Shown here: positions 1 to 50,689 of the stretch, one piece after another
Position numbering within the stretch: the first letter of the stretch is position 1
How the letters are laid out: every line of letters begins with the position of its first letter
Assembly (NCBI GenBank): GCA_002710745.1
Contig: PALW01000062.1
Span: forward strand, 1 to 50,689
DNA: 50,689 nt
DNA from: Porticoccaceae bacterium
GTDB taxonomy: Bacteria; Pseudomonadota; Gammaproteobacteria; Pseudomonadales; Porticoccaceae
Direction: 5' to 3'
Notes under the pieces: generated by a model
The model's input: the letters and a program-made list of their open reading frames with translations, nothing else
Databases searched by the model: none
Told to the model about the DNA's origin: nothing
Translations under genes and position numbers: made by a program

Positions 1-129
1 CCAACACCGACGCCAACACCGACGCCAACACCGACGCCAACACCGACGCCAACACCGACGCCAACACCGACGCCAACACCGACGCCGACACCAACGCCGA
101 CACCGACACCGACGCCGACACCAACACCA
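1..129. repeat. 12-bp tandem repeat: CCAACACCGACG x7 perfect, then permuted/synonymous variants
   Basis: Read directly. Units at 1-12, 13-24 ... 73-84 are identical. Positions 85-129 are CCG/CCA + ACA/ACG variants that keep the PT coding. Confidence 0.95.
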
Positions 130-324
130 GGTACGACAGGTACGACAGGTACGACAGGTACGACAGGTACGACAGGCACTAGTGGCGCGACTACTACAGG
201 TACAACTAGTACGTTAAGTACATCGTCTACTAATGCAACGGCTACAACTACAACAACCTCGACTTCTTCAACATCCACAACGGGTACCTCTACCACAAGC
301 TCTACTTCTACATCGGGAACCTGA
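1..324 (+). CDS. 3' end of a CDS truncated by the window edge; Pro/Thr/Gly/Ser low-complexity C-terminal tail
   Basis: Frame 1 is open from nt 1 to TGA at 322-324. It is absent from the ORF track because there is no start codon in the window. It translates as about 21 PT dipeptides, then (GTT)x5, then GTSGATTTGTTSTLSTSSTNATATTTTTSTSSTSTTGTSTTSSTSTSGT*. Confidence 0.6.
   Translation, partial: PTPTPTPTPTPTPTPTPTPTPTPTPTPTPTPTPTPTPTPTPTPGTTGTTGTTGTTGTTGTSGATTTGTTSTLSTSSTNATATTTTTSTSSTSTTGTSTTSSTSTSGT
130..174. repeat. 9-bp tandem repeat GGTACGACA x5, perfect
   Basis: Read directly. The repeat is in frame with the CDS and encodes (GTT)5. Confidence 0.95.
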
Positions 325-385
325 TCACCGAATTCAGTGTTGCACTAGAATTTGTGTGAAGATATTAAAACTTGTGCAGTAAAAC

Positions 386-2443
386 GTGAATCAGCCTAAA
401 TTTATCTTGCTTGTTTTGTTTAATTTAATTCTGAGCCCCAGAAGCATTTACTCGTCAGATTTTGGGACAGTCGGATTGATCGATATACCTACCGCACGCA
501 TGTCATCTGATGGAACACTGACGGCTACAGCCGCCATTCAGCCGAGGACAAATTCCTATGCAGTAACCTATCAGGCCTCACCATGGTTAGAGGGAACCTT
601 TAGGTATACTGGATATAATGATTGGTTTTATTGGGATAGAAATTACGAGGCTAAGTTGAAACTTTGGTCCGAGCAAGATTACCTACCACAAGTAGCAATT
701 GGTATTCGCGATCTCGTTGGCACTGGATTTGTAGGCTCAGAGTATCTCGTTGCCTCAAAAAAAATTAATAACTTTGACGTAACTCTCGGAATGGGTTGGG
801 GTCGGTTGTCGGGTAATGGTGTTTCTAAAAACCCATTAACGTTATTATCGGAATCCTTTGAAGATAGAGAAAGTGATTTTGGTCTGGGTGGAAAACTATC
901 AAGTGGAACATTCTTTAGTGGGGAAAAGATAGGTTTTTTCGGTGGAATAGTTTATGAATTTGATTCTTTACCTATAGCATTAATGCTTGAATATAATCCT
1001 GATCAATATGAGCTTGACATCGAGAATGGAGGCTCAGAGCCCGAGAGTCCTATTTCTTTTGCCTTTAAGTGGGATGCACGGCCGGGATTGTCTATGACAT
1101 TATCCCGTCAACATGATCAAGAGTGGGGTATAGAGGTGTCTGCTGCTCTTGATACCAAGGCATTGCCAGATAAACCTCCACGCCATATATATCGATCAAG
1201 CTTGGACTTTGATCCCTCAGATCTCCCAACTGGGATAAATCACAAAATTTGGTATGACATGTTGTTATATGATGTGGAGCGCTCAGGGCTGCTTTTATTA
1301 GAGGCTACCGTTGATGAATCGACAAATGTAGCGACTATAGTCATGGGGAATACGACCTATTCCATCTGGATGGATGCCGTCGAACAAATGGCAAATTTAG
1401 CAGATCTTCATCTTCCCTCAACGGTAAGTGTATTTGATATCGTTGTTGAAGAGGAAGGCCACCGCCTTAATTCAATTCGAATGAGACGTCCTTCACTGAC
1501 CTATAGTAAAAATATGTACTTGGTAGAGCGAGAAATCAGAATAAAACCTCCCAGTAATCCATCATTTGTTCAGCATAGAACGGACTTTGTCCATAAAAAG
1601 ATGGTGATTGACGTTAACTTAAGTAATCGAGTTCAACTCTTTGATCCTGATGATCCTGCTCGATATCAGCTTTATGCAAAAATTGGTTTGAGTATGATGT
1701 TGCCTCAAAACTGGGTTTTAAGTGGGGCGATTGATAAAGATATTACTAATAACTTTGATGAGAGTACTCGGAAGTCGGATTCAGTAATCACGCGCGTTAG
1801 ATCTGATGTAGTGAGGTACTTGAATGAGGGAGAATCAGGATTAGATTCACTTTTCATTCAAAAGCGTGGAAATTTAAAAACTGACGTTTTTTACAGGGCA
1901 TTTGGAGGAATTCTTGAATCAATGTATAGCGGTTTTGGAGGTGAGATTTTATATCAACCATTCCAGTCGAGAGTTGCTTTGGGGTTGAGTGTGAACTGGG
2001 TTAAGCAAAGAGATTACGATAAGACCTTCAAACACTTGGAGTATCAAACTGCAACAGCTTTTGCGAGCTTATATTGGGCTTCACCATTCTACAACTATGA
2101 TTTTGCTGTGCATGCAGGCAAGTACCTCGCAAAGGATCTCGGAGCAACTCTGGAAATCAAGCGAACATTTGATAATGGTTGGATGGTAGGGCTTTGGGCA
2201 ACCAAAACAAGTGTCTCAGCAGAAGACTTTGGAGAGGGAAGTTTTGATAAAGGATTATTCTTTAAAATCCCATTTAATGGATTTTTAGGCACTAGTTCTA
2301 GATCAAGTTATATAACGAGAATTAGACCTATCCAAAGAGACGGGGGACAGTATTTAGAAGAGTTCACAGGAAAGATTTGGTGGGATATAAGGAGTGCGCG
2401 GTATGATGTTTTTAGTAAATCAATAGATAGACTTTTTAGATGA
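386..2443 (+). CDS. yjbH: YjbH/GfcD-family exopolysaccharide-associated outer-membrane protein
   Basis: GTG start and an N-terminal signal-like segment. SDFGTVGLIDIPTARM...YAVTYQASPWLEGTFRYT resembles the remembered N-terminal signature of E. coli YjbH (SDFGGVGLLQTPTARM...LFPWLE..LRYT). The size of about 690 aa fits the family. Confidence 0.8.
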   Translation: MNQPKFILLVLFNLILSPRSIYSSDFGTVGLIDIPTARMSSDGTLTATAAIQPRTNSYAVTYQASPWLEGTFRYTGYNDWFYWDRNYEAKLKLWSEQDYLPQVAIGIRDLVGTGFVGSEYLVASKKINNFDVTLGMGWGRLSGNGVSKNPLTLLSESFEDRESDFGLGGKLSSGTFFSGEKIGFFGGIVYEFDSLPIALMLEYNPDQYELDIENGGSEPESPISFAFKWDARPGLSMTLSRQHDQEWGIEVSAALDTKALPDKPPRHIYRSSLDFDPSDLPTGINHKIWYDMLLYDVERSGLLLLEATVDESTNVATIVMGNTTYSIWMDAVEQMANLADLHLPSTVSVFDIVVEEEGHRLNSIRMRRPSLTYSKNMYLVEREIRIKPPSNPSFVQHRTDFVHKKMVIDVNLSNRVQLFDPDDPARYQLYAKIGLSMMLPQNWVLSGAIDKDITNNFDESTRKSDSVITRVRSDVVRYLNEGESGLDSLFIQKRGNLKTDVFYRAFGGILESMYSGFGGEILYQPFQSRVALGLSVNWVKQRDYDKTFKHLEYQTATAFASLYWASPFYNYDFAVHAGKYLAKDLGATLEIKRTFDNGWMVGLWATKTSVSAEDFGEGSFDKGLFFKIPFNGFLGTSSRSSYITRIRPIQRDGGQYLEEFTGKIWWDIRSARYDVFSKSIDRLFR

Positions 2444-2970
2444 AGATTTGTAGGAAGCTTAATTTAATTTTTGTTTTTGTTTCAATCTTTCTTTCTGGTT
2501 GCATACTTCAATCGAGACAATTAACCTATTTAACAGAGCTTATTAATGATCCGCCTATGGATCTCTCCGAGAACAGTTGGTCTGTTAGCTATTCTGATTA
2601 TGAGTCTGTCGTTTATGCAGTGTCCACATCAGCGGGTATATTATTTTCAAACAAAGCCGGTGATCAGGTATTGTTTGATGGTTGGGTAGTAAGAGAGGCA
2701 AAAGGAATGGGTCGATATCAGTTAAATATGGAAATAAATGATGTTGGTAACGCACGTAATTTTAAGAGAGAAAATAGGATTGTATTGCAGCAAAGCTGCG
2801 GTAGATGGGAAAATAAAAAGAAATTAAGAGTAGTTCTTTTCTCTCAATATTGCGACCAAATGGTCGGTGATAGTAACAATATTTTAGTTAACGAGGCTAA
2901 TGATATTATCTTAATAAGACAAATTGTCGATGAAAAATATACCGTATTGACTTTAACCAAGCTAAAATGA
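2440..2970 (+). CDS. Small lipoprotein, possibly YjbF/GfcB-like
   Basis: ATGA start/stop overlap with the yjbH-like gene. Lipobox-like LSGC at the end of a hydrophobic signal (MKICRKLNLIFVFVSIFLSGC). There is only loose, by-eye resemblance to E. coli YjbF in size and layout. The family assignment is tentative. Confidence 0.5.
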   Translation: MKICRKLNLIFVFVSIFLSGCILQSRQLTYLTELINDPPMDLSENSWSVSYSDYESVVYAVSTSAGILFSNKAGDQVLFDGWVVREAKGMGRYQLNMEINDVGNARNFKRENRIVLQQSCGRWENKKKLRVVLFSQYCDQMVGDSNNILVNEANDIILIRQIVDEKYTVLTLTKLK

Positions 2971-3016
2971 AGAGTCTACAGAATTATATTAATTTTTTTG
3001 AGAGAATCGATTGTTT

Positions 3017-5482
3017 ATGAAACATTTAAAATTGTCGGGATTTTGGATTTTTAGTGCGATTGTTGTTGGATGGGTTCTACCTGTTAGTGTGTTCTCTCAA
3101 CAGTTAGAGGATTTAGAGCGATTGTGCAATAACGCAACGCCAGCCAATAAAGTGATGGCTCGTCAGGCGGGATATGATCTGGATGAGCTGTGTAATGAGA
3201 TAAAGTCTTCTGTATTCCGTAATCCAGTGATTGAAGTTCCTCCTCCAGTTGAACGAGATACGGTATCTTCGGGTATTGAAGTTGGGATTGCTCGGGAAAC
3301 GCTGTCAACATTAGTAATACCAGAGCCCGGTTCAGATCTTAAGCCATTTGGCTATGATTTGTTTGCTAATGTGCCGACAACTTATGCTCCTGCTGTTAGC
3401 ATTCCAGTTTCGGCAAACTACCTCTTAGGCCCTGGTGATACGCTAGAAATTTTGTTTTATGGCAAGATCAATGACGCATTTGCTCTTGAAATAAATCGTG
3501 AGGGTTTTGTGGATTTTCCTGAATTGGGTCCAGTAGGTCTGGCGGGCTTGACTTACGGAGAGGCTAAGGGGATGTTGCAGGCCAGAATTTCTGCGCAGAT
3601 CATTGGGACTCAGGTGAGTATTAGCATGGGTTCGCTGCGCTCGATGCAGGTGTTTGTGCTCGGTGAAGCTTTTAAGCCTGGGGCATACACAGTATCTTCG
3701 CTTTCAACCATTACCCATGTATTGGTCAGTAGTGGTGGGGTTAGCGATATTGGCTCGCTTAGAAATATTCAGCTCAAGAGACAGGGCAAGCTCATAGCCA
3801 GTTTGGATCTGTATGATCTTTTGTTGGTTGGGGATACAAGCAAGGATATTCAAGTTCAGCCAGCTGACGTAATTTATATCCCAACAGTTGGAGACTTGGT
3901 TTCAGTCGAGGGGCAAGTACTAAGGCCCGCAATTTATGAACTAAAGGGTGGCGAGTCTGTTCGAGATTTAATTGAGTTAGCGGGTGGTCTAGGACCCAAG
4001 GCTTTTGCAAGCAGTTCCAGATTACAAAGAATAAATGAAGATGGGTTTCTCACTGTTTTTGATCTTGATTTAAACGAATCCAATGCCAAGGCTCTAACTC
4101 TGCAAAGCGGTGATCATTTCATAGTTGATGCGATTACAGAATTTAAAAAGAATATCGTTACCCTATCAGGTGCTATTCGTCACGAAGGCGAATTTTCATG
4201 GCGCGAAGGAATGAGAATTTCTGATATTATTCCTGACAGAGGTAAGCTAAATCCTGATGCAGATTTGGATATTGCATTGATTGTTCGAGAGCTGGAAAAT
4301 CGATCCGACATTGAGGTTCATATCTTTAAGTTGGATAACTTATTTTCTGATGCTTCAGAAAATTATAATCCTGTATTAAAATCTCGAGACCGCATCATTG
4401 TATTTTCTGAATATGGAGATAGGGCGGCCGCACTGACTTCTGTTAATGAGAAATTGAAACGCCAGGCTTCGATTAATAGTTTGCCAAGGGTGGTGAGTTC
4501 AGGTGGAACGGTCAGGTTTCCTGGAGAGTATCCATTTTCAAATGGAATGACCGTGCAAGAACTCATTGATTTATCCGGCGGATTGCTGGAATCAGCTTAC
4601 TCTAAAGCAGCAGAGATCTCGAGAACAGATATGTCAAATCCTGAACAAGCCGAAAAAGTAATGTTAATTTCAGATCTTGATTCTCCATCTTCCTCAAAGT
4701 TGCAACCATCAGACTATGTGGAGTTCCGAACTGTCCCGGACTATAGAGTTACGGAAACGATTGCACTTGAGGGCGAATTTAAATTTCCTGGCACTTATGT
4801 AATTGAGCCAGGTGAGACACTTGCCTCCGTTATTCGACGAGCAGGTGGTTTTTCTGACAAGGCTTTTGTCGGAGGTTCAATTTTCTTGAGGGCTTCATTA
4901 GAAGAGCGGGAGCAGATGGAGATTGACAGGTTGATAAAGCTGCTTCAGGAGGATTTAAGGTTTCTAGATGCTACCGCGGATATAGAAAAAATTAGTGCAC
5001 AGCAGGGGGCAATAGAAACTCTGCAAAATGCAGTGGCGCTGGGACGTTTGGTAATCCCATTGGAATCGATATTAGCTGATCCATCCCGCGAAATCGTTTT
5101 GAAAAATGGTGATCGATTAATGATACCTAAGCTCAGTCAAGAGATTACTATTATAGGCGAGGTTCGTCGCCCAACATCTTATCTTTTCGATTCTGAGTTT
5201 TCACAGTCAGATTACATTGAGCAGAGTGGGGGATTCAAAGAGAGGGCGGACAAGAAAAATATATATATTGTTAAGGCAAGTGGAGAGGTCAGAGTCTCTA
5301 ATAAGTCGCTCTTCAAATTCAAATCTAATCGAGATTCTATCAGTCCTGGCGATACCATTGTTGTTCCATTAGATACAAATACTTCAATACTCAGAGGAAT
5401 CCCACTACTTTCAGAGGTATCTACAATTATTTATCAGCTGTCACTTGGTGCAGCAGCAGTAAGATCATTCAATAACAATTAA
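3017..5482 (+). CDS. Outer-membrane polysaccharide export protein (OPX, Wza family), long multi-SLBB form
   Basis: Signal peptide, then a Poly_export-type motif (PFGYDLF...NYLLGPGDTLEILFYGK). Several repeated beta-grasp/SLBB-like segments follow (e.g. GGESVRDLIELAGGL, GMTVQELIDLSGGL, GETLASVIRRAGGF). Hydrophobic C-terminal helix (LLSEVSTIIYQLSLGAAAV). The track ORF starts at TTG 3011; ATG 3017 is preferred. Confidence 0.85.
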   Translation: MKHLKLSGFWIFSAIVVGWVLPVSVFSQQLEDLERLCNNATPANKVMARQAGYDLDELCNEIKSSVFRNPVIEVPPPVERDTVSSGIEVGIARETLSTLVIPEPGSDLKPFGYDLFANVPTTYAPAVSIPVSANYLLGPGDTLEILFYGKINDAFALEINREGFVDFPELGPVGLAGLTYGEAKGMLQARISAQIIGTQVSISMGSLRSMQVFVLGEAFKPGAYTVSSLSTITHVLVSSGGVSDIGSLRNIQLKRQGKLIASLDLYDLLLVGDTSKDIQVQPADVIYIPTVGDLVSVEGQVLRPAIYELKGGESVRDLIELAGGLGPKAFASSSRLQRINEDGFLTVFDLDLNESNAKALTLQSGDHFIVDAITEFKKNIVTLSGAIRHEGEFSWREGMRISDIIPDRGKLNPDADLDIALIVRELENRSDIEVHIFKLDNLFSDASENYNPVLKSRDRIIVFSEYGDRAAALTSVNEKLKRQASINSLPRVVSSGGTVRFPGEYPFSNGMTVQELIDLSGGLLESAYSKAAEISRTDMSNPEQAEKVMLISDLDSPSSSKLQPSDYVEFRTVPDYRVTETIALEGEFKFPGTYVIEPGETLASVIRRAGGFSDKAFVGGSIFLRASLEEREQMEIDRLIKLLQEDLRFLDATADIEKISAQQGAIETLQNAVALGRLVIPLESILADPSREIVLKNGDRLMIPKLSQEITIIGEVRRPTSYLFDSEFSQSDYIEQSGGFKERADKKNIYIVKASGEVRVSNKSLFKFKSNRDSISPGDTIVVPLDTNTSILRGIPLLSEVSTIIYQLSLGAAAVRSFNNN

Positions 5483-5518
5483 GTTAGATCATCATTTAAA
5501 ATTATAAAGGGTGTTAGT

Positions 5519-6457
5519 TTGGATAATAAAGAGATAATTGCTAATGATTCCATTGATGAGATAGATCTCAGGGAGCTCTTCATTGTATTGTGGTCTGGTA
5601 AGCTTAAGATTATTGCTATTACCGCTATCTTTGCTGTTGGTTCTGTATACTATGCCTTGTCAGTGCCAAACCAGTATACGGCAACGGCTTTGCTGGCGCC
5701 AGCTCAGTCTGATACTGGTGGCCTCTCAGGTGCTCTGGGGCAATTAGGAGGTCTAGCGTCCTTGGCTGGAGTTAGCATTGCTGATGGAGAAAGTAGTGAG
5801 TCGCAGATCGCTCAAGAGATCATGAAGTCTTGGAGCTTTGTTGAAGGATTTATAACGGATAATGACATCGCAGTGGAAGTTTATGCTGCTGAAGGCTGGG
5901 ATAAGGACTTAAATCAATTAAAGATCAAACAAAATCTTTATAATTCTAATACAGGAAAGTGGTTAGTGAAAAATTCCTCTGGTGAATTAGGACCACCCTC
6001 TAGTTGGAATATTTTCAAAAAGTTCTCAAGAATGCTCTCGGTTTCTGAGGATAAAAAAACAGGTTTTGTATCTGTTTCTATTGAATATTATTCCCCAAGG
6101 ATTGCTAAAAAGTGGTTAGATATGTATGTCGAAGCTCTAAACAACCACATGCAGAATCGAAAAATAGCTAAGATCGCAAATAACATTAATTATTTAACGG
6201 CGCAGATACAAAAGACCTCCATCGCTGAAATGAGGGAAGTTTTCTACACTATTATCGAAGAACAAATAAAAAATAAAATGGTGGCCGAAGCAAGTCCAGA
6301 TTATGTATTTTTAACTGTAAGTCCGAGCATGACTCCAGAGCAAAAGTCTCAGCCAAGCCGAGCTGTAATATGCATCATTTGGACTTTGGCAGGCGTTTTG
6401 GTATCGGTGTCTCTGGTTCTTTTGAGCCACTATTTAAGAGGTTCAAGCAGGACATAG
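5519..6457 (+). CDS. Wzz-type chain-length determinant / polysaccharide co-polymerase without a kinase domain
   Basis: N-terminal TM plus Wzz signature region (IDLRELFIVLWSGKLKIIAITAIFAVGSVYYALSVPNQYTATALLAP). Predicted long periplasmic segment and a C-terminal TM (AVICIIWTLAGVLVSVSLVLL). No Walker motifs. TTG start. Confidence 0.8.
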   Translation: MDNKEIIANDSIDEIDLRELFIVLWSGKLKIIAITAIFAVGSVYYALSVPNQYTATALLAPAQSDTGGLSGALGQLGGLASLAGVSIADGESSESQIAQEIMKSWSFVEGFITDNDIAVEVYAAEGWDKDLNQLKIKQNLYNSNTGKWLVKNSSGELGPPSSWNIFKKFSRMLSVSEDKKTGFVSVSIEYYSPRIAKKWLDMYVEALNNHMQNRKIAKIANNINYLTAQIQKTSIAEMREVFYTIIEEQIKNKMVAEASPDYVFLTVSPSMTPEQKSQPSRAVICIIWTLAGVLVSVSLVLLSHYLRGSSRT

Positions 6458-6563
6458 ATGATATTAAATTAATGGTAATTTTATTATTGCAAGCTTTTCG
6501 GATTTGGAGCACTTTTTTCATAATGTCTTTTCTTATACCTATCTTAATGTTGCAAGTACAGAG

Positions 6564-7691
6564 ATGTTAATGTTCGAAAAAGTTTTTAAGTTCACTACCA
6601 AGGATCTTACGAAACTAACGTTGATGATCATCATAGCGACCCTGCTTTTTGGGTTGCCTGGACTAATTATGATGCTGTTCCTTCAGTGGATTACCTTTCA
6701 GTCATACGCTCTGGAGTCTGTTGATAAGCATGGCATCAGTCAAATTAGTGCTTCTCGACTCGGGGGTGCTGCAATTTTTTTATCATCATTGATGATGTAT
6801 ATCTTTGGCGCTTATTCGGGAGTCATTGTTACAACTAATTTTTCAACTGCATCTATTATTATTTGGCTATCGGCATTTTTTTGTATGGCTCTTGGTTTAA
6901 TAGACGATTTGATAAACGACTTCTTAAGCCCAAGGGCGAGATTGATAAGTATTTCCCTGATATTTAGTTTATGTTTGGTATTTATGCCCTCACTAATACC
7001 GCCAAAAATTGGACTTATTGGTTTAGATTTTCTGCTGGATAACGTGCTTTTCGGATTTATACTTACAGTAGTATTTTGTGTAGGATTTATAAACGCTATG
7101 AATATGGCAGACGGTGCTAATGGTTTAATTCCCGGAACCATAACGGTAGCGTTTATAGTGTTTTATATGGAGGCGCCCTCGGTTACATATGCCATACTCA
7201 TGACAAGTTGTGGACTCTTCACTATCTTTAATATTATTTCTGGTCGGTTATTTCTCGGCGATGCTGGGGCTTACGGGCTTGGCTCGCTGCTTGCGTTAAA
7301 TGGACTTTATCTGTTCAGTAGTGGAGTGTTCTCTGCAGCCTTTCTAGCCGTTCTTTTCGCTTATCCTTGCATTGATATATTGGTCACAGTCACGCGTCGA
7401 CGAATCCATGGGCGGTCTGTCTTTTTGCCCGACAACGACCATCTTCATAACCGGATTCACTTCCATTGCCAAAGATGGTTCAAATCAAAGACCCTATCAA
7501 ACTCTTTGACTGGTGTCCTTATAGTTTTCTTCTCATCAGGGTTGGCATTACTTGGGTTTATAATGGATTGGTGGCCTGTCACCAGCAATCAATGGGCCTG
7601 GATATTTCTGGTTCAGTGCGCTATCTATTTAGTCGCTTTCGTTGCTGGTGGTTTAAATCGACCCTCCAGCCAGTTCGTTATAAGTCAATAA
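6564..7691 (+). CDS. Polyprenyl-phosphate HexNAc-1-phosphate transferase (WecA/WbpL/MraY family, initiating transferase)
   Basis: Multi-pass membrane protein with family motifs GLIDDLIND (DDxxxL), FINAMNMADGANGL (NxxNxxDGxxGL) and LFLGDAGAYGLG. The track ORF begins at 6504. An internal ATG at 6564 or 6570 gives the usual size of about 375 aa. Confidence 0.8.
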   Translation: MLMFEKVFKFTTKDLTKLTLMIIIATLLFGLPGLIMMLFLQWITFQSYALESVDKHGISQISASRLGGAAIFLSSLMMYIFGAYSGVIVTTNFSTASIIIWLSAFFCMALGLIDDLINDFLSPRARLISISLIFSLCLVFMPSLIPPKIGLIGLDFLLDNVLFGFILTVVFCVGFINAMNMADGANGLIPGTITVAFIVFYMEAPSVTYAILMTSCGLFTIFNIISGRLFLGDAGAYGLGSLLALNGLYLFSSGVFSAAFLAVLFAYPCIDILVTVTRRRIHGRSVFLPDNDHLHNRIHFHCQRWFKSKTLSNSLTGVLIVFFSSGLALLGFIMDWWPVTSNQWAWIFLVQCAIYLVAFVAGGLNRPSSQFVISQ

Positions 7692-7842
7692 ACTCAGAAT
7701 AAATTGACTCAAGGGCTTTCTGGCGTATTTGATAATAACAAATTTTCTCTTGATATCTAAACTCGGTTTTGCTCCCTTAAAAATCTTCTGACAATCGGCC
7801 ATTGGCTATCGAGTTACCAAAAACAATTACACAACCTAAAGC

Positions 7843-7870
7843 TTGCAAAACTCATGAAAGCTGGTATTGT
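7843..7870 (+). promoter_or_regulatory. Candidate sigma70-type promoter (TTGCAA - 16 nt - TATTGT)
   Basis: Hexamers read at 7843-7848 and 7865-7870, each 4/6 to consensus. Located in the 286-bp gap upstream of the ops-like element. Purely a pattern match. Confidence 0.25.
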
Positions 7871-7943
7871 TCACTCCGTGAACATGGGGTAGCAGTTTGG
7901 ACTCTCAGTAATGCGAGGCTCCTGTCATTTGTCGACAGGGTTC

Positions 7944-7955
7944 TGCGGTAGCCTG
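7944..7955 (+). promoter_or_regulatory. ops-like (RfaH recruitment) element within a JUMPstart-like leader
   Basis: TGCGGTAGCCTG versus the ops consensus GGCGGTAGCGTG (10/12, with the core GCGGTAG intact). A second GGTAGC lies upstream at 7889-7894, as in JUMPstart elements but with a longer spacer. About 25-30 nt upstream of the first gene of the long + strand operon. Confidence 0.5.
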
Positions 7956-7977
7956 CCCGGATTTTAATATAAAAATT

Positions 7978-8328
7978 TTGAAATCAATGATTAATCAAGA
8001 ACTTGAATATCGCGCCCTAAAAATACTTCAGGAGCGCCCTGATCTAACTCAACGCCAATTATCTAAAGAACTGGGCGTGAGCTTAGGAAAAACTCATTAT
8101 CTCTTAAAGTCTCTGATTGATGTGGGATGGGTCAAGCTGGATAACTTTCAAAGATCAGGCAATAAGTGGGGGTATGCTTACCTACTTACTCCAAAAGGAG
8201 TTGTGGAGAAGGCTTCCATTACAGTTCGCTTCTTGAATAAAAAAAAACAAGAGTATAACGATCTGCAGCGAGAGATCGCGCAGTTACAACAAGAGATCCA
8301 GCAGCAAGAAATATCTGATAAAAAGTGA
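7978..8328 (+). CDS. MarR-family, EPS-associated winged-helix transcriptional regulator
   Basis: Small wHTH protein (LKILQERPDLTQRQLSKELGVSLGKTHYLLKSLIDVGWVKL...YLLTPKGV) with a coiled-coil tail. This is the architecture of the EPS-associated MarR subfamily (TIGR04176-like, from memory). The start is either TTG 7978 or ATG 7987. Confidence 0.8.
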   Translation: MKSMINQELEYRALKILQERPDLTQRQLSKELGVSLGKTHYLLKSLIDVGWVKLDNFQRSGNKWGYAYLLTPKGVVEKASITVRFLNKKKQEYNDLQREIAQLQQEIQQQEISDKK

Positions 8329-8336
8329 CTTTTTAA

Positions 8337-9332
8337 ATGGTAATGTATGATATTTATGGTATTGGAGGAGCGCTGGTTGATACTGAAGTTGAGGTGTCTG
8401 AAAGATTCTTGGCTGATGCAAAGATTGATAAGGGTGTTATGACACTCGTTGACGAAGCTCGTCAGAGGGAGCTGCTAGATGCGCTTTCCTCTGAGGATCT
8501 TAAGTTGATCAAAAAATGTGGTGGATCAGTGTGTAACTCGGTAGTTGCTGCAAGTAGCTTGGGTGCTAAGGCCTTTTTCACTGGTAAAGTGGCTGATGAT
8601 GCTGACGGCGAACTATATGTTAACGATCTTAATTCTTCAGGAGTAGACTTCCATAGAGGGGGTCAGGATTCTGGCATCACTGGAAAGTGTCTAGTAATGG
8701 TGACGGATGATGCTGAGCGAACTATGAATACTTTTCTAGGTGTCAGTGAAACTTTATCCTCGAAAGAGATCGATAGAGATGCTCTCAAAAATTCGAAGTG
8801 GTTTTATGTAGAGGGTTACTTAGTTACTGGTGAGGCGAGAACCTCAGTCGTAAGGGAGGCTGTTGAGTTCGCCAAGGAAAATGGTGTAAAGATCGCAATA
8901 AGTTTGTCAGACCCATTTGTGGTTGACGTGTTTGGTGACGCATTGCTTGATGTGATGGGTAACGGTGTAGATCTTATTTTTTGTAATAAAGACGAGGCAA
9001 TTGCCTTTACAGGCGCTAGTGACCTGGAATCTGCAATAGAAAAGTTTGAGCGTATCTCGAAGTGTTTTGCGATCACTGATGGGGCAAATGGATCCGTTAC
9101 CTTTGACGGAGAACATTTGGCGAAATGTCCTGGGTTCTCGGCCAAAGCTATTGATACAAACGGTGCTGGTGATATGTTCGCGGGTGCCTTTCTATATGCC
9201 ATCACCTTGGGTAAGAGTTACGATTGGGCGGCAAAATTTGCTAATAATTGTGCTGCGAAGGTCGTTGAGCAGTTTGGCCCAAGACTCAATTTAGAGGAGC
9301 TTATGGATATCAAGAAAAAGTTTGGTATTTAG
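8337..9332 (+). CDS. PfkB-family carbohydrate/nucleoside kinase (adenosine-kinase-like)
   Basis: N-terminal GIGGALVD and the PfkB signature DTNGAGDMFAGAF near the C-terminus. About 330 aa. Confidence 0.8.
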   Translation: MVMYDIYGIGGALVDTEVEVSERFLADAKIDKGVMTLVDEARQRELLDALSSEDLKLIKKCGGSVCNSVVAASSLGAKAFFTGKVADDADGELYVNDLNSSGVDFHRGGQDSGITGKCLVMVTDDAERTMNTFLGVSETLSSKEIDRDALKNSKWFYVEGYLVTGEARTSVVREAVEFAKENGVKIAISLSDPFVVDVFGDALLDVMGNGVDLIFCNKDEAIAFTGASDLESAIEKFERISKCFAITDGANGSVTFDGEHLAKCPGFSAKAIDTNGAGDMFAGAFLYAITLGKSYDWAAKFANNCAAKVVEQFGPRLNLEELMDIKKKFGI

Positions 9333-9367
9333 TAGTTTTTAATTGGTAAAAAATAGGGTTGTAATTT

Positions 9368-10264
9368 ATGGTTGCAAAAATTAAAAAAGCTGTGATCCCC
9401 GTAGCCGGCCTTGGCACGCGCATGCTTCCTGCCACTAAAGCAATACCAAAAGAGTTGCTCCCTGTTTATGATCAACCCATCATCGAGCATGTGGTGAAGG
9501 AGGCTATTTTTGGTGGTGTTACCGAAATTATTTTGGTTACCCGAGCTGGGAAAGAGGCGATCGAGAATCACTTCGATGCTCATTATGAGCTTGAGCATCG
9601 ACTGGAAAATAAAGGTAAGAAAAAAATTCTGGGGACGGTTAAGAATATTCTTCCAAAGCATGTAAAAGTTACCTCCATAAGACAGGCCGATGCCTTAGGT
9701 CTCGGCCACGCGGTACTGTGTGCTAAGCATCTTCTAAATAATGAGCCTTTCGCTGTCCTTTTGCCTGATGTCTTGGTTCTTGACAAAGAGGTGCGTGATA
9801 GAAATTATAGTTTTGCGAAGTTGGTGGAAGCTTGGAACACGACAAAAGTGGGTCAGATAATGGTTGAACAAGTTGATTTCAGTGCAGTAGAGAAATATGG
9901 GGTTGCTGATCTTAATGGAGAGGAAATATTACCGTATGAAACTATGCCTCTCCAGGGCTTGGTTGAGAAACCATCTCTAGAGGATGCGCCTTCTAATCTG
10001 GCGGTTTTAGGTCGTTATATTCTGCCCTCAAGAGCTCTTGATTTAATTGAAAATACAAGGGCTGGCGTGGGTGGTGAGATTCAGCTAACAGATGCGCTGG
10101 ATAAGCTATTGAAGACTGATGGATTGAATGCTTTAAAAACAGATGCCGATGTCTATGACTGCGGCAGCAAGGAGGGATTCTTGTCCGCTAACCTTGCGTT
10201 AGGCATGAGAGATCCTAAAATGAAAATTAGGATTATTGAGCTTTTAAAAAAGAGTGGCTCTTGA
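9368..10264 (+). CDS. galU: UTP-glucose-1-phosphate uridylyltransferase
   Basis: KAVIPVAGLGTRMLPATKAIPKELLPV matches the GalU N-terminal signature. The size of about 298 aa fits. Confidence 0.9.
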   Translation: MVAKIKKAVIPVAGLGTRMLPATKAIPKELLPVYDQPIIEHVVKEAIFGGVTEIILVTRAGKEAIENHFDAHYELEHRLENKGKKKILGTVKNILPKHVKVTSIRQADALGLGHAVLCAKHLLNNEPFAVLLPDVLVLDKEVRDRNYSFAKLVEAWNTTKVGQIMVEQVDFSAVEKYGVADLNGEEILPYETMPLQGLVEKPSLEDAPSNLAVLGRYILPSRALDLIENTRAGVGGEIQLTDALDKLLKTDGLNALKTDADVYDCGSKEGFLSANLALGMRDPKMKIRIIELLKKSGS

Positions 10265-10392
10265 GACTCTGATAATCGTTTACTCTCTATAGTTATGTCC
10301 GATGTAACAAAATGGTTTATTGTCAGAGTCAGATAAAAGCGTATTTTGAATATTTATTATTCACAGTGTTAATTTAAAGAAAGGTATCTACT

Positions 10393-11796
10393 ATGGGTAT
10401 TTGTGCAGTTATTATGGCAGGAGGATCTGGCACGCGTCTATGGCCCATGTCTCGAGCCACTCATCCGAAACAATTCTTAGCTTTAAATGGTAAACGTACA
10501 ATGCTTCAAAAGACTATTGGTCGATTGGATCGTTTTACTTTGGATGCCTCTGTTACTATTTGTAATGAAGAACATAGGTTTTTTGTAGCGGAACAACTTC
10601 GTGAGATTGATAGGCTCGGCTCGATTATTTTGGAGCCCGTAGGCAGAAATACTGCTCCAGCTGTCGCCTTAGCTGCACTTAAAACCATTAGTGAAGATCC
10701 TCTTCTTCTTGTTCTTTCCGCTGATCATGATATTCAAGATCAAGATGCTTTTGAGAAATCTGTAACTAACGCTATTCCATTGGCTGAATCAGGTAAGCTT
10801 GTAACTTTTGGCATTGTTCCCACTGAGCCCAATGCCAGTTATGGTTATATAAAAAGAGGCTGTGATTTAGTTGGAGGATATTTAGTAGAAAAATTTATTG
10901 AAAAACCCTCAATTGAAGTAGCTAACGATTATGTTAGTTCAGGACAATATTATTGGAATAGTGGAATGTTTCTTTTTAGAGCAAGTCAATACCTCAGTCA
11001 ATTAAAAAAGTTTAGGCCAGAAATATACCAAGTTTGTAAAACTGCAATGCAAAGTGCTGATTTTGATTTAGATTTCTTGAGGGTTCGCAAGAAAGTTTTT
11101 TCAGAATGCCCATCTGAGTCGATTGATTATGCTGTTATGGAAAATACTTCAGATGCAGTTGTAGTGCCTATGGATGCGGGTTGGAGTGATATAGGGTCAT
11201 GGTCATCTCTTTGGAACGTGAGTGAAAAAGATAAAAATGATAACGCAGTTCTGGGTGATGTTTTGCTTCATAACGTGAATGATTGTTATGTCAGGTCTGA
11301 TAATAAATTAGTTGCCGCAGTGGGAGTTAAGGATTTAGTTATTGTTTCTACCGCAGATGCTGTGATGGTGGCGCAGAAAGACAGTGTTCAAGACGTAAAA
11401 GAAATCGTTGCGCAATTAAAACTAGACTCCAGAGACGAGTGGGAATTGCATCGTGAGGTTTATCGACCATGGGGAAAGTATGATTCGGTAGATATTGGAT
11501 CGGGTTATCAAGTCAAAAGACTTACCGTAAACCCAGGTGCCAAGCTGAGTGTCCAGTTGCATTATCATCGCTCAGAACATTGGGTTGTCGTAGCAGGGAC
11601 GGCAACTGTTCACTACGGTGGCGAAAGCATTGATCTTGAAGTAAATCAGTCCACTTACCATGGCAAAGAGGTTGTTCATGCTTTAGAAAATAGAGGTCAA
11701 TTGCCGCTTGAGTTGATTGAGGTTCAGGTGGGAAACTACTTAGGCGAGGATGACATTGTTCTCTTTGAGGACAAGTATGGAAGACAAATCGAGTAA
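10393..11796 (+). CDS. manC: Mannose-1-phosphate guanylyltransferase / mannose-6-phosphate isomerase (bifunctional type II PMI-GMP)
   Basis: MAGGSGTRLWPMSR...PKQFL nucleotidyltransferase motif plus a C-terminal cupin (QLHYHRSEHWVVVAGTA). 467 aa. Confidence 0.9.
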   Translation: MGICAVIMAGGSGTRLWPMSRATHPKQFLALNGKRTMLQKTIGRLDRFTLDASVTICNEEHRFFVAEQLREIDRLGSIILEPVGRNTAPAVALAALKTISEDPLLLVLSADHDIQDQDAFEKSVTNAIPLAESGKLVTFGIVPTEPNASYGYIKRGCDLVGGYLVEKFIEKPSIEVANDYVSSGQYYWNSGMFLFRASQYLSQLKKFRPEIYQVCKTAMQSADFDLDFLRVRKKVFSECPSESIDYAVMENTSDAVVVPMDAGWSDIGSWSSLWNVSEKDKNDNAVLGDVLLHNVNDCYVRSDNKLVAAVGVKDLVIVSTADAVMVAQKDSVQDVKEIVAQLKLDSRDEWELHREVYRPWGKYDSVDIGSGYQVKRLTVNPGAKLSVQLHYHRSEHWVVVAGTATVHYGGESIDLEVNQSTYHGKEVVHALENRGQLPLELIEVQVGNYLGEDDIVLFEDKYGRQIE

Positions 11797-11974
11797 TGTT
11801 TTCGACTAGTTTATCAAATCAGTCCCATTTATAGGTTTAGTGTGAATATCACTAAATTACTGGTACCTAAAGATTTCAGTTTTTAAAATAAGTTAGTGGG
11901 TTTATTTAAAATAAAGATGACTGCTTTTAAAAAGTTATTTAGCGGTCCTAAGAAATCATTTTTGCTGGGTTTAT

Positions 11975-12961
11975 ATGAATAAAGTGGCGTTAATATGTGG
12001 TATTTCTGGCCAAGATGGATCGTGGCTTGCGAAACTTTTTTTGAGTAAAGGTTATAGAGTTGTTGGTACCGCTCGAGACGCTGAAATGAGCAACTTCGAA
12101 AATCTGAAACGACTGAAGATACGTGAAAAAGTGGACACGATTTCAATGTCTCTTGTGGACCTCCGCAGCGTTCAAAAAGTTATTACAGAAATCGCACCGG
12201 ACGAGCTATACAACTTAGCAGGTCAAAGTTCAGTGGGGCTATCTTTCGAACAGCCTGTCGAAACTCTTGAAAGTCATGCATTGGGAACATTGAATTTATT
12301 GGAGGTAATTCGTTTCTCAAAAAAATCAATCCGCTTTTACAATGCATGTTCTGGAGAGTGTTTTGGAAACATGGACTCAAAATCATTTGCTGATGAATCA
12401 TCGGCTTTTAGACCAAAAAGTCCATATGCAATTGCTAAAGCAACTGCTTATTGGGAGGTTGTCAATTATCGCGAGAGCTATGATTTATTCGCCTGTTCTG
12501 GAATTCTTTTCAATCATGAGTCTCACCTGAGACCCGAGCATTTTGTTACACAAAAGATAATTTTAGCTGCATCTCGAATAGCCAAGGGGAGTAATGAAAA
12601 ACTTAAATTGGGTAATATAAAAATCAGTCGTGATTGGGGGTGGGCACCTGATTATGTTGATGCTATGTGGAGAATGTTGCAGCTTGATGAGCCAGAAGAC
12701 TTTGTTATCGCGACAGGCAAAAGAAGTTCTTTACAGGATTTTGTTAACGAGGCTTTTAGTTGCGTGAGGTTAGACTGGCGGGATCACGTTATGGTTGAGG
12801 AATCCTTGTTTAGGCCCTCTGACATAATGAGTAGCTGTGGTTTGCCTGATAAGGCAATGAAAAGATTGGGTTGGAAAGCAAAGCTTAATATGAGCGATGT
12901 GGTCGGAGAAATGATGAAAAAAGCCCTTATGTTATCTTTAAATGATTATGAAAAAATATGA
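11975..12961 (+). CDS. GDP-mannose 4,6-dehydratase paralogue, short form
   Basis: ALICGISGQDGSWLAKLFLSKGY (GxxGQDGS), YAIAKATAYW (YxxxK) and [20 protein letters not shown] (Gmd signature). 328 aa, compared with 377 aa for the canonical gmd at 26474. Confidence 0.8.
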   Translation: MNKVALICGISGQDGSWLAKLFLSKGYRVVGTARDAEMSNFENLKRLKIREKVDTISMSLVDLRSVQKVITEIAPDELYNLAGQSSVGLSFEQPVETLESHALGTLNLLEVIRFSKKSIRFYNACSGECFGNMDSKSFADESSAFRPKSPYAIAKATAYWEVVNYRESYDLFACSGILFNHESHLRPEHFVTQKIILAASRIAKGSNEKLKLGNIKISRDWGWAPDYVDAMWRMLQLDEPEDFVIATGKRSSLQDFVNEAFSCVRLDWRDHVMVEESLFRPSDIMSSCGLPDKAMKRLGWKAKLNMSDVVGEMMKKALMLSLNDYEKI

Positions 12962-13944
12962 AAGTTGTATTTTTTCATCGCAAACCAGAAGCGAACTATT
13001 TTAGCGTTGAGGGAACGTTTGAAACTACGAGAAAGTTGATGTCTGAAGATATTGAACCGATTGTAGTTCAATCGCGATTCTTGAGTAGAGGTTTCTTTAG
13101 ACGGCTCTATAATATTATAGAAGCATTTTTTAGGCAGGGAGAAGTAAATCATATAACCGGCGATGTAACGTTTTTAAGTTTTCTTCTTACTAAAAATAAA
13201 ACTTTATTAACAATTCTGGATTCACAGGCTTTGGATCGAATGAAAGGACTCAAGCGAAAACTTTATTTTTTATTCTGGTTTAAAATTCCAGAAAAAAGAG
13301 TAAAACTAATTAGTACCATATCCCAATCTAGCAAAAACGAATTGGTAAAGCTCTTGTGTTGTGATGCTGAAAAAATAAAGGTGGTCCCTGTTTGCATTTC
13401 TCCGAAATATAAAAAGGCACCTTACAAATTTGAAGCTGAAAAGCCTAAGATTCTTCAAGTTGGCACGGCCGAAAATAAAAATTTGGAGCGCTTATGCGCG
13501 GCTATTGAAGGTTTGCCATGCACACTTCATATCATTGGGAAGTTGTCGAAACAACAATTGATGGTTTTGGCGGATAAAGCAATTGATTTCACTAATTCGT
13601 TTGCACTATCGGATGAAGAAATGGTGGCGGAATATATTGATTGTCACTTAGTTTCTTTTGTATCGACATATGAAGGGTTTGGTATGCCAATTATCGAGGC
13701 AAACACGGTTGGACGACCAGTTATTACTAGTAACTTGCTTTCTATGCCTGAAGTTGCTGGTGATTCGGCTTGCCTCGTTGATCCCTTCGATATCAATGAT
13801 ATCAGAGCTGGATTGCTACGGATTATGCAAGATAAAGAATATCGAGTCATGCTTATCGAGAACGGATACAAAAATGCGAATCGATTCAAACCTGAAGGGA
13901 TTGCAAAGCAGTATTCGGAAATCTACAGGGAATTATATTTATGA
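12958..13944 (+). CDS. Glycosyltransferase, GT4 (GT-B) family
   Basis: ATGA overlap with the upstream gene. C-terminal EX7E-type motif STYEGFGMPIIEANTVGRPVITS. Confidence 0.8.
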   Translation: MKVVFFHRKPEANYFSVEGTFETTRKLMSEDIEPIVVQSRFLSRGFFRRLYNIIEAFFRQGEVNHITGDVTFLSFLLTKNKTLLTILDSQALDRMKGLKRKLYFLFWFKIPEKRVKLISTISQSSKNELVKLLCCDAEKIKVVPVCISPKYKKAPYKFEAEKPKILQVGTAENKNLERLCAAIEGLPCTLHIIGKLSKQQLMVLADKAIDFTNSFALSDEEMVAEYIDCHLVSFVSTYEGFGMPIIEANTVGRPVITSNLLSMPEVAGDSACLVDPFDINDIRAGLLRIMQDKEYRVMLIENGYKNANRFKPEGIAKQYSEIYRELYL

Positions 13945-13971
13945 ATATATTCATGAGGGTTGAGGATAAAA

Positions 13972-14991
13972 ATGTTTAAAGGTGAAAAGTGTTTCGTGAT
14001 TGCAGAAATTGGAGTAAATCATGGAGGTAGTATTGATTTAGCGTACAAAATGATTGATGAGGCAAAAAGATGTCAAGCGGATGCGGTAAAATTCCAAACA
14101 TTCCAAGCTTCTAGGCTCGTTAGTAAAAATACACCAAAAGTTCACTATCAAATGTCTACTACTGATAAAAACGAAAGTCATTTTAAAATGATTCAAAATC
14201 TTGAGTTTAAGTACGAAGATCATGAGCCAGTTATTAATTATTGTAAGGCTAAACGAATAGAATTCATATCTACTCCTTATGACATTGAGAGTGCAGTATT
14301 TTTAAATAAGTTAGGAGTAAATATTTTCAAAACAGCGTCAGCAGATATAGTAGATCTGCCATTGCATAAATTTTTATCATCCACCGGGAAAAAAGTAATT
14401 ATTTCAACAGGTATGGCATCTTTAGGTGAGATAGAGGAAGTGCTTTCTATTTATAAAAAAGAGAACATTGACAATGTTGCATTGCTTCATTGTGTTGCCA
14501 ACTATCCATGTTCTTACCAGAGTCTTAACCTTAGAGTAATAACTACTTTGAAAGAGGCATTTGGCCTTCCAGTCGGTTTTTCAGATCATGCTGAAGGATC
14601 TATTCCAGCTGCAGCTTCGATTGCCCTTGGAGCTACAATAGTCGAAAAACACTTTACATTAGACCGTAATATGGTCGGTCCGGACCATAAAGCCTCTAGC
14701 ACGCCAGAGGAGTTTAGGGCTTTAGTTCAGGCTATTAGAATAACCGAGGCAAGTCTGGGATCGAAAGTGAAATCAATTCAAATCGAAGAAAAAGATATGC
14801 GAAAAATATCTAGAAAAAGTTTATTTCTCGCTAAAGATGTTCGAGAGGGTCAAGTTCTAGACGAGCATGATTTTACTTTGAAACGTCCAGGCTCAGGCAT
14901 ATATGCTAACGTTCTTCCAGTTATCGTAGGCAGAAAGGCTTCCCGAGAATTAAAAAAGGGAAAGATCTTGGAATACGGAGATTTTAAGTAA
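13972..14991 (+). CDS. Nonulosonic acid synthase (NeuB/LegI/PseI family) with C-terminal SAF domain
   Basis: CFVIAEIGVNHGGSIDLAYKMIDEAKRCQADAVKFQTF and GFSDHAEG motifs. C-terminal SAF-like segment (RKSLFLAKDVREGQVL...LKRPGSG). ATG 13972 is preceded by GAGGA; the track ORF begins at TTG 13960. Confidence 0.9.
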   Translation: MFKGEKCFVIAEIGVNHGGSIDLAYKMIDEAKRCQADAVKFQTFQASRLVSKNTPKVHYQMSTTDKNESHFKMIQNLEFKYEDHEPVINYCKAKRIEFISTPYDIESAVFLNKLGVNIFKTASADIVDLPLHKFLSSTGKKVIISTGMASLGEIEEVLSIYKKENIDNVALLHCVANYPCSYQSLNLRVITTLKEAFGLPVGFSDHAEGSIPAAASIALGATIVEKHFTLDRNMVGPDHKASSTPEEFRALVQAIRITEASLGSKVKSIQIEEKDMRKISRKSLFLAKDVREGQVLDEHDFTLKRPGSGIYANVLPVIVGRKASRELKKGKILEYGDFK

Positions 14992-14996
14992 AATCT

Positions 14997-15638
14997 ATGT
15001 CAAACCAAAAAAACGATATCTTAATGGTTGGCACAGGCGGACATGCTAGGTTCGTAATATCCGTATTGAATAAAATTAGTCGGCCAATTAAAGGTCTGAT
15101 ATCTGTTGATGAGGTGTATGATCCGTCTGAAGAAATTCTAAGTAATAAAATAGTTGGATCAATACTTGATTTGAACTATTTTTACTCTATGGGTTATCGG
15201 GAGCTAGTGCTTGCCATTGGGGATAATCAGTTGAGGAAAGATCTTTTTAATAAATATTCTAAAGCTGGTTTCTCTTTTCAGTCCTTTATTCATCCTGAGT
15301 CTTCAGTTGATACAAGCTTAAATTTAGGAGAAGGAAATATATTTGGCCCGCAAGTTGTGATAGGTGCAAATGTCCAGATTGGAAATAACAATATATTTAA
15401 TTCATCCTGCGTAATAGAACATGAAACCATTGTCGGAAATCATTGCCATGTGGCTCCAGGTGCCACTATATGCGGTCGAGTTGTTTTAGGAAATGAAGTT
15501 TTAGTAGGAGCAAATAGTACCATTTTGGATAAAAAAGCAGTAGCAAGTAAGACGATTGTTGGGGCAGGGTCCACATTGATTGAGTCTGTAATAATTGAGT
15601 CTCAAGTAATGGTTGGAAGTCCTGCGAGACCGATTTAA
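14997..15638 (+). CDS. NeuD/PglD/PerB-family sugar N- or O-acyltransferase (left-handed beta-helix)
   Basis: N-terminal Rossmann-like ILMVGTGGHARFVISVL followed by hexapeptide repeats (IGANVQIGNNNIFNSSCVIEHETIVGNHCHVAPGATI...). Confidence 0.85.
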   Translation: MSNQKNDILMVGTGGHARFVISVLNKISRPIKGLISVDEVYDPSEEILSNKIVGSILDLNYFYSMGYRELVLAIGDNQLRKDLFNKYSKAGFSFQSFIHPESSVDTSLNLGEGNIFGPQVVIGANVQIGNNNIFNSSCVIEHETIVGNHCHVAPGATICGRVVLGNEVLVGANSTILDKKAVASKTIVGAGSTLIESVIIESQVMVGSPARPI

Positions 15639-15640
15639 CG

Positions 15641-16486
15641 ATGGTCTATCTTTCCACAGGGGGATTCCCTAATTTGTCTTTTGATAAAGTAGTTGAAAGT
15701 CTTAATGAGGTTGATATTAATGCCTTTGAATTGTCTGGCGGTCGCTACACCGGTGAGATAAAGAATAAGCTAAAAAAACTTAGTTTAGATAATAGTCTGG
15801 CTATACATAATTACTTTCCACCATATGAAGTTCCATTTGTCTTTAATTTAGCATCACTCAACAATGAAATTGCTGTAAGTAGCTTACGTCATGCCAAGTT
15901 AGCTATTGATTATTCATCATATATTGGTTGCCGATTTTATAGTTTCCATGCGGGTTATCTTGTTGATCCGTTGGTGACAGAGTTAGGAGAAACAATTGGA
16001 AAACGAAGTTTGAATCCGAGACAAAAAAGTTTATCGATTTTTATATCTCGCACAAATGAATTATCACGTTATGCCAAGGCTAGAAATGTCAAGTTGATGA
16101 TAGAGAATAATGTGCTCTCTACAAGAAATCATCTTGAATTTGGCGATAATCCTTTAATGATGGTTGAGATTAATGAGGCTGATGAGTTAATGTCCAAGAC
16201 AGATGATAACGTTGGATTATTGATAGATGTCGCGCACTTAAAGGTCTCTTCTAAAACCTTAGGCTTTTCACCGCAGGAATACCTGACACATTTTAAAAAT
16301 GTGACTTGGGGATATCATTTTAGTGATAACGACGGCTTTGAGGATACCAATAGTCGGATAACCGATAAATCATGGTTTTGGCCATTTATCAATAAGAAAG
16401 CTTGTTATTTTTCTCTAGAAGTCTACGAGAGTAACAAAAAAATACTTAAATCTCAGTATGAACTAACTAAAGAATTGCTGAAATAA
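15641..16486 (+). CDS. Xylose-isomerase-like TIM-barrel protein (sugar phosphate isomerase/epimerase superfamily), function unknown
   Basis: By-eye resemblance to the AP-endonuclease-2/xylose isomerase-like fold (FYSFHAGY, MIENN, LIDVAHL). Weak assignment. Confidence 0.5.
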   Translation: MVYLSTGGFPNLSFDKVVESLNEVDINAFELSGGRYTGEIKNKLKKLSLDNSLAIHNYFPPYEVPFVFNLASLNNEIAVSSLRHAKLAIDYSSYIGCRFYSFHAGYLVDPLVTELGETIGKRSLNPRQKSLSIFISRTNELSRYAKARNVKLMIENNVLSTRNHLEFGDNPLMMVEINEADELMSKTDDNVGLLIDVAHLKVSSKTLGFSPQEYLTHFKNVTWGYHFSDNDGFEDTNSRITDKSWFWPFINKKACYFSLEVYESNKKILKSQYELTKELLK

Positions 16487-17961
16487 TGTTAAAATTACAA
16501 GATCTTTGTATAGAAAATACCTCAACCTTGATGGATGCTCTTAAGGCTATTGATTTGAATGGAGAAGGAATATTATTTGTCCAAAAAGATAGAGTTTTTT
16601 ATGGAACCCTGACAGATGGAGATATTCGGCGAGCATTAATAGCAGGGGCCTCTCAGCATGAAATTCTTGATCTTTATTGTAATAAAAATGCCTTAACCTT
16701 ACCTATTTTTTGCTCGGACAGTGAAATACAAAGAAATCTCATGAAGCATCAAATAAGTATGATTCCTCTATTAAACTCTGAAGGGTTTGTTGTAGATTTT
16801 GCGGCTAAATCTCGACTCAACAGGCTTCCAATAATGGAGCCCAGCCTTAAAGGTAGAGAAAAGGAATTTGTTAATGATTGCATTGATTCAAATTGGATTT
16901 CATCACAAGGTGCTTATGTCGACAGATTCGAATCTGAATTAAGTGAATTTTGCGGAGGTAGATGCCTGGCTACTAGTAGCGGCACAACAGCGCTGCATCT
17001 TGCTATGCAAGCACTCGAGATTGGTGAAGGTGATGAAGTAATTGCTCCAAATCTGACATTTGGAGCGTCTATCAATTCCATTCTCCATGCCGGTGCAACT
17101 CCGGTGCTAGTGGATGTTTCAGAGAACGATTGGAATATTTGTCCAAAAAGCATTGTGAGAGCTATCGGTCCATCAACAAAAGCTATAATGGTAGTGCATT
17201 TATATGGTACTCCATGTCAAATTTCAGAAATAATGGCCATTGCTTCAGAATACAAATTATTGATAATTGATGACTGTGCGGAGGCGCTTGGAGCTAAGTT
17301 ATATGGAAGACCAGTTGGTTCTTTTGGCGATGCAGCTGCTTTCTCATTCTTTGCAAACAAAGTTATCACTTGCGGGGAGGGTGGAGCTTTAGTTTTGAGG
17401 GAGAACGCTCATCTCGAGAAAGCAAAGATGATGCGTGATCATGGTATGTCACCATCCAAAAGATATTGGCACGAATTTGTAGGATACAATTACCGTATGA
17501 CTAATATACAAGCAGCTATTGGTTGTGCACAGTTAGAAAAATTTGGAGAGTTTGTATCTAACAGGTCAAAGATTTGGTCTCAGTATGAATCACGATTACT
17601 ACCTTCGGGTTACTTTAAAAAACAATTTGTAAGATCTGATGCAGATCAATGTTATTGGTTGTTTACGTTACAGTTAGTTCCGGCTCTCGTTCGCTTTCGA
17701 GACATGATATGTGATCAACTGAGACTTGCGGGAATAGATACTCGTCCCATGTTTTATCCAATGAGTGTAATGCCGGCATTTGAGAAAAACACCAAAAAAG
17801 TCAAAGATCTTAATACCAGCATCAACTTGTCTAAGGCAGGTTTTAGTTTTCCATCTTCAATATCTTTATCTCAAGATGAAATTGACATGATAGCTGAGCA
17901 TACAATAAAAGTAATAGATGATCTGATTTTAGAATACAAGGTTGAAATCGAAATTGATTAA
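16486..17961 (+). CDS. CBS-domain / DegT-DnrJ-EryC1 aminotransferase fusion (Per/LegC-like sugar C4 aminotransferase)
   Basis: About the first 110 aa look like a CBS pair (ALKAIDLNGEGILFVQKDRVFYGTLTDGDIRRAL; MIPLLNSEGFVVDF). The rest resembles remembered GDP-perosamine synthase/LegC sequences (EPSLKGREKEFVNDCIDSNWISSQG, FSFFANKVITCGEGG, YWHEFVGYNYRMTNIQAAIGCAQLE, DTRPMFYP). Confidence 0.85.
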   Translation: MLKLQDLCIENTSTLMDALKAIDLNGEGILFVQKDRVFYGTLTDGDIRRALIAGASQHEILDLYCNKNALTLPIFCSDSEIQRNLMKHQISMIPLLNSEGFVVDFAAKSRLNRLPIMEPSLKGREKEFVNDCIDSNWISSQGAYVDRFESELSEFCGGRCLATSSGTTALHLAMQALEIGEGDEVIAPNLTFGASINSILHAGATPVLVDVSENDWNICPKSIVRAIGPSTKAIMVVHLYGTPCQISEIMAIASEYKLLIIDDCAEALGAKLYGRPVGSFGDAAAFSFFANKVITCGEGGALVLRENAHLEKAKMMRDHGMSPSKRYWHEFVGYNYRMTNIQAAIGCAQLEKFGEFVSNRSKIWSQYESRLLPSGYFKKQFVRSDADQCYWLFTLQLVPALVRFRDMICDQLRLAGIDTRPMFYPMSVMPAFEKNTKKVKDLNTSINLSKAGFSFPSSISLSQDEIDMIAEHTIKVIDDLILEYKVEIEID

Positions 17962-18679
17962 CGGGAAAAAAGTAGTTGCCATAGTTACTGCAAGAGGAGG
18001 TTCGAAGGGGCTCCCTAGGAAAAACAAAAAAGTACTTGCTGGAAAGCCTTTAGTTACCTGGCCTATTGAGGCTGCCGTGATGTGCAATCATGTAGACCGA
18101 GTGCTTTTATCAACGGACTGCACGGAAATAGCTGATATCGGAAGATTAGCTGGTGCTGAGGTGATTTCTTTAAGACCTGAGTATTTAGCTTCAGACCAAG
18201 CAAAAAGCGTAGATGTTATCTTGCATGTGTTGGAAGAACTAAAGTATTTAAAAGATTTCTATGACTATGTTGTTATGCTTGAACCTACGTCCCCACTTAC
18301 GGATTGCGAAGATATTTCAAAGGCACTACTTCTATTGGAGCGGAATCAAAAGGTAGCAGACTCGGTTGTCGGGATAGCAGCTATAGAGGCTACTCACCCA
18401 GAGTATGCCGTAAAAAGCGGAGATAATGGAATATTACAACCCGCTTTTGCGACTGATTTTAGCACCCTACGCAGAAGGCAGGATGTTGAGGAATTATACT
18501 TTCTTGAAGGAACTTTGTATGCGTCTGAAGTTAGTGCCTTGGAAAGGGAAAAAAATTTCTATCATTCGAGAACGATGGGATTTAAGGTTCCACGCTGGAA
18601 GTCTTTTGAGGTTGATGAGATGGTGGATTTTATATGCATCGAGGCAATTCTTGCTAATTTGAATAAGTTAGATAGTTAG
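17942..18679 (+). CDS. CMP-nonulosonic acid synthetase (acylneuraminate cytidylyltransferase family)
   Basis: VVAIVTARGGSKGLPRKNKKVLAGKPLV signature. TTG start at 17942 or 17954, overlapping the end of the upstream gene. Confidence 0.85.
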   Translation: MKSKLINGKKVVAIVTARGGSKGLPRKNKKVLAGKPLVTWPIEAAVMCNHVDRVLLSTDCTEIADIGRLAGAEVISLRPEYLASDQAKSVDVILHVLEELKYLKDFYDYVVMLEPTSPLTDCEDISKALLLLERNQKVADSVVGIAAIEATHPEYAVKSGDNGILQPAFATDFSTLRRRQDVEELYFLEGTLYASEVSALEREKNFYHSRTMGFKVPRWKSFEVDEMVDFICIEAILANLNKLDS

Positions 18680-18714
18680 TACAGTTAATAATATGGCAAC
18701 TTTTTAAGGGTAGT

Positions 18715-19815
18715 ATGATGGCGATTGAAGGCGTTTTTTGGTGTAGTACCTGTTTGAATATGTCCACTAGAAACAGAATTGAATTTGACTCACAGGGACG
18801 TTGCAATGCATGTGTCTGGTCTGAAGAGAAAAAAACACTCGATTGGAAGGGGCGCGAACGCGAACTGAAAGAGTTATTTACAAGACACAAAAATGACGGG
18901 CCATATGACCTGATAGTTCCCGTTAGTGGGGGTAAAGATGGTTCATATGTTGCTTATAACTGTAAGCACAAGTATGGTTTAAATCCCCTTTGTGTGACTG
19001 TTCATCCTCCTACACGCTCGAATATAGGTTACACAAATCTGGAAAATTTTAAAAAATCTGGATATACATTATTGGAAGTGAATCTTCCCTATGAGGCTCT
19101 CAGAAAAATGAATATCCGTGGTTTTGTTGAACAAGGCAGACCTTTATATGGCTGGACAACTGGAATCTTTAGTGCTGTTCTGCGAATTGCTGAAGCATTT
19201 AATATAAGCCTAATAATGTATGGAGAGAATGGAGAGATAGAATATGGCGGATCGAATGACTCAAAGTATAGACCTATTTTCACTCCAGATTTTGCGAAAA
19301 ATGTGTTCCTAGAGAACGAAGTTGATAAGACATTTAGGGATTTGAATGAAAGTGATGCATATTTTTGGACGTTTCCAGATAAGAACTCTAAGGTTGAGTT
19401 GGCTCATTGGTCATATTATGAAGACTGGGATTCCTATAGAAATTATATGATTGCGAAGGAGCATTGTGGTCTTCAAGAGAGAGAGGAGCAAAATTCTGGC
19501 ACATATACCAATTTCGCACAAAATGATAATGTTTTGTATGATCTTCATACCTATCTAATGTACTTAAAGTTTGGATTTGGTAGAGCAACGCAAGACGCAG
19601 GAATAGATATCAGGCGTGGAGCGATGACAAGAGAGCAGGCAGTCCAACTTGCATCTCTATACGATAATGAGTTACCAGAAACATACGTAGATGAATATTT
19701 AGATTATTATCAAATGTCGCGTGCGGAATTTGATCAGGTGCTCTCTAAATGGGCAAATACAGAGCTATTTACTTTTGATGGACATAATTTTACTCCAAAG
19801 TTTGAGATTATCTAA
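18715..19815 (+). CDS. N-acetyl sugar amidotransferase (WbuX/PseA-like PP-loop enzyme)
   Basis: N-terminal Cys pairs CSTC...CNAC and the PP-loop VPVSGGKDGSY. The size and its neighbours (HisH/HisF-like genes) fit the WbuX family. Confidence 0.85.
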   Translation: MMAIEGVFWCSTCLNMSTRNRIEFDSQGRCNACVWSEEKKTLDWKGRERELKELFTRHKNDGPYDLIVPVSGGKDGSYVAYNCKHKYGLNPLCVTVHPPTRSNIGYTNLENFKKSGYTLLEVNLPYEALRKMNIRGFVEQGRPLYGWTTGIFSAVLRIAEAFNISLIMYGENGEIEYGGSNDSKYRPIFTPDFAKNVFLENEVDKTFRDLNESDAYFWTFPDKNSKVELAHWSYYEDWDSYRNYMIAKEHCGLQEREEQNSGTYTNFAQNDNVLYDLHTYLMYLKFGFGRATQDAGIDIRRGAMTREQAVQLASLYDNELPETYVDEYLDYYQMSRAEFDQVLSKWANTELFTFDGHNFTPKFEII

Positions 19816-20420
19816 TGATTGGCATTATTGATTACTCAATAAATAATATCCGTTCTATTCTGAACGCAATCCAATTTTTACAAATTAAACACGAGGTAGT
19901 TACAAATCCAGAGCGACTAAATTCATATAAGATGTTAATTCTTCCTGGCGTAGGTTCGTTTGATTCTGGGGTAACCGCTCTTAAATCGAGTGGTATGTTT
20001 GCAAAACTTCAGTCACTCGATTTAGACAATATTAAAATATTCGGGATTTGTTTGGGTATGCAGTTGTTATGTAAAAATAGTGAAGAAGGACAACTTGAAG
20101 GGTTGGGTTTAATAGATACAAAAGTTGTCAATTTAAAAAATAAACGATGTATTGGGAAAATACCTCATGTTGGATTCAATACCATCATTTCTGGAGGTGA
20201 GAGTAGTTTCTTAGAATCCATGATTGGTAGTGACTTTTATTTTGTTCACTCATTCGGCATCGATCAGCGTTCTATGTTGTTTGAGACAGCGGAGTGCGAC
20301 TATGAAGGAGCAGAAATTATTGCAGCTTTCCATGCTGGAAATATTTTTGGGACGCAATTTCATCCAGAAAAATCTGGTACTAAAGGTCTGGAATTAATCC
20401 GCCGAGCCTATGAATGTTAA
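19815..20420 (+). CDS. Glutamine amidotransferase, HisH-like (WbuY-type)
   Basis: IGIIDY..., catalytic GICLGMQLL and FHPEKS motifs. Start overlaps the stop of the upstream gene. Confidence 0.85.
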   Translation: MIGIIDYSINNIRSILNAIQFLQIKHEVVTNPERLNSYKMLILPGVGSFDSGVTALKSSGMFAKLQSLDLDNIKIFGICLGMQLLCKNSEEGQLEGLGLIDTKVVNLKNKRCIGKIPHVGFNTIISGGESSFLESMIGSDFYFVHSFGIDQRSMLFETAECDYEGAEIIAAFHAGNIFGTQFHPEKSGTKGLELIRRAYEC

Positions 20421-21184
20421 AGAAACGTATTATTTTCGTTCTATTTTACCAAAATGGAAGCTTTCATCTAAGTAGAAATTTCGGTCTGCAAAAGGTCGGC
20501 GATACTCAATGGCTTTTAGAAAAATTCCAATTTTTAAAAATTGGTGATTATATTGATGAATTAATTATTCTCGATGTATCAAGAGATAGAATTAATGAAC
20601 CAGTTTCATCCCAGCTCGAAGAGGATGTTAAAAACCTAATGGCAAAGATTTTTGTACCATTAACTTTAGGCGGAGGCATAAGAACACTTGACCATGTGTC
20701 GAGATGTTTCCAGGCTGGAGCCGATAAAGTAAGTTTAAATTGGGCCTTGGGTAATTCACCTGACTTGATTTCTGAAATCTCAAAAAGATATGGATCTCAA
20801 TCGGTTGTCGCATCTATGGATGTTCGTTATGTTTCTGGGAAATACGATGTGTTTTGTGATTATGGTCAGACGAGAATTGGATCACTTTTAGATGTCTCAA
20901 AACAATCCGAAGATCTTGGTGCGGGAGAACTATTTATTACTAGTATAGACCGTGATGGTACTGGTTTTGGTTTAGATTTGAATATTTTCAAGGAACTAGA
21001 GGATGTTAGAGTTCCAATTATTGCTTCTGGTGGCGCCGGGAAGCCGCTTCATTTTTTTGAAGCATTAAGTTTGAAAAGTATCTCTGGAGTGGCGACGGGA
21101 AATCTTTTCAATTTTATGGGATCTGGATTTTTCGAGCTCAGGAGCGAACTGGGTAAAAAATTACCATACTTGCGTAAATTATAA
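20414..21184 (+). CDS. HisF-like cyclase subunit (WbuZ-type)
   Basis: (beta/alpha)8 HisF-like motifs (LTLGGGIRT, ITSIDRDGTGFG, IASGGAG). Overlaps the hisH-like gene by 7 nt. Confidence 0.85.
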   Translation: MLKKRIIFVLFYQNGSFHLSRNFGLQKVGDTQWLLEKFQFLKIGDYIDELIILDVSRDRINEPVSSQLEEDVKNLMAKIFVPLTLGGGIRTLDHVSRCFQAGADKVSLNWALGNSPDLISEISKRYGSQSVVASMDVRYVSGKYDVFCDYGQTRIGSLLDVSKQSEDLGAGELFITSIDRDGTGFGLDLNIFKELEDVRVPIIASGGAGKPLHFFEALSLKSISGVATGNLFNFMGSGFFELRSELGKKLPYLRKL

Positions 21185-21233
21185 AGTTTGTTTTTATTTT
21201 ATAAAAACTAATTACCTTTTTGAGTTTATTAAT

Positions 21234-21893
21234 ATGCAGTTTCGGATTAGTTTGAAAGAACAGGAATTGGCAGGATATTTGGTGTCTCAATTGAATAGTT
21301 TTTTCCCGTCAAAGCCCTTAGTTTGTATTAAAGATTTGCTCAAGCTTCAAAGTTTAGCTTTAAACAAACTCGAATTTTGTTTTAGTAAGATAAATATTAA
21401 GTACTTTTGTGATGGTAAGACATCGATATTTAATCATTTGAATGGAGATCAATACAGTATGTACCTCTACTTGATGAGTTATTTAGCGTATAAGGATCTT
21501 AATAATTCTGAGTTAGCATCAAAAATTTATTTATTAAATAAAAGTCTTCATGGTATCGACGCTTTTTATGAAGTTGAGTTACCAAATATATTCTTATTTA
21601 TCCATCCGTTAGGCACGGTTCTGGGAAGAGCATCGTATAGTGACTATCTTTTGGTTTATCAGCGCTGCGGTATAGGTGCTAATAAAGGTTTCAAGCCTTC
21701 ACTAGGAAAGTTCCTAACCTTGCACCCGGGGGCGTCTATTTTGGGAAGGTCAGTGACAGGTAATAACTGTGCTGTTGGTAGCGATTCTTTAGTTATTGAT
21801 AAGACTATAAAAGATAATACAACATATATAGGGAATCCGAAGAATTATTACTTGTTGTTTAAAGAGTCTGATTTTGGAGTTTGGAAAATTTAA
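21234..21893 (+). CDS. Hexapeptide-repeat acetyltransferase, serine-acetyltransferase-like
   Basis: Helical N-terminal domain followed by a left-handed beta-helix (IHPLGTVLGRA...IGANKG...LHPGASILGRSVTGNNCAVGSDSLV). Confidence 0.7.
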   Translation: MQFRISLKEQELAGYLVSQLNSFFPSKPLVCIKDLLKLQSLALNKLEFCFSKINIKYFCDGKTSIFNHLNGDQYSMYLYLMSYLAYKDLNNSELASKIYLLNKSLHGIDAFYEVELPNIFLFIHPLGTVLGRASYSDYLLVYQRCGIGANKGFKPSLGKFLTLHPGASILGRSVTGNNCAVGSDSLVIDKTIKDNTTYIGNPKNYYLLFKESDFGVWKI

Positions 21894-21923
21894 CACTACC
21901 CATGAGGAGTTGAGGAAATAGAA

Positions 21924-23246
21924 ATGGTAACTAAACGAGGTAAAGGTCAAGAATTATGGAAAAAAGCTAAGACTATAATTCCTGGAGGAAATCAGCTCTT
22001 ATCCAAGCGATCAGAGATGTTTTTGCCTAATCTTTGGCCATCATATTACTCCAAAGCTAGTGGTTATAAAATTTGGGATCTTGATGATAATGAGTTTAAT
22101 GATTTTGCTACTATGGGTGTTGGCTCCTGTGTTCTAGGTTATGCTGATGCGGACGTAAATTCTCGCGTTAAAGATTCTATAGACCGAGGCTCTATGTCAT
22201 CGCTAAACTCGTACGAAGAAGTTGAATTAGCAGAAAAGTTAGTTTGTCTCCATCATTGGGCTGACATGGCCAGATTTTCAAGGTCAGGGGGAGAGGCTTG
22301 CTCGATTGCTATAAGGATTGCGAGAGCTCATGCTAAGAGAGATAAGGTTTTATTTTGTGGTTATCACGGATGGCATGACTGGTATTTATCTTCAAATATA
22401 GAGGATGCTACCAACCTTAATCAACAGCTTTTGGCGGGTCTGTCCAGTGATGGAGTTGCTAAGAACTTGACTGGTACAGCACTTCCTTTTACATATAACG
22501 ATCTAGATGGTTTTTGTAATCTAGTAGCTCGCCATAAAGGAGAAATTGCAGCCGTAATTATGGAGCCCATGAGAGGATCTGCTCCTAATCAAGGATTTTT
22601 GGAAGGTATTAGAGAGATTACAAGAGAGCAGGGGATTGTATTGATTTTTGATGAGATTACCTCTGGTTTTCGTGTTAATTTTGGGGGTGTCCATATGACC
22701 TATGGTGTTCACCCAGATATGGCGATATTCGGCAAGGCATTAGGTAACGGCTTTCCAATTTCCGCTATTGTGGGTACTTCCAAAGTAATGGATGCAGCGC
22801 AGGGAACGTTTGTTAGTTCCACGTTTTGGACAGAGCGGGTAGGTTTTACAGCAGCTTTAGCAACACTAGAAAAGTATGAGAAGCGCAAAGTTCATTTGCG
22901 TCTCACTGAGTGTGGAAAAAAAATTAATAAAAGTTGGAATGATATAGCAGAATTGACAGGATTAGATGTAAGTATTTCGGGTTTAGAGCCACTCACTCAT
23001 ATAGATTTTAACTACTCTAGCGGAGCTTGTCTTCAAACAATTTACACACAAGAAATGTTAAAGCGAGGACATTTATTAGGATCTAGCGTGTATACAACTT
23101 ATGCATATGATGATGAGGTTCTAGAGGAGTTCCATAAAGATTCTGTCGAGTCGTTTAAGATTATTAAGTCCGCAATAGAGTCTGGGCATCCAGAAAGATT
23201 TTTAATCTCTGGTGTGAAGCATTCTGGATTTCAAAGATTAACTTAA
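21924..23246 (+). CDS. Class-III PLP aminotransferase, glutamate-1-semialdehyde aminomutase-like
   Basis: HemL-like layout: GGNQLLSK, SRSGGEA, IFDEITSGFR and the candidate PLP lysine in FGKALGNG. Confidence 0.8.
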   Translation: MVTKRGKGQELWKKAKTIIPGGNQLLSKRSEMFLPNLWPSYYSKASGYKIWDLDDNEFNDFATMGVGSCVLGYADADVNSRVKDSIDRGSMSSLNSYEEVELAEKLVCLHHWADMARFSRSGGEACSIAIRIARAHAKRDKVLFCGYHGWHDWYLSSNIEDATNLNQQLLAGLSSDGVAKNLTGTALPFTYNDLDGFCNLVARHKGEIAAVIMEPMRGSAPNQGFLEGIREITREQGIVLIFDEITSGFRVNFGGVHMTYGVHPDMAIFGKALGNGFPISAIVGTSKVMDAAQGTFVSSTFWTERVGFTAALATLEKYEKRKVHLRLTECGKKINKSWNDIAELTGLDVSISGLEPLTHIDFNYSSGACLQTIYTQEMLKRGHLLGSSVYTTYAYDDEVLEEFHKDSVESFKIIKSAIESGHPERFLISGVKHSGFQRLT

Positions 23247-23281
23247 GATATGCCCGCTTTGAAAAAACTTCATATCATAAA

Positions 23282-24106
23282 ATGGTAAATACCATGAAAA
23301 TTCTAAAAAAATTCTGTCTCGATGAAAAGGTTGCTTTAGTAACAGGCGGCAGCGGATTGCTTGGTAGAAAAATATGTGAGGGCCTTCTAGATGTTGGTGC
23401 TTTTGTTGCTCTAATTGATGTTAATCTGAATGAGATTGAGGAGTGGTCAGCTCAACTCGACATAAAAAAAGGGCAATTGAGTATTTTTGAGTGCGACGTA
23501 TCTAGTGATAGATCAGTTAAATTATGCGTGGACGCAGTAGTTAAAACATTTGGTCATATTGATATTCTTTTTAACAATGCAGCTACCAAAACTGCGAATT
23601 TGCATGACTTTTTTGAGTCATTCGAAAAGTATTCGATAGATGTTTGGCGACAAGTAATGTCCGTAAATATAGATGGAATGTTTTTGATGGCTCAAGCTGT
23701 TGGGCCACATATGATTAAGGTTGGAGGTGGTTCTATAGTTCAAACTTCATCTATTTATGGTTTAAGTGGTCCAGATAATAGGATATATAAAGGCTCTGAA
23801 TATTTAGGTATGGAGATCAATAGTCCTGCCGTTTATTCTGCTTCGAAAGCGGCTGTAGTGGGGTTTACTAAGTGGTTAGCAACATATTGGGCTTCTAAGG
23901 AAATTAGAGTAAATTGTTTGGTTCCAGGAGGCGTATCTAGCGGTCAAAACTCTGTTTTTTCTAAAGCATACTCTGACCGTATTCCTATGGGCAGAATGGC
24001 TTTTCCCAGTGAGCTAATTCCTTTAGCAATATACTTGGCTTCGGATGCATCTACCTACGTTACTGGTCAAGTAATTTCGGTTGATGGTGGCCTATCTGCT
24101 TGGTGA
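23282..24106 (+). CDS. Short-chain dehydrogenase/reductase (SDR)
   Basis: VTGGSGLLG (TGxxxGxG), NNAA and the YSASKAAV (YxxxK) motif. Confidence 0.85.
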   Translation: MVNTMKILKKFCLDEKVALVTGGSGLLGRKICEGLLDVGAFVALIDVNLNEIEEWSAQLDIKKGQLSIFECDVSSDRSVKLCVDAVVKTFGHIDILFNNAATKTANLHDFFESFEKYSIDVWRQVMSVNIDGMFLMAQAVGPHMIKVGGGSIVQTSSIYGLSGPDNRIYKGSEYLGMEINSPAVYSASKAAVVGFTKWLATYWASKEIRVNCLVPGGVSSGQNSVFSKAYSDRIPMGRMAFPSELIPLAIYLASDASTYVTGQVISVDGGLSAW

Positions 24107-24213
24107 AGGCAGAGTCTATATTAAATATATAATCTGATTTCGTTTTTTATAATTTAGGGGTGTGAATTGGAGTTCGTCCTCCTTTTGAGATCGAGCTTGT
24201 TTTGGAGAAACAG

Positions 24214-25380
24214 ATGAACATTACGGTAGTAGGTGCGGGTTATGTTGGTCTTTCGTTGGCAGTTTTGCTTGCCCAGCAAAACAACGTAACACTGTTAGAA
24301 ATAGATCAAGAAAAAAGAGACAAAATTAATAAAAGAATATCCCCAATTGAAGATAAGGATATTCAAAATTATTTTGAAATCAAAAAGCTTAATTTGATTG
24401 CCACAGCGGATCTGGAACAAGCTTATGCAAATTCTCAATTCGTAATTATTGCAACTCCTACAGATTATGATGAAAAAAATAATTTCTTTAATACGGAGTC
24501 TGTGGAGTGTGTGGTTGATGATGTTTTAAGGATTAACCCAAAATGTACTATTATTTTAAAATCTACGGTGCCTGTCGGTTTCACTGAAAAGTTAAGATTG
24601 AAGACTCAGTGTAATAGTTTACTGTTTTCTCCCGAATTTTTGAGGGAGGGATCTGCTTTGTATGATAATTTATATCCATCTCGTATAGTTATTGGCGGGA
24701 GCTCAAAAAATGCGGAAGCTTTTTCAAAACTCCTAGTTGAAGGAGCTGAAAAGAAAGATATCGAAATAATATATGTCAGTTCTACGGAAGCGGAGTCAAT
24801 CAAATTATTTGCTAATACTTATTTAGCAATGAGAATATCTTTCTTTAATGAGCTCGATTCGTTTGCTCAAATCCATCAGCTGAATTCTTCGAAAATTATA
24901 GAGGGGGTTTGCCTTGATTCTCGCATCGGAAATTACTACAACAACCCTTCATTTGGTTATGGCGGTTATTGCTTGCCCAAAGATGTCAAACAACTTAAAG
25001 CAAATTACAGAAATGTGCCTAATTCCTTAATTTCTGCGATTGTAGATGCTAATGTTACACGGAAGGACTTTATTGCAGACATGATTCTTGATAAAAAGCC
25101 TAAAATTGTAGGCGTCCATAGATTGGTCATGAAGTTTGGCTCTGATAATTTTAGAGCATCCTCTATCCAAGGGATAATGAAACGCTTGAAATCGAAAGGA
25201 GTTACCGTAATAGTTTACGAGCCTGTTTTGAGAGATATCAGCTTTTTCAATTCTGAAGTAGTTACAGATTTAGAACAATTTAAAATCAGAAGTGAACTGA
25301 TTATTGCAAATAGAATGTCAGATGAACTTATTGATGTTAATGAGAAAGTTTTCACACGAGATTTATTCAATGAGGGCTGA
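24214..25380 (+). CDS. ugd: UDP-glucose 6-dehydrogenase
   Basis: [14 protein letters not shown], catalytic-Cys motif GGYCLPKD, 388 aa. The track ORF begins at TTG 24202. Confidence 0.9.
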
Positions 25381-25394
25381 AAAAATAGAGAATA

Positions 25395-26423
25395 ATGATG
25401 AAAGTATTAGTAACTGGTAGTGCGGGCTTCATCGGCTCGGCTTTGTGCCTAAGGCTTTTGAAAAGGGGTGATTCAGTTATAGGCATTGATAACCATAATG
25501 ATTATTACGACGTGAATTTAAAAACTGCACGTTTAGAAAGGCACATACATCATGCAAACTATAAGCATCTAAGGATCAACCTTGCGGACAGATTTAAAAT
25601 GGAAGAACTTTTTTCGGGCCATCACTTTGACAGTGTGGTAAATCTGGCTGCACAGGCCGGTGTTAGGTATTCAATTGAAAATCCATCGTCCTATGTTGAT
25701 AGTAATTTACTAGGATTCGCAAATGTTTTGGAAGGATGCCGACAAAGTGACGTAAAACATTTGGTCTATGCCTCCTCAAGCTCTGTTTATGGGTCAAATA
25801 CTAGAGAGCCTTTCGCGGTTAATCATAGTGTTGACCATCCAGTAAGTTTTTATGCTGCTACGAAGAAGGCTAATGAGCTAATGGCTCACTCTTATAGTCA
25901 CCTGTATAGGATTCCTACTACAGGGTTAAGGTTTTTCACCGTATATGGACCATATGACAGGCCTGATATGGCTTTACAAAAGTTTACAAGAGCTATTATG
26001 GATGGAAAATCTATCAAAGTATTCAATTTTGGCAAACACAAGAGAGACTTTACTTTTATTGATGACATAATTGAGGGTGTTGTGAAGGTACTAGATACTC
26101 CTGCAAAAAGTAATCCAAAATGGAATAGTGATAAACCGGAGTCATCAAGTAGTAACGCTCCGTATCGACTTTATAATATAGGGAATAATAGCCCCGTTGA
26201 TCTTCTTGATTATATAGAGTGTCTTGAAAAATATCTCGGGAAAAAAGCAAAAAAAGAAATGTTGCCGATTCAACCAGGAGACGTTTTAAATACTTACGCT
26301 GACGTTCAAAATTTGGTGGAGGATTTTAATTATAGACCTTCGACGACGATAGATCAGGGTATTAAAAAATTTTGCGATTGGTACTTGTCTTATTACAGCC
26401 ATTATTCTGCACAAGATGAGTAA
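25395..26423 (+). CDS. NAD-dependent epimerase, UDP-glucuronate 4-epimerase-like
   Basis: KVLVTGSAGFIGS...DNHNDYYDVNLK, YAATKKANE (YxxxK) and its position directly after ugd. Confidence 0.8.
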   Translation: MMKVLVTGSAGFIGSALCLRLLKRGDSVIGIDNHNDYYDVNLKTARLERHIHHANYKHLRINLADRFKMEELFSGHHFDSVVNLAAQAGVRYSIENPSSYVDSNLLGFANVLEGCRQSDVKHLVYASSSSVYGSNTREPFAVNHSVDHPVSFYAATKKANELMAHSYSHLYRIPTTGLRFFTVYGPYDRPDMALQKFTRAIMDGKSIKVFNFGKHKRDFTFIDDIIEGVVKVLDTPAKSNPKWNSDKPESSSSNAPYRLYNIGNNSPVDLLDYIECLEKYLGKKAKKEMLPIQPGDVLNTYADVQNLVEDFNYRPSTTIDQGIKKFCDWYLSYYSHYSAQDE

Positions 26424-26473
26424 TTTATATTATCAAACAAAAAAATAAGTATATTTAAATTAAGGATGTAAAA

Positions 26474-27607
26474 GTGGATAAAGAAAAAGTTGCTTTGATT
26501 ACGGGTGTTACAGGGCAGGACGGATCATACCTCGCAGAATTTTTACTTGAAAAAGGATATGAAGTACATGGTATAAAGAGAAGGTCATCTTCCTTAAATA
26601 CCGAACGTATTGATCATATATATCAAGATCCACATTTACCTAATTCCAGATTGCATTTACATTATGGGGATCTCACTGATACTTCTAATCTCACTAGGAT
26701 CTTACATCAAGTCCAGCCCGATGAAATATATAATCTAGGTGCTCAGTCTCATGTGGCTGTATCTTTTGAGTCCCCTGAATATACCGCTGATGTTGATGGA
26801 ACTGGCACACTAAGATTATTGGAGGCGATTCGTTTTTTAAAGTTAGATAAAAAAACAAGGTTTTATCAGGCTTCCACATCAGAGTTATTTGGTGAGGTGC
26901 AAGAAGTACCGCAGCGGGAGACAACGCCCTTCTATCCCAGGTCACCATATGCAGTAGCGAAGATGTATGCCTATTGGATTACTAAAAATTATAGAGAGTC
27001 ATACGGTATATATGCTTGTAATGGTATTTTATTCAATCATGAGTCTCCTCGAAGAGGAGAGACTTTTGTAACTCGAAAAATAACTCGAGCTCTTGCAAAT
27101 ATTTCTCAAGGACAGGAAACTTGTTTGTACTTAGGGAACTTGGATGCTTTGAGAGATTGGGGTCACGCAAAGGATTATGTTCGAGTGCAATGGCTAATGC
27201 TGCAACAGGAGGAGCCTGAAGATTTTGTTATTGCAACCGGAAAACAAATAAGTGTGCGTGAATTTGTTCGAATTTCTGCTTTGGAACTTGGAATTGAGTT
27301 AGAATTTGAGAATGAGGGTATACGCGAATTTGCGAAAGTAAAAAGCATTTCAGGCAAAGATGCTCACTGTGTAAAGCAAGGAGATGTGATTGTTAGAGTT
27401 GATCCCCGATATTTCCGTCCAGCAGAAGTAGAGACCTTACTGGGAGATCCTTCAAAAGCCAAGAGAAAATTAGGCTGGGTCCCGGAGATTACTCTAGAAG
27501 AGATGTGTGCTGAGATGGTTGCACATGATCTTAAAATTGCAAAACAAAATGCCTTGCTTAAAAGCCATGGTTTCGAAATTTCAGTTGCTGTTGAGGATAA
27601 GGTTTAG
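26474..27607 (+). CDS. gmd: GDP-mannose 4,6-dehydratase (canonical long form)
   Basis: [68 protein letters not shown] start. Confidence 0.95.
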
Positions 27608-27750
27608 ATTTTTTAAACGCTTCAAAATGATCGCATATGCACCTATTTTTTTCTTAATGGAACCACCTTTGCGATTAAATGGTGATCTCTCATGACACAG
27701 ATGTATTTATATCATTAATTACCCCTCATAAGAAAGGTTACAATAATTAT

Positions 27751-28866
27751 ATGAATTTACATGACAAAATATTTGTTGCGGGACACCTAGGATTGGTTGG
27801 ATCGAATATTCTAAAAAGATTGCAAGATATGGGGTTTACGAATTTATTAGTTAGAACTCATAAAGATTTAGATCTTACTGTCCAAGCTGATGTAAATGAA
27901 TTCTTTTTATCAGAAAAACCATGCTATGTAATATTGGCCGCAGGAAAAGTTGGAGGTATCCTCGCGAACAATACATATCCTGCCGATTTTATTTATAAAA
28001 ATATAATGATTCAGGCAAATGTAATAGAGGCTTCATTTAAAAGTGATGTTAAAAAGCTCTTATTTTTGGGGAGTACATGTATCTATCCAAAACAAGTACC
28101 CCAACCTATGAGTGAGACCGCTCTGCTTACAAATACTCTGGAACCAACGAATGAACCTTATGCTTTGGCTAAGATCGCGGGTATAAAGCTTTGTGAGTCT
28201 TATAATCGACAATATGGTACTGATTATCGATCTGTGATGCCTACTAATCTTTATGGGGAAAATGATAATTTTCATTTAGAAAACTCGCATGTAATCCCTG
28301 CAATAATGAGAAAATTTCATTTAGCAAAATGCATAGAAACAAATAACTGGGATCTATTGAGAGAGGATCTAAGGAATACTCCTATTGCGGGAGTTTCATT
28401 CTCTAGTTCCGAGAATTTAATTCTTAAAGCCCTCAATGACAATGGCATTTCTGTTAAAAGAACTGGCTCGAGTCAACATCTAGAGGTTTCAGTTTCTATT
28501 TGGGGAACTGGTCAAGTGAGGCGAGAATTCTTACATGTTGATGATATGGTTTCAGGATCAATTTTTTTGTTAACTTTGGATAAAGAGTCCTATAAATCTA
28601 ATACTCGTCCTATGCTATCTCATGTCAATATTGGTACTGGTAAAGATATCACCATCAAAGATTTGGCTGAGACTTTGAAAGATATTTGTAAGTTTAAGGG
28701 AACTATTTGCTTCGACCATACTAAACCAGATGGACCAAAACAGAAGTTGACCGATGTTTCCCGTATTAATGAGATGGGATGGTCTTACAAAATTTTATTG
28801 AAGGACGGTTTGAGGCAAACCTACAATAATTACACAAAAAAACTTAGTAGCCGGAGAAGCGTCTGA
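27751..28866 (+). CDS. fcl: GDP-L-fucose synthase (GDP-4-keto-6-deoxymannose 3,5-epimerase/4-reductase) with an internal insertion
   Basis: [60 protein letters not shown] 27751 was chosen; the track ORF starts upstream at 27679. Confidence 0.9.
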
Positions 28867-28925
28867 ATTCTCTTTTCAAAGCTCTTTAAGAATTAGTAGC
28901 TAAGGAATAGTAAAGGAAAATAATT

Positions 28926-30659
28926 ATGAGTGTTTTTGGAAAAATTCCCATGCTATGGGGACACTTATCAAAGATTCGAAGAGTGCAGTTTTTCCTCATT
29001 CTCATAATGATGTTGTTTGCTTCTGTTGCTGAGATTTTTAGTCTGGGAGCCGTAATTCCTTTTCTCGCCGCTCTTACCTCACCGGAATTACTTTTCAATG
29101 ATTCTCGAGCTCAACCACTTATAATATTTTTTGGCATTAAGGAACCTAATGAACTTATTTTACCGATAACAATTGTATTTATTGCTGGAGCATTATTAGC
29201 TGGGATTCTAAGAATTTTATTACTTGTCATCATGACCAAATTTTCGTTTTCAACAGGAGCTGACTTGAGTATCGAAATATATCGGCGAACATTATATAAA
29301 CCGTATACTTTTCATCTTGATAACAATAGTAGTGAAGTAATAAATGGAATAATGACAAAGACGAACACGGTTATAGGTGGAATAATTACCCCTACTCTAA
29401 ATTCTATTAGTTCAATAATATTGTTATGTAGTATTCTGTTAACGTTGTTGATCATCAGTCCTTTTATGACTTTATCAGCATTTAGTATTTTCTTCTTGTT
29501 GTACTCAACGATTTTTTTCTTCATGAAGTTTCGTCTCGAATCTAATGGTCATATCATTGCAAAAGAGACTACTAATATGTTTAGAAGCTTAAGAGAAGGA
29601 TTAGGTGCAATCCGAGAGGTAATTATTTTCGGGTCTCAGGAGTTTTACGCACAGTATTACCGAAAAGCGGATCTAAAATTCCGAGAGGCTTCTGCGGTAA
29701 ATGTTATAATAACCTCGAGTCCGCGGTTTGCTATGGAAGCTGTCGGAATGAGTGTAATAGCTATTTTGGCCTTTGTTTTGTTTAATAAAGGTAATGGTAA
29801 TGTCGTCCCTTTGCTGGGAGCTCTAGCTCTTGGATCACAAAGGATGCTTCCAGTTTTACAGCTTCTCTATTCCTCTTATTCTACAATTAGTGGCTCTGAC
29901 GCTTCGTTCCAGGATGTACTCAATCTTTTAGGGTCACCTCATGATCATAAAACGGCTGTAATCTCCGGTTCGTTGCCATTTGAAAAACAAATAAGTTTGG
30001 TCGGAGTAAGCTATAGATACAAGGAAAATCTGCCTTATATTTTTAAAGATGTTAATTTAACGATAAAGAAAGGGAGCAAAGTTGGTTTTATTGGAGAAAC
30101 TGGATGCGGGAAAAGCACTTTATTGGATATCATGATGGGACTTTTAAAACCTTCAGAAGGACACATTTACGTGGATGACCAAAAAATTTCTTCGGAAAAT
30201 TATCAACAATGGCACCAAAATATAGCAAATGTGCCTCAATCTATATTTTTAGCAGATACTACAATTCGGGAAAATATAGCATTAGGAGTACCAGAAGAAG
30301 AAATTGATGATCGAAGAGTTGAAAAGGTTGCCAAGCAAGCAAGAATTTACGACACAATAGTAAAATCTGACAAACAGTATGATACTTTCGTAGGAGAGGC
30401 GGGGGTCAGACTGTCAGGTGGTCAAAAACAGCGTATAGGTATTGCCAGAGCTTTGTTCAAGAAACGTAAATTAATAATATTTGATGAGGCCACTAGTGCT
30501 TTAGACGACGAAACCGAGAAAAATGTGATGGAAGAGCTCAATGCTTTAGATGATGATTTGACTATTCTCTTGATTGCTCATCGCGTGTCAACTTTGAGTG
30601 GTTGTGATCATGTTTACCAATTATCTCAGGGTAGCTTAAAAGAGGTAAAGGATTTTTGA
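28926..30659 (+). CDS. Fused TMD-NBD ABC exporter (MsbA/PglK type)
   Basis: N-terminal half has 6 predicted TM helices. NBD carries Walker A GETGCGKST, signature LSGGQKQR, Walker B LIIFDEATSALD and H-loop LIAHR. Confidence 0.85.
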   Translation: MSVFGKIPMLWGHLSKIRRVQFFLILIMMLFASVAEIFSLGAVIPFLAALTSPELLFNDSRAQPLIIFFGIKEPNELILPITIVFIAGALLAGILRILLLVIMTKFSFSTGADLSIEIYRRTLYKPYTFHLDNNSSEVINGIMTKTNTVIGGIITPTLNSISSIILLCSILLTLLIISPFMTLSAFSIFFLLYSTIFFFMKFRLESNGHIIAKETTNMFRSLREGLGAIREVIIFGSQEFYAQYYRKADLKFREASAVNVIITSSPRFAMEAVGMSVIAILAFVLFNKGNGNVVPLLGALALGSQRMLPVLQLLYSSYSTISGSDASFQDVLNLLGSPHDHKTAVISGSLPFEKQISLVGVSYRYKENLPYIFKDVNLTIKKGSKVGFIGETGCGKSTLLDIMMGLLKPSEGHIYVDDQKISSENYQQWHQNIANVPQSIFLADTTIRENIALGVPEEEIDDRRVEKVAKQARIYDTIVKSDKQYDTFVGEAGVRLSGGQKQRIGIARALFKKRKLIIFDEATSALDDETEKNVMEELNALDDDLTILLIAHRVSTLSGCDHVYQLSQGSLKEVKDF

Positions 30660-30862
30660 TTCATTGATTATTCAGCTTGGACAAATGTCATTTAGATGCT
30701 TAATATTTTTTGTTGAGTCACAAAAGGATATAGTTCAATCGGCTCGTTATTGGTAAAAAGTTCATTATTAAATTTATTTGCTCTTTGAATCAGTGCGATA
30801 CTGAGGTGTCTCTGAATTAACATAATATACTCTCGTAACGTGTCACATTTATTAGGCTTGAT

Positions 30863-32200
30863 ATGATTATTTATATCCCAATTGAAATTCCCGTGCGTGA
30901 ACTCCCTGGATATTTGTTGTTCTGTGCATCAGCTAAATCGCGAGGGCACACGGTAGTGATGGCGTCAGGCATAAGTCTCTTCTTACTGCTTCGCTGTAAA
31001 GCGCTTTTGAAAGGCTGTTACCTTATTAAGAACGTAAACATTCCTGATCGATCAAAAAAGGTTTATTCGAGATTTATACATCAAGGTTTTGACCTTTACT
31101 GCCAGGAACAAGAATCGTCAGTACTTTTTGGAAATTTTAAAAGTCATCTTGATGTTTTAAATATCCGCAGTGATCAAGTTATGCCATTCAAGGGAGTTTT
31201 TTGTTGGGGCCAAAGAGATTTCAAGGAGTACAAGAAATTTTTTCACGAGCAAGAACATATATTTCATGATGTCGGTTCTTTGCGGGCAGACATTTGGTCC
31301 ACAAAATATATACAATTAAGAGCAAGTAAAAGATCAGAGGGTCAAAAGCCATATTTACTTTTTGTTTCAAATTTTGGCTATGTCATGGGCAAAAGACATT
31401 GGGCTGAAGAGTCGTTAGTTTCAAGGAGTTTGGAGCATTTTGAAACGTTAAGTCAAGAACAAACTTTTATAAATGCAATTGCACAAGAGAGCAAGATATG
31501 TAGCGAAATGATCAATGCTGTGAAACATCTTTCTCAAAAATACGATCAATATGATATTTTGATTCGACCGCACCCAAGAGATGATATTGATAAATGGAAA
31601 CATATTTTTTGTAACAATAAAAATGTTTTTGTGACGGGTAACGATGATTCAATTAGTCATTGGATTCAAAATGCATGTGCAGTAATACAAAATGGATGTA
31701 CAAGTGCATTAGAGGCTACGTTGCAAAAAGTACCAGTAATAAGTTTTGGGTCTGAAAGGATTTATGATGATCTTAGTATCCCAAACAAGCTTGGTATGAG
31801 AGCAAAGTCCTTACTTGAGTTAGAACAAGTATTAGAAAATATTCTGATACCTCAGAATTATATCCAAAGTCAGGATAAATCTGATGCATTACTAGAACCA
31901 ATTGTATCTAGAAACGGAGACAGCTCTTCAAAGATTTTAAAAATAATGGAGGAGAACAGTCCATCATTGATGCATCAAGAGATTACTTTTGGGGATATGT
32001 TAAAAATAAAGGCAATTTTAGCTACTAAGAGATTTTTTGACTCTCTACGAAGAGTAATTGGAGTAAAAGATTTGGATGTAGATACTTTTGACTTTCGAGA
32101 TAAAATATTAGAGCAAGATCTCAGGATTATCTGCTCAGTTTTAGATCTGAAAGAGCCTGAAGTAACAAGACTAAACAAAAGTTTCCTTCTAATCAGATAA
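30863..32200 (+). CDS. Uncharacterised soluble protein, possibly GT-B-like; candidate ulosonic-acid transferase
   Basis: Long clean ORF after a 203-bp gap. YIPIEIPVRELPGY N-terminus and an ILIRPHPRD / NGCTSALEA pattern reminiscent of HP-motif CMP-sugar transferases and of 'surface carbohydrate biosynthesis' proteins (from memory). Coding status is confident; function is not. Confidence 0.4.
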   Translation: MIIYIPIEIPVRELPGYLLFCASAKSRGHTVVMASGISLFLLLRCKALLKGCYLIKNVNIPDRSKKVYSRFIHQGFDLYCQEQESSVLFGNFKSHLDVLNIRSDQVMPFKGVFCWGQRDFKEYKKFFHEQEHIFHDVGSLRADIWSTKYIQLRASKRSEGQKPYLLFVSNFGYVMGKRHWAEESLVSRSLEHFETLSQEQTFINAIAQESKICSEMINAVKHLSQKYDQYDILIRPHPRDDIDKWKHIFCNNKNVFVTGNDDSISHWIQNACAVIQNGCTSALEATLQKVPVISFGSERIYDDLSIPNKLGMRAKSLLELEQVLENILIPQNYIQSQDKSDALLEPIVSRNGDSSSKILKIMEENSPSLMHQEITFGDMLKIKAILATKRFFDSLRRVIGVKDLDVDTFDFRDKILEQDLRIICSVLDLKEPEVTRLNKSFLLIR

Positions 32201-32217
32201 ACGTATTAAGGGCAACT

Positions 32218-32478
32218 ATGGATCTTGCAGATGATTATCCCGATAGTGATATGATTGGGTGTCGCTTTTTAAAATTCAAGACCACATGCCTTTTGTTTAT
32301 AGTGGCTTGTATATTTCAGTTTAGTTATCTCATCTCCCCTTGGCTCACATTTTTTATTCTTGACTGTGTATTAAGTGTCTACTTACTTAGTCTTTTTCAA
32401 GGTAACTTAAGATACCTGTTTTTTTTTTCATCCTTTGTTTGTTTTTATTTCAGCACCATTTTTTCAGATTCCATATGA
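32218..32478 (+). CDS. Short membrane ORF, probably the 5' fragment of the downstream Wzy-like gene
   Basis: Encodes 2 hydrophobic helices. It runs into the T10 tract and then terminates out of frame, overlapping the next ORF by 44 nt. Confidence 0.35.
   Translation: MDLADDYPDSDMIGCRFLKFKTTCLLFIVACIFQFSYLISPWLTFFILDCVLSVYLLSLFQGNLRYLFFFSSFVCFYFSTIFSDSI
32419..32428. repeat. Homopolymeric T10 tract at the junction of two overlapping membrane-protein ORFs
   Basis: Counted directly: ...cctg tttttttttt catcc.... The ORF2 frame has a TAA at 32408-32410 just upstream and is open from the tract onward. T10 to T9 fuses 32218..33586 into one 455-codon ORF. Confidence 0.95.
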
Positions 32479-33586
32479 CGAAATTGGTGTTGGCTTCACG
32501 TATCTTGACACTTTTAATATGGTAATCGATTCGACAACGCTTGGACTAAGTTCGGGTTTAGGCGAATACTACAGTGATAAAGAATCGGTATTTGGATTTG
32601 GCAAGGTATATTTTGGTATTATCCCGATCATTTTTCTTCCAAATTTAATAGCCATTGAGCCCGAACCTCATTTACTCTATTACTCAATGTCATTGTTTAG
32701 CTTGATTTATGTTGCCTTAGCGGCTTTTGTCTCAAGATTCTATAATATTTTGACTAGTAAAAATTTATTGATAATAGCTCTATATGCTACCGTTTCTCCC
32801 ACTTTTCTTGAAATCAACTCTACTTTGCACAGATACAGCATGCTGATCGGCGGATTGTTTCTGTTTCTGCTGTCTTACATAGGCTTACGAGAAAAGAATA
32901 GATCAAAGAGTGATGTTTTTGGGTTATTGATTTTTACTATTATCTCAATCTTTTTTATTGGCTTTTCAAAACCTCAGATCATTTATGTGCTTATTATGTT
33001 CATAAGTCTTGACTTGTTATTTGCAAACAAGCTCCACTTGATTTCAAGAATTTTTATCCGAATGGATAGGAGATTATTTTTTGTTTTAGTAGTGTTCTTT
33101 CTTCAAATATTTTCTTTATTCATCTTGCCAGAGGAACACAAAAGTATTGCTGCCAACTATGGTGGTCAATTAACAGCTCTTGCTAATGTGCCGATTTTGG
33201 GTTTTATCTTACGTTTAGTATACGCTGTCTTATCTCCTTTTCCTTGGGTAGGTTTTGCTCAGTGGGAGCTCTATGGATTTAATTATATGTTTCTCTTCGT
33301 CCATATTATTTCAGCCTTTCTGGCGGCATGGATTATTTTGTCAGTAATTTTTTCGCTAAATAAGATATGGCAAATTGAATATCAGGATAGATTAATAATC
33401 ATTTTTGGAATTTGTGTGCTTTTTTCTATCAATTTTTCTGCCATTGGATTCCATGTTTATTTAGCACCAGCCCTACCATTTCTATCAATCTTACTTTCTA
33501 ATAAAGGGCTGAGAGTAAATGCTATTTATCCTTTAATATTTTGTATCACTTTGGAGGTTGTGGCTCACATGGCCAGGTTAATATAA
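32435..33586 (+). CDS. Polytopic membrane protein, candidate O-antigen/EPS polymerase (Wzy-like)
   Basis: About 10 predicted hydrophobic helices, very AT/Phe/Ile/Leu-rich, and no transporter motifs. Its position in the variable glycosyltransferase core is typical of wzy. TTG start as drawn in the track. Confidence 0.55.
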   Translation: MFVFISAPFFQIPYDEIGVGFTYLDTFNMVIDSTTLGLSSGLGEYYSDKESVFGFGKVYFGIIPIIFLPNLIAIEPEPHLLYYSMSLFSLIYVALAAFVSRFYNILTSKNLLIIALYATVSPTFLEINSTLHRYSMLIGGLFLFLLSYIGLREKNRSKSDVFGLLIFTIISIFFIGFSKPQIIYVLIMFISLDLLFANKLHLISRIFIRMDRRLFFVLVVFFLQIFSLFILPEEHKSIAANYGGQLTALANVPILGFILRLVYAVLSPFPWVGFAQWELYGFNYMFLFVHIISAFLAAWIILSVIFSLNKIWQIEYQDRLIIIFGICVLFSINFSAIGFHVYLAPALPFLSILLSNKGLRVNAIYPLIFCITLEVVAHMARLI

Positions 33587-33588
33587 AT

Positions 33589-34374
33589 ATGAAAAATGTT
33601 TTGAAAAAGATTTTGTGGTTATTGGCGCAAATAGGTATTCATCCGCTTGTTTTCATAAAATCAGTGAGAGGTTTACCATTTTTCATGAAAGATTGGATTC
33701 ACTTTCGCAAAAGTTATTCAGGCAGGATGAATTTTACTCCTTGTTTGCATGATAGATTTGAAGAGGGAGGAGTAACTAAAAATGAGTATTTTTGGCAAGA
33801 TTTATTAGTGGCGCAGTGGATTCATAGTAATAATCCCCGTAAACACTTAGATGTCGGATCGCGAATTGATGGGTTTGTGGCGCATGTTGCTAGTTTCCGT
33901 GATGTAGAAGTTATTGATATACGGCCTGTGAGCACTCAAATACCTGGTGTCTCATTCTACAAGGGTGATTTAATGAAAGGATTGCCTCTTTTACAAAATA
34001 AAAAAGAGGGAGGATATTGTGATTCATTATCATGCCTGCACACAATTGAGCATTTTGGACTAGGTCGTTATGGAGATGATTTAGATGTTCTTGGTTATCA
34101 AAAAGGTATAGAGAACTTAGCTACCTTGCTGGAGGTTGGAGGTATTTTTTATCTCTCCACCCCAATAGGAAAAGAGAGAGTCGAGTTTAATGCCAACCGG
34201 GTATTTGATCCAAGAACCATTATTGAGGTAGCAAAAAAGAATAAATTATCTCTGGAATCCTTAATAACTATTGAGAATAATCAGCCTCACAACGTATTAA
34301 TTGATGAAGAGATTTTGGGAGCTTTAGCAGAAAAAAAATACAGTTTGGGTATATTCACTTTTAAGAGATTATAA
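33589..34374 (+). CDS. SAM-dependent methyltransferase-like protein (DUF268-type)
   Basis: HLDVGSRIDGFVAHVAS...VEVIDIRP and LSCLHTIEHFGLGRYGD...GGIFYLSTPIG resemble the class-I methyltransferase fold. ATG 33589 follows the upstream stop; the track ORF starts at 33541. Confidence 0.55.
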   Translation: MKNVLKKILWLLAQIGIHPLVFIKSVRGLPFFMKDWIHFRKSYSGRMNFTPCLHDRFEEGGVTKNEYFWQDLLVAQWIHSNNPRKHLDVGSRIDGFVAHVASFRDVEVIDIRPVSTQIPGVSFYKGDLMKGLPLLQNKKEGGYCDSLSCLHTIEHFGLGRYGDDLDVLGYQKGIENLATLLEVGGIFYLSTPIGKERVEFNANRVFDPRTIIEVAKKNKLSLESLITIENNQPHNVLIDEEILGALAEKKYSLGIFTFKRL

Positions 34375-34379
34375 TTATT

Positions 34380-35276
34380 TTGGGTGCGGTAAAAAATAAA
34401 AAAGTCATAGCTAGAATAGTCGGAGGTATAGGTAATCAATTATTTGTTTACGCCGCAGCGCGGAGGTTGGCATTATTAAATGATGCAGAACTAGTTCTCG
34501 ACACCGTTAGTGGTTTTAAATACGATTCAAAATATCAAAGACACTTCCAATTAAGACATTTTTGTCTCGATTTCAGAGAAGCGACATATCGAGAGCGTCT
34601 CGAACCATTCTCAGTTCCTCGACGATACTTTAAGAGGTTGCAGAGTAGAGTTTGGGGGTTTAAAAACACCTTTATTACTGATCCTAAAAATATTTTTGAT
34701 CCTTCAATTTTAAGTTTCAAATTTAGTGGTGAACTATTTTTGGAGGGGTACTGGCAAGATGAGCGATATTTTAAAGATGCTGAATCGGTAATTCGCAAAG
34801 AGTTAAAATTCATACCGCCGACTGACGAATTGAACTTATCTGTCGCAGAAAGCATTCGGAGTAAGCTATCTATAGCCATTCATGTGCGGTTTTTTTTCGA
34901 CCCTGATTCCGGTGAGAATATTAATATGAACTATTACAATTCTGCAATAAGAAGCATGGAGAAAAAGTTTAAAAATGCACATTATTTTTTATTCTCTGAT
35001 AAACCTGATGAGGCTAAGAGAAAGATTAACTTGCCAAATCATAGGTTTACGCTTATTGGTCATAATTTTGGTGACGAAAACAGTTATGCAGATCTATGGT
35101 TAATGAGTCTTTGTGACCATTTTATTATTGCGAATAGCACCTATAGTTGGTGGGGTGCCTGGTTATCTGAGAGTAATGTTAAGTATGTGATTGCACCAAG
35201 TCTTGAGACTCTTGGTTCAGAGGATGCATTTGGTAATTTCAATAGAATCGTCTTGAATGATTGGGATAGAGTTTAG
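34380..35276 (+). CDS. Alpha-1,2-fucosyltransferase (GT11)
   Basis: GT11 motifs GGIGNQLFVYAAA, IAIHVR, YFLFSD and ANSTYSWWGAWL. TTG start. Confidence 0.85.
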   Translation: MGAVKNKKVIARIVGGIGNQLFVYAAARRLALLNDAELVLDTVSGFKYDSKYQRHFQLRHFCLDFREATYRERLEPFSVPRRYFKRLQSRVWGFKNTFITDPKNIFDPSILSFKFSGELFLEGYWQDERYFKDAESVIRKELKFIPPTDELNLSVAESIRSKLSIAIHVRFFFDPDSGENINMNYYNSAIRSMEKKFKNAHYFLFSDKPDEAKRKINLPNHRFTLIGHNFGDENSYADLWLMSLCDHFIIANSTYSWWGAWLSESNVKYVIAPSLETLGSEDAFGNFNRIVLNDWDRV

Positions 35277-35309
35277 TAAAAAATACTGCTTTAAGAAGGA
35301 TTAAGTAAA

Positions 35310-36347
35310 ATGAGTGATGTTGTTCTATGCATTGGACCGTTCAACAAACCCTCCAACGCCTATCTTCGAGCGCTCTCATTTGAAAAACTAGGTTTCAAAG
35401 TTATACGAGTAAATGTGTCTGATGATTACAATGTATCAAGCCTTTTGTTTCGTATTTTAAGGCGATTTTTCTTGCGTCCACTGTTTCGTAGGTCATTGGT
35501 GGAGCTTGTGAAAAAAAATATCAGAAATTATTTGCCATTTTTGATTTTTGTAGAGAAAGGGGTAGATTTTGGAGCTATTGATTTATTAAGTTTTAAGCGA
35601 ATATTACCTTCCCAGTCTAAAATTGTTCATCTAAATCCAGATGATCCATTTGGTTTTTTTAATGCCGGTTGGGATAAGTTTGTATCATCAATTCCTTATT
35701 ACGATTTACATTTTGTTCCCAAGGCAAAAAATGTCGATGAATATATAAATTATTCAGCAAGATCAGTTCATGTCTTTGATCGATCATTTGATCCAAATTA
35801 CCACAGAGCTATATCTTTGACTGAATCGGATATCAAAAAATACCAATGCGATGTGGGCTTCATTGGCTCTTATGCAAAAAAAAGAGAGCAAGTGATATAT
35901 GAGATGGTGCTCGGTGGTGTGGAGGTGGCAATCTGGGGTGCAGGTTGGTCACAAGGAATATATTGGAATACTCTAAGAAATTATTGGCGTGGAGGCACTC
36001 AAACTGGGGAAAATTACATAAAAGCGATTTGTGGAATGAAAATCGCTCTGCACTTTGTTAGACATGAAAATCGTGATTTACATGATAGTCGAACATTTGA
36101 AATTCCAGCTTGTGGAAGCTTTATGTTGGCGGAGAGAACTGATGATCATGAGCGGTTTTTCGCAGAGGATAAAGAAGTTGTCTTGTTTGACTCTGCTGAA
36201 GATTGCATTGATAAGTGTATTTTCTATTTGACAAACGAAGAAGAGCGTTTACAAATATCGATTGCAGGAGAACAGAGAGTTCTGGGGAGTAATTATGATT
36301 ACACTTCCCGATTAAAAGAGATGTTGGGAGTTATTTTAAATGACTAG
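35310..36347 (+). CDS. CgeB-like glycosyltransferase (Glyco_trans_1_2-type C-terminal domain)
   Basis: FIGSYAKKREQ..., FEIPACGSFMLAERTDDHERFF...VVLFDS...LTNEEERLQI resemble the CgeB/DUF3880-type family (from memory). Confidence 0.6.
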   Translation: MSDVVLCIGPFNKPSNAYLRALSFEKLGFKVIRVNVSDDYNVSSLLFRILRRFFLRPLFRRSLVELVKKNIRNYLPFLIFVEKGVDFGAIDLLSFKRILPSQSKIVHLNPDDPFGFFNAGWDKFVSSIPYYDLHFVPKAKNVDEYINYSARSVHVFDRSFDPNYHRAISLTESDIKKYQCDVGFIGSYAKKREQVIYEMVLGGVEVAIWGAGWSQGIYWNTLRNYWRGGTQTGENYIKAICGMKIALHFVRHENRDLHDSRTFEIPACGSFMLAERTDDHERFFAEDKEVVLFDSAEDCIDKCIFYLTNEEERLQISIAGEQRVLGSNYDYTSRLKEMLGVILND

Positions 36348-37056
36348 TTATAAAAGTTATCAAAATTTTAAAAGTTGGATGCCAGAATCATTCGGGCAAA
36401 CGACTATTGAGGAATCGAAATATTTTGAAAAAGAATTTCAATTAGTTAAGTCTAGCAATCTAAACAATATGCTTGTTGTTGAAATTGGATTTGGAAATGG
36501 TTCGTTTACTTCTTGGGCTACGAAAAAGGGATGTGATTATCGTGGCTTTGAATTAATACCTGAACTGGTTATTGTCGCCACAGAATTAGGTTTTAAAGTT
36601 TATGACTCTGAGATTCCTTTTGAAGAAGTTGTTTCTGATGAATCTGTTGATTATGTGGTTGCGTGGGATGTTTTTGAGCATTTAGATACCGATCAGATTA
36701 CTCTGAAATTTTTAGAATGCTTTAAAGCTCTTAAGCCTGGAGGAAGATTGATGGCCAGGGTTCCATCTGGTGACAGTCCATTTTCAGGACCTTTGCAGAA
36801 CGGGGATTTCACGCATAAAACTTGCTTGGGATCGTCAAAGGTCAGACAGATTTCAATTGCCACAGGGTTTGTGGTGGAGAGCATCAGAGCTCCAGCTCTC
36901 CCCATATGGGGAATGGGATTGAAAACTTTCTGTCGGAGAGCTTTGGTAACGATAGCGCAAAAAACTTTTTATCCTTTCCTTAAAAACATCTTTATGGGTG
37001 GCGGTGATGTAGTGCTGACCCAGAACATGATCTTTGTGTTAAGAAAGCCATATTGA
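36340..37056 (+). CDS. Class-I SAM-dependent methyltransferase
   Basis: Motif I VVEIGFGNGSF, then WDVFEHL and LKPGGRLMARVP. Overlaps the upstream gene by 8 nt. Confidence 0.75.
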   Translation: MTSYKSYQNFKSWMPESFGQTTIEESKYFEKEFQLVKSSNLNNMLVVEIGFGNGSFTSWATKKGCDYRGFELIPELVIVATELGFKVYDSEIPFEEVVSDESVDYVVAWDVFEHLDTDQITLKFLECFKALKPGGRLMARVPSGDSPFSGPLQNGDFTHKTCLGSSKVRQISIATGFVVESIRAPALPIWGMGLKTFCRRALVTIAQKTFYPFLKNIFMGGGDVVLTQNMIFVLRKPY

Positions 37057-37162
37057 TGCACCAAATAAAAGTTTAAAAAATCGTTTTATTAAACAATTTT
37101 ATTAGTTGGTATAAGATTTTCACGTTTCAACTACTTCTCTTTGTGAAGGATCATAATGTTCT

Positions 37163-38314
37163 ATGAAAAGTAAAAAAGAAATTCTTGTTTATGCTCACTA
37201 CTTCTTGCCGAGTAAAAATGCAGGAGGTCCTCCAAAATCATTGGCAAATCTTATTGATGGGATGAAGAATCAACTTAAATTTAAGATAATGTGCTGTGAT
37301 CATGAGTTCAAAGCACCGTCTGATAAGTTTACAAATATTTCTTTGGGAGAGTGGACGAAGTATGGTGGTCGAAAAGTAATTTATCTCCCTGATACCTGGG
37401 TTAGTATGATAAAGCTTATTCGCGAGGGTTTTGATTCATCCTCAGATATTATCTACTTTAACTCTTTCTTTGATGTTAGATATACAATTTTGCCTATCTT
37501 GCTTCTGGGACTTTTTTCAACAAAAAAAATTATACTTGCCCCACGAGGTGAGTTCTCAAAGAGTGCCCTAGATATTAAGTGGAGGAAAAAGAATATTTAC
37601 CTGAGACTTTTTAAAAGTTTAAAGCTGCAGACACGCATAGTATGGCAGGCATCTTCTTTGAAAGAGAAATTTGATCTCGAGAGATATTGGGGTTCTTGTA
37701 TTAATCTTAGCGTTTTGCCTATCTTCCCGGACCCTGAATTACCAACATTGAGCTTAATGACACACAAAGTTTCAGGAGCCATAAGGCTAGTGTATTTAGC
37801 AAGAATAGCGAAAATAAAAAATCTTTTGAATTTACTGGGTAGCCTAAAATTGATCAAGGATTCCAAAGTTGAGCTAGATATATTTGGACCAATTGAAGAT
37901 TCTGATTATTGGAAATCCTGCGAATTAGAGATCAATTCTCTTCCGAGTAATATAAAAGTAATATATCGAGGGGAGATTGAAAAAGAAAACGTGATAAACA
38001 CTATATCCTCCTATGATTTTTATGTTCTTATGACTAAGGGTGAAAATTTTGGGCACACTATTTACGAGGCGCTCTCTGCATCCGTGCCTATTCTGATTTC
38101 TGACCAGACACCTTGGAGACGACTTCAAGAAAAGAATGCAGGTTGGGATTTATCACTAGAAGATCCAAACAAAATTAATAGTGCAATTGAAACAGCTATC
38201 AAATTGAATTCAGTGGAACTCAGAAAAATGAAAAAAGGAGCTTATCAATTAGCAAGTGATTATGTGCATGACTCGAAACGAAATGAGATTGCCCTTGATT
38301 TATTCAGATCATAA
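37163..38314 (+). CDS. Glycosyltransferase, GT4 (GT-B) family
   Basis: C-terminal EX7E-type motif TKGENFGHTIYEALSASVPILISD. Confidence 0.8.
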   Translation: MKSKKEILVYAHYFLPSKNAGGPPKSLANLIDGMKNQLKFKIMCCDHEFKAPSDKFTNISLGEWTKYGGRKVIYLPDTWVSMIKLIREGFDSSSDIIYFNSFFDVRYTILPILLLGLFSTKKIILAPRGEFSKSALDIKWRKKNIYLRLFKSLKLQTRIVWQASSLKEKFDLERYWGSCINLSVLPIFPDPELPTLSLMTHKVSGAIRLVYLARIAKIKNLLNLLGSLKLIKDSKVELDIFGPIEDSDYWKSCELEINSLPSNIKVIYRGEIEKENVINTISSYDFYVLMTKGENFGHTIYEALSASVPILISDQTPWRRLQEKNAGWDLSLEDPNKINSAIETAIKLNSVELRKMKKGAYQLASDYVHDSKRNEIALDLFRS

Positions 38315-38432
38315 ACGTGCTGATTCCATTTTTAAATTTAGGAAATAGGTGGTTTTAATCGATATCATGTTAGGTAACGATTTTAAAATATAGGTGATCA
38401 ACTTTTGAGTTAATTTATATAGAGGTAGGAAA

Positions 38433-39707
38433 ATGATTGAGCGTAGTATTGGAGTTATAGGACTTGGTTATGTGGGACTACCAGTTGCTGTCGCATTTGG
38501 AAGGAAAACATGCGTAAAAGCTTTTGATATTAACAGGGAGCGAATCAGCGAGTTATTGGATGGGAAAGATAGTAATAAAGAAGTCGATTTTCATGAACTA
38601 AAAAAGACGAGTATTGAGTACACGTCAAAAATTGAAGATTTGAAAAATGTTAATTTTTTTATTATTGCTGTACCTACGCCAGTTAACGAAAGTAAGACGC
38701 CTGACTTGTCATATGTAATTTCTGCAAGTGAAATTCTGGGTAAAATTTTAAAAGATGGTGACATAGTTGTTTATGAGTCAACCGTCTATCCAGGAGCAAC
38801 TGAAGACGATTGTGTTCCAGTTCTTGAGAAATCTTCTGGCTTAGTGTGTGGAGAGCATTTTACTGTTGGATATAGTCCAGAGAGAATCAATCCAGGAGAT
38901 AAAATTAATTGCTTCAACACCATAAAAAAAGTCGTAGCTGGTCAAAATAAAGCAACTCTAGATGTTATAGCTAACACATACGCAGCAGTAATTGATGCAG
39001 GAATTTTTAGAGCTCCGTCAATAAAGGTTGCTGAGGCTGCTAAGGTCGTTGAGAATTCGCAAAGAGATTTGAATATAGCATTTATGAATGAGCTTGCTTA
39101 TATCTTTGATAAATTGGGAATTGATACTAATGATGTTATTGATGCCGCGTCAACAAAATGGAATTTTTTAGATTTTCGGCCAGGTATCGTTGGAGGACAT
39201 TGTATTGGAGTTGATCCTTACTATTTGTCACACAAAGCGGAGAGGGTTGGCTATTATCCTCAAGTTATCTTATCTGGCCGAAGAGTCAATAATGATATGG
39301 GTAGTTTCATTGCGCAGTCCTCAGTAAAAAGGCTTATTTCGTTAGAAAAAAATGTCAAGGATGTGAATACAATCATATTTGGTGCAACCTTTAAGGAGAA
39401 TTGTAATGATGTTAGAAATTCTAAAGTTGTTGATATATTTCAAGAGTTAAAGAGTTATGGTATGCAGGTGCAAGTCTGTGATCCGATGGTAGAAATTGAG
39501 AGCTTGGTTGGTATTTATGGAGAGAACGCAAAATCTTGGGGTGATTTAGCTCCAGCCTCACTTCTAATATTAGCGGTACCACATGAAGTTTTCAAAGAGC
39601 TCGATGTGCTCTCATTTGCACAAGACTGCTCAGTTATCGTCGACATCAAATCTTTTTTTGATCGGGAGTATATTGCAGATTTAGGACACTCTTTGTGGAG
39701 GTTATGA
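38433..39707 (+). CDS. UDP-N-acetylhexosamine 6-dehydrogenase (WbpO/TviB/VipA-like)
   Basis: IGVIGLGYVGLPVAVAFG, GYSPERINPGD, catalytic GGHCIGVDPYY. About 424 aa, as in TviB/WbpO. Confidence 0.85.
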   Translation: MIERSIGVIGLGYVGLPVAVAFGRKTCVKAFDINRERISELLDGKDSNKEVDFHELKKTSIEYTSKIEDLKNVNFFIIAVPTPVNESKTPDLSYVISASEILGKILKDGDIVVYESTVYPGATEDDCVPVLEKSSGLVCGEHFTVGYSPERINPGDKINCFNTIKKVVAGQNKATLDVIANTYAAVIDAGIFRAPSIKVAEAAKVVENSQRDLNIAFMNELAYIFDKLGIDTNDVIDAASTKWNFLDFRPGIVGGHCIGVDPYYLSHKAERVGYYPQVILSGRRVNNDMGSFIAQSSVKRLISLEKNVKDVNTIIFGATFKENCNDVRNSKVVDIFQELKSYGMQVQVCDPMVEIESLVGIYGENAKSWGDLAPASLLILAVPHEVFKELDVLSFAQDCSVIVDIKSFFDREYIADLGHSLWRL

Positions 39708-39708
39708 T

Positions 39709-41514
39709 ATGTGTGGATTAGCTGCTATTTTCTCATACGGTCCAAGGGTTTCCCAAGTCGATGAGGAAGAGTTGTTATCCATTAGGGATTCGATGTTAAA
39801 TCGTGGTCCTGATGACTCAGGATTATGGCTATCAAGAGATAAGAGAATCGGCTTAGCTCATAGACGACTCTCTATAATCGATCTTACAGATTCTGCCTCT
39901 CAGCCTATGAGCGACAAAAGTAATCGAATTAAAATAGTATTTAATGGAGAAATATACAATTTTAGAGAGCTGAGCAGAGATCTTAAGAGTAAGGGATATT
40001 CGTTCAAAACTAGCAGTGATACGGAAGTTTTGATTTACCTTTATATGGAACATGGAACCAATATGGTTCATTACCTACGAGGTATGTATGCATTTGCGAT
40101 CTGGGATGAACTGAATAATGGACTTTTTTTAGCTAGAGATCCATTTGGAATTAAGCCACTTTATTATGCAGATAACGGTGAGACCATACGTGTAGCATCC
40201 CAAGTTAGAGCCTTGTTAAAAAGCAGTAGCATTGATACAAGTGAGGAACCTGCAGGTCACGTTGGTTTCTTTCTGTGGGGACACGTCCCAGAACCGTTTA
40301 CTCTGTATAGAGGGATCCGTTCACTTCCTGCTGGCACTGCACTGTGGATAGATGCCGAGGGTAGAAAAGAAAACAAGATATTCTTTAGATTGGCTGAAGA
40401 GATGTATGCAAAAAATGAAATAGATAAGCCAATCTCTCCTGATGAACTTCGTGAATCACTTCGCGAGGCGCTGCTTGATACAATGAGTCATCATCTTATT
40501 TCTGATGTGCCGGTCGGGGTTTTTCTTTCTGCAGGTATTGACTCAACTACACTTGCAACTTTGGCTCAGGAAGTGGGCATTGATGAGTTACGAACTATTA
40601 CGCTCGGTTTCAAAGAATTTCAAGATACTGAGAATGATGAAGTGCCTTTGGCAGAATTGGTGTCTCGCAAATTAAAATCGAAGCATAGAACGCAGTGGGT
40701 AAGTCAAAGTAATTTTCATGATGAAAATCAGCGCCTATTTGAAGCTATGGATCAACCTTCACTTGATGGAATAAACAGTTATTTCGTTAGTAAGGCAGCT
40801 GCTGACGCAGGACTAAAAGTAGCCATATCGGGTATGGGAGGGGATGAGCTATTTGGAGGTTATCCTTCTTTCACGCAGATACCAAAATTGGTTAATGGAT
40901 TAAATTTGTTCAATAAAATTCCTGAGGTTGGTCGTGGCTTCCGTTACTTTTCTGCCCCGATACTAAAATACTTTACCTCACCCAAATATGCAGGCCTACT
41001 CGAATATGGGGGGACGTATAGTGGTAGCTATCTTTTACGTCGAGGGTTGTATATGCCATGGGAATTGCCAGAATTTCTCGATGGGGAAATGGTGAGAGAG
41101 GGATGGAACGACCTGAATACTTTAGCGAATCTTAATACAACACACTCTGGATTAACCGATAGTCGTTTAATTGTTTCGTCATTAGAAACATCATGGTATA
41201 TGCGTAACCAGTTGTTGAGAGATATAGATTGGGCAAGCATGTCACACTCACTTGAAGTTAGGACTCCCTTTGTAGATGTCCAGCTATACAGGGCTGTTTC
41301 GAGGTTGGTTAATAACGGGTGCACGCCAGGGAAGAGTAATATGGCAATGTCACCCTATTGTGCCTTACCGGACGAGATATTAAATCGAAGAAAAACTGGC
41401 TTTAGTATTCCTGTCCATCGTTGGCTGATGGATGATGAAAAATATCAACAAGGGCGTGGATATAGAGGGTGGAGTCACCACGTTTATAAGTCTGTCCTAG
41501 GAAGAATTAATTGA
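39709..41514 (+). CDS. Glutamine-hydrolysing asparagine-synthase-family amidotransferase (WbpS-like)
   Basis: N-terminal MCGL nucleophile, RGPDD, and the PP-loop-like VGVFLSAGIDST. 601 aa. Confidence 0.9.
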   Translation: MCGLAAIFSYGPRVSQVDEEELLSIRDSMLNRGPDDSGLWLSRDKRIGLAHRRLSIIDLTDSASQPMSDKSNRIKIVFNGEIYNFRELSRDLKSKGYSFKTSSDTEVLIYLYMEHGTNMVHYLRGMYAFAIWDELNNGLFLARDPFGIKPLYYADNGETIRVASQVRALLKSSSIDTSEEPAGHVGFFLWGHVPEPFTLYRGIRSLPAGTALWIDAEGRKENKIFFRLAEEMYAKNEIDKPISPDELRESLREALLDTMSHHLISDVPVGVFLSAGIDSTTLATLAQEVGIDELRTITLGFKEFQDTENDEVPLAELVSRKLKSKHRTQWVSQSNFHDENQRLFEAMDQPSLDGINSYFVSKAAADAGLKVAISGMGGDELFGGYPSFTQIPKLVNGLNLFNKIPEVGRGFRYFSAPILKYFTSPKYAGLLEYGGTYSGSYLLRRGLYMPWELPEFLDGEMVREGWNDLNTLANLNTTHSGLTDSRLIVSSLETSWYMRNQLLRDIDWASMSHSLEVRTPFVDVQLYRAVSRLVNNGCTPGKSNMAMSPYCALPDEILNRRKTGFSIPVHRWLMDDEKYQQGRGYRGWSHHVYKSVLGRIN

Positions 41515-41535
41515 AAATTTGGAGGTAACCAGTAC

Positions 41536-42636
41536 GTGAATTTGCTTAAAAAATTTCTAAGCTACGTTTTCATGTATGGTTTACAACGTACGGCAGTAAA
41601 GGCCCTTTATAAATTTGATAATGATGTCAGTTATTTAATATTGAGGATGATGTTCAGCGTAAAGTCACAAGAAAAAACACGTATTGTGTTTGTGGGACTA
41701 GGTAATCATGGATTCACTCTGTTGGCCTTTTTTGTTTCTGTGATTGCTAGGCATAGAATTAGTTTGGTTATTGACCCTTCCCCAAAATCCCAACAATTGG
41801 CAACCAAAGTATTAAAATGTCAGCATTACATTGATATTGAGAGCGCTATTGCAGATGGTGTTTTTTTCGGTGATATTATTTATATTGCCTCCGATCATTT
41901 GTCTCATACTCCTCATGCGATTGTTGCGGCCGATAATTTCAGACGCGTTTATGTAGAGAAGCCGTTATTTGTAAATTCCAAACAAATGTCTGATTTTTGG
42001 GAAATTTATGATAGTTCTTGTGACTTATATACTGGATTCAACAGGCCCTATTCGCCTCTATTTAAAGAATTTATCCATAATTTAAGTGATGATTTTCTGG
42101 TCACGATGGTGATTAATGGGCATTTTCTTTCTGCTGAGCATTGGTATCGAGTGGAAGGTCAAGGCTCTCGAGTTCTGGGAAATCTTACCCACTGGATTGA
42201 TTTGGCTGTCCACATTTTTATGATTAAGCCGGGATTGAGTATCGTTAACATAGAGCTAACGAAAGGACGTTTGGATGATCTGGTGCTAATACTGACTTCA
42301 GGTGCTAAGAAAATATGTTTGTCGTTTTCAGCTAACTGTGAACCAAGCGATGGTGTTGAGGAATATATTTTTTGGAATTGCTCTGCTTCAATAGGGAGAA
42401 TTCTTAATTTCCGTAAAATGCATTATGTTACGAAGGATGGTGCAACACGGAAGGTTAATAGGTTAACCAAAGATGTCGGCCATAAAGCTGCCGCACTTGC
42501 ACCACTGTATGCTCTGGATCAAGACGCAAGAATTGCATACATTTCATCAGCTTTAGCTATTAAAGTTGAGGAAATGTACCTTGACGATACTACAAGTTCA
42601 CACTTTAATTTAGAGAAATTATTGAGGAAAATTTAA
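41536..42636 (+). CDS. Gfo/Idh/MocA-like oxidoreductase (divergent)
   Basis: RIVFVGLGNHG Rossmann start and the YVEKPL (EKP) motif. The remainder is unassigned. GTG start. Confidence 0.5.
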   Translation: MNLLKKFLSYVFMYGLQRTAVKALYKFDNDVSYLILRMMFSVKSQEKTRIVFVGLGNHGFTLLAFFVSVIARHRISLVIDPSPKSQQLATKVLKCQHYIDIESAIADGVFFGDIIYIASDHLSHTPHAIVAADNFRRVYVEKPLFVNSKQMSDFWEIYDSSCDLYTGFNRPYSPLFKEFIHNLSDDFLVTMVINGHFLSAEHWYRVEGQGSRVLGNLTHWIDLAVHIFMIKPGLSIVNIELTKGRLDDLVLILTSGAKKICLSFSANCEPSDGVEEYIFWNCSASIGRILNFRKMHYVTKDGATRKVNRLTKDVGHKAAALAPLYALDQDARIAYISSALAIKVEEMYLDDTTSSHFNLEKLLRKI

Positions 42637-44750
42637 TGTTTCAAGTCTTGCAAGATATTAAGTCAGGTCAAACCAAAGTGGTAGAAGTGCCTCAGCCTCT
42701 AAATTCAGCCGGTCATAGCCTCATAACGTCATGCTACTCGTTAATTTCAAGTGGTACTGAAAAAATGCTCGTAGATTTTGGTAAATCAGGATTATTAGGT
42801 AAAGCTCTGAGCCAACCCGAAAAGGTAAAAATGGTTCTCGAGAAGGTCAAAACCGATGGCCTGCCACCGACTTATGCTGCCATTAAGTCTAAATTAGATG
42901 AACCAATGGAACTTGGATATTGTAATGTCGGTATGATAAAAGAGTCTACATCTAATGCCCTCACTCCAGGCATGAGAGTTGTTTCAAATGGCAAACATGC
43001 GGGGGTAGTCAGGGTGCCCAATAATTTGATTGCTCCTATTCCCATTAATGTAAGTGATGAGGCGGCGGCTTTTACAGTTCTGGGCGCTATCGCTTTACAG
43101 GGTATTCGGCTAGTCAATCCCTCCATAGGGGAAACAGTAGTTGTCACTGGTCTGGGTCTGGTAGGATTAATGGCAGTGCAGATATTAAGGGCAAATGGCT
43201 GCAGGGTCTTGGGTATCGATCCAGATACGGCTAAGTGTGAAATTGCGAGGCAATTTGGTGCCGAAGTTGTTGATCTTTCGAAAGATCAAGACCCAGTCCT
43301 TGTTGCCAACGCATATTCTCGTGAAAAAGGTGTCGATGCTGTTCTAATAACTGCGAGCGCCAAGGGTAATGGTGTTGTTCACCAGGCCGCAACTATGTGT
43401 AGAAAACGCGGCAAAATCGTTCTTGTTGGCGTTGTGGGTCTCGAACTGAGTCGCGCTGATTTTTATGAAAAAGAGTTGACGTTTCAAGTGTCATGCTCAT
43501 ATGGGCCAGGGCGCTATGATGATGAATACGAAGAAAAGGGTAAAGACTATCCTTTCGCCTTCGTGCGTTGGACCGAGCAGCGGAATTTTGAGGCGGTACT
43601 AGACTTGATGGATTCTGGCGCAATAAATGTCAAGCCGTTAATAAGCCAATGTTTCGCAATTAATGATGCGAAGACCGCGTATGAGCAGTTGGATGATCGT
43701 TCGATGCTTGGTATTCTCCTTGATTATCGCACATCAGGCGCGAATTTAACTGACACTCATGCAGTTAAATTTTCCGAAAAGCAGTCGAATAAAGGGTGCA
43801 AAGGAAATGTTTCTTTTATAGGAGCAGGTAATTATGCTGCTCGTGTCTTGATACCAGCGTTTAAAAACGCTGACGCAAATTTGATTTCTCTTGTTACCAG
43901 TGGCGGGGGAAGCGCCGTTCATCACGGAAAGAAGAATGGTTTTGAAATAGCCTCCACAGATGTTAAGCAGGCGCTTGATAAACGCACAACTATCGTTGTT
44001 ATCGCGACACAGCATAATCTCCATGCATCTCAAACCATCCTCGCGTTAGAAAAGGGTAAGCATGTTTTTGTGGAAAAACCGCTAGCTCTTGCTCACGAAG
44101 AAATTGATAAAATTGAAGCCTCTCAGAAAGTTGCGAAGACCATGGTGATGGTGGGGTATAACCGCCGTTTTTCACCACATATACAGAAAATTAAAAGGCT
44201 TCTTGATGCTAAGCGTTCACCTAAAACCTTCATTATGACCATGAATGCAGGTGAAATACCCAAGGCTCATTGGACGCAAGATGCTGAGGTGGGCGGTGGC
44301 CGAATTATCGGTGAAGCCTGCCATTATATTGATTTAATGCGTTTTTTGGCTGGATCGAAAATAAAATCCTTTAATGCTGTGAAAATGGGTGAAAATAATT
44401 TTGTTGAAGTAACCGAAGATAAGGCTTTAATTTCACTCACCTTTGAGGATGGCTCTATGGGTTCTATCCATTATTTTGCTAATGGAGGAAAGTCGTTTCC
44501 CAAAGAGCGTATAGAGATTTTTTGTGATAATGCAGTTCTCCAACTTGATAATTTCCGAAAACTTCGCGGTTTTGGATGGAAGGGCTTTAACAAGATGAAT
44601 CTTTGGTTGCAGGACAAGGGGCAGGAAAATTGTGTTGACGCCTTTATGGAGAGCGTAAGAGAAGGAGAGAAAAACCCCATTCCTCAAGATGAAATTTTTG
44701 AGGTAGCACGAGTTTCTGTAGATATTGCAGAAATGTTGAGGAATAAATAA
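42636..44750 (+). CDS. Bi-domain oxidoreductase: N-terminal MDR/zinc-ADH-like plus C-terminal Gfo/Idh/MocA
   Basis: VVVTGLGLVGLMAVQILRANG (MDR nucleotide site), then VSFIGAGNYA and HVFVEKPLA (Gfo/Idh/MocA motifs). 704 aa. The start overlaps the upstream stop. Confidence 0.8.
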   Translation: MFQVLQDIKSGQTKVVEVPQPLNSAGHSLITSCYSLISSGTEKMLVDFGKSGLLGKALSQPEKVKMVLEKVKTDGLPPTYAAIKSKLDEPMELGYCNVGMIKESTSNALTPGMRVVSNGKHAGVVRVPNNLIAPIPINVSDEAAAFTVLGAIALQGIRLVNPSIGETVVVTGLGLVGLMAVQILRANGCRVLGIDPDTAKCEIARQFGAEVVDLSKDQDPVLVANAYSREKGVDAVLITASAKGNGVVHQAATMCRKRGKIVLVGVVGLELSRADFYEKELTFQVSCSYGPGRYDDEYEEKGKDYPFAFVRWTEQRNFEAVLDLMDSGAINVKPLISQCFAINDAKTAYEQLDDRSMLGILLDYRTSGANLTDTHAVKFSEKQSNKGCKGNVSFIGAGNYAARVLIPAFKNADANLISLVTSGGGSAVHHGKKNGFEIASTDVKQALDKRTTIVVIATQHNLHASQTILALEKGKHVFVEKPLALAHEEIDKIEASQKVAKTMVMVGYNRRFSPHIQKIKRLLDAKRSPKTFIMTMNAGEIPKAHWTQDAEVGGGRIIGEACHYIDLMRFLAGSKIKSFNAVKMGENNFVEVTEDKALISLTFEDGSMGSIHYFANGGKSFPKERIEIFCDNAVLQLDNFRKLRGFGWKGFNKMNLWLQDKGQENCVDAFMESVREGEKNPIPQDEIFEVARVSVDIAEMLRNK

Positions 44751-44784
44751 TCAAACTAGCTTGAGGTTATTTCATCTGCGCCGA

Positions 44785-46419
44785 ATGAGGAAGCTTTTTC
44801 TTATATTTAATACCCTACGATACCTAAAGTGGCAGCAAATCTACTTCAGGTTAGTGCGGAGATTAATTAAACCAAAAGTCATCGAAATTTTTCAAGGGCC
44901 AAAGCCTAAGCGTTCAAAAACATGGGAACATCTGCCGCTTTATAGCAACAAAATTGATAGTCAATTAGAGGCATGTTTTTTAAATCATACTAAGAAACTT
45001 GATTTGCCAGCAGACTGGAACAACGAATCTCCAAGTAAACTCTGGGTTTATAACTTACATTACTTTGAAGATCTTCTTTCCAATAATGCTAAAGAAAAGC
45101 ACAATTCCCATTTTCAGTTATTAAATAGTTGGGTTGATCAAAACCCAGTTGGATATGGTAATGGTTGGGAGCCCTATCCGACATCTTTGCGTATTGTAAA
45201 TATCCTAAAAGCTTGGCTTGGTGGGCTAAAATTAGATGCAAAACTGTTAAGTAGCGTTTTCACTCAGGCGAGTTTTCTATCAAGTGACCTTGAAAGGCAT
45301 TTATTAGGTAACCATTATTTTGTTAATTTAAAAGCGTTGTTATTTGCCGGTGTGATTTTTGAGAATATTCGCTGGATGAGCATTGCTGAAAGGGGTTTAC
45401 TTACTGAAATTCCGGAACAGATTCTTGAGGATGGTGCCAATTTCGAACTTAGTCCAATGTATCATTCGTTGATACTTTTGGATATGCTGGATATGTTCAA
45501 CCTAAGTAGGGCTTATCCGACTAAGCTATCAAATCAGTTAGCATCTCTATTAGAAAAGTATATCCCTAAAATGCTGACATTTTTGGAGGCAATGGCTCAT
45601 CTTGATGGAGGTGTATCTTTCTTTAATGATTCAGCGGACGGAATTGCCCCAACAAAAGCAAAGATTGAAAGCTATGCTGAAAAACTGGGGTTTGAAATTA
45701 GTCCTCATGATTCTAATAGACCTCAAATTATTGATAACCCTAACAGTGGTTATATTTGCGCTATAGCAGCTGAGAACAAACTGATATTTGACGCATCACC
45801 AGTTGGGCCTGATTATATTCCAGGCCACGCCCACGCAGACACATTATCTTTTGAGTTATCCATTGGTGCTCAGCGAGTGTTTGTGAATTCGGGCACCTCT
45901 GAATATGGCTTGAGCCCAAAGCGGCTTTTTCAGCGAAAAACAGCTTCACATAATACAGTTGAAGTAGATGGTAAAGATTCCTCGCAGGTATGGGGTGGCT
46001 TTAGAGTTGCCAATCGAGCAGAGATAATTTCCAAGCATACCGAACTAAAACATGATCATAGTATTGAGTTACTTGCTGCTCATAATGGTTATAAGTCACT
46101 ATTCGGTGGATGCATTCATGCGCGTAAATTAACTTTTAGTGAAAATAGTCTTATTGTTTCCGATTCGCTAGAAAGAACATTTAAGTATGCAAAATCACGT
46201 TTTTATTTTCACCCTGACTTGGTCATAAGCCTAGAAGACAATTTATTGAGAATTGAAGGTACAGAATTTACTTTGCATAGTGATCTAACAGGCAAGGTAG
46301 CTTCACTTGTCGACTCCTTTTGGTATCCTGAGTTTGGGGTAGAAATGCTCAACAAAATGCTAGAGTTACAGTTTGAGCAACCTCAGCTAGATATTGTGTT
46401 TAAATGGTCTAAACACTGA
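44785..46419 (+). CDS. Heparinase II/III-like (alginate-lyase-fold) protein
   Basis: LRYLKWQQIYFRL N-terminus, NHYFVNLKAL, and the C-terminal GHAHADTLSFEL motif typical of the Hepar_II_III domain. The track ORF starts at TTG 44761. Confidence 0.8.
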   Translation: MRKLFLIFNTLRYLKWQQIYFRLVRRLIKPKVIEIFQGPKPKRSKTWEHLPLYSNKIDSQLEACFLNHTKKLDLPADWNNESPSKLWVYNLHYFEDLLSNNAKEKHNSHFQLLNSWVDQNPVGYGNGWEPYPTSLRIVNILKAWLGGLKLDAKLLSSVFTQASFLSSDLERHLLGNHYFVNLKALLFAGVIFENIRWMSIAERGLLTEIPEQILEDGANFELSPMYHSLILLDMLDMFNLSRAYPTKLSNQLASLLEKYIPKMLTFLEAMAHLDGGVSFFNDSADGIAPTKAKIESYAEKLGFEISPHDSNRPQIIDNPNSGYICAIAAENKLIFDASPVGPDYIPGHAHADTLSFELSIGAQRVFVNSGTSEYGLSPKRLFQRKTASHNTVEVDGKDSSQVWGGFRVANRAEIISKHTELKHDHSIELLAAHNGYKSLFGGCIHARKLTFSENSLIVSDSLERTFKYAKSRFYFHPDLVISLEDNLLRIEGTEFTLHSDLTGKVASLVDSFWYPEFGVEMLNKMLELQFEQPQLDIVFKWSKH

Positions 46420-46421
46420 AT

Positions 46422-47645
46422 ATGCATATACTTTTCTTAACCGATAATTTTCCTCCCGAAGGAAATGCTCCAGCAACGCGAACTTTTGAGCATGCCCGTG
46501 AGTGGGTGGATAAGGGGTACAAAGTTACAGTAATTACCTGTGCGCCAAATTTTCCAGAAGGAAAAGTGTTTGAAGGTTACAAAAATAGATGGTTGTCAAA
46601 GTGCAAAATAGACGGAATTAATGTTTGGCGGGTAAAAACCTATGTCACTGCCAATGAAGCATTTTTAAAGCGAACAATTGATTTTGTTTCCTTCATGCTA
46701 TCTAGCCTGTTTTTTGGCTTGTTTACCCTAAAGGTCGATGTTGTAATTGGGACTTCTCCTCAGTTTTTTACGGTTATCTCAGCTTGGACTCTGGCGAAAT
46801 TAAAACGAGTTCCATTCGTTTTTGAATTGCGTGATATATGGCCTGCTTCTATAACCGCTGTTGGCGCAATGAGAGGTAGTTGGATAATCAATATCCTTGA
46901 GAAGCTAGAACTATTTTTGTATCGCCAAGCTGATTTGATTGTATCTGTAACTCATAGCTTTAAACCAGAACTTCAAAATCGAGGGGTGTCAGCCGATAAG
47001 ATCAAGGTCGTCCTCAATGGTGTGGATTTAGAAAGATATAACCCCTTGCTGGAAAAAGATGAAAGTCTTGCGAATAAGTATGGGTTAAATAATAAATTTG
47101 TTATCGGATATATAGGCACCCACGGCTTAGCTCATGCACTAGAAAACGTAATTGAAGCAGCTGAGCTGATTACAAAAGAAGATAATATAAGAATTATATT
47201 TGTTGGCGGAGGAGCGGATCGGGCAAGACTAGAAAAAATAGTTCGTGAGCGTGGCTTAGAAAACATAGTTATGATACCTCGTCAGCCAAAGGATCAAATG
47301 CGACAAGTTTGGAGCTTGTGCGATATTTCTTTAGTACATTTGAAAGACTCACCTCTTTTTAAAACTGTGATCCCTTCTAAAATATTTGAGTCAATGGCAA
47401 TGGGTTTACCTATCCTCATGGCCGTGCCCATCGGGGAAGCTACAGATATTATAGAGGAGTATAAGGCTGGAATTAACGTTTCACCCAGCTGTCCAAAAGA
47501 GCTAAGTGAGAAATTTTTGGCACTAGCAAAGGATAAAGAGTTAGTTAGAGCACTTTCTTATCAGAGTTTAAATGCTGCTCGAAATTTCGATCGAAAAAAA
47601 ATGGCATTAGAGATGCTTAAGCATATAGAGGAAGTAGTAAGTTGA
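46422..47645 (+). CDS. Glycosyltransferase GT4, WbuB/WcaI-like
   Basis: ILFLTDNFPPEGNAPATRTFEHAREWVDKGYKVTVIT and the C-terminal SKIFESMAMGLPIL motif. Confidence 0.85.
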   Translation: MHILFLTDNFPPEGNAPATRTFEHAREWVDKGYKVTVITCAPNFPEGKVFEGYKNRWLSKCKIDGINVWRVKTYVTANEAFLKRTIDFVSFMLSSLFFGLFTLKVDVVIGTSPQFFTVISAWTLAKLKRVPFVFELRDIWPASITAVGAMRGSWIINILEKLELFLYRQADLIVSVTHSFKPELQNRGVSADKIKVVLNGVDLERYNPLLEKDESLANKYGLNNKFVIGYIGTHGLAHALENVIEAAELITKEDNIRIIFVGGGADRARLEKIVRERGLENIVMIPRQPKDQMRQVWSLCDISLVHLKDSPLFKTVIPSKIFESMAMGLPILMAVPIGEATDIIEEYKAGINVSPSCPKELSEKFLALAKDKELVRALSYQSLNAARNFDRKKMALEMLKHIEEVVS

Positions 47646-48775
47646 AAAAAGTAATGGTGGTTTTTGGTACACGGCCTGAAGCGATAAAAATGGCCCCTTT
47701 ATGCCATAGATTGCGAGAACAAAAAGATATTGAAACTATTATCTGTGTTACTGCACAGCACAGAGAGATGTTGGATCAAGTGCTCAGTATCTTTGAGTTG
47801 ACCCCCGATATTGATTTAAATGTGATGAAGAAAGGTCAGGATCTTTACGATGTGACCTCAAATATATTGCTCAAGATGCGCGACACTTTAAAAGAAGAAA
47901 AGCCAGATATAGTAATAGTGCATGGAGATACGACAACCACATTTGCGACATCTCTGGCATGTTTCTATATGGGCGTTAAGGTAGGACATGTTGAAGCGGG
48001 GCTTCGGACTCATGATATACACGCTCCTTTTCCTGAGGAATATAACCGGCTAAGCACGGGAATAATCGCCGATTATCATTTTGCACCAACTGATTTGAGC
48101 CAAAAAAATTTACTTGCAGAGGGTAAAAATAAAGAGAGCATTATTGTTACCGGGAATACTGTCATCGATGCTCTTCATCTGGTCTTAAAAACAGTAGATG
48201 CCGATAAGAATAAATCAAAGGATATAACTCTTCGGCTGAACGAGCGCTTATCCTTTGATTGGAAAGCCACTCGCTTTGTTTTGATAACTGGCCATAGAAG
48301 AGAAAATTTTGGTCAAGGTTTTCTTGATATTTGCGAGGCAATAAAAGAGCTGGCTATAAAGAATCCAGATACTCACTTTGTGTACCCTTTGCATCTTAAC
48401 CCCAATGTGCAAAAACCAGTTAACGAAATTCTATTAGGAATAGACAACGTTTGGTTGATTGAGCCACTTGAGTACGAGGATTTTGTTTACTTGTTAAAAC
48501 AGTCGTATCTGGTACTGACAGACTCTGGTGGTATCCAAGAGGAAGCGCCAAGTTTGGGTAAGCCAGTGCTGGTAATGCGGGAATTAACGGAGCGTCCAGA
48601 GGCGGTGGAGGCTGGAACAGTAAAGCTCGTCGGCGCTTCCAGAGAGAATATTATATTTAATATTGATCTTTTATTAAATGATGAAGCTCTGTATAAAACA
48701 ATGTCGCGAGCCCATAATCCTTATGGTGATGGTAAAGCTTGTGATCGTATAGTTGAATATATTAAGGGAAGTTGA
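47642..48775 (+). CDS. wecB: UDP-N-acetylglucosamine 2-epimerase (non-hydrolysing)
   Basis: KVMVVFGTRPEAIKMAPL, HGDTTT, HVEAGLRT, TDSGGIQEEAPSLGKPVLVMR. TTG start overlaps the upstream stop. Confidence 0.9.
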   Translation: MKKVMVVFGTRPEAIKMAPLCHRLREQKDIETIICVTAQHREMLDQVLSIFELTPDIDLNVMKKGQDLYDVTSNILLKMRDTLKEEKPDIVIVHGDTTTTFATSLACFYMGVKVGHVEAGLRTHDIHAPFPEEYNRLSTGIIADYHFAPTDLSQKNLLAEGKNKESIIVTGNTVIDALHLVLKTVDADKNKSKDITLRLNERLSFDWKATRFVLITGHRRENFGQGFLDICEAIKELAIKNPDTHFVYPLHLNPNVQKPVNEILLGIDNVWLIEPLEYEDFVYLLKQSYLVLTDSGGIQEEAPSLGKPVLVMRELTERPEAVEAGTVKLVGASRENIIFNIDLLLNDEALYKTMSRAHNPYGDGKACDRIVEYIKGS

Positions 48776-49990
48776 ATGGTTTATAGGAAGAAAAGTGTTT
48801 CGGTGATCGGGCTTGGATATATTGGCCTGCCAACCGCTGCATTGCTTGCCTCTAAGGGTTATATGGTTAAAGGTATGGATATCAACGAACATGCGGTTGA
48901 AACAATCAATAAGGGAGAGATTCATATCTTAGAGCCTGACCTGGATGCATATGTCCGGTCAGCGGTAGCAAACGGAAAGTTGAAGGCATACTCAGAGGTT
49001 CAAGCAGGCGACATTTATATCATCTGTGTACCCACCCCTTTTCATATCGATTCTGAGCTTCCTAAACCAAATGTTGATTACGTGAGTGAAGCCGCCGAGA
49101 GCATAAGCCCTCACGTGAAAGGTGGGGATATAGTGATTCTAGAGTCAACTTCTCCTGTTGGAACCACTGAAATGGTAAGAGATGTTCTGCAGAAAAACGG
49201 AGTAGATACATCTGCCATTTTTGTCGCATACTGCCCTGAACGTGTTTTGCCCGGTAAGATAATGTCTGAATTGGTTGATAATGCCAGGGTTATTGGAGGG
49301 ATCAATAGCCAATCTACGGAGATTGTTGCAGCTTTCTACAGAACTTTTGTAAATGGGGAAATATTGGAAACCGAAGCCAAGACAGCGGAAATGTGCAAAT
49401 TAACTGAGAACAGCTTTAGAGATGTGAATATAGCTTTTGCCAATGAGTTATCGGTTCTGTGTGATAGTAATGGAGTCGATGTATGGGAGCTAATCAAGTT
49501 GGCAAATCATCATCCGCGTGTAAACATTCTACAGCCCGGTACGGGCGTAGGTGGTCACTGTATCGCAGTGGATCCTTGGTTCATCGTATCGCAAGATCTC
49601 GAGAATTCTCGGATTATCAAAACTGCCAGAGAAATTAATGACTCAAAACCAGATTGGGTTGTTGATAAGATCAAAGCAACGGCAGATTCAATGAGTACTA
49701 AGAAGGTTGTCTGCCTCGGCTTGGCATTTAAGCCTGATATTGATGATTTAAGAGAGTCTCCTGCAGTTAGAGTAGTTGAATCACTCGTGGAGCAGGGCTA
49801 TGATGTTTCTTGTGTTGAACCTAATATCAATGAGCATAAAAAATATAATTTAATTGATATTAAAAAAGCCATTGCTCAATTTGATGTTATAGCTTTGCTG
49901 GTCAAACATAAGGAGTTTACCTCTAATATGATATTGCCTGAGCTCGAGAGTAAAGGTACGCTAGATTTTTGTGGTACATTTTCAAAATAA
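48776..49990 (+). CDS. wecC: UDP-N-acetyl-D-mannosamine dehydrogenase
   Basis: VSVIGLGYIGLPTAALLAS, AYCPERVLPG, catalytic GGHCIAVDPWF. Directly follows wecB. Confidence 0.9.
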   Translation: MVYRKKSVSVIGLGYIGLPTAALLASKGYMVKGMDINEHAVETINKGEIHILEPDLDAYVRSAVANGKLKAYSEVQAGDIYIICVPTPFHIDSELPKPNVDYVSEAAESISPHVKGGDIVILESTSPVGTTEMVRDVLQKNGVDTSAIFVAYCPERVLPGKIMSELVDNARVIGGINSQSTEIVAAFYRTFVNGEILETEAKTAEMCKLTENSFRDVNIAFANELSVLCDSNGVDVWELIKLANHHPRVNILQPGTGVGGHCIAVDPWFIVSQDLENSRIIKTAREINDSKPDWVVDKIKATADSMSTKKVVCLGLAFKPDIDDLRESPAVRVVESLVEQGYDVSCVEPNINEHKKYNLIDIKKAIAQFDVIALLVKHKEFTSNMILPELESKGTLDFCGTFSK

Positions 49991-49998
49991 ACGACGAA

Positions 49999-50289
49999 TT
50001 AGTAGACCCAATATCTTAAATATTTCATCGGTGAGTATGTCTGCCATCCGCCTTTGAGCATTATCTTTTCCAATCGTTCGCCTTATTCAAGTAGATCAAG
50101 TTCTGCCCCCATTCTAAATGAATGATCTCTGAACAGTTTTTCATCTGAGTCCTTTTGTAGTTCTTTTAATATTGAGCTTATATTTGCTGGGTGTAGATTT
50201 TCTCAAAATGCCCATGCCTATTACGATACCTATACCAGTCCGAGCCGGTCAATGAGTTTAGGTGCGATATGAATGTAAAGGTCCCGATC
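49999..50289 (-). pseudogene. Decayed tyrosine recombinase (phage-type integrase) C-terminal remnant
   Basis: The - strand frame ending at TAA (49999-50001) reads ...SSILKELQKDSDEKLFRDHSFRMGAELDLLE*GERLEKIMLKGGWQTYSPMKYLRYWVY*. This matches the HxxR...GGW...Y box-II pattern, with spacing almost identical to Cre (HSARVGAARDMARAGVSIPEIMQAGGWTNVNIVMNYIR, from memory). There is an in-frame stop at 50083-50085 and four more stops upstream in this frame. The 5' extent is uncertain. Confidence 0.5.
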
Positions 50290-50557
50290 CCCATCTTTAG
50301 AGAGCTGTTCATCCCGTCGGGCAGTAAACCTGAATATGTGCTAGAGATAGCTGCTTTTTTTGCCAGCATGCAGAGACAGGAGCGTTGCAAGGGTGGGCCT
50401 GTGTCACGTCGCTCCGCAGACAGCCACGAGCTGATATGTTACCAGCGAAAAGGTACCACATGGTTATCCAGAGAGGTGCGGCAGGGTTTGATTAAAAAAG
50501 TAACAAAACGAAGCCAAAGCCAAATGATGACTCGCGATAAATACCTTTATCAGGCGC

Positions 50558-50590
50558 AAAAAAAGGCTGCACGTTGTGCAGCCTTTTTTT
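50558..50590 (-). terminator. Rho-independent (bidirectional-looking) terminator after tRNA-Asn
   Basis: AAAAAAA-GGCTGCAC-GTT-GTGCAGCC-TTTTTTT: a perfect 8-bp GC-rich stem with a 3-nt loop, flanked by A7 and T7. It lies 5 nt beyond the tRNA 3' end. Confidence 0.75.
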
Positions 50591-50595
50591 GTATT

Positions 50596-50671
50596 TGGCT
50601 CCGCCTGCTGGGCTCGAACCAGCGACCCAATGATTAACAGTCATTTGCTCTACCAACTGAGCTAAGGCGGA
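50596..50671 (-). tRNA. tRNA-Asn (anticodon GTT)
   Basis: The reverse complement TCCGCCTTAGCTCAGTTGGTAGAGCAAATGACTGTTAATCATTGGGTCGCTGGTTCGAGCCCAGCAGGCGGAGCCA folds by hand. Acceptor stem TCCGCCT/AGGCGGA, D arm GCTC/GAGC, anticodon stem AATGA/TCATT with loop CTGTTAA, T arm GCTGG/CCAGC with TTCGAGC. Discriminator G and encoded CCA; 76 nt. Confidence 0.95.
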
Positions 50672-50689
50672 AAGAACGCGCATTTTAGC

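Follow-up and report, generated by a model that had tools for sequence, protein, structure and literature searches.

Known pathways to nonulosonic acids and related sugars

The CMP-legionaminic acid pathway of Campylobacter jejuni, reportedly worked out by Schoenhofen et al. in 2009 (Glycobiology 19:715), uses PtmE/GlmU, LegB, LegC, LegH, LegG, LegI and LegF. The pathway that we propose for the locus described here would share with it GDP-linked intermediates, a C4 aminotransferase of the Per/LegC clade, an N-acetyltransferase of the PglD/NeuD type, a NeuB-type synthase and a CMP-transferase. In both cases the putative first committed enzyme carries a CBS domain, namely PtmE in C. jejuni and the aminotransferase in the module, and amidination of the PtmG/WbuX type is optional. 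The module here differs in having no LegB, LegG or PtmE, in using Gmd as the predicted dehydratase and in carrying a TIM barrel in place of the hydrolysing 2-epimerase. A GDP-mannose precursor would furthermore put a hydroxyl, not an N-acetylamino group, at C5 of the product.

The GDP-N-acetylperosamine pathway (ManC, Gmd, Per and PerB; Caulobacter crescentus 3DR4/3BN1, 4EA7) has the same first three enzymatic steps as the proposed pathway, and supplies the best sequence matches for the module aminotransferase and acyltransferase. GDP-PerNAc is a glycosyl donor there, whereas in the proposed pathway hydrolysis would release its sugar for a three-carbon extension with PEP; in addition, the module aminotransferase bears an N-terminal CBS pair.

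Pseudaminic acid is made in six steps by a dehydratase, an aminotransferase, an acetyltransferase, a nucleotide-sugar hydrolase, a synthase and a CMP-transferase (PseB, PseC, PseH, PseG, PseI and PseF). The logic is alike, including a nucleotide-sugar hydrolase that acts without 2-epimerisation, but that pathway is based on UDP-GlcNAc and depends on an inverting dehydratase of the CapD/FlaA1 type and the GT-B hydrolase PseG, none of which is encoded in the window. In Kdn biosynthesis, from mannose or mannose-6-phosphate and PEP, a manno-configured 2-hydroxy precursor likewise gives a 5-hydroxy nonulosonic acid (NulO). Kdn, however, has no amino group, is not 9-deoxy and can be made without Gmd, an aminotransferase or an acyltransferase. 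One naturally occurring nonulosonic acid (2017 reference) is, like the product proposed here, mono-amino and 9-deoxy and bears an acetamidino group; its amino group is reportedly at C5 and its hydroxyl at C7, the reverse of the perosamine-derived expectation. We found no description of a GDP-mannose-fed NulO route of this kind in the literature searched.

Gene content of the window

The window is the whole stretch of 50,689 nucleotides analysed. An earlier note had described a contiguous gene block at positions 10393-24106, and all its members were recovered on the + strand. At least 23 contigs, drawn from several samples of Tara Oceans and other marine metagenomes, carry the same arrangement at 99-100% identity, and the locus is thus not an assembly oddity.

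The block starts with manC (10393-11796), encoding a mannose-1-P guanylyltransferase/PMI (TIGR01479, 704 bits, cutoff 373; Pfam NTP_transferase and MannoseP_isomer). Judging from these matches ManC is the supplier of GDP-mannose, a supply common to the downstream GDP-fucose genes too. It is followed by a short-form gmd (11975-12961; Pfam GDP_Man_Dehyd 349 bits; TIGR01472 318 bits, under the cutoff of 415) and a GT1/GT4-family glycosyltransferase gene (12958-13944; Pfam Glycos_transf_1).

The NeuB-family NulO synthase (13960-14991; Pfam NeuB 295 bits, plus SAF) lies at the edge of the Neu5Ac-synthase model TIGR03569 (396.3 bits, cutoff 399.65) and under the cutoff of the PseI model (280 bits, cutoff 340). 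Translation probably begins at the ATG at 13972, for a product of 339 aa. The NeuD/PglD/PerB-type N-acetyltransferase (14997-15638; TIGR03570 180 bits, cutoff 161) has as its top PDB match the Caulobacter perosamine N-acetyltransferase PerB (4EA7, 103.6 bits), and is predicted to act on a 4-amino sugar. Next come a xylose-isomerase-like/endonuclease-IV-like TIM barrel (15641-16486; Pfam AP_endonuc_2), a CBS-pair aminotransferase (16486-17961) and a CMP-NulO synthetase, NeuA (17942-18679; Pfam CTP_transf_3). NeuA has its likely start at 17954 and 241 aa; its top PDB matches are CMP-Neu5Ac synthetases (6IFD, 124 bits), and it scores 131 bits on the PseF model, below 206.

The aminotransferase combines a PLP-dependent DegT domain (residues 121-471; 370 bits) with a stretch, residues 10-103, resembling the CBS-pair region of GutQ (E = 2e-7); homologues carry PF00571. 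The top PDB match is Caulobacter Per (3DR7/3BN1, 312 bits, versus 159 for PglE and 123 for PseC). In a neighbour-joining (NJ) tree it groups with CBS-less enzymes located directly after Gmd; in five loci (L056, L065, L066, L069 and L072) CBS-less members of the clade directly follow Gmd/ManC. We propose that the CBS-aminotransferase is GDP-perosamine-synthase-like and takes the first committed step. Scores on the LegC-family model are 320-356 bits, 320 for the window enzyme, slightly under the cutoff of 420. As Per and LegC are sister activities and this score is near the cutoff, a GDP-GlcNAc-derived substrate would also be compatible with the sequence.

Steps absent from the window

All ORFs of at least 100 aa were checked for the enzymes that canonical pathways require. 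Among them we found no dehydratase of the PseB/LegB type, no NeuC, LegG or PseG and no homologue of PtmE, including CBS-nucleotidyltransferases of the PtmE type, as the earlier note had claimed. That note had grouped LegB with the CapD/FlaA1-like dehydratases; this is incorrect, since C. jejuni LegB has a family model of its own, TIGR04180. This family is likewise absent from the window, where the highest score, 119 bits for an epimerase adjoining Ugd, compares with a cutoff of 475. All Pse family models stay below cutoff in the window proteins. The sole Epimerase_2 protein among these ORFs is WecB (47642-48775), which is of the non-hydrolysing type as previously stated (494 bits on that model versus 102 on the NeuC model, cutoff 236) and is directly followed by the coupled UDP-ManNAc dehydrogenase (48776-49990). 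Across the 80 related loci described below, a NeuC/LegG-family gene occurs in two and lies inside the module in neither.

A five-gene module conserved across phyla

We compared 80 related loci, retrieved with the aminotransferase. NeuB presence defines a module set of 42, and NeuB, TIM barrel and aminotransferase are found in 42 of the 80, mostly in the order NeuB-acyltransferase-TIM-aminotransferase-NeuA. A NeuB-cluster ORF was called in 41 of the 42 module loci. Members of the TIM-barrel family are present in 42 of the 80, made up of 40 module loci and two contig-end fragments. The family is found solely where NeuB occurs and never beside Per-like enzymes without NeuB. The CBS-aminotransferase also exists outside the module: three loci (L004, L009 and L016) carry it without NeuB and TIM barrel. 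The hosts include Bacteroidota, Alpha-, Beta- and Gammaproteobacteria, SAR86, Pelagibacteraceae, Chloroflexota, Firmicutes, Acidobacteriota and Planctomycetota, among others.

Judged by family assignment, three unrelated families fill the acyltransferase slot. In the 40 scorable loci we found NeuD/PerB-type enzymes in 13, GNAT proteins in 12, formyltransferases in two and a GNAT-TIM fusion in one (L003). Such non-orthologous displacement within one slot marks a single N-acylation step. On this comparison the module is conserved and widespread, and consists of NeuB, N-acyltransferase, TIM barrel, CBS-aminotransferase and NeuA.

Gmd and the supply of GDP-mannose

The earlier note had suggested that manC and the short Gmd, immediately upstream, could feed the NulO genes. 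A GDP-mannose-derived supply fits the comparative data; a special role for the short Gmd is not supported. Each of its best PDB matches is a Gmd (2Z1M, 293 bits; 1RPN, 276 bits), it shares 41% identity with the canonical Gmd and it retains the SxE/YxxxK/NHES motifs. Homologues of about 320 aa number in the thousands; the best 120 are 62-72% identical, and those named by their source are Gmd. Its closest relatives lie in a Gmd-GT1-ABC cassette without NulO genes. The GT1 gene overlaps the stop codon of the short gmd by 4 nt and is translationally coupled to it; homologues 62-63% identical show the same 4-nt overlap in L094 and L095, where the Gmd-GT1 cassette again occurs without NulO genes. 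L088, the closest relative of the NulO block, has neither manC nor short Gmd upstream. These comparisons indicate an ordinary short-form enzyme that belongs to a separate Gmd-GT1 cassette; the short Gmd can feed the GDP-4-keto-6-deoxymannose pool but is not a dedicated NulO feeder. The canonical Gmd (26474-27607, + strand; TIGR01472 591 bits, cutoff 415), which has the same position after the NulO block in L088, is an equally plausible source.

The GT1-family gene had not been mentioned before. A homologue is present in one of the 42 module loci, and the gene is outside the NulO module. Its product probably transfers a GDP-mannose-derived 6-deoxyhexose.

A true Gmd is found in nine of the 42 module loci, and 33 have none within 10 kb. 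A bona fide Gmd is the sole 4,6-dehydratase that recurs beside the module. Two loci are minimal operons with Gmd, the five genes and otherwise nothing relevant: L029, an isolated island NeuB-NeuD-TIM-aminotransferase-Gmd-NeuA amid unrelated genes, and L053, with Wzz-Gmd-NeuB-GNAT-TIM-aminotransferase-NeuA and then an IS element. Gmd precedes NeuB in L012 and follows NeuA in L090. These Gmds reach 483-593 bits on TIGR01472 (cutoff 415), against only 78-114 on the LegB model (cutoff 475). In loci labelled Shewanella woodyi and Agarivorans albus, Gmm-ManC-ManB-Gmd-Fcl leads directly into the module.

Where Gmd is adjacent it is often accompanied by Fcl, as in L015, L020, L035, L051, L058, L092, L093 and this window (Fcl at 27679-28866, 451 bits, paired with the canonical Gmd), so GDP-fucose synthesis could explain its presence there. 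This alternative had been overlooked earlier.

The TIM barrel

The AlphaFold model of the TIM barrel has a pLDDT of 94. No close solved structure was found; the best is 3WQO (TM 0.75, 18% identity), and keto-sugar epimerases are structural neighbours as much as endonuclease IV. Residues H56, H84, H103, E155, D196, H199, H226, D229, D235 and E260 are invariant in the family. Equivalents of H56, H103, H199 and D229/D235 we take to belong to the ligand set of endonuclease IV and not to that of single-metal epimerases. The fold and the metal-ligand motifs FHxG, IEN and IDxxH are shared with endonuclease IV (Nfo) and CbiR of the AP_endonuc_2 superfamily, although the module protein has no more than 18% identity to any solved member and its predicted substrate is a GDP-sugar. 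The motifs align to H109, E145 and D179/H182 of E. coli Nfo in a weak profile alignment of partial coverage (probability 2%), and one Nfo ligand position is apparently Asn, not His. CbiR is a known phosphodiesterase of the AP_endonuc_2 family and a precedent for phosphodiester cleavage beside a sugar (bioRxiv 10.1101/2020.09.02.280537 / PMC7733943).

Of the conserved genes, the TIM barrel alone has no assigned job, and is therefore the likely stand-in for the hydrolase. We infer that it is the best candidate for the absent GDP-sugar hydrolase. This candidate role had not been noticed before.

Proposed pathway

We lean, with some reserve, towards the reading that the five-gene module makes a CMP-activated nonulosonic acid, a sialic-acid-like nine-carbon sugar, from GDP-mannose, not from (U/G)DP-GlcNAc, via a hydrolysing TIM barrel. 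The GDP-mannose-fed route of the earlier note thus survives as the best-fitting reading, given module conservation, the Per/PerB matches, the rarity of NeuC and the adjacent true Gmd, whereas its short-Gmd feeder is not supported.

In brief, we infer substrate, step order and product as follows. [quoted passage not shown] The PerB/NeuD-like transferase, or a GNAT or formyltransferase in other lineages, would acylate the amine (N-acetylation here). The endonuclease-IV-like TIM-barrel metalloenzyme would free the sugar from GDP, replacing LegG/PseG/NeuC. NeuB would then join the already manno-configured sugar with PEP, and NeuA would activate the product with CTP. The basic product would be a 7-acylamino-3,7,9-trideoxy (5-hydroxy) non-2-ulosonic acid, C11H19NO8, with a calculated mass of about 293.11 Da.

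Alternative explanations

The same GDP-mannose-derived route could run with a TIM barrel that is not the hydrolase but a metal-dependent epimerase or isomerase; its target would be C3 and/or C5 beside the 4-keto group, or else the free sugar. This would give a product of another configuration, and the GDP-sugar would be cut by an unlinked enzyme, e.g. a Gmm-type NUDIX hydrolase. The top structural neighbours are indeed ketose 3-epimerases, the 3-keto-glucoside 4-epimerase YcjR and related isomerases, whose canonical E-D-H-E metal ligands are kept (E155, D196, H226 and E260), but the invariant His at the ends of strands 2 and 3 (H56 and H103), together with H199 and D229/D235, speak against such an enzyme. 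In L092 and L093 the operon opens with a Gmm NUDIX gene, and L090 also has a NUDIX gene; these genes are, however, sporadic, those of L092/L093 belong to a standard gmm-manC-manB-gmd-fcl set, and the minimal operons L029 and L053 hold no other hydrolase candidate. As the GNAT-TIM fusion also ties the TIM barrel to the acylation step and not to a step before transamination, we regard an epimerase role as unlikely.

Two unrelated products would be a still less probable outcome, with Gmd/Per/PerB making GDP-N-acetylperosamine as a repeat-unit sugar and NeuB/NeuA, with the TIM barrel as isomerase, making Kdn or another NulO. Gmd/Per/PerB is a complete known pathway, NeuB is a borderline match to the Neu5Ac-synthase model and the CBS-aminotransferase occurs without NeuB in L016, L004 and L009. 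Against this, the five genes keep one order across phyla and the TIM barrel never accompanies Per-like enzymes without NeuB. The island of L029, moreover, has no glycosyltransferase to use GDP-PerNAc, and its Gmd sits between aminotransferase and NeuA. We see very little likelihood, finally, of a standard legionaminic derivative (e.g. Leg5Am7Ac) made via Campylobacter-type GDP-GlcNAc, with LegB, LegG and PtmE elsewhere in the genome (e.g. in a flagellin glycosylation island). The absences are confined to the window, which is part of a metagenome and a single contig; the LegC-family score of 320 bits would fit, and the PtmG-like WbuX and PtmA-like SDR resemble Campylobacter ptm genes. Yet essentially all 42 loci, although they come from unrelated phyla, lack LegB- and NeuC/LegG-type genes near the module, which is not expected of required partners. 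The co-occurring dehydratase passes the equivalog cutoff of Gmd and falls far short of that of LegB, and the universally conserved TIM barrel would be left without a role.

Accessory genes

The module in the window is followed by an amidotransferase triad (18715-21184) of WbuX (18715-19815; 324 bits, cutoff 203), HisH (19815-20420; 180 bits, cutoff 105) and a WbuZ/HisF-like protein (20414-21184; 205 bits on WbuZ, under the cutoff of 300). From these families we predict that the triad would turn an N-acetyl group into an acetamidino group. In L013, L016, L044, L049, L050, L073 and L088, too, such a triad lies next to the module or its aminotransferase.

A trio at 21234-24106 comes next: a CysE/EpsC-like acyltransferase (21234-21893; weak match, E = 5e-10, no Pfam match), a class-III HemL-like aminotransferase (21924-23246) and a PtmA-like SDR (23282-24106). 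It directly follows the triad in the same order in L088, at 66-79% identity, and a class-III aminotransferase with an SDR or Gfo-type oxidoreductase lies beside the module in L003, L011, L025, L052 and L059. The trio possibly oxidises, aminates and acylates a further sugar position, and may add a second acylamino group. A candidate NulO transferase is encoded further downstream on the + strand (30863-32200; TIGR04396 170 bits, cutoff 125); its product also gives a weak match to the BFO_1060-family glycosyltransferase model and a sub-threshold match to A-2_8-polyST.

Gene content of the locus

All relevant open reading frames of at least 100 aa in the window lie on the plus strand and form a single long surface-polysaccharide locus, which also carries yjbH, wza, wzz and a gene for a WecA-like initiating transferase and extends to wecB-wecC. 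The genes that the earlier note had listed between 10393 and 24106 are all present, in order and on the plus strand. In brief, manC (10393-11796) is followed by a gene for a 328-aa Gmd homologue, the short Gmd (11975-12961), and by a GT1-family glycosyltransferase gene missing from the earlier list, with a 4-nt overlap at the stop codon of the short Gmd (12958-13944). Then come genes encoding NeuB (13960-14991), a NeuD/PglD-type acyltransferase (14997-15638), an AP_endonuc_2 TIM-barrel protein (TIM, 15641-16486), a 491-aa aminotransferase with a CBS pair at the N-terminus and a DegT domain (16486-17961), and a cytidylyltransferase, NeuA (17942-18679). These five genes are referred to as the module. 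They are followed by the triad WbuX (18715-19815), HisH (19815-20420) and WbuZ/HisF (20414-21184), and by a trio encoding a protein with weak likeness to CysE/EpsC (21234-21893), a HemL-like class-III aminotransferase (21924-23246) and an SDR (23282-24106). Further 3' lie Ugd, an epimerase (25395-26423), the canonical Gmd (26474-27607), Fcl, an ABC exporter and glycosyltransferases, including a GT11 fucosyltransferase-like gene. A promoter and terminator scan of 11975-24106 gave no clear operon boundary inside that stretch.

The three triad genes are contiguous. WbuX (324 bits, cutoff 203) and HisH (180 bits, cutoff 105) exceed the thresholds of their models, and the WbuZ/HisF protein has WbuZ as its top model at 205 bits, under the cutoff of 300. 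The window holds the three adjacent components that define an acetamidino-forming WbuX/WbuY/WbuZ amidotransferase.

At least 23 contigs, from several marine metagenome samples including Tara Oceans, carry this locus at 99-100% identity; it is real and comes from an uncultured marine bacterium. Since such near-identical copies come from different samples (loci L081-L086), we infer an abundant, clonal marine population.

Several other genes of the locus should be noted. The region 5' of manC (7978-10264) encodes a small winged-helix regulator, a PfkB-family sugar kinase of 331 aa with no equivalog match, and a GalU-like uridylyltransferase (9368-10264) with 315 bits on TIGR01099, slightly below the cutoff of 327. 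A homologue of the winged-helix gene also leads the nonulosonic acid (NulO) block in L088, the closest relative of the block in the window, and in the related locus L090. The Fcl homologue (27679-28866, 395 aa) aligns in two separate stretches with the GDP-fucose synthase model of 308 positions (451 bits, cutoff 500), which implies an internal insertion of about 50 residues. The 445-aa product of 30863-32200 scores 170 bits on TIGR04396, 'surface carbohydrate biosynthesis protein' (cutoff 125), with a weak BFO_1060-family match and a sub-threshold polysialyltransferase match, and is a candidate NulO transferase. In the Shewanella woodyi-labelled locus a PF07388 gene comes straight after NeuA. 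A second sugar-modification block (38433-47645) encodes a TviB/WbpO-like UDP-GlcNAc 6-dehydrogenase, an AsnB-type amidotransferase, a Gfo/Idh/MocA oxidoreductase, a 704-aa ADH_zinc_N and Gfo/Idh/MocA fusion, a heparinase II/III-like protein and a GT4.

Comparison with known pathways

Sialic, legionaminic and pseudaminic acids are nonulosonic acids, which influence how bacteria are recognised by the immune system, how phages adsorb to them and what surface charge they carry. To our knowledge, all bacterial NulO routes start from UDP- or GDP-GlcNAc (Kdn from mannose) and all need a nucleotide-sugar hydrolase of the NeuC/LegG/PseG type. The earlier note had reported that the usual dehydratase and hydrolysing epimerase are missing, and we agree: no window protein comes near the definitions of LegB, PseB, PseG, NeuC or PtmE.

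On the LegB-type dehydratase model (TIGR04180, cutoff 475) the epimerase at 25395-26423 scores 119 bits, the canonical Gmd 104 and the short Gmd 61. No hydrolysing 2-epimerase of the LegG/NeuC type is encoded in the window; the only Epimerase_2 protein is the single WecB, which is of the non-hydrolysing type, as noted earlier (494 bits for that type, while the NeuC model gives 102 with a cutoff of 236), and is followed by UDP-ManNAc dehydrogenase. Neither is there a PtmE-type CBS-nucleotidyltransferase, the NTP-transferases of the window being the GalU-like protein and ManC only. The aminotransferase scores 320 bits on the LegC-family model TIGR04181 (cutoff 420; the orthologue in the Bacteroidales locus L029 reaches 356). 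For the pseudaminic acid pathway, the window lacks a full Polysacc_synt_2 (PseB) protein and a PseG-like GT28 protein, and its proteins fall under the cutoffs of PseC (261, cutoff 423.5), PseI (280, cutoff 340) and PseF (131, cutoff 206). For the Neu5Ac pathway, NeuC is absent from the window and NeuB, with 396.3 bits, is slightly under its cutoff of 399.65. With dehydratase, hydrolase/epimerase and PtmE absent and equivalog scores below cutoff, the module fits none of the Leg, Pse and Neu pathways.

The ManC and Gmd components of the GDP-N-acetylperosamine pathway are both present: ManC scores 704 bits (cutoff 373) and the canonical Gmd 591 (cutoff 415). An NCBIfam search with the aminotransferase returned no model specific for GDP-perosamine synthase (Per). 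The acyltransferase scores 180 bits on the NeuD/PglB/VioB subfamily model (cutoff 161), and its top PDB match is the perosamine N-acetyltransferase PerB of Caulobacter, merely 8 bits over VioB.

A conserved five-gene module

The CBS-aminotransferase, with thousands of relatives of about 488 aa, served as a guide to related loci. An alignment-based scan with one genome per species gave at least 80 loci over a very wide range of phyla. The 80 loci listed are a broad sample that does not contain the closest relatives; L088, L090 and the S. woodyi- and Agarivorans albus-labelled contigs were retrieved singly. Gene counts derive from tblastn and all-against-all clustering of the open reading frames of the 80 loci listed. 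NeuB, TIM and the aminotransferase occur together in 42 of them, here called module loci, usually in the order NeuB-[acyltransferase]-TIM-aminotransferase-NeuA, and 33 of these also have NeuA. Members of the TIM family occur in 42 of the 80 loci listed, namely 40 module loci and two contig-end fragments. A jackhmmer search seeded with wecB found Epimerase_2 proteins (NeuC/WecB) in only two of the 80, neither inside the module. Carriers among the loci listed include SAR86-, Pelagibacteraceae-, Flavobacteriales- and Vibrio-labelled genomes, with Vibrio sp. Of14-4 as L051; the module is also found on the contigs labelled S. woodyi and A. albus.

Enzymes of three unrelated families occupy the position between NeuB and TIM: 13 loci have a NeuD/PglD hexapeptide transferase there, 12 a GNAT and two a formyltransferase. 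This non-orthologous displacement points to one N-acylation step within one pathway. In locus L003 a single 425-aa open reading frame (8709-9986) fuses a GNAT (residues 27-122) to the TIM barrel (195-393), a Rosetta-stone fusion that connects TIM with the acylation step.

L088 has the same 11 genes, NeuB through to the SDR, with 64-82% protein identity to the window; Ugd, an epimerase and the canonical Gmd come after them. Accessory genes similar to those for the class-III aminotransferase, SDR and CysE-like protein adjoin the module in other loci as well.

The precursor

Against solved structures, the aminotransferase domain scores 312 bits with Caulobacter Per, 159 with PglE and 123 with PseC. 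A neighbour-joining tree places CBS-less enzymes encoded directly 3' of Gmd/ManC, the classical per context, among the module aminotransferases, with second-copy aminotransferases of the same loci outside this group. The module aminotransferase is predicted to act on GDP-4-keto-6-deoxymannose, as Per does, with a LegC-type substrate as the alternative.

Of the extended SDRs near the module, true Gmd recurs (9 of the 42 module loci) and other types are scattered. The Gmds beside the module in other loci lie above the cutoff of 415 on the Gmd equivalog model, with 483-593 bits, and below that of the LegB model, with 78-114 bits against 475. Where Fcl is present, synthesis of GDP-fucose alone could explain a Gmd beside the module, and a genuine Fcl does accompany Gmd in the window, in the S. 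woodyi- and A. albus-labelled loci (Gmm-ManC-ManB-Gmd-Fcl-NeuB-NeuD-TIM-aminotransferase-NeuA) and in several others. The weight of the Gmd argument rests instead on operons with Gmd and no Fcl. On the Bacteroidales chromosome L029, NeuB-NeuD-TIM-aminotransferase-Gmd-NeuA forms an isolated island, flanked by a nucleoid-associated protein gene and by large opposite-strand open reading frames that cluster with nothing related to polysaccharides. Locus L053 has Wzz-Gmd-NeuB-GNAT-TIM-aminotransferase-NeuA and then an IS element; Gmd precedes NeuB in L012 and follows NeuA in L090 and L091.

The GDP-mannose-fed NulO route proposed in the earlier note stands as the best reading, and for a widespread module. 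The special role given there to the short Gmd is unsupported. The best PDB matches of this protein are the Gmds of Aquifex and Pseudomonas, and all its high-scoring structure matches are Gmd. It shares 41% identity with the canonical Gmd and retains the catalytic motifs; its relatives of about 320 aa at 62-72% identity number in the thousands, and those that a source names are called Gmd. We therefore rejected a divergent, LegB-like or otherwise specialised enzyme; short-form and long-form Gmds differ, which probably accounts for its sub-cutoff score on TIGR01472. The closest relatives (71-72%) sit in a cassette of Gmd, GT1 (62-63% identical, with the same 4-nt overlap) and ABC exporter. Two unrelated metagenome loci, L094 (2624-6504) and L095 (669-4561), carry this cassette with a fused ABC exporter and no NulO genes. 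Its counterparts in the window are the short Gmd and GT1 (11975-13944) and the ABC gene (28926-30659). In L088, neither manC nor a short Gmd nor a GT1 gene lies upstream of the NulO block. To the module the short Gmd is incidental; either Gmd could supply GDP-4-keto-6-deoxymannose, neither being dedicated to this purpose.

The roughly 15-kb NulO/Ugd/Gmd/Fcl block of the window lies between GT1 and the ABC gene, as if inserted into the cassette. We also considered the GT1 gene as a PseG-like GDP-sugar hydrolase and rejected this role: GT1 accompanies the short Gmd in a cassette that lacks NulO genes, and only one of the 42 module loci has a homologue.

The TIM barrel protein

Of the universally conserved module genes, TIM alone has no step assigned to it, and release of the free sugar from GDP is the one step that has no gene. 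The family at present carries only the annotation 'sugar phosphate isomerase/epimerase'; clustering at 50% identity gives 1305 clusters with E <= 1e-3, 295 of them at or below 1e-30. Membership of the AP_endonuc_2 fold is clear (PF01261, 56 bits, cutoff 31). The AlphaFold model has a pLDDT of 94, and Foldseek gives probability 1.0 to many superfamily members; the closest solved structure, MJ1311/3WQO, is not close (TM 0.75, 18% identity). Sequence and profile searches against the PDB gave marginal matches only.

Invariant metal-type residues in the family are H56, H84, H103, D109, E155, D196, H199, H226, D229, D235 and E260. A statistically weak and partial hhalign alignment with E. coli Nfo pairs H103/H109, E155/E145, D196/D179 and H199/H182, superposing the motifs FHAG/FHPG, IEN/IEN and IDVAH/IDTCH. 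By motif inspection only, H56, H226, D229/D235 and E260 would correspond to Nfo H69, H216, D229 and E261.

We suggest that TIM is probably the missing GDP-sugar hydrolase. The Nfo-like motifs and metal-type residues favour this role, as does the precedent of CbiR, an AP_endonuc_2 member that is a phosphodiesterase (PMC7733943). The main alternative is a keto-sugar epimerase, and the structural neighbours of TIM do include ketose 3-epimerases and YcjR, along with 3-keto-glucoside lyases and endonuclease IV. Three findings tilt the balance towards a hydrolase: TIM accompanies NeuB-containing loci only and never plain per loci, it is fused to an N-acetyltransferase in L003, and the minimal operons of L029 and L053 hold no other hydrolase candidate.

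Among the best 150 representatives of the family we found no TIM fusions. A 483-aa 'fusion' in L039 was discarded, as it looks like an over-extended open reading frame call in GC-rich DNA.

Proposed route and product

In the proposed scheme Gmd would convert GDP-mannose to GDP-4-keto-6-deoxymannose, from which the CBS-Per-like aminotransferase would form GDP-perosamine in the first committed step. Other sugar-pathway enzymes with CBS domains suggest, by analogy, that the CBS pair of the aminotransferase may be regulatory. The NeuD/PerB-like transferase would yield GDP-N-acetylperosamine, and TIM would release free 4-acetamido-4,6-dideoxy-D-mannose. We adopt the argument of the earlier note that no 2-epimerisation would be needed because this precursor is already manno-configured. 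NeuB would condense it with PEP to 7-acetamido-3,7,9-trideoxy-non-2-ulosonic acid, and NeuA would form the CMP derivative. In the window and L088, the triad would turn an N-acetyl into an acetamidino group, and the trio could oxidise, aminate and acylate another sugar position. Substrates and products are all predicted from family membership and gene context, and we regard the overall scheme, from GDP-mannose to CMP-NulO with TIM as hydrolase, as slightly more probable than not.

In its logic the module is a hybrid that joins the GDP-N-acetylperosamine pathway to the two final steps of NulO synthesis. It parallels the six-step schemes of the Pse and Leg pathways. The non-subscription literature searched describes no perosamine-derived or 3,7,9-trideoxy NulO and no NulO cluster with a CBS-aminotransferase and TIM barrel, and the papers on the Vibrionaceae nab clusters and NeuB phylogeny and the SugarBase preprint do not describe the module. 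Fusobacterium nucleatum has a natural mono-amino 9-deoxy NulO whose amino group is at C5.

We tentatively propose, with somewhat less than even confidence, a widespread and unrecognised NulO pathway that runs from GDP-mannose via GDP-N-acylperosamine, uses a new endonuclease-IV-like TIM GDP-sugar hydrolase in place of NeuC/LegG/PseG and puts a new class of 'Kdn/Leg hybrid' sugars, predicted to be 7-acylamino-3,7,9-trideoxy, 5-hydroxy sugars, on the surfaces of abundant marine and environmental bacteria. If true, GDP-mannose would be a new entry point into NulO synthesis, the release step would have a new enzyme class, and a new sugar type (C11H19NO8, approximately 293.11 Da in free form, with predictable amidino and N-formyl variants) could be found in mass-spectrometric NulO surveys. 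If a function were assigned to the TIM family, many polysaccharide loci could be better annotated. The idea can be tested directly in cultured carriers (the S. woodyi- and A. albus-labelled contigs and Vibrio sp. Of14-4); assemblies GCA_900079515.1 and GCA_000414175.1 come from cultured carriers.

Related gene sets

In locus L016, from a Prochlorococcus single-cell genome, 1539-6800 encodes Gmd, the CBS-aminotransferase, WbuX, HisH and HisF, with no NeuB or TIM in the 14 kb examined. This set suggests an N-acetimidoyl-perosamine-type sugar that would not be extended to a NulO.

Several loci (L018, L026, L039, L040, L042, L047 and L058) carry, 3' of the module, an aldolase-like gene of the DHDPS family together with a second NeuB and a protein of unknown function of about 500 aa. 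The second NeuB is divergent (23-27% identical), and these loci include the Rhodospirillaceae MAGs L018, L026 and L039. CMP-activated ulosonic acids longer than C9 are described in Magnetospirillum (2026 preprint, 10.64898/2026.04.20.719630), and a link between these and the DHDPS and second NeuB genes is possible.
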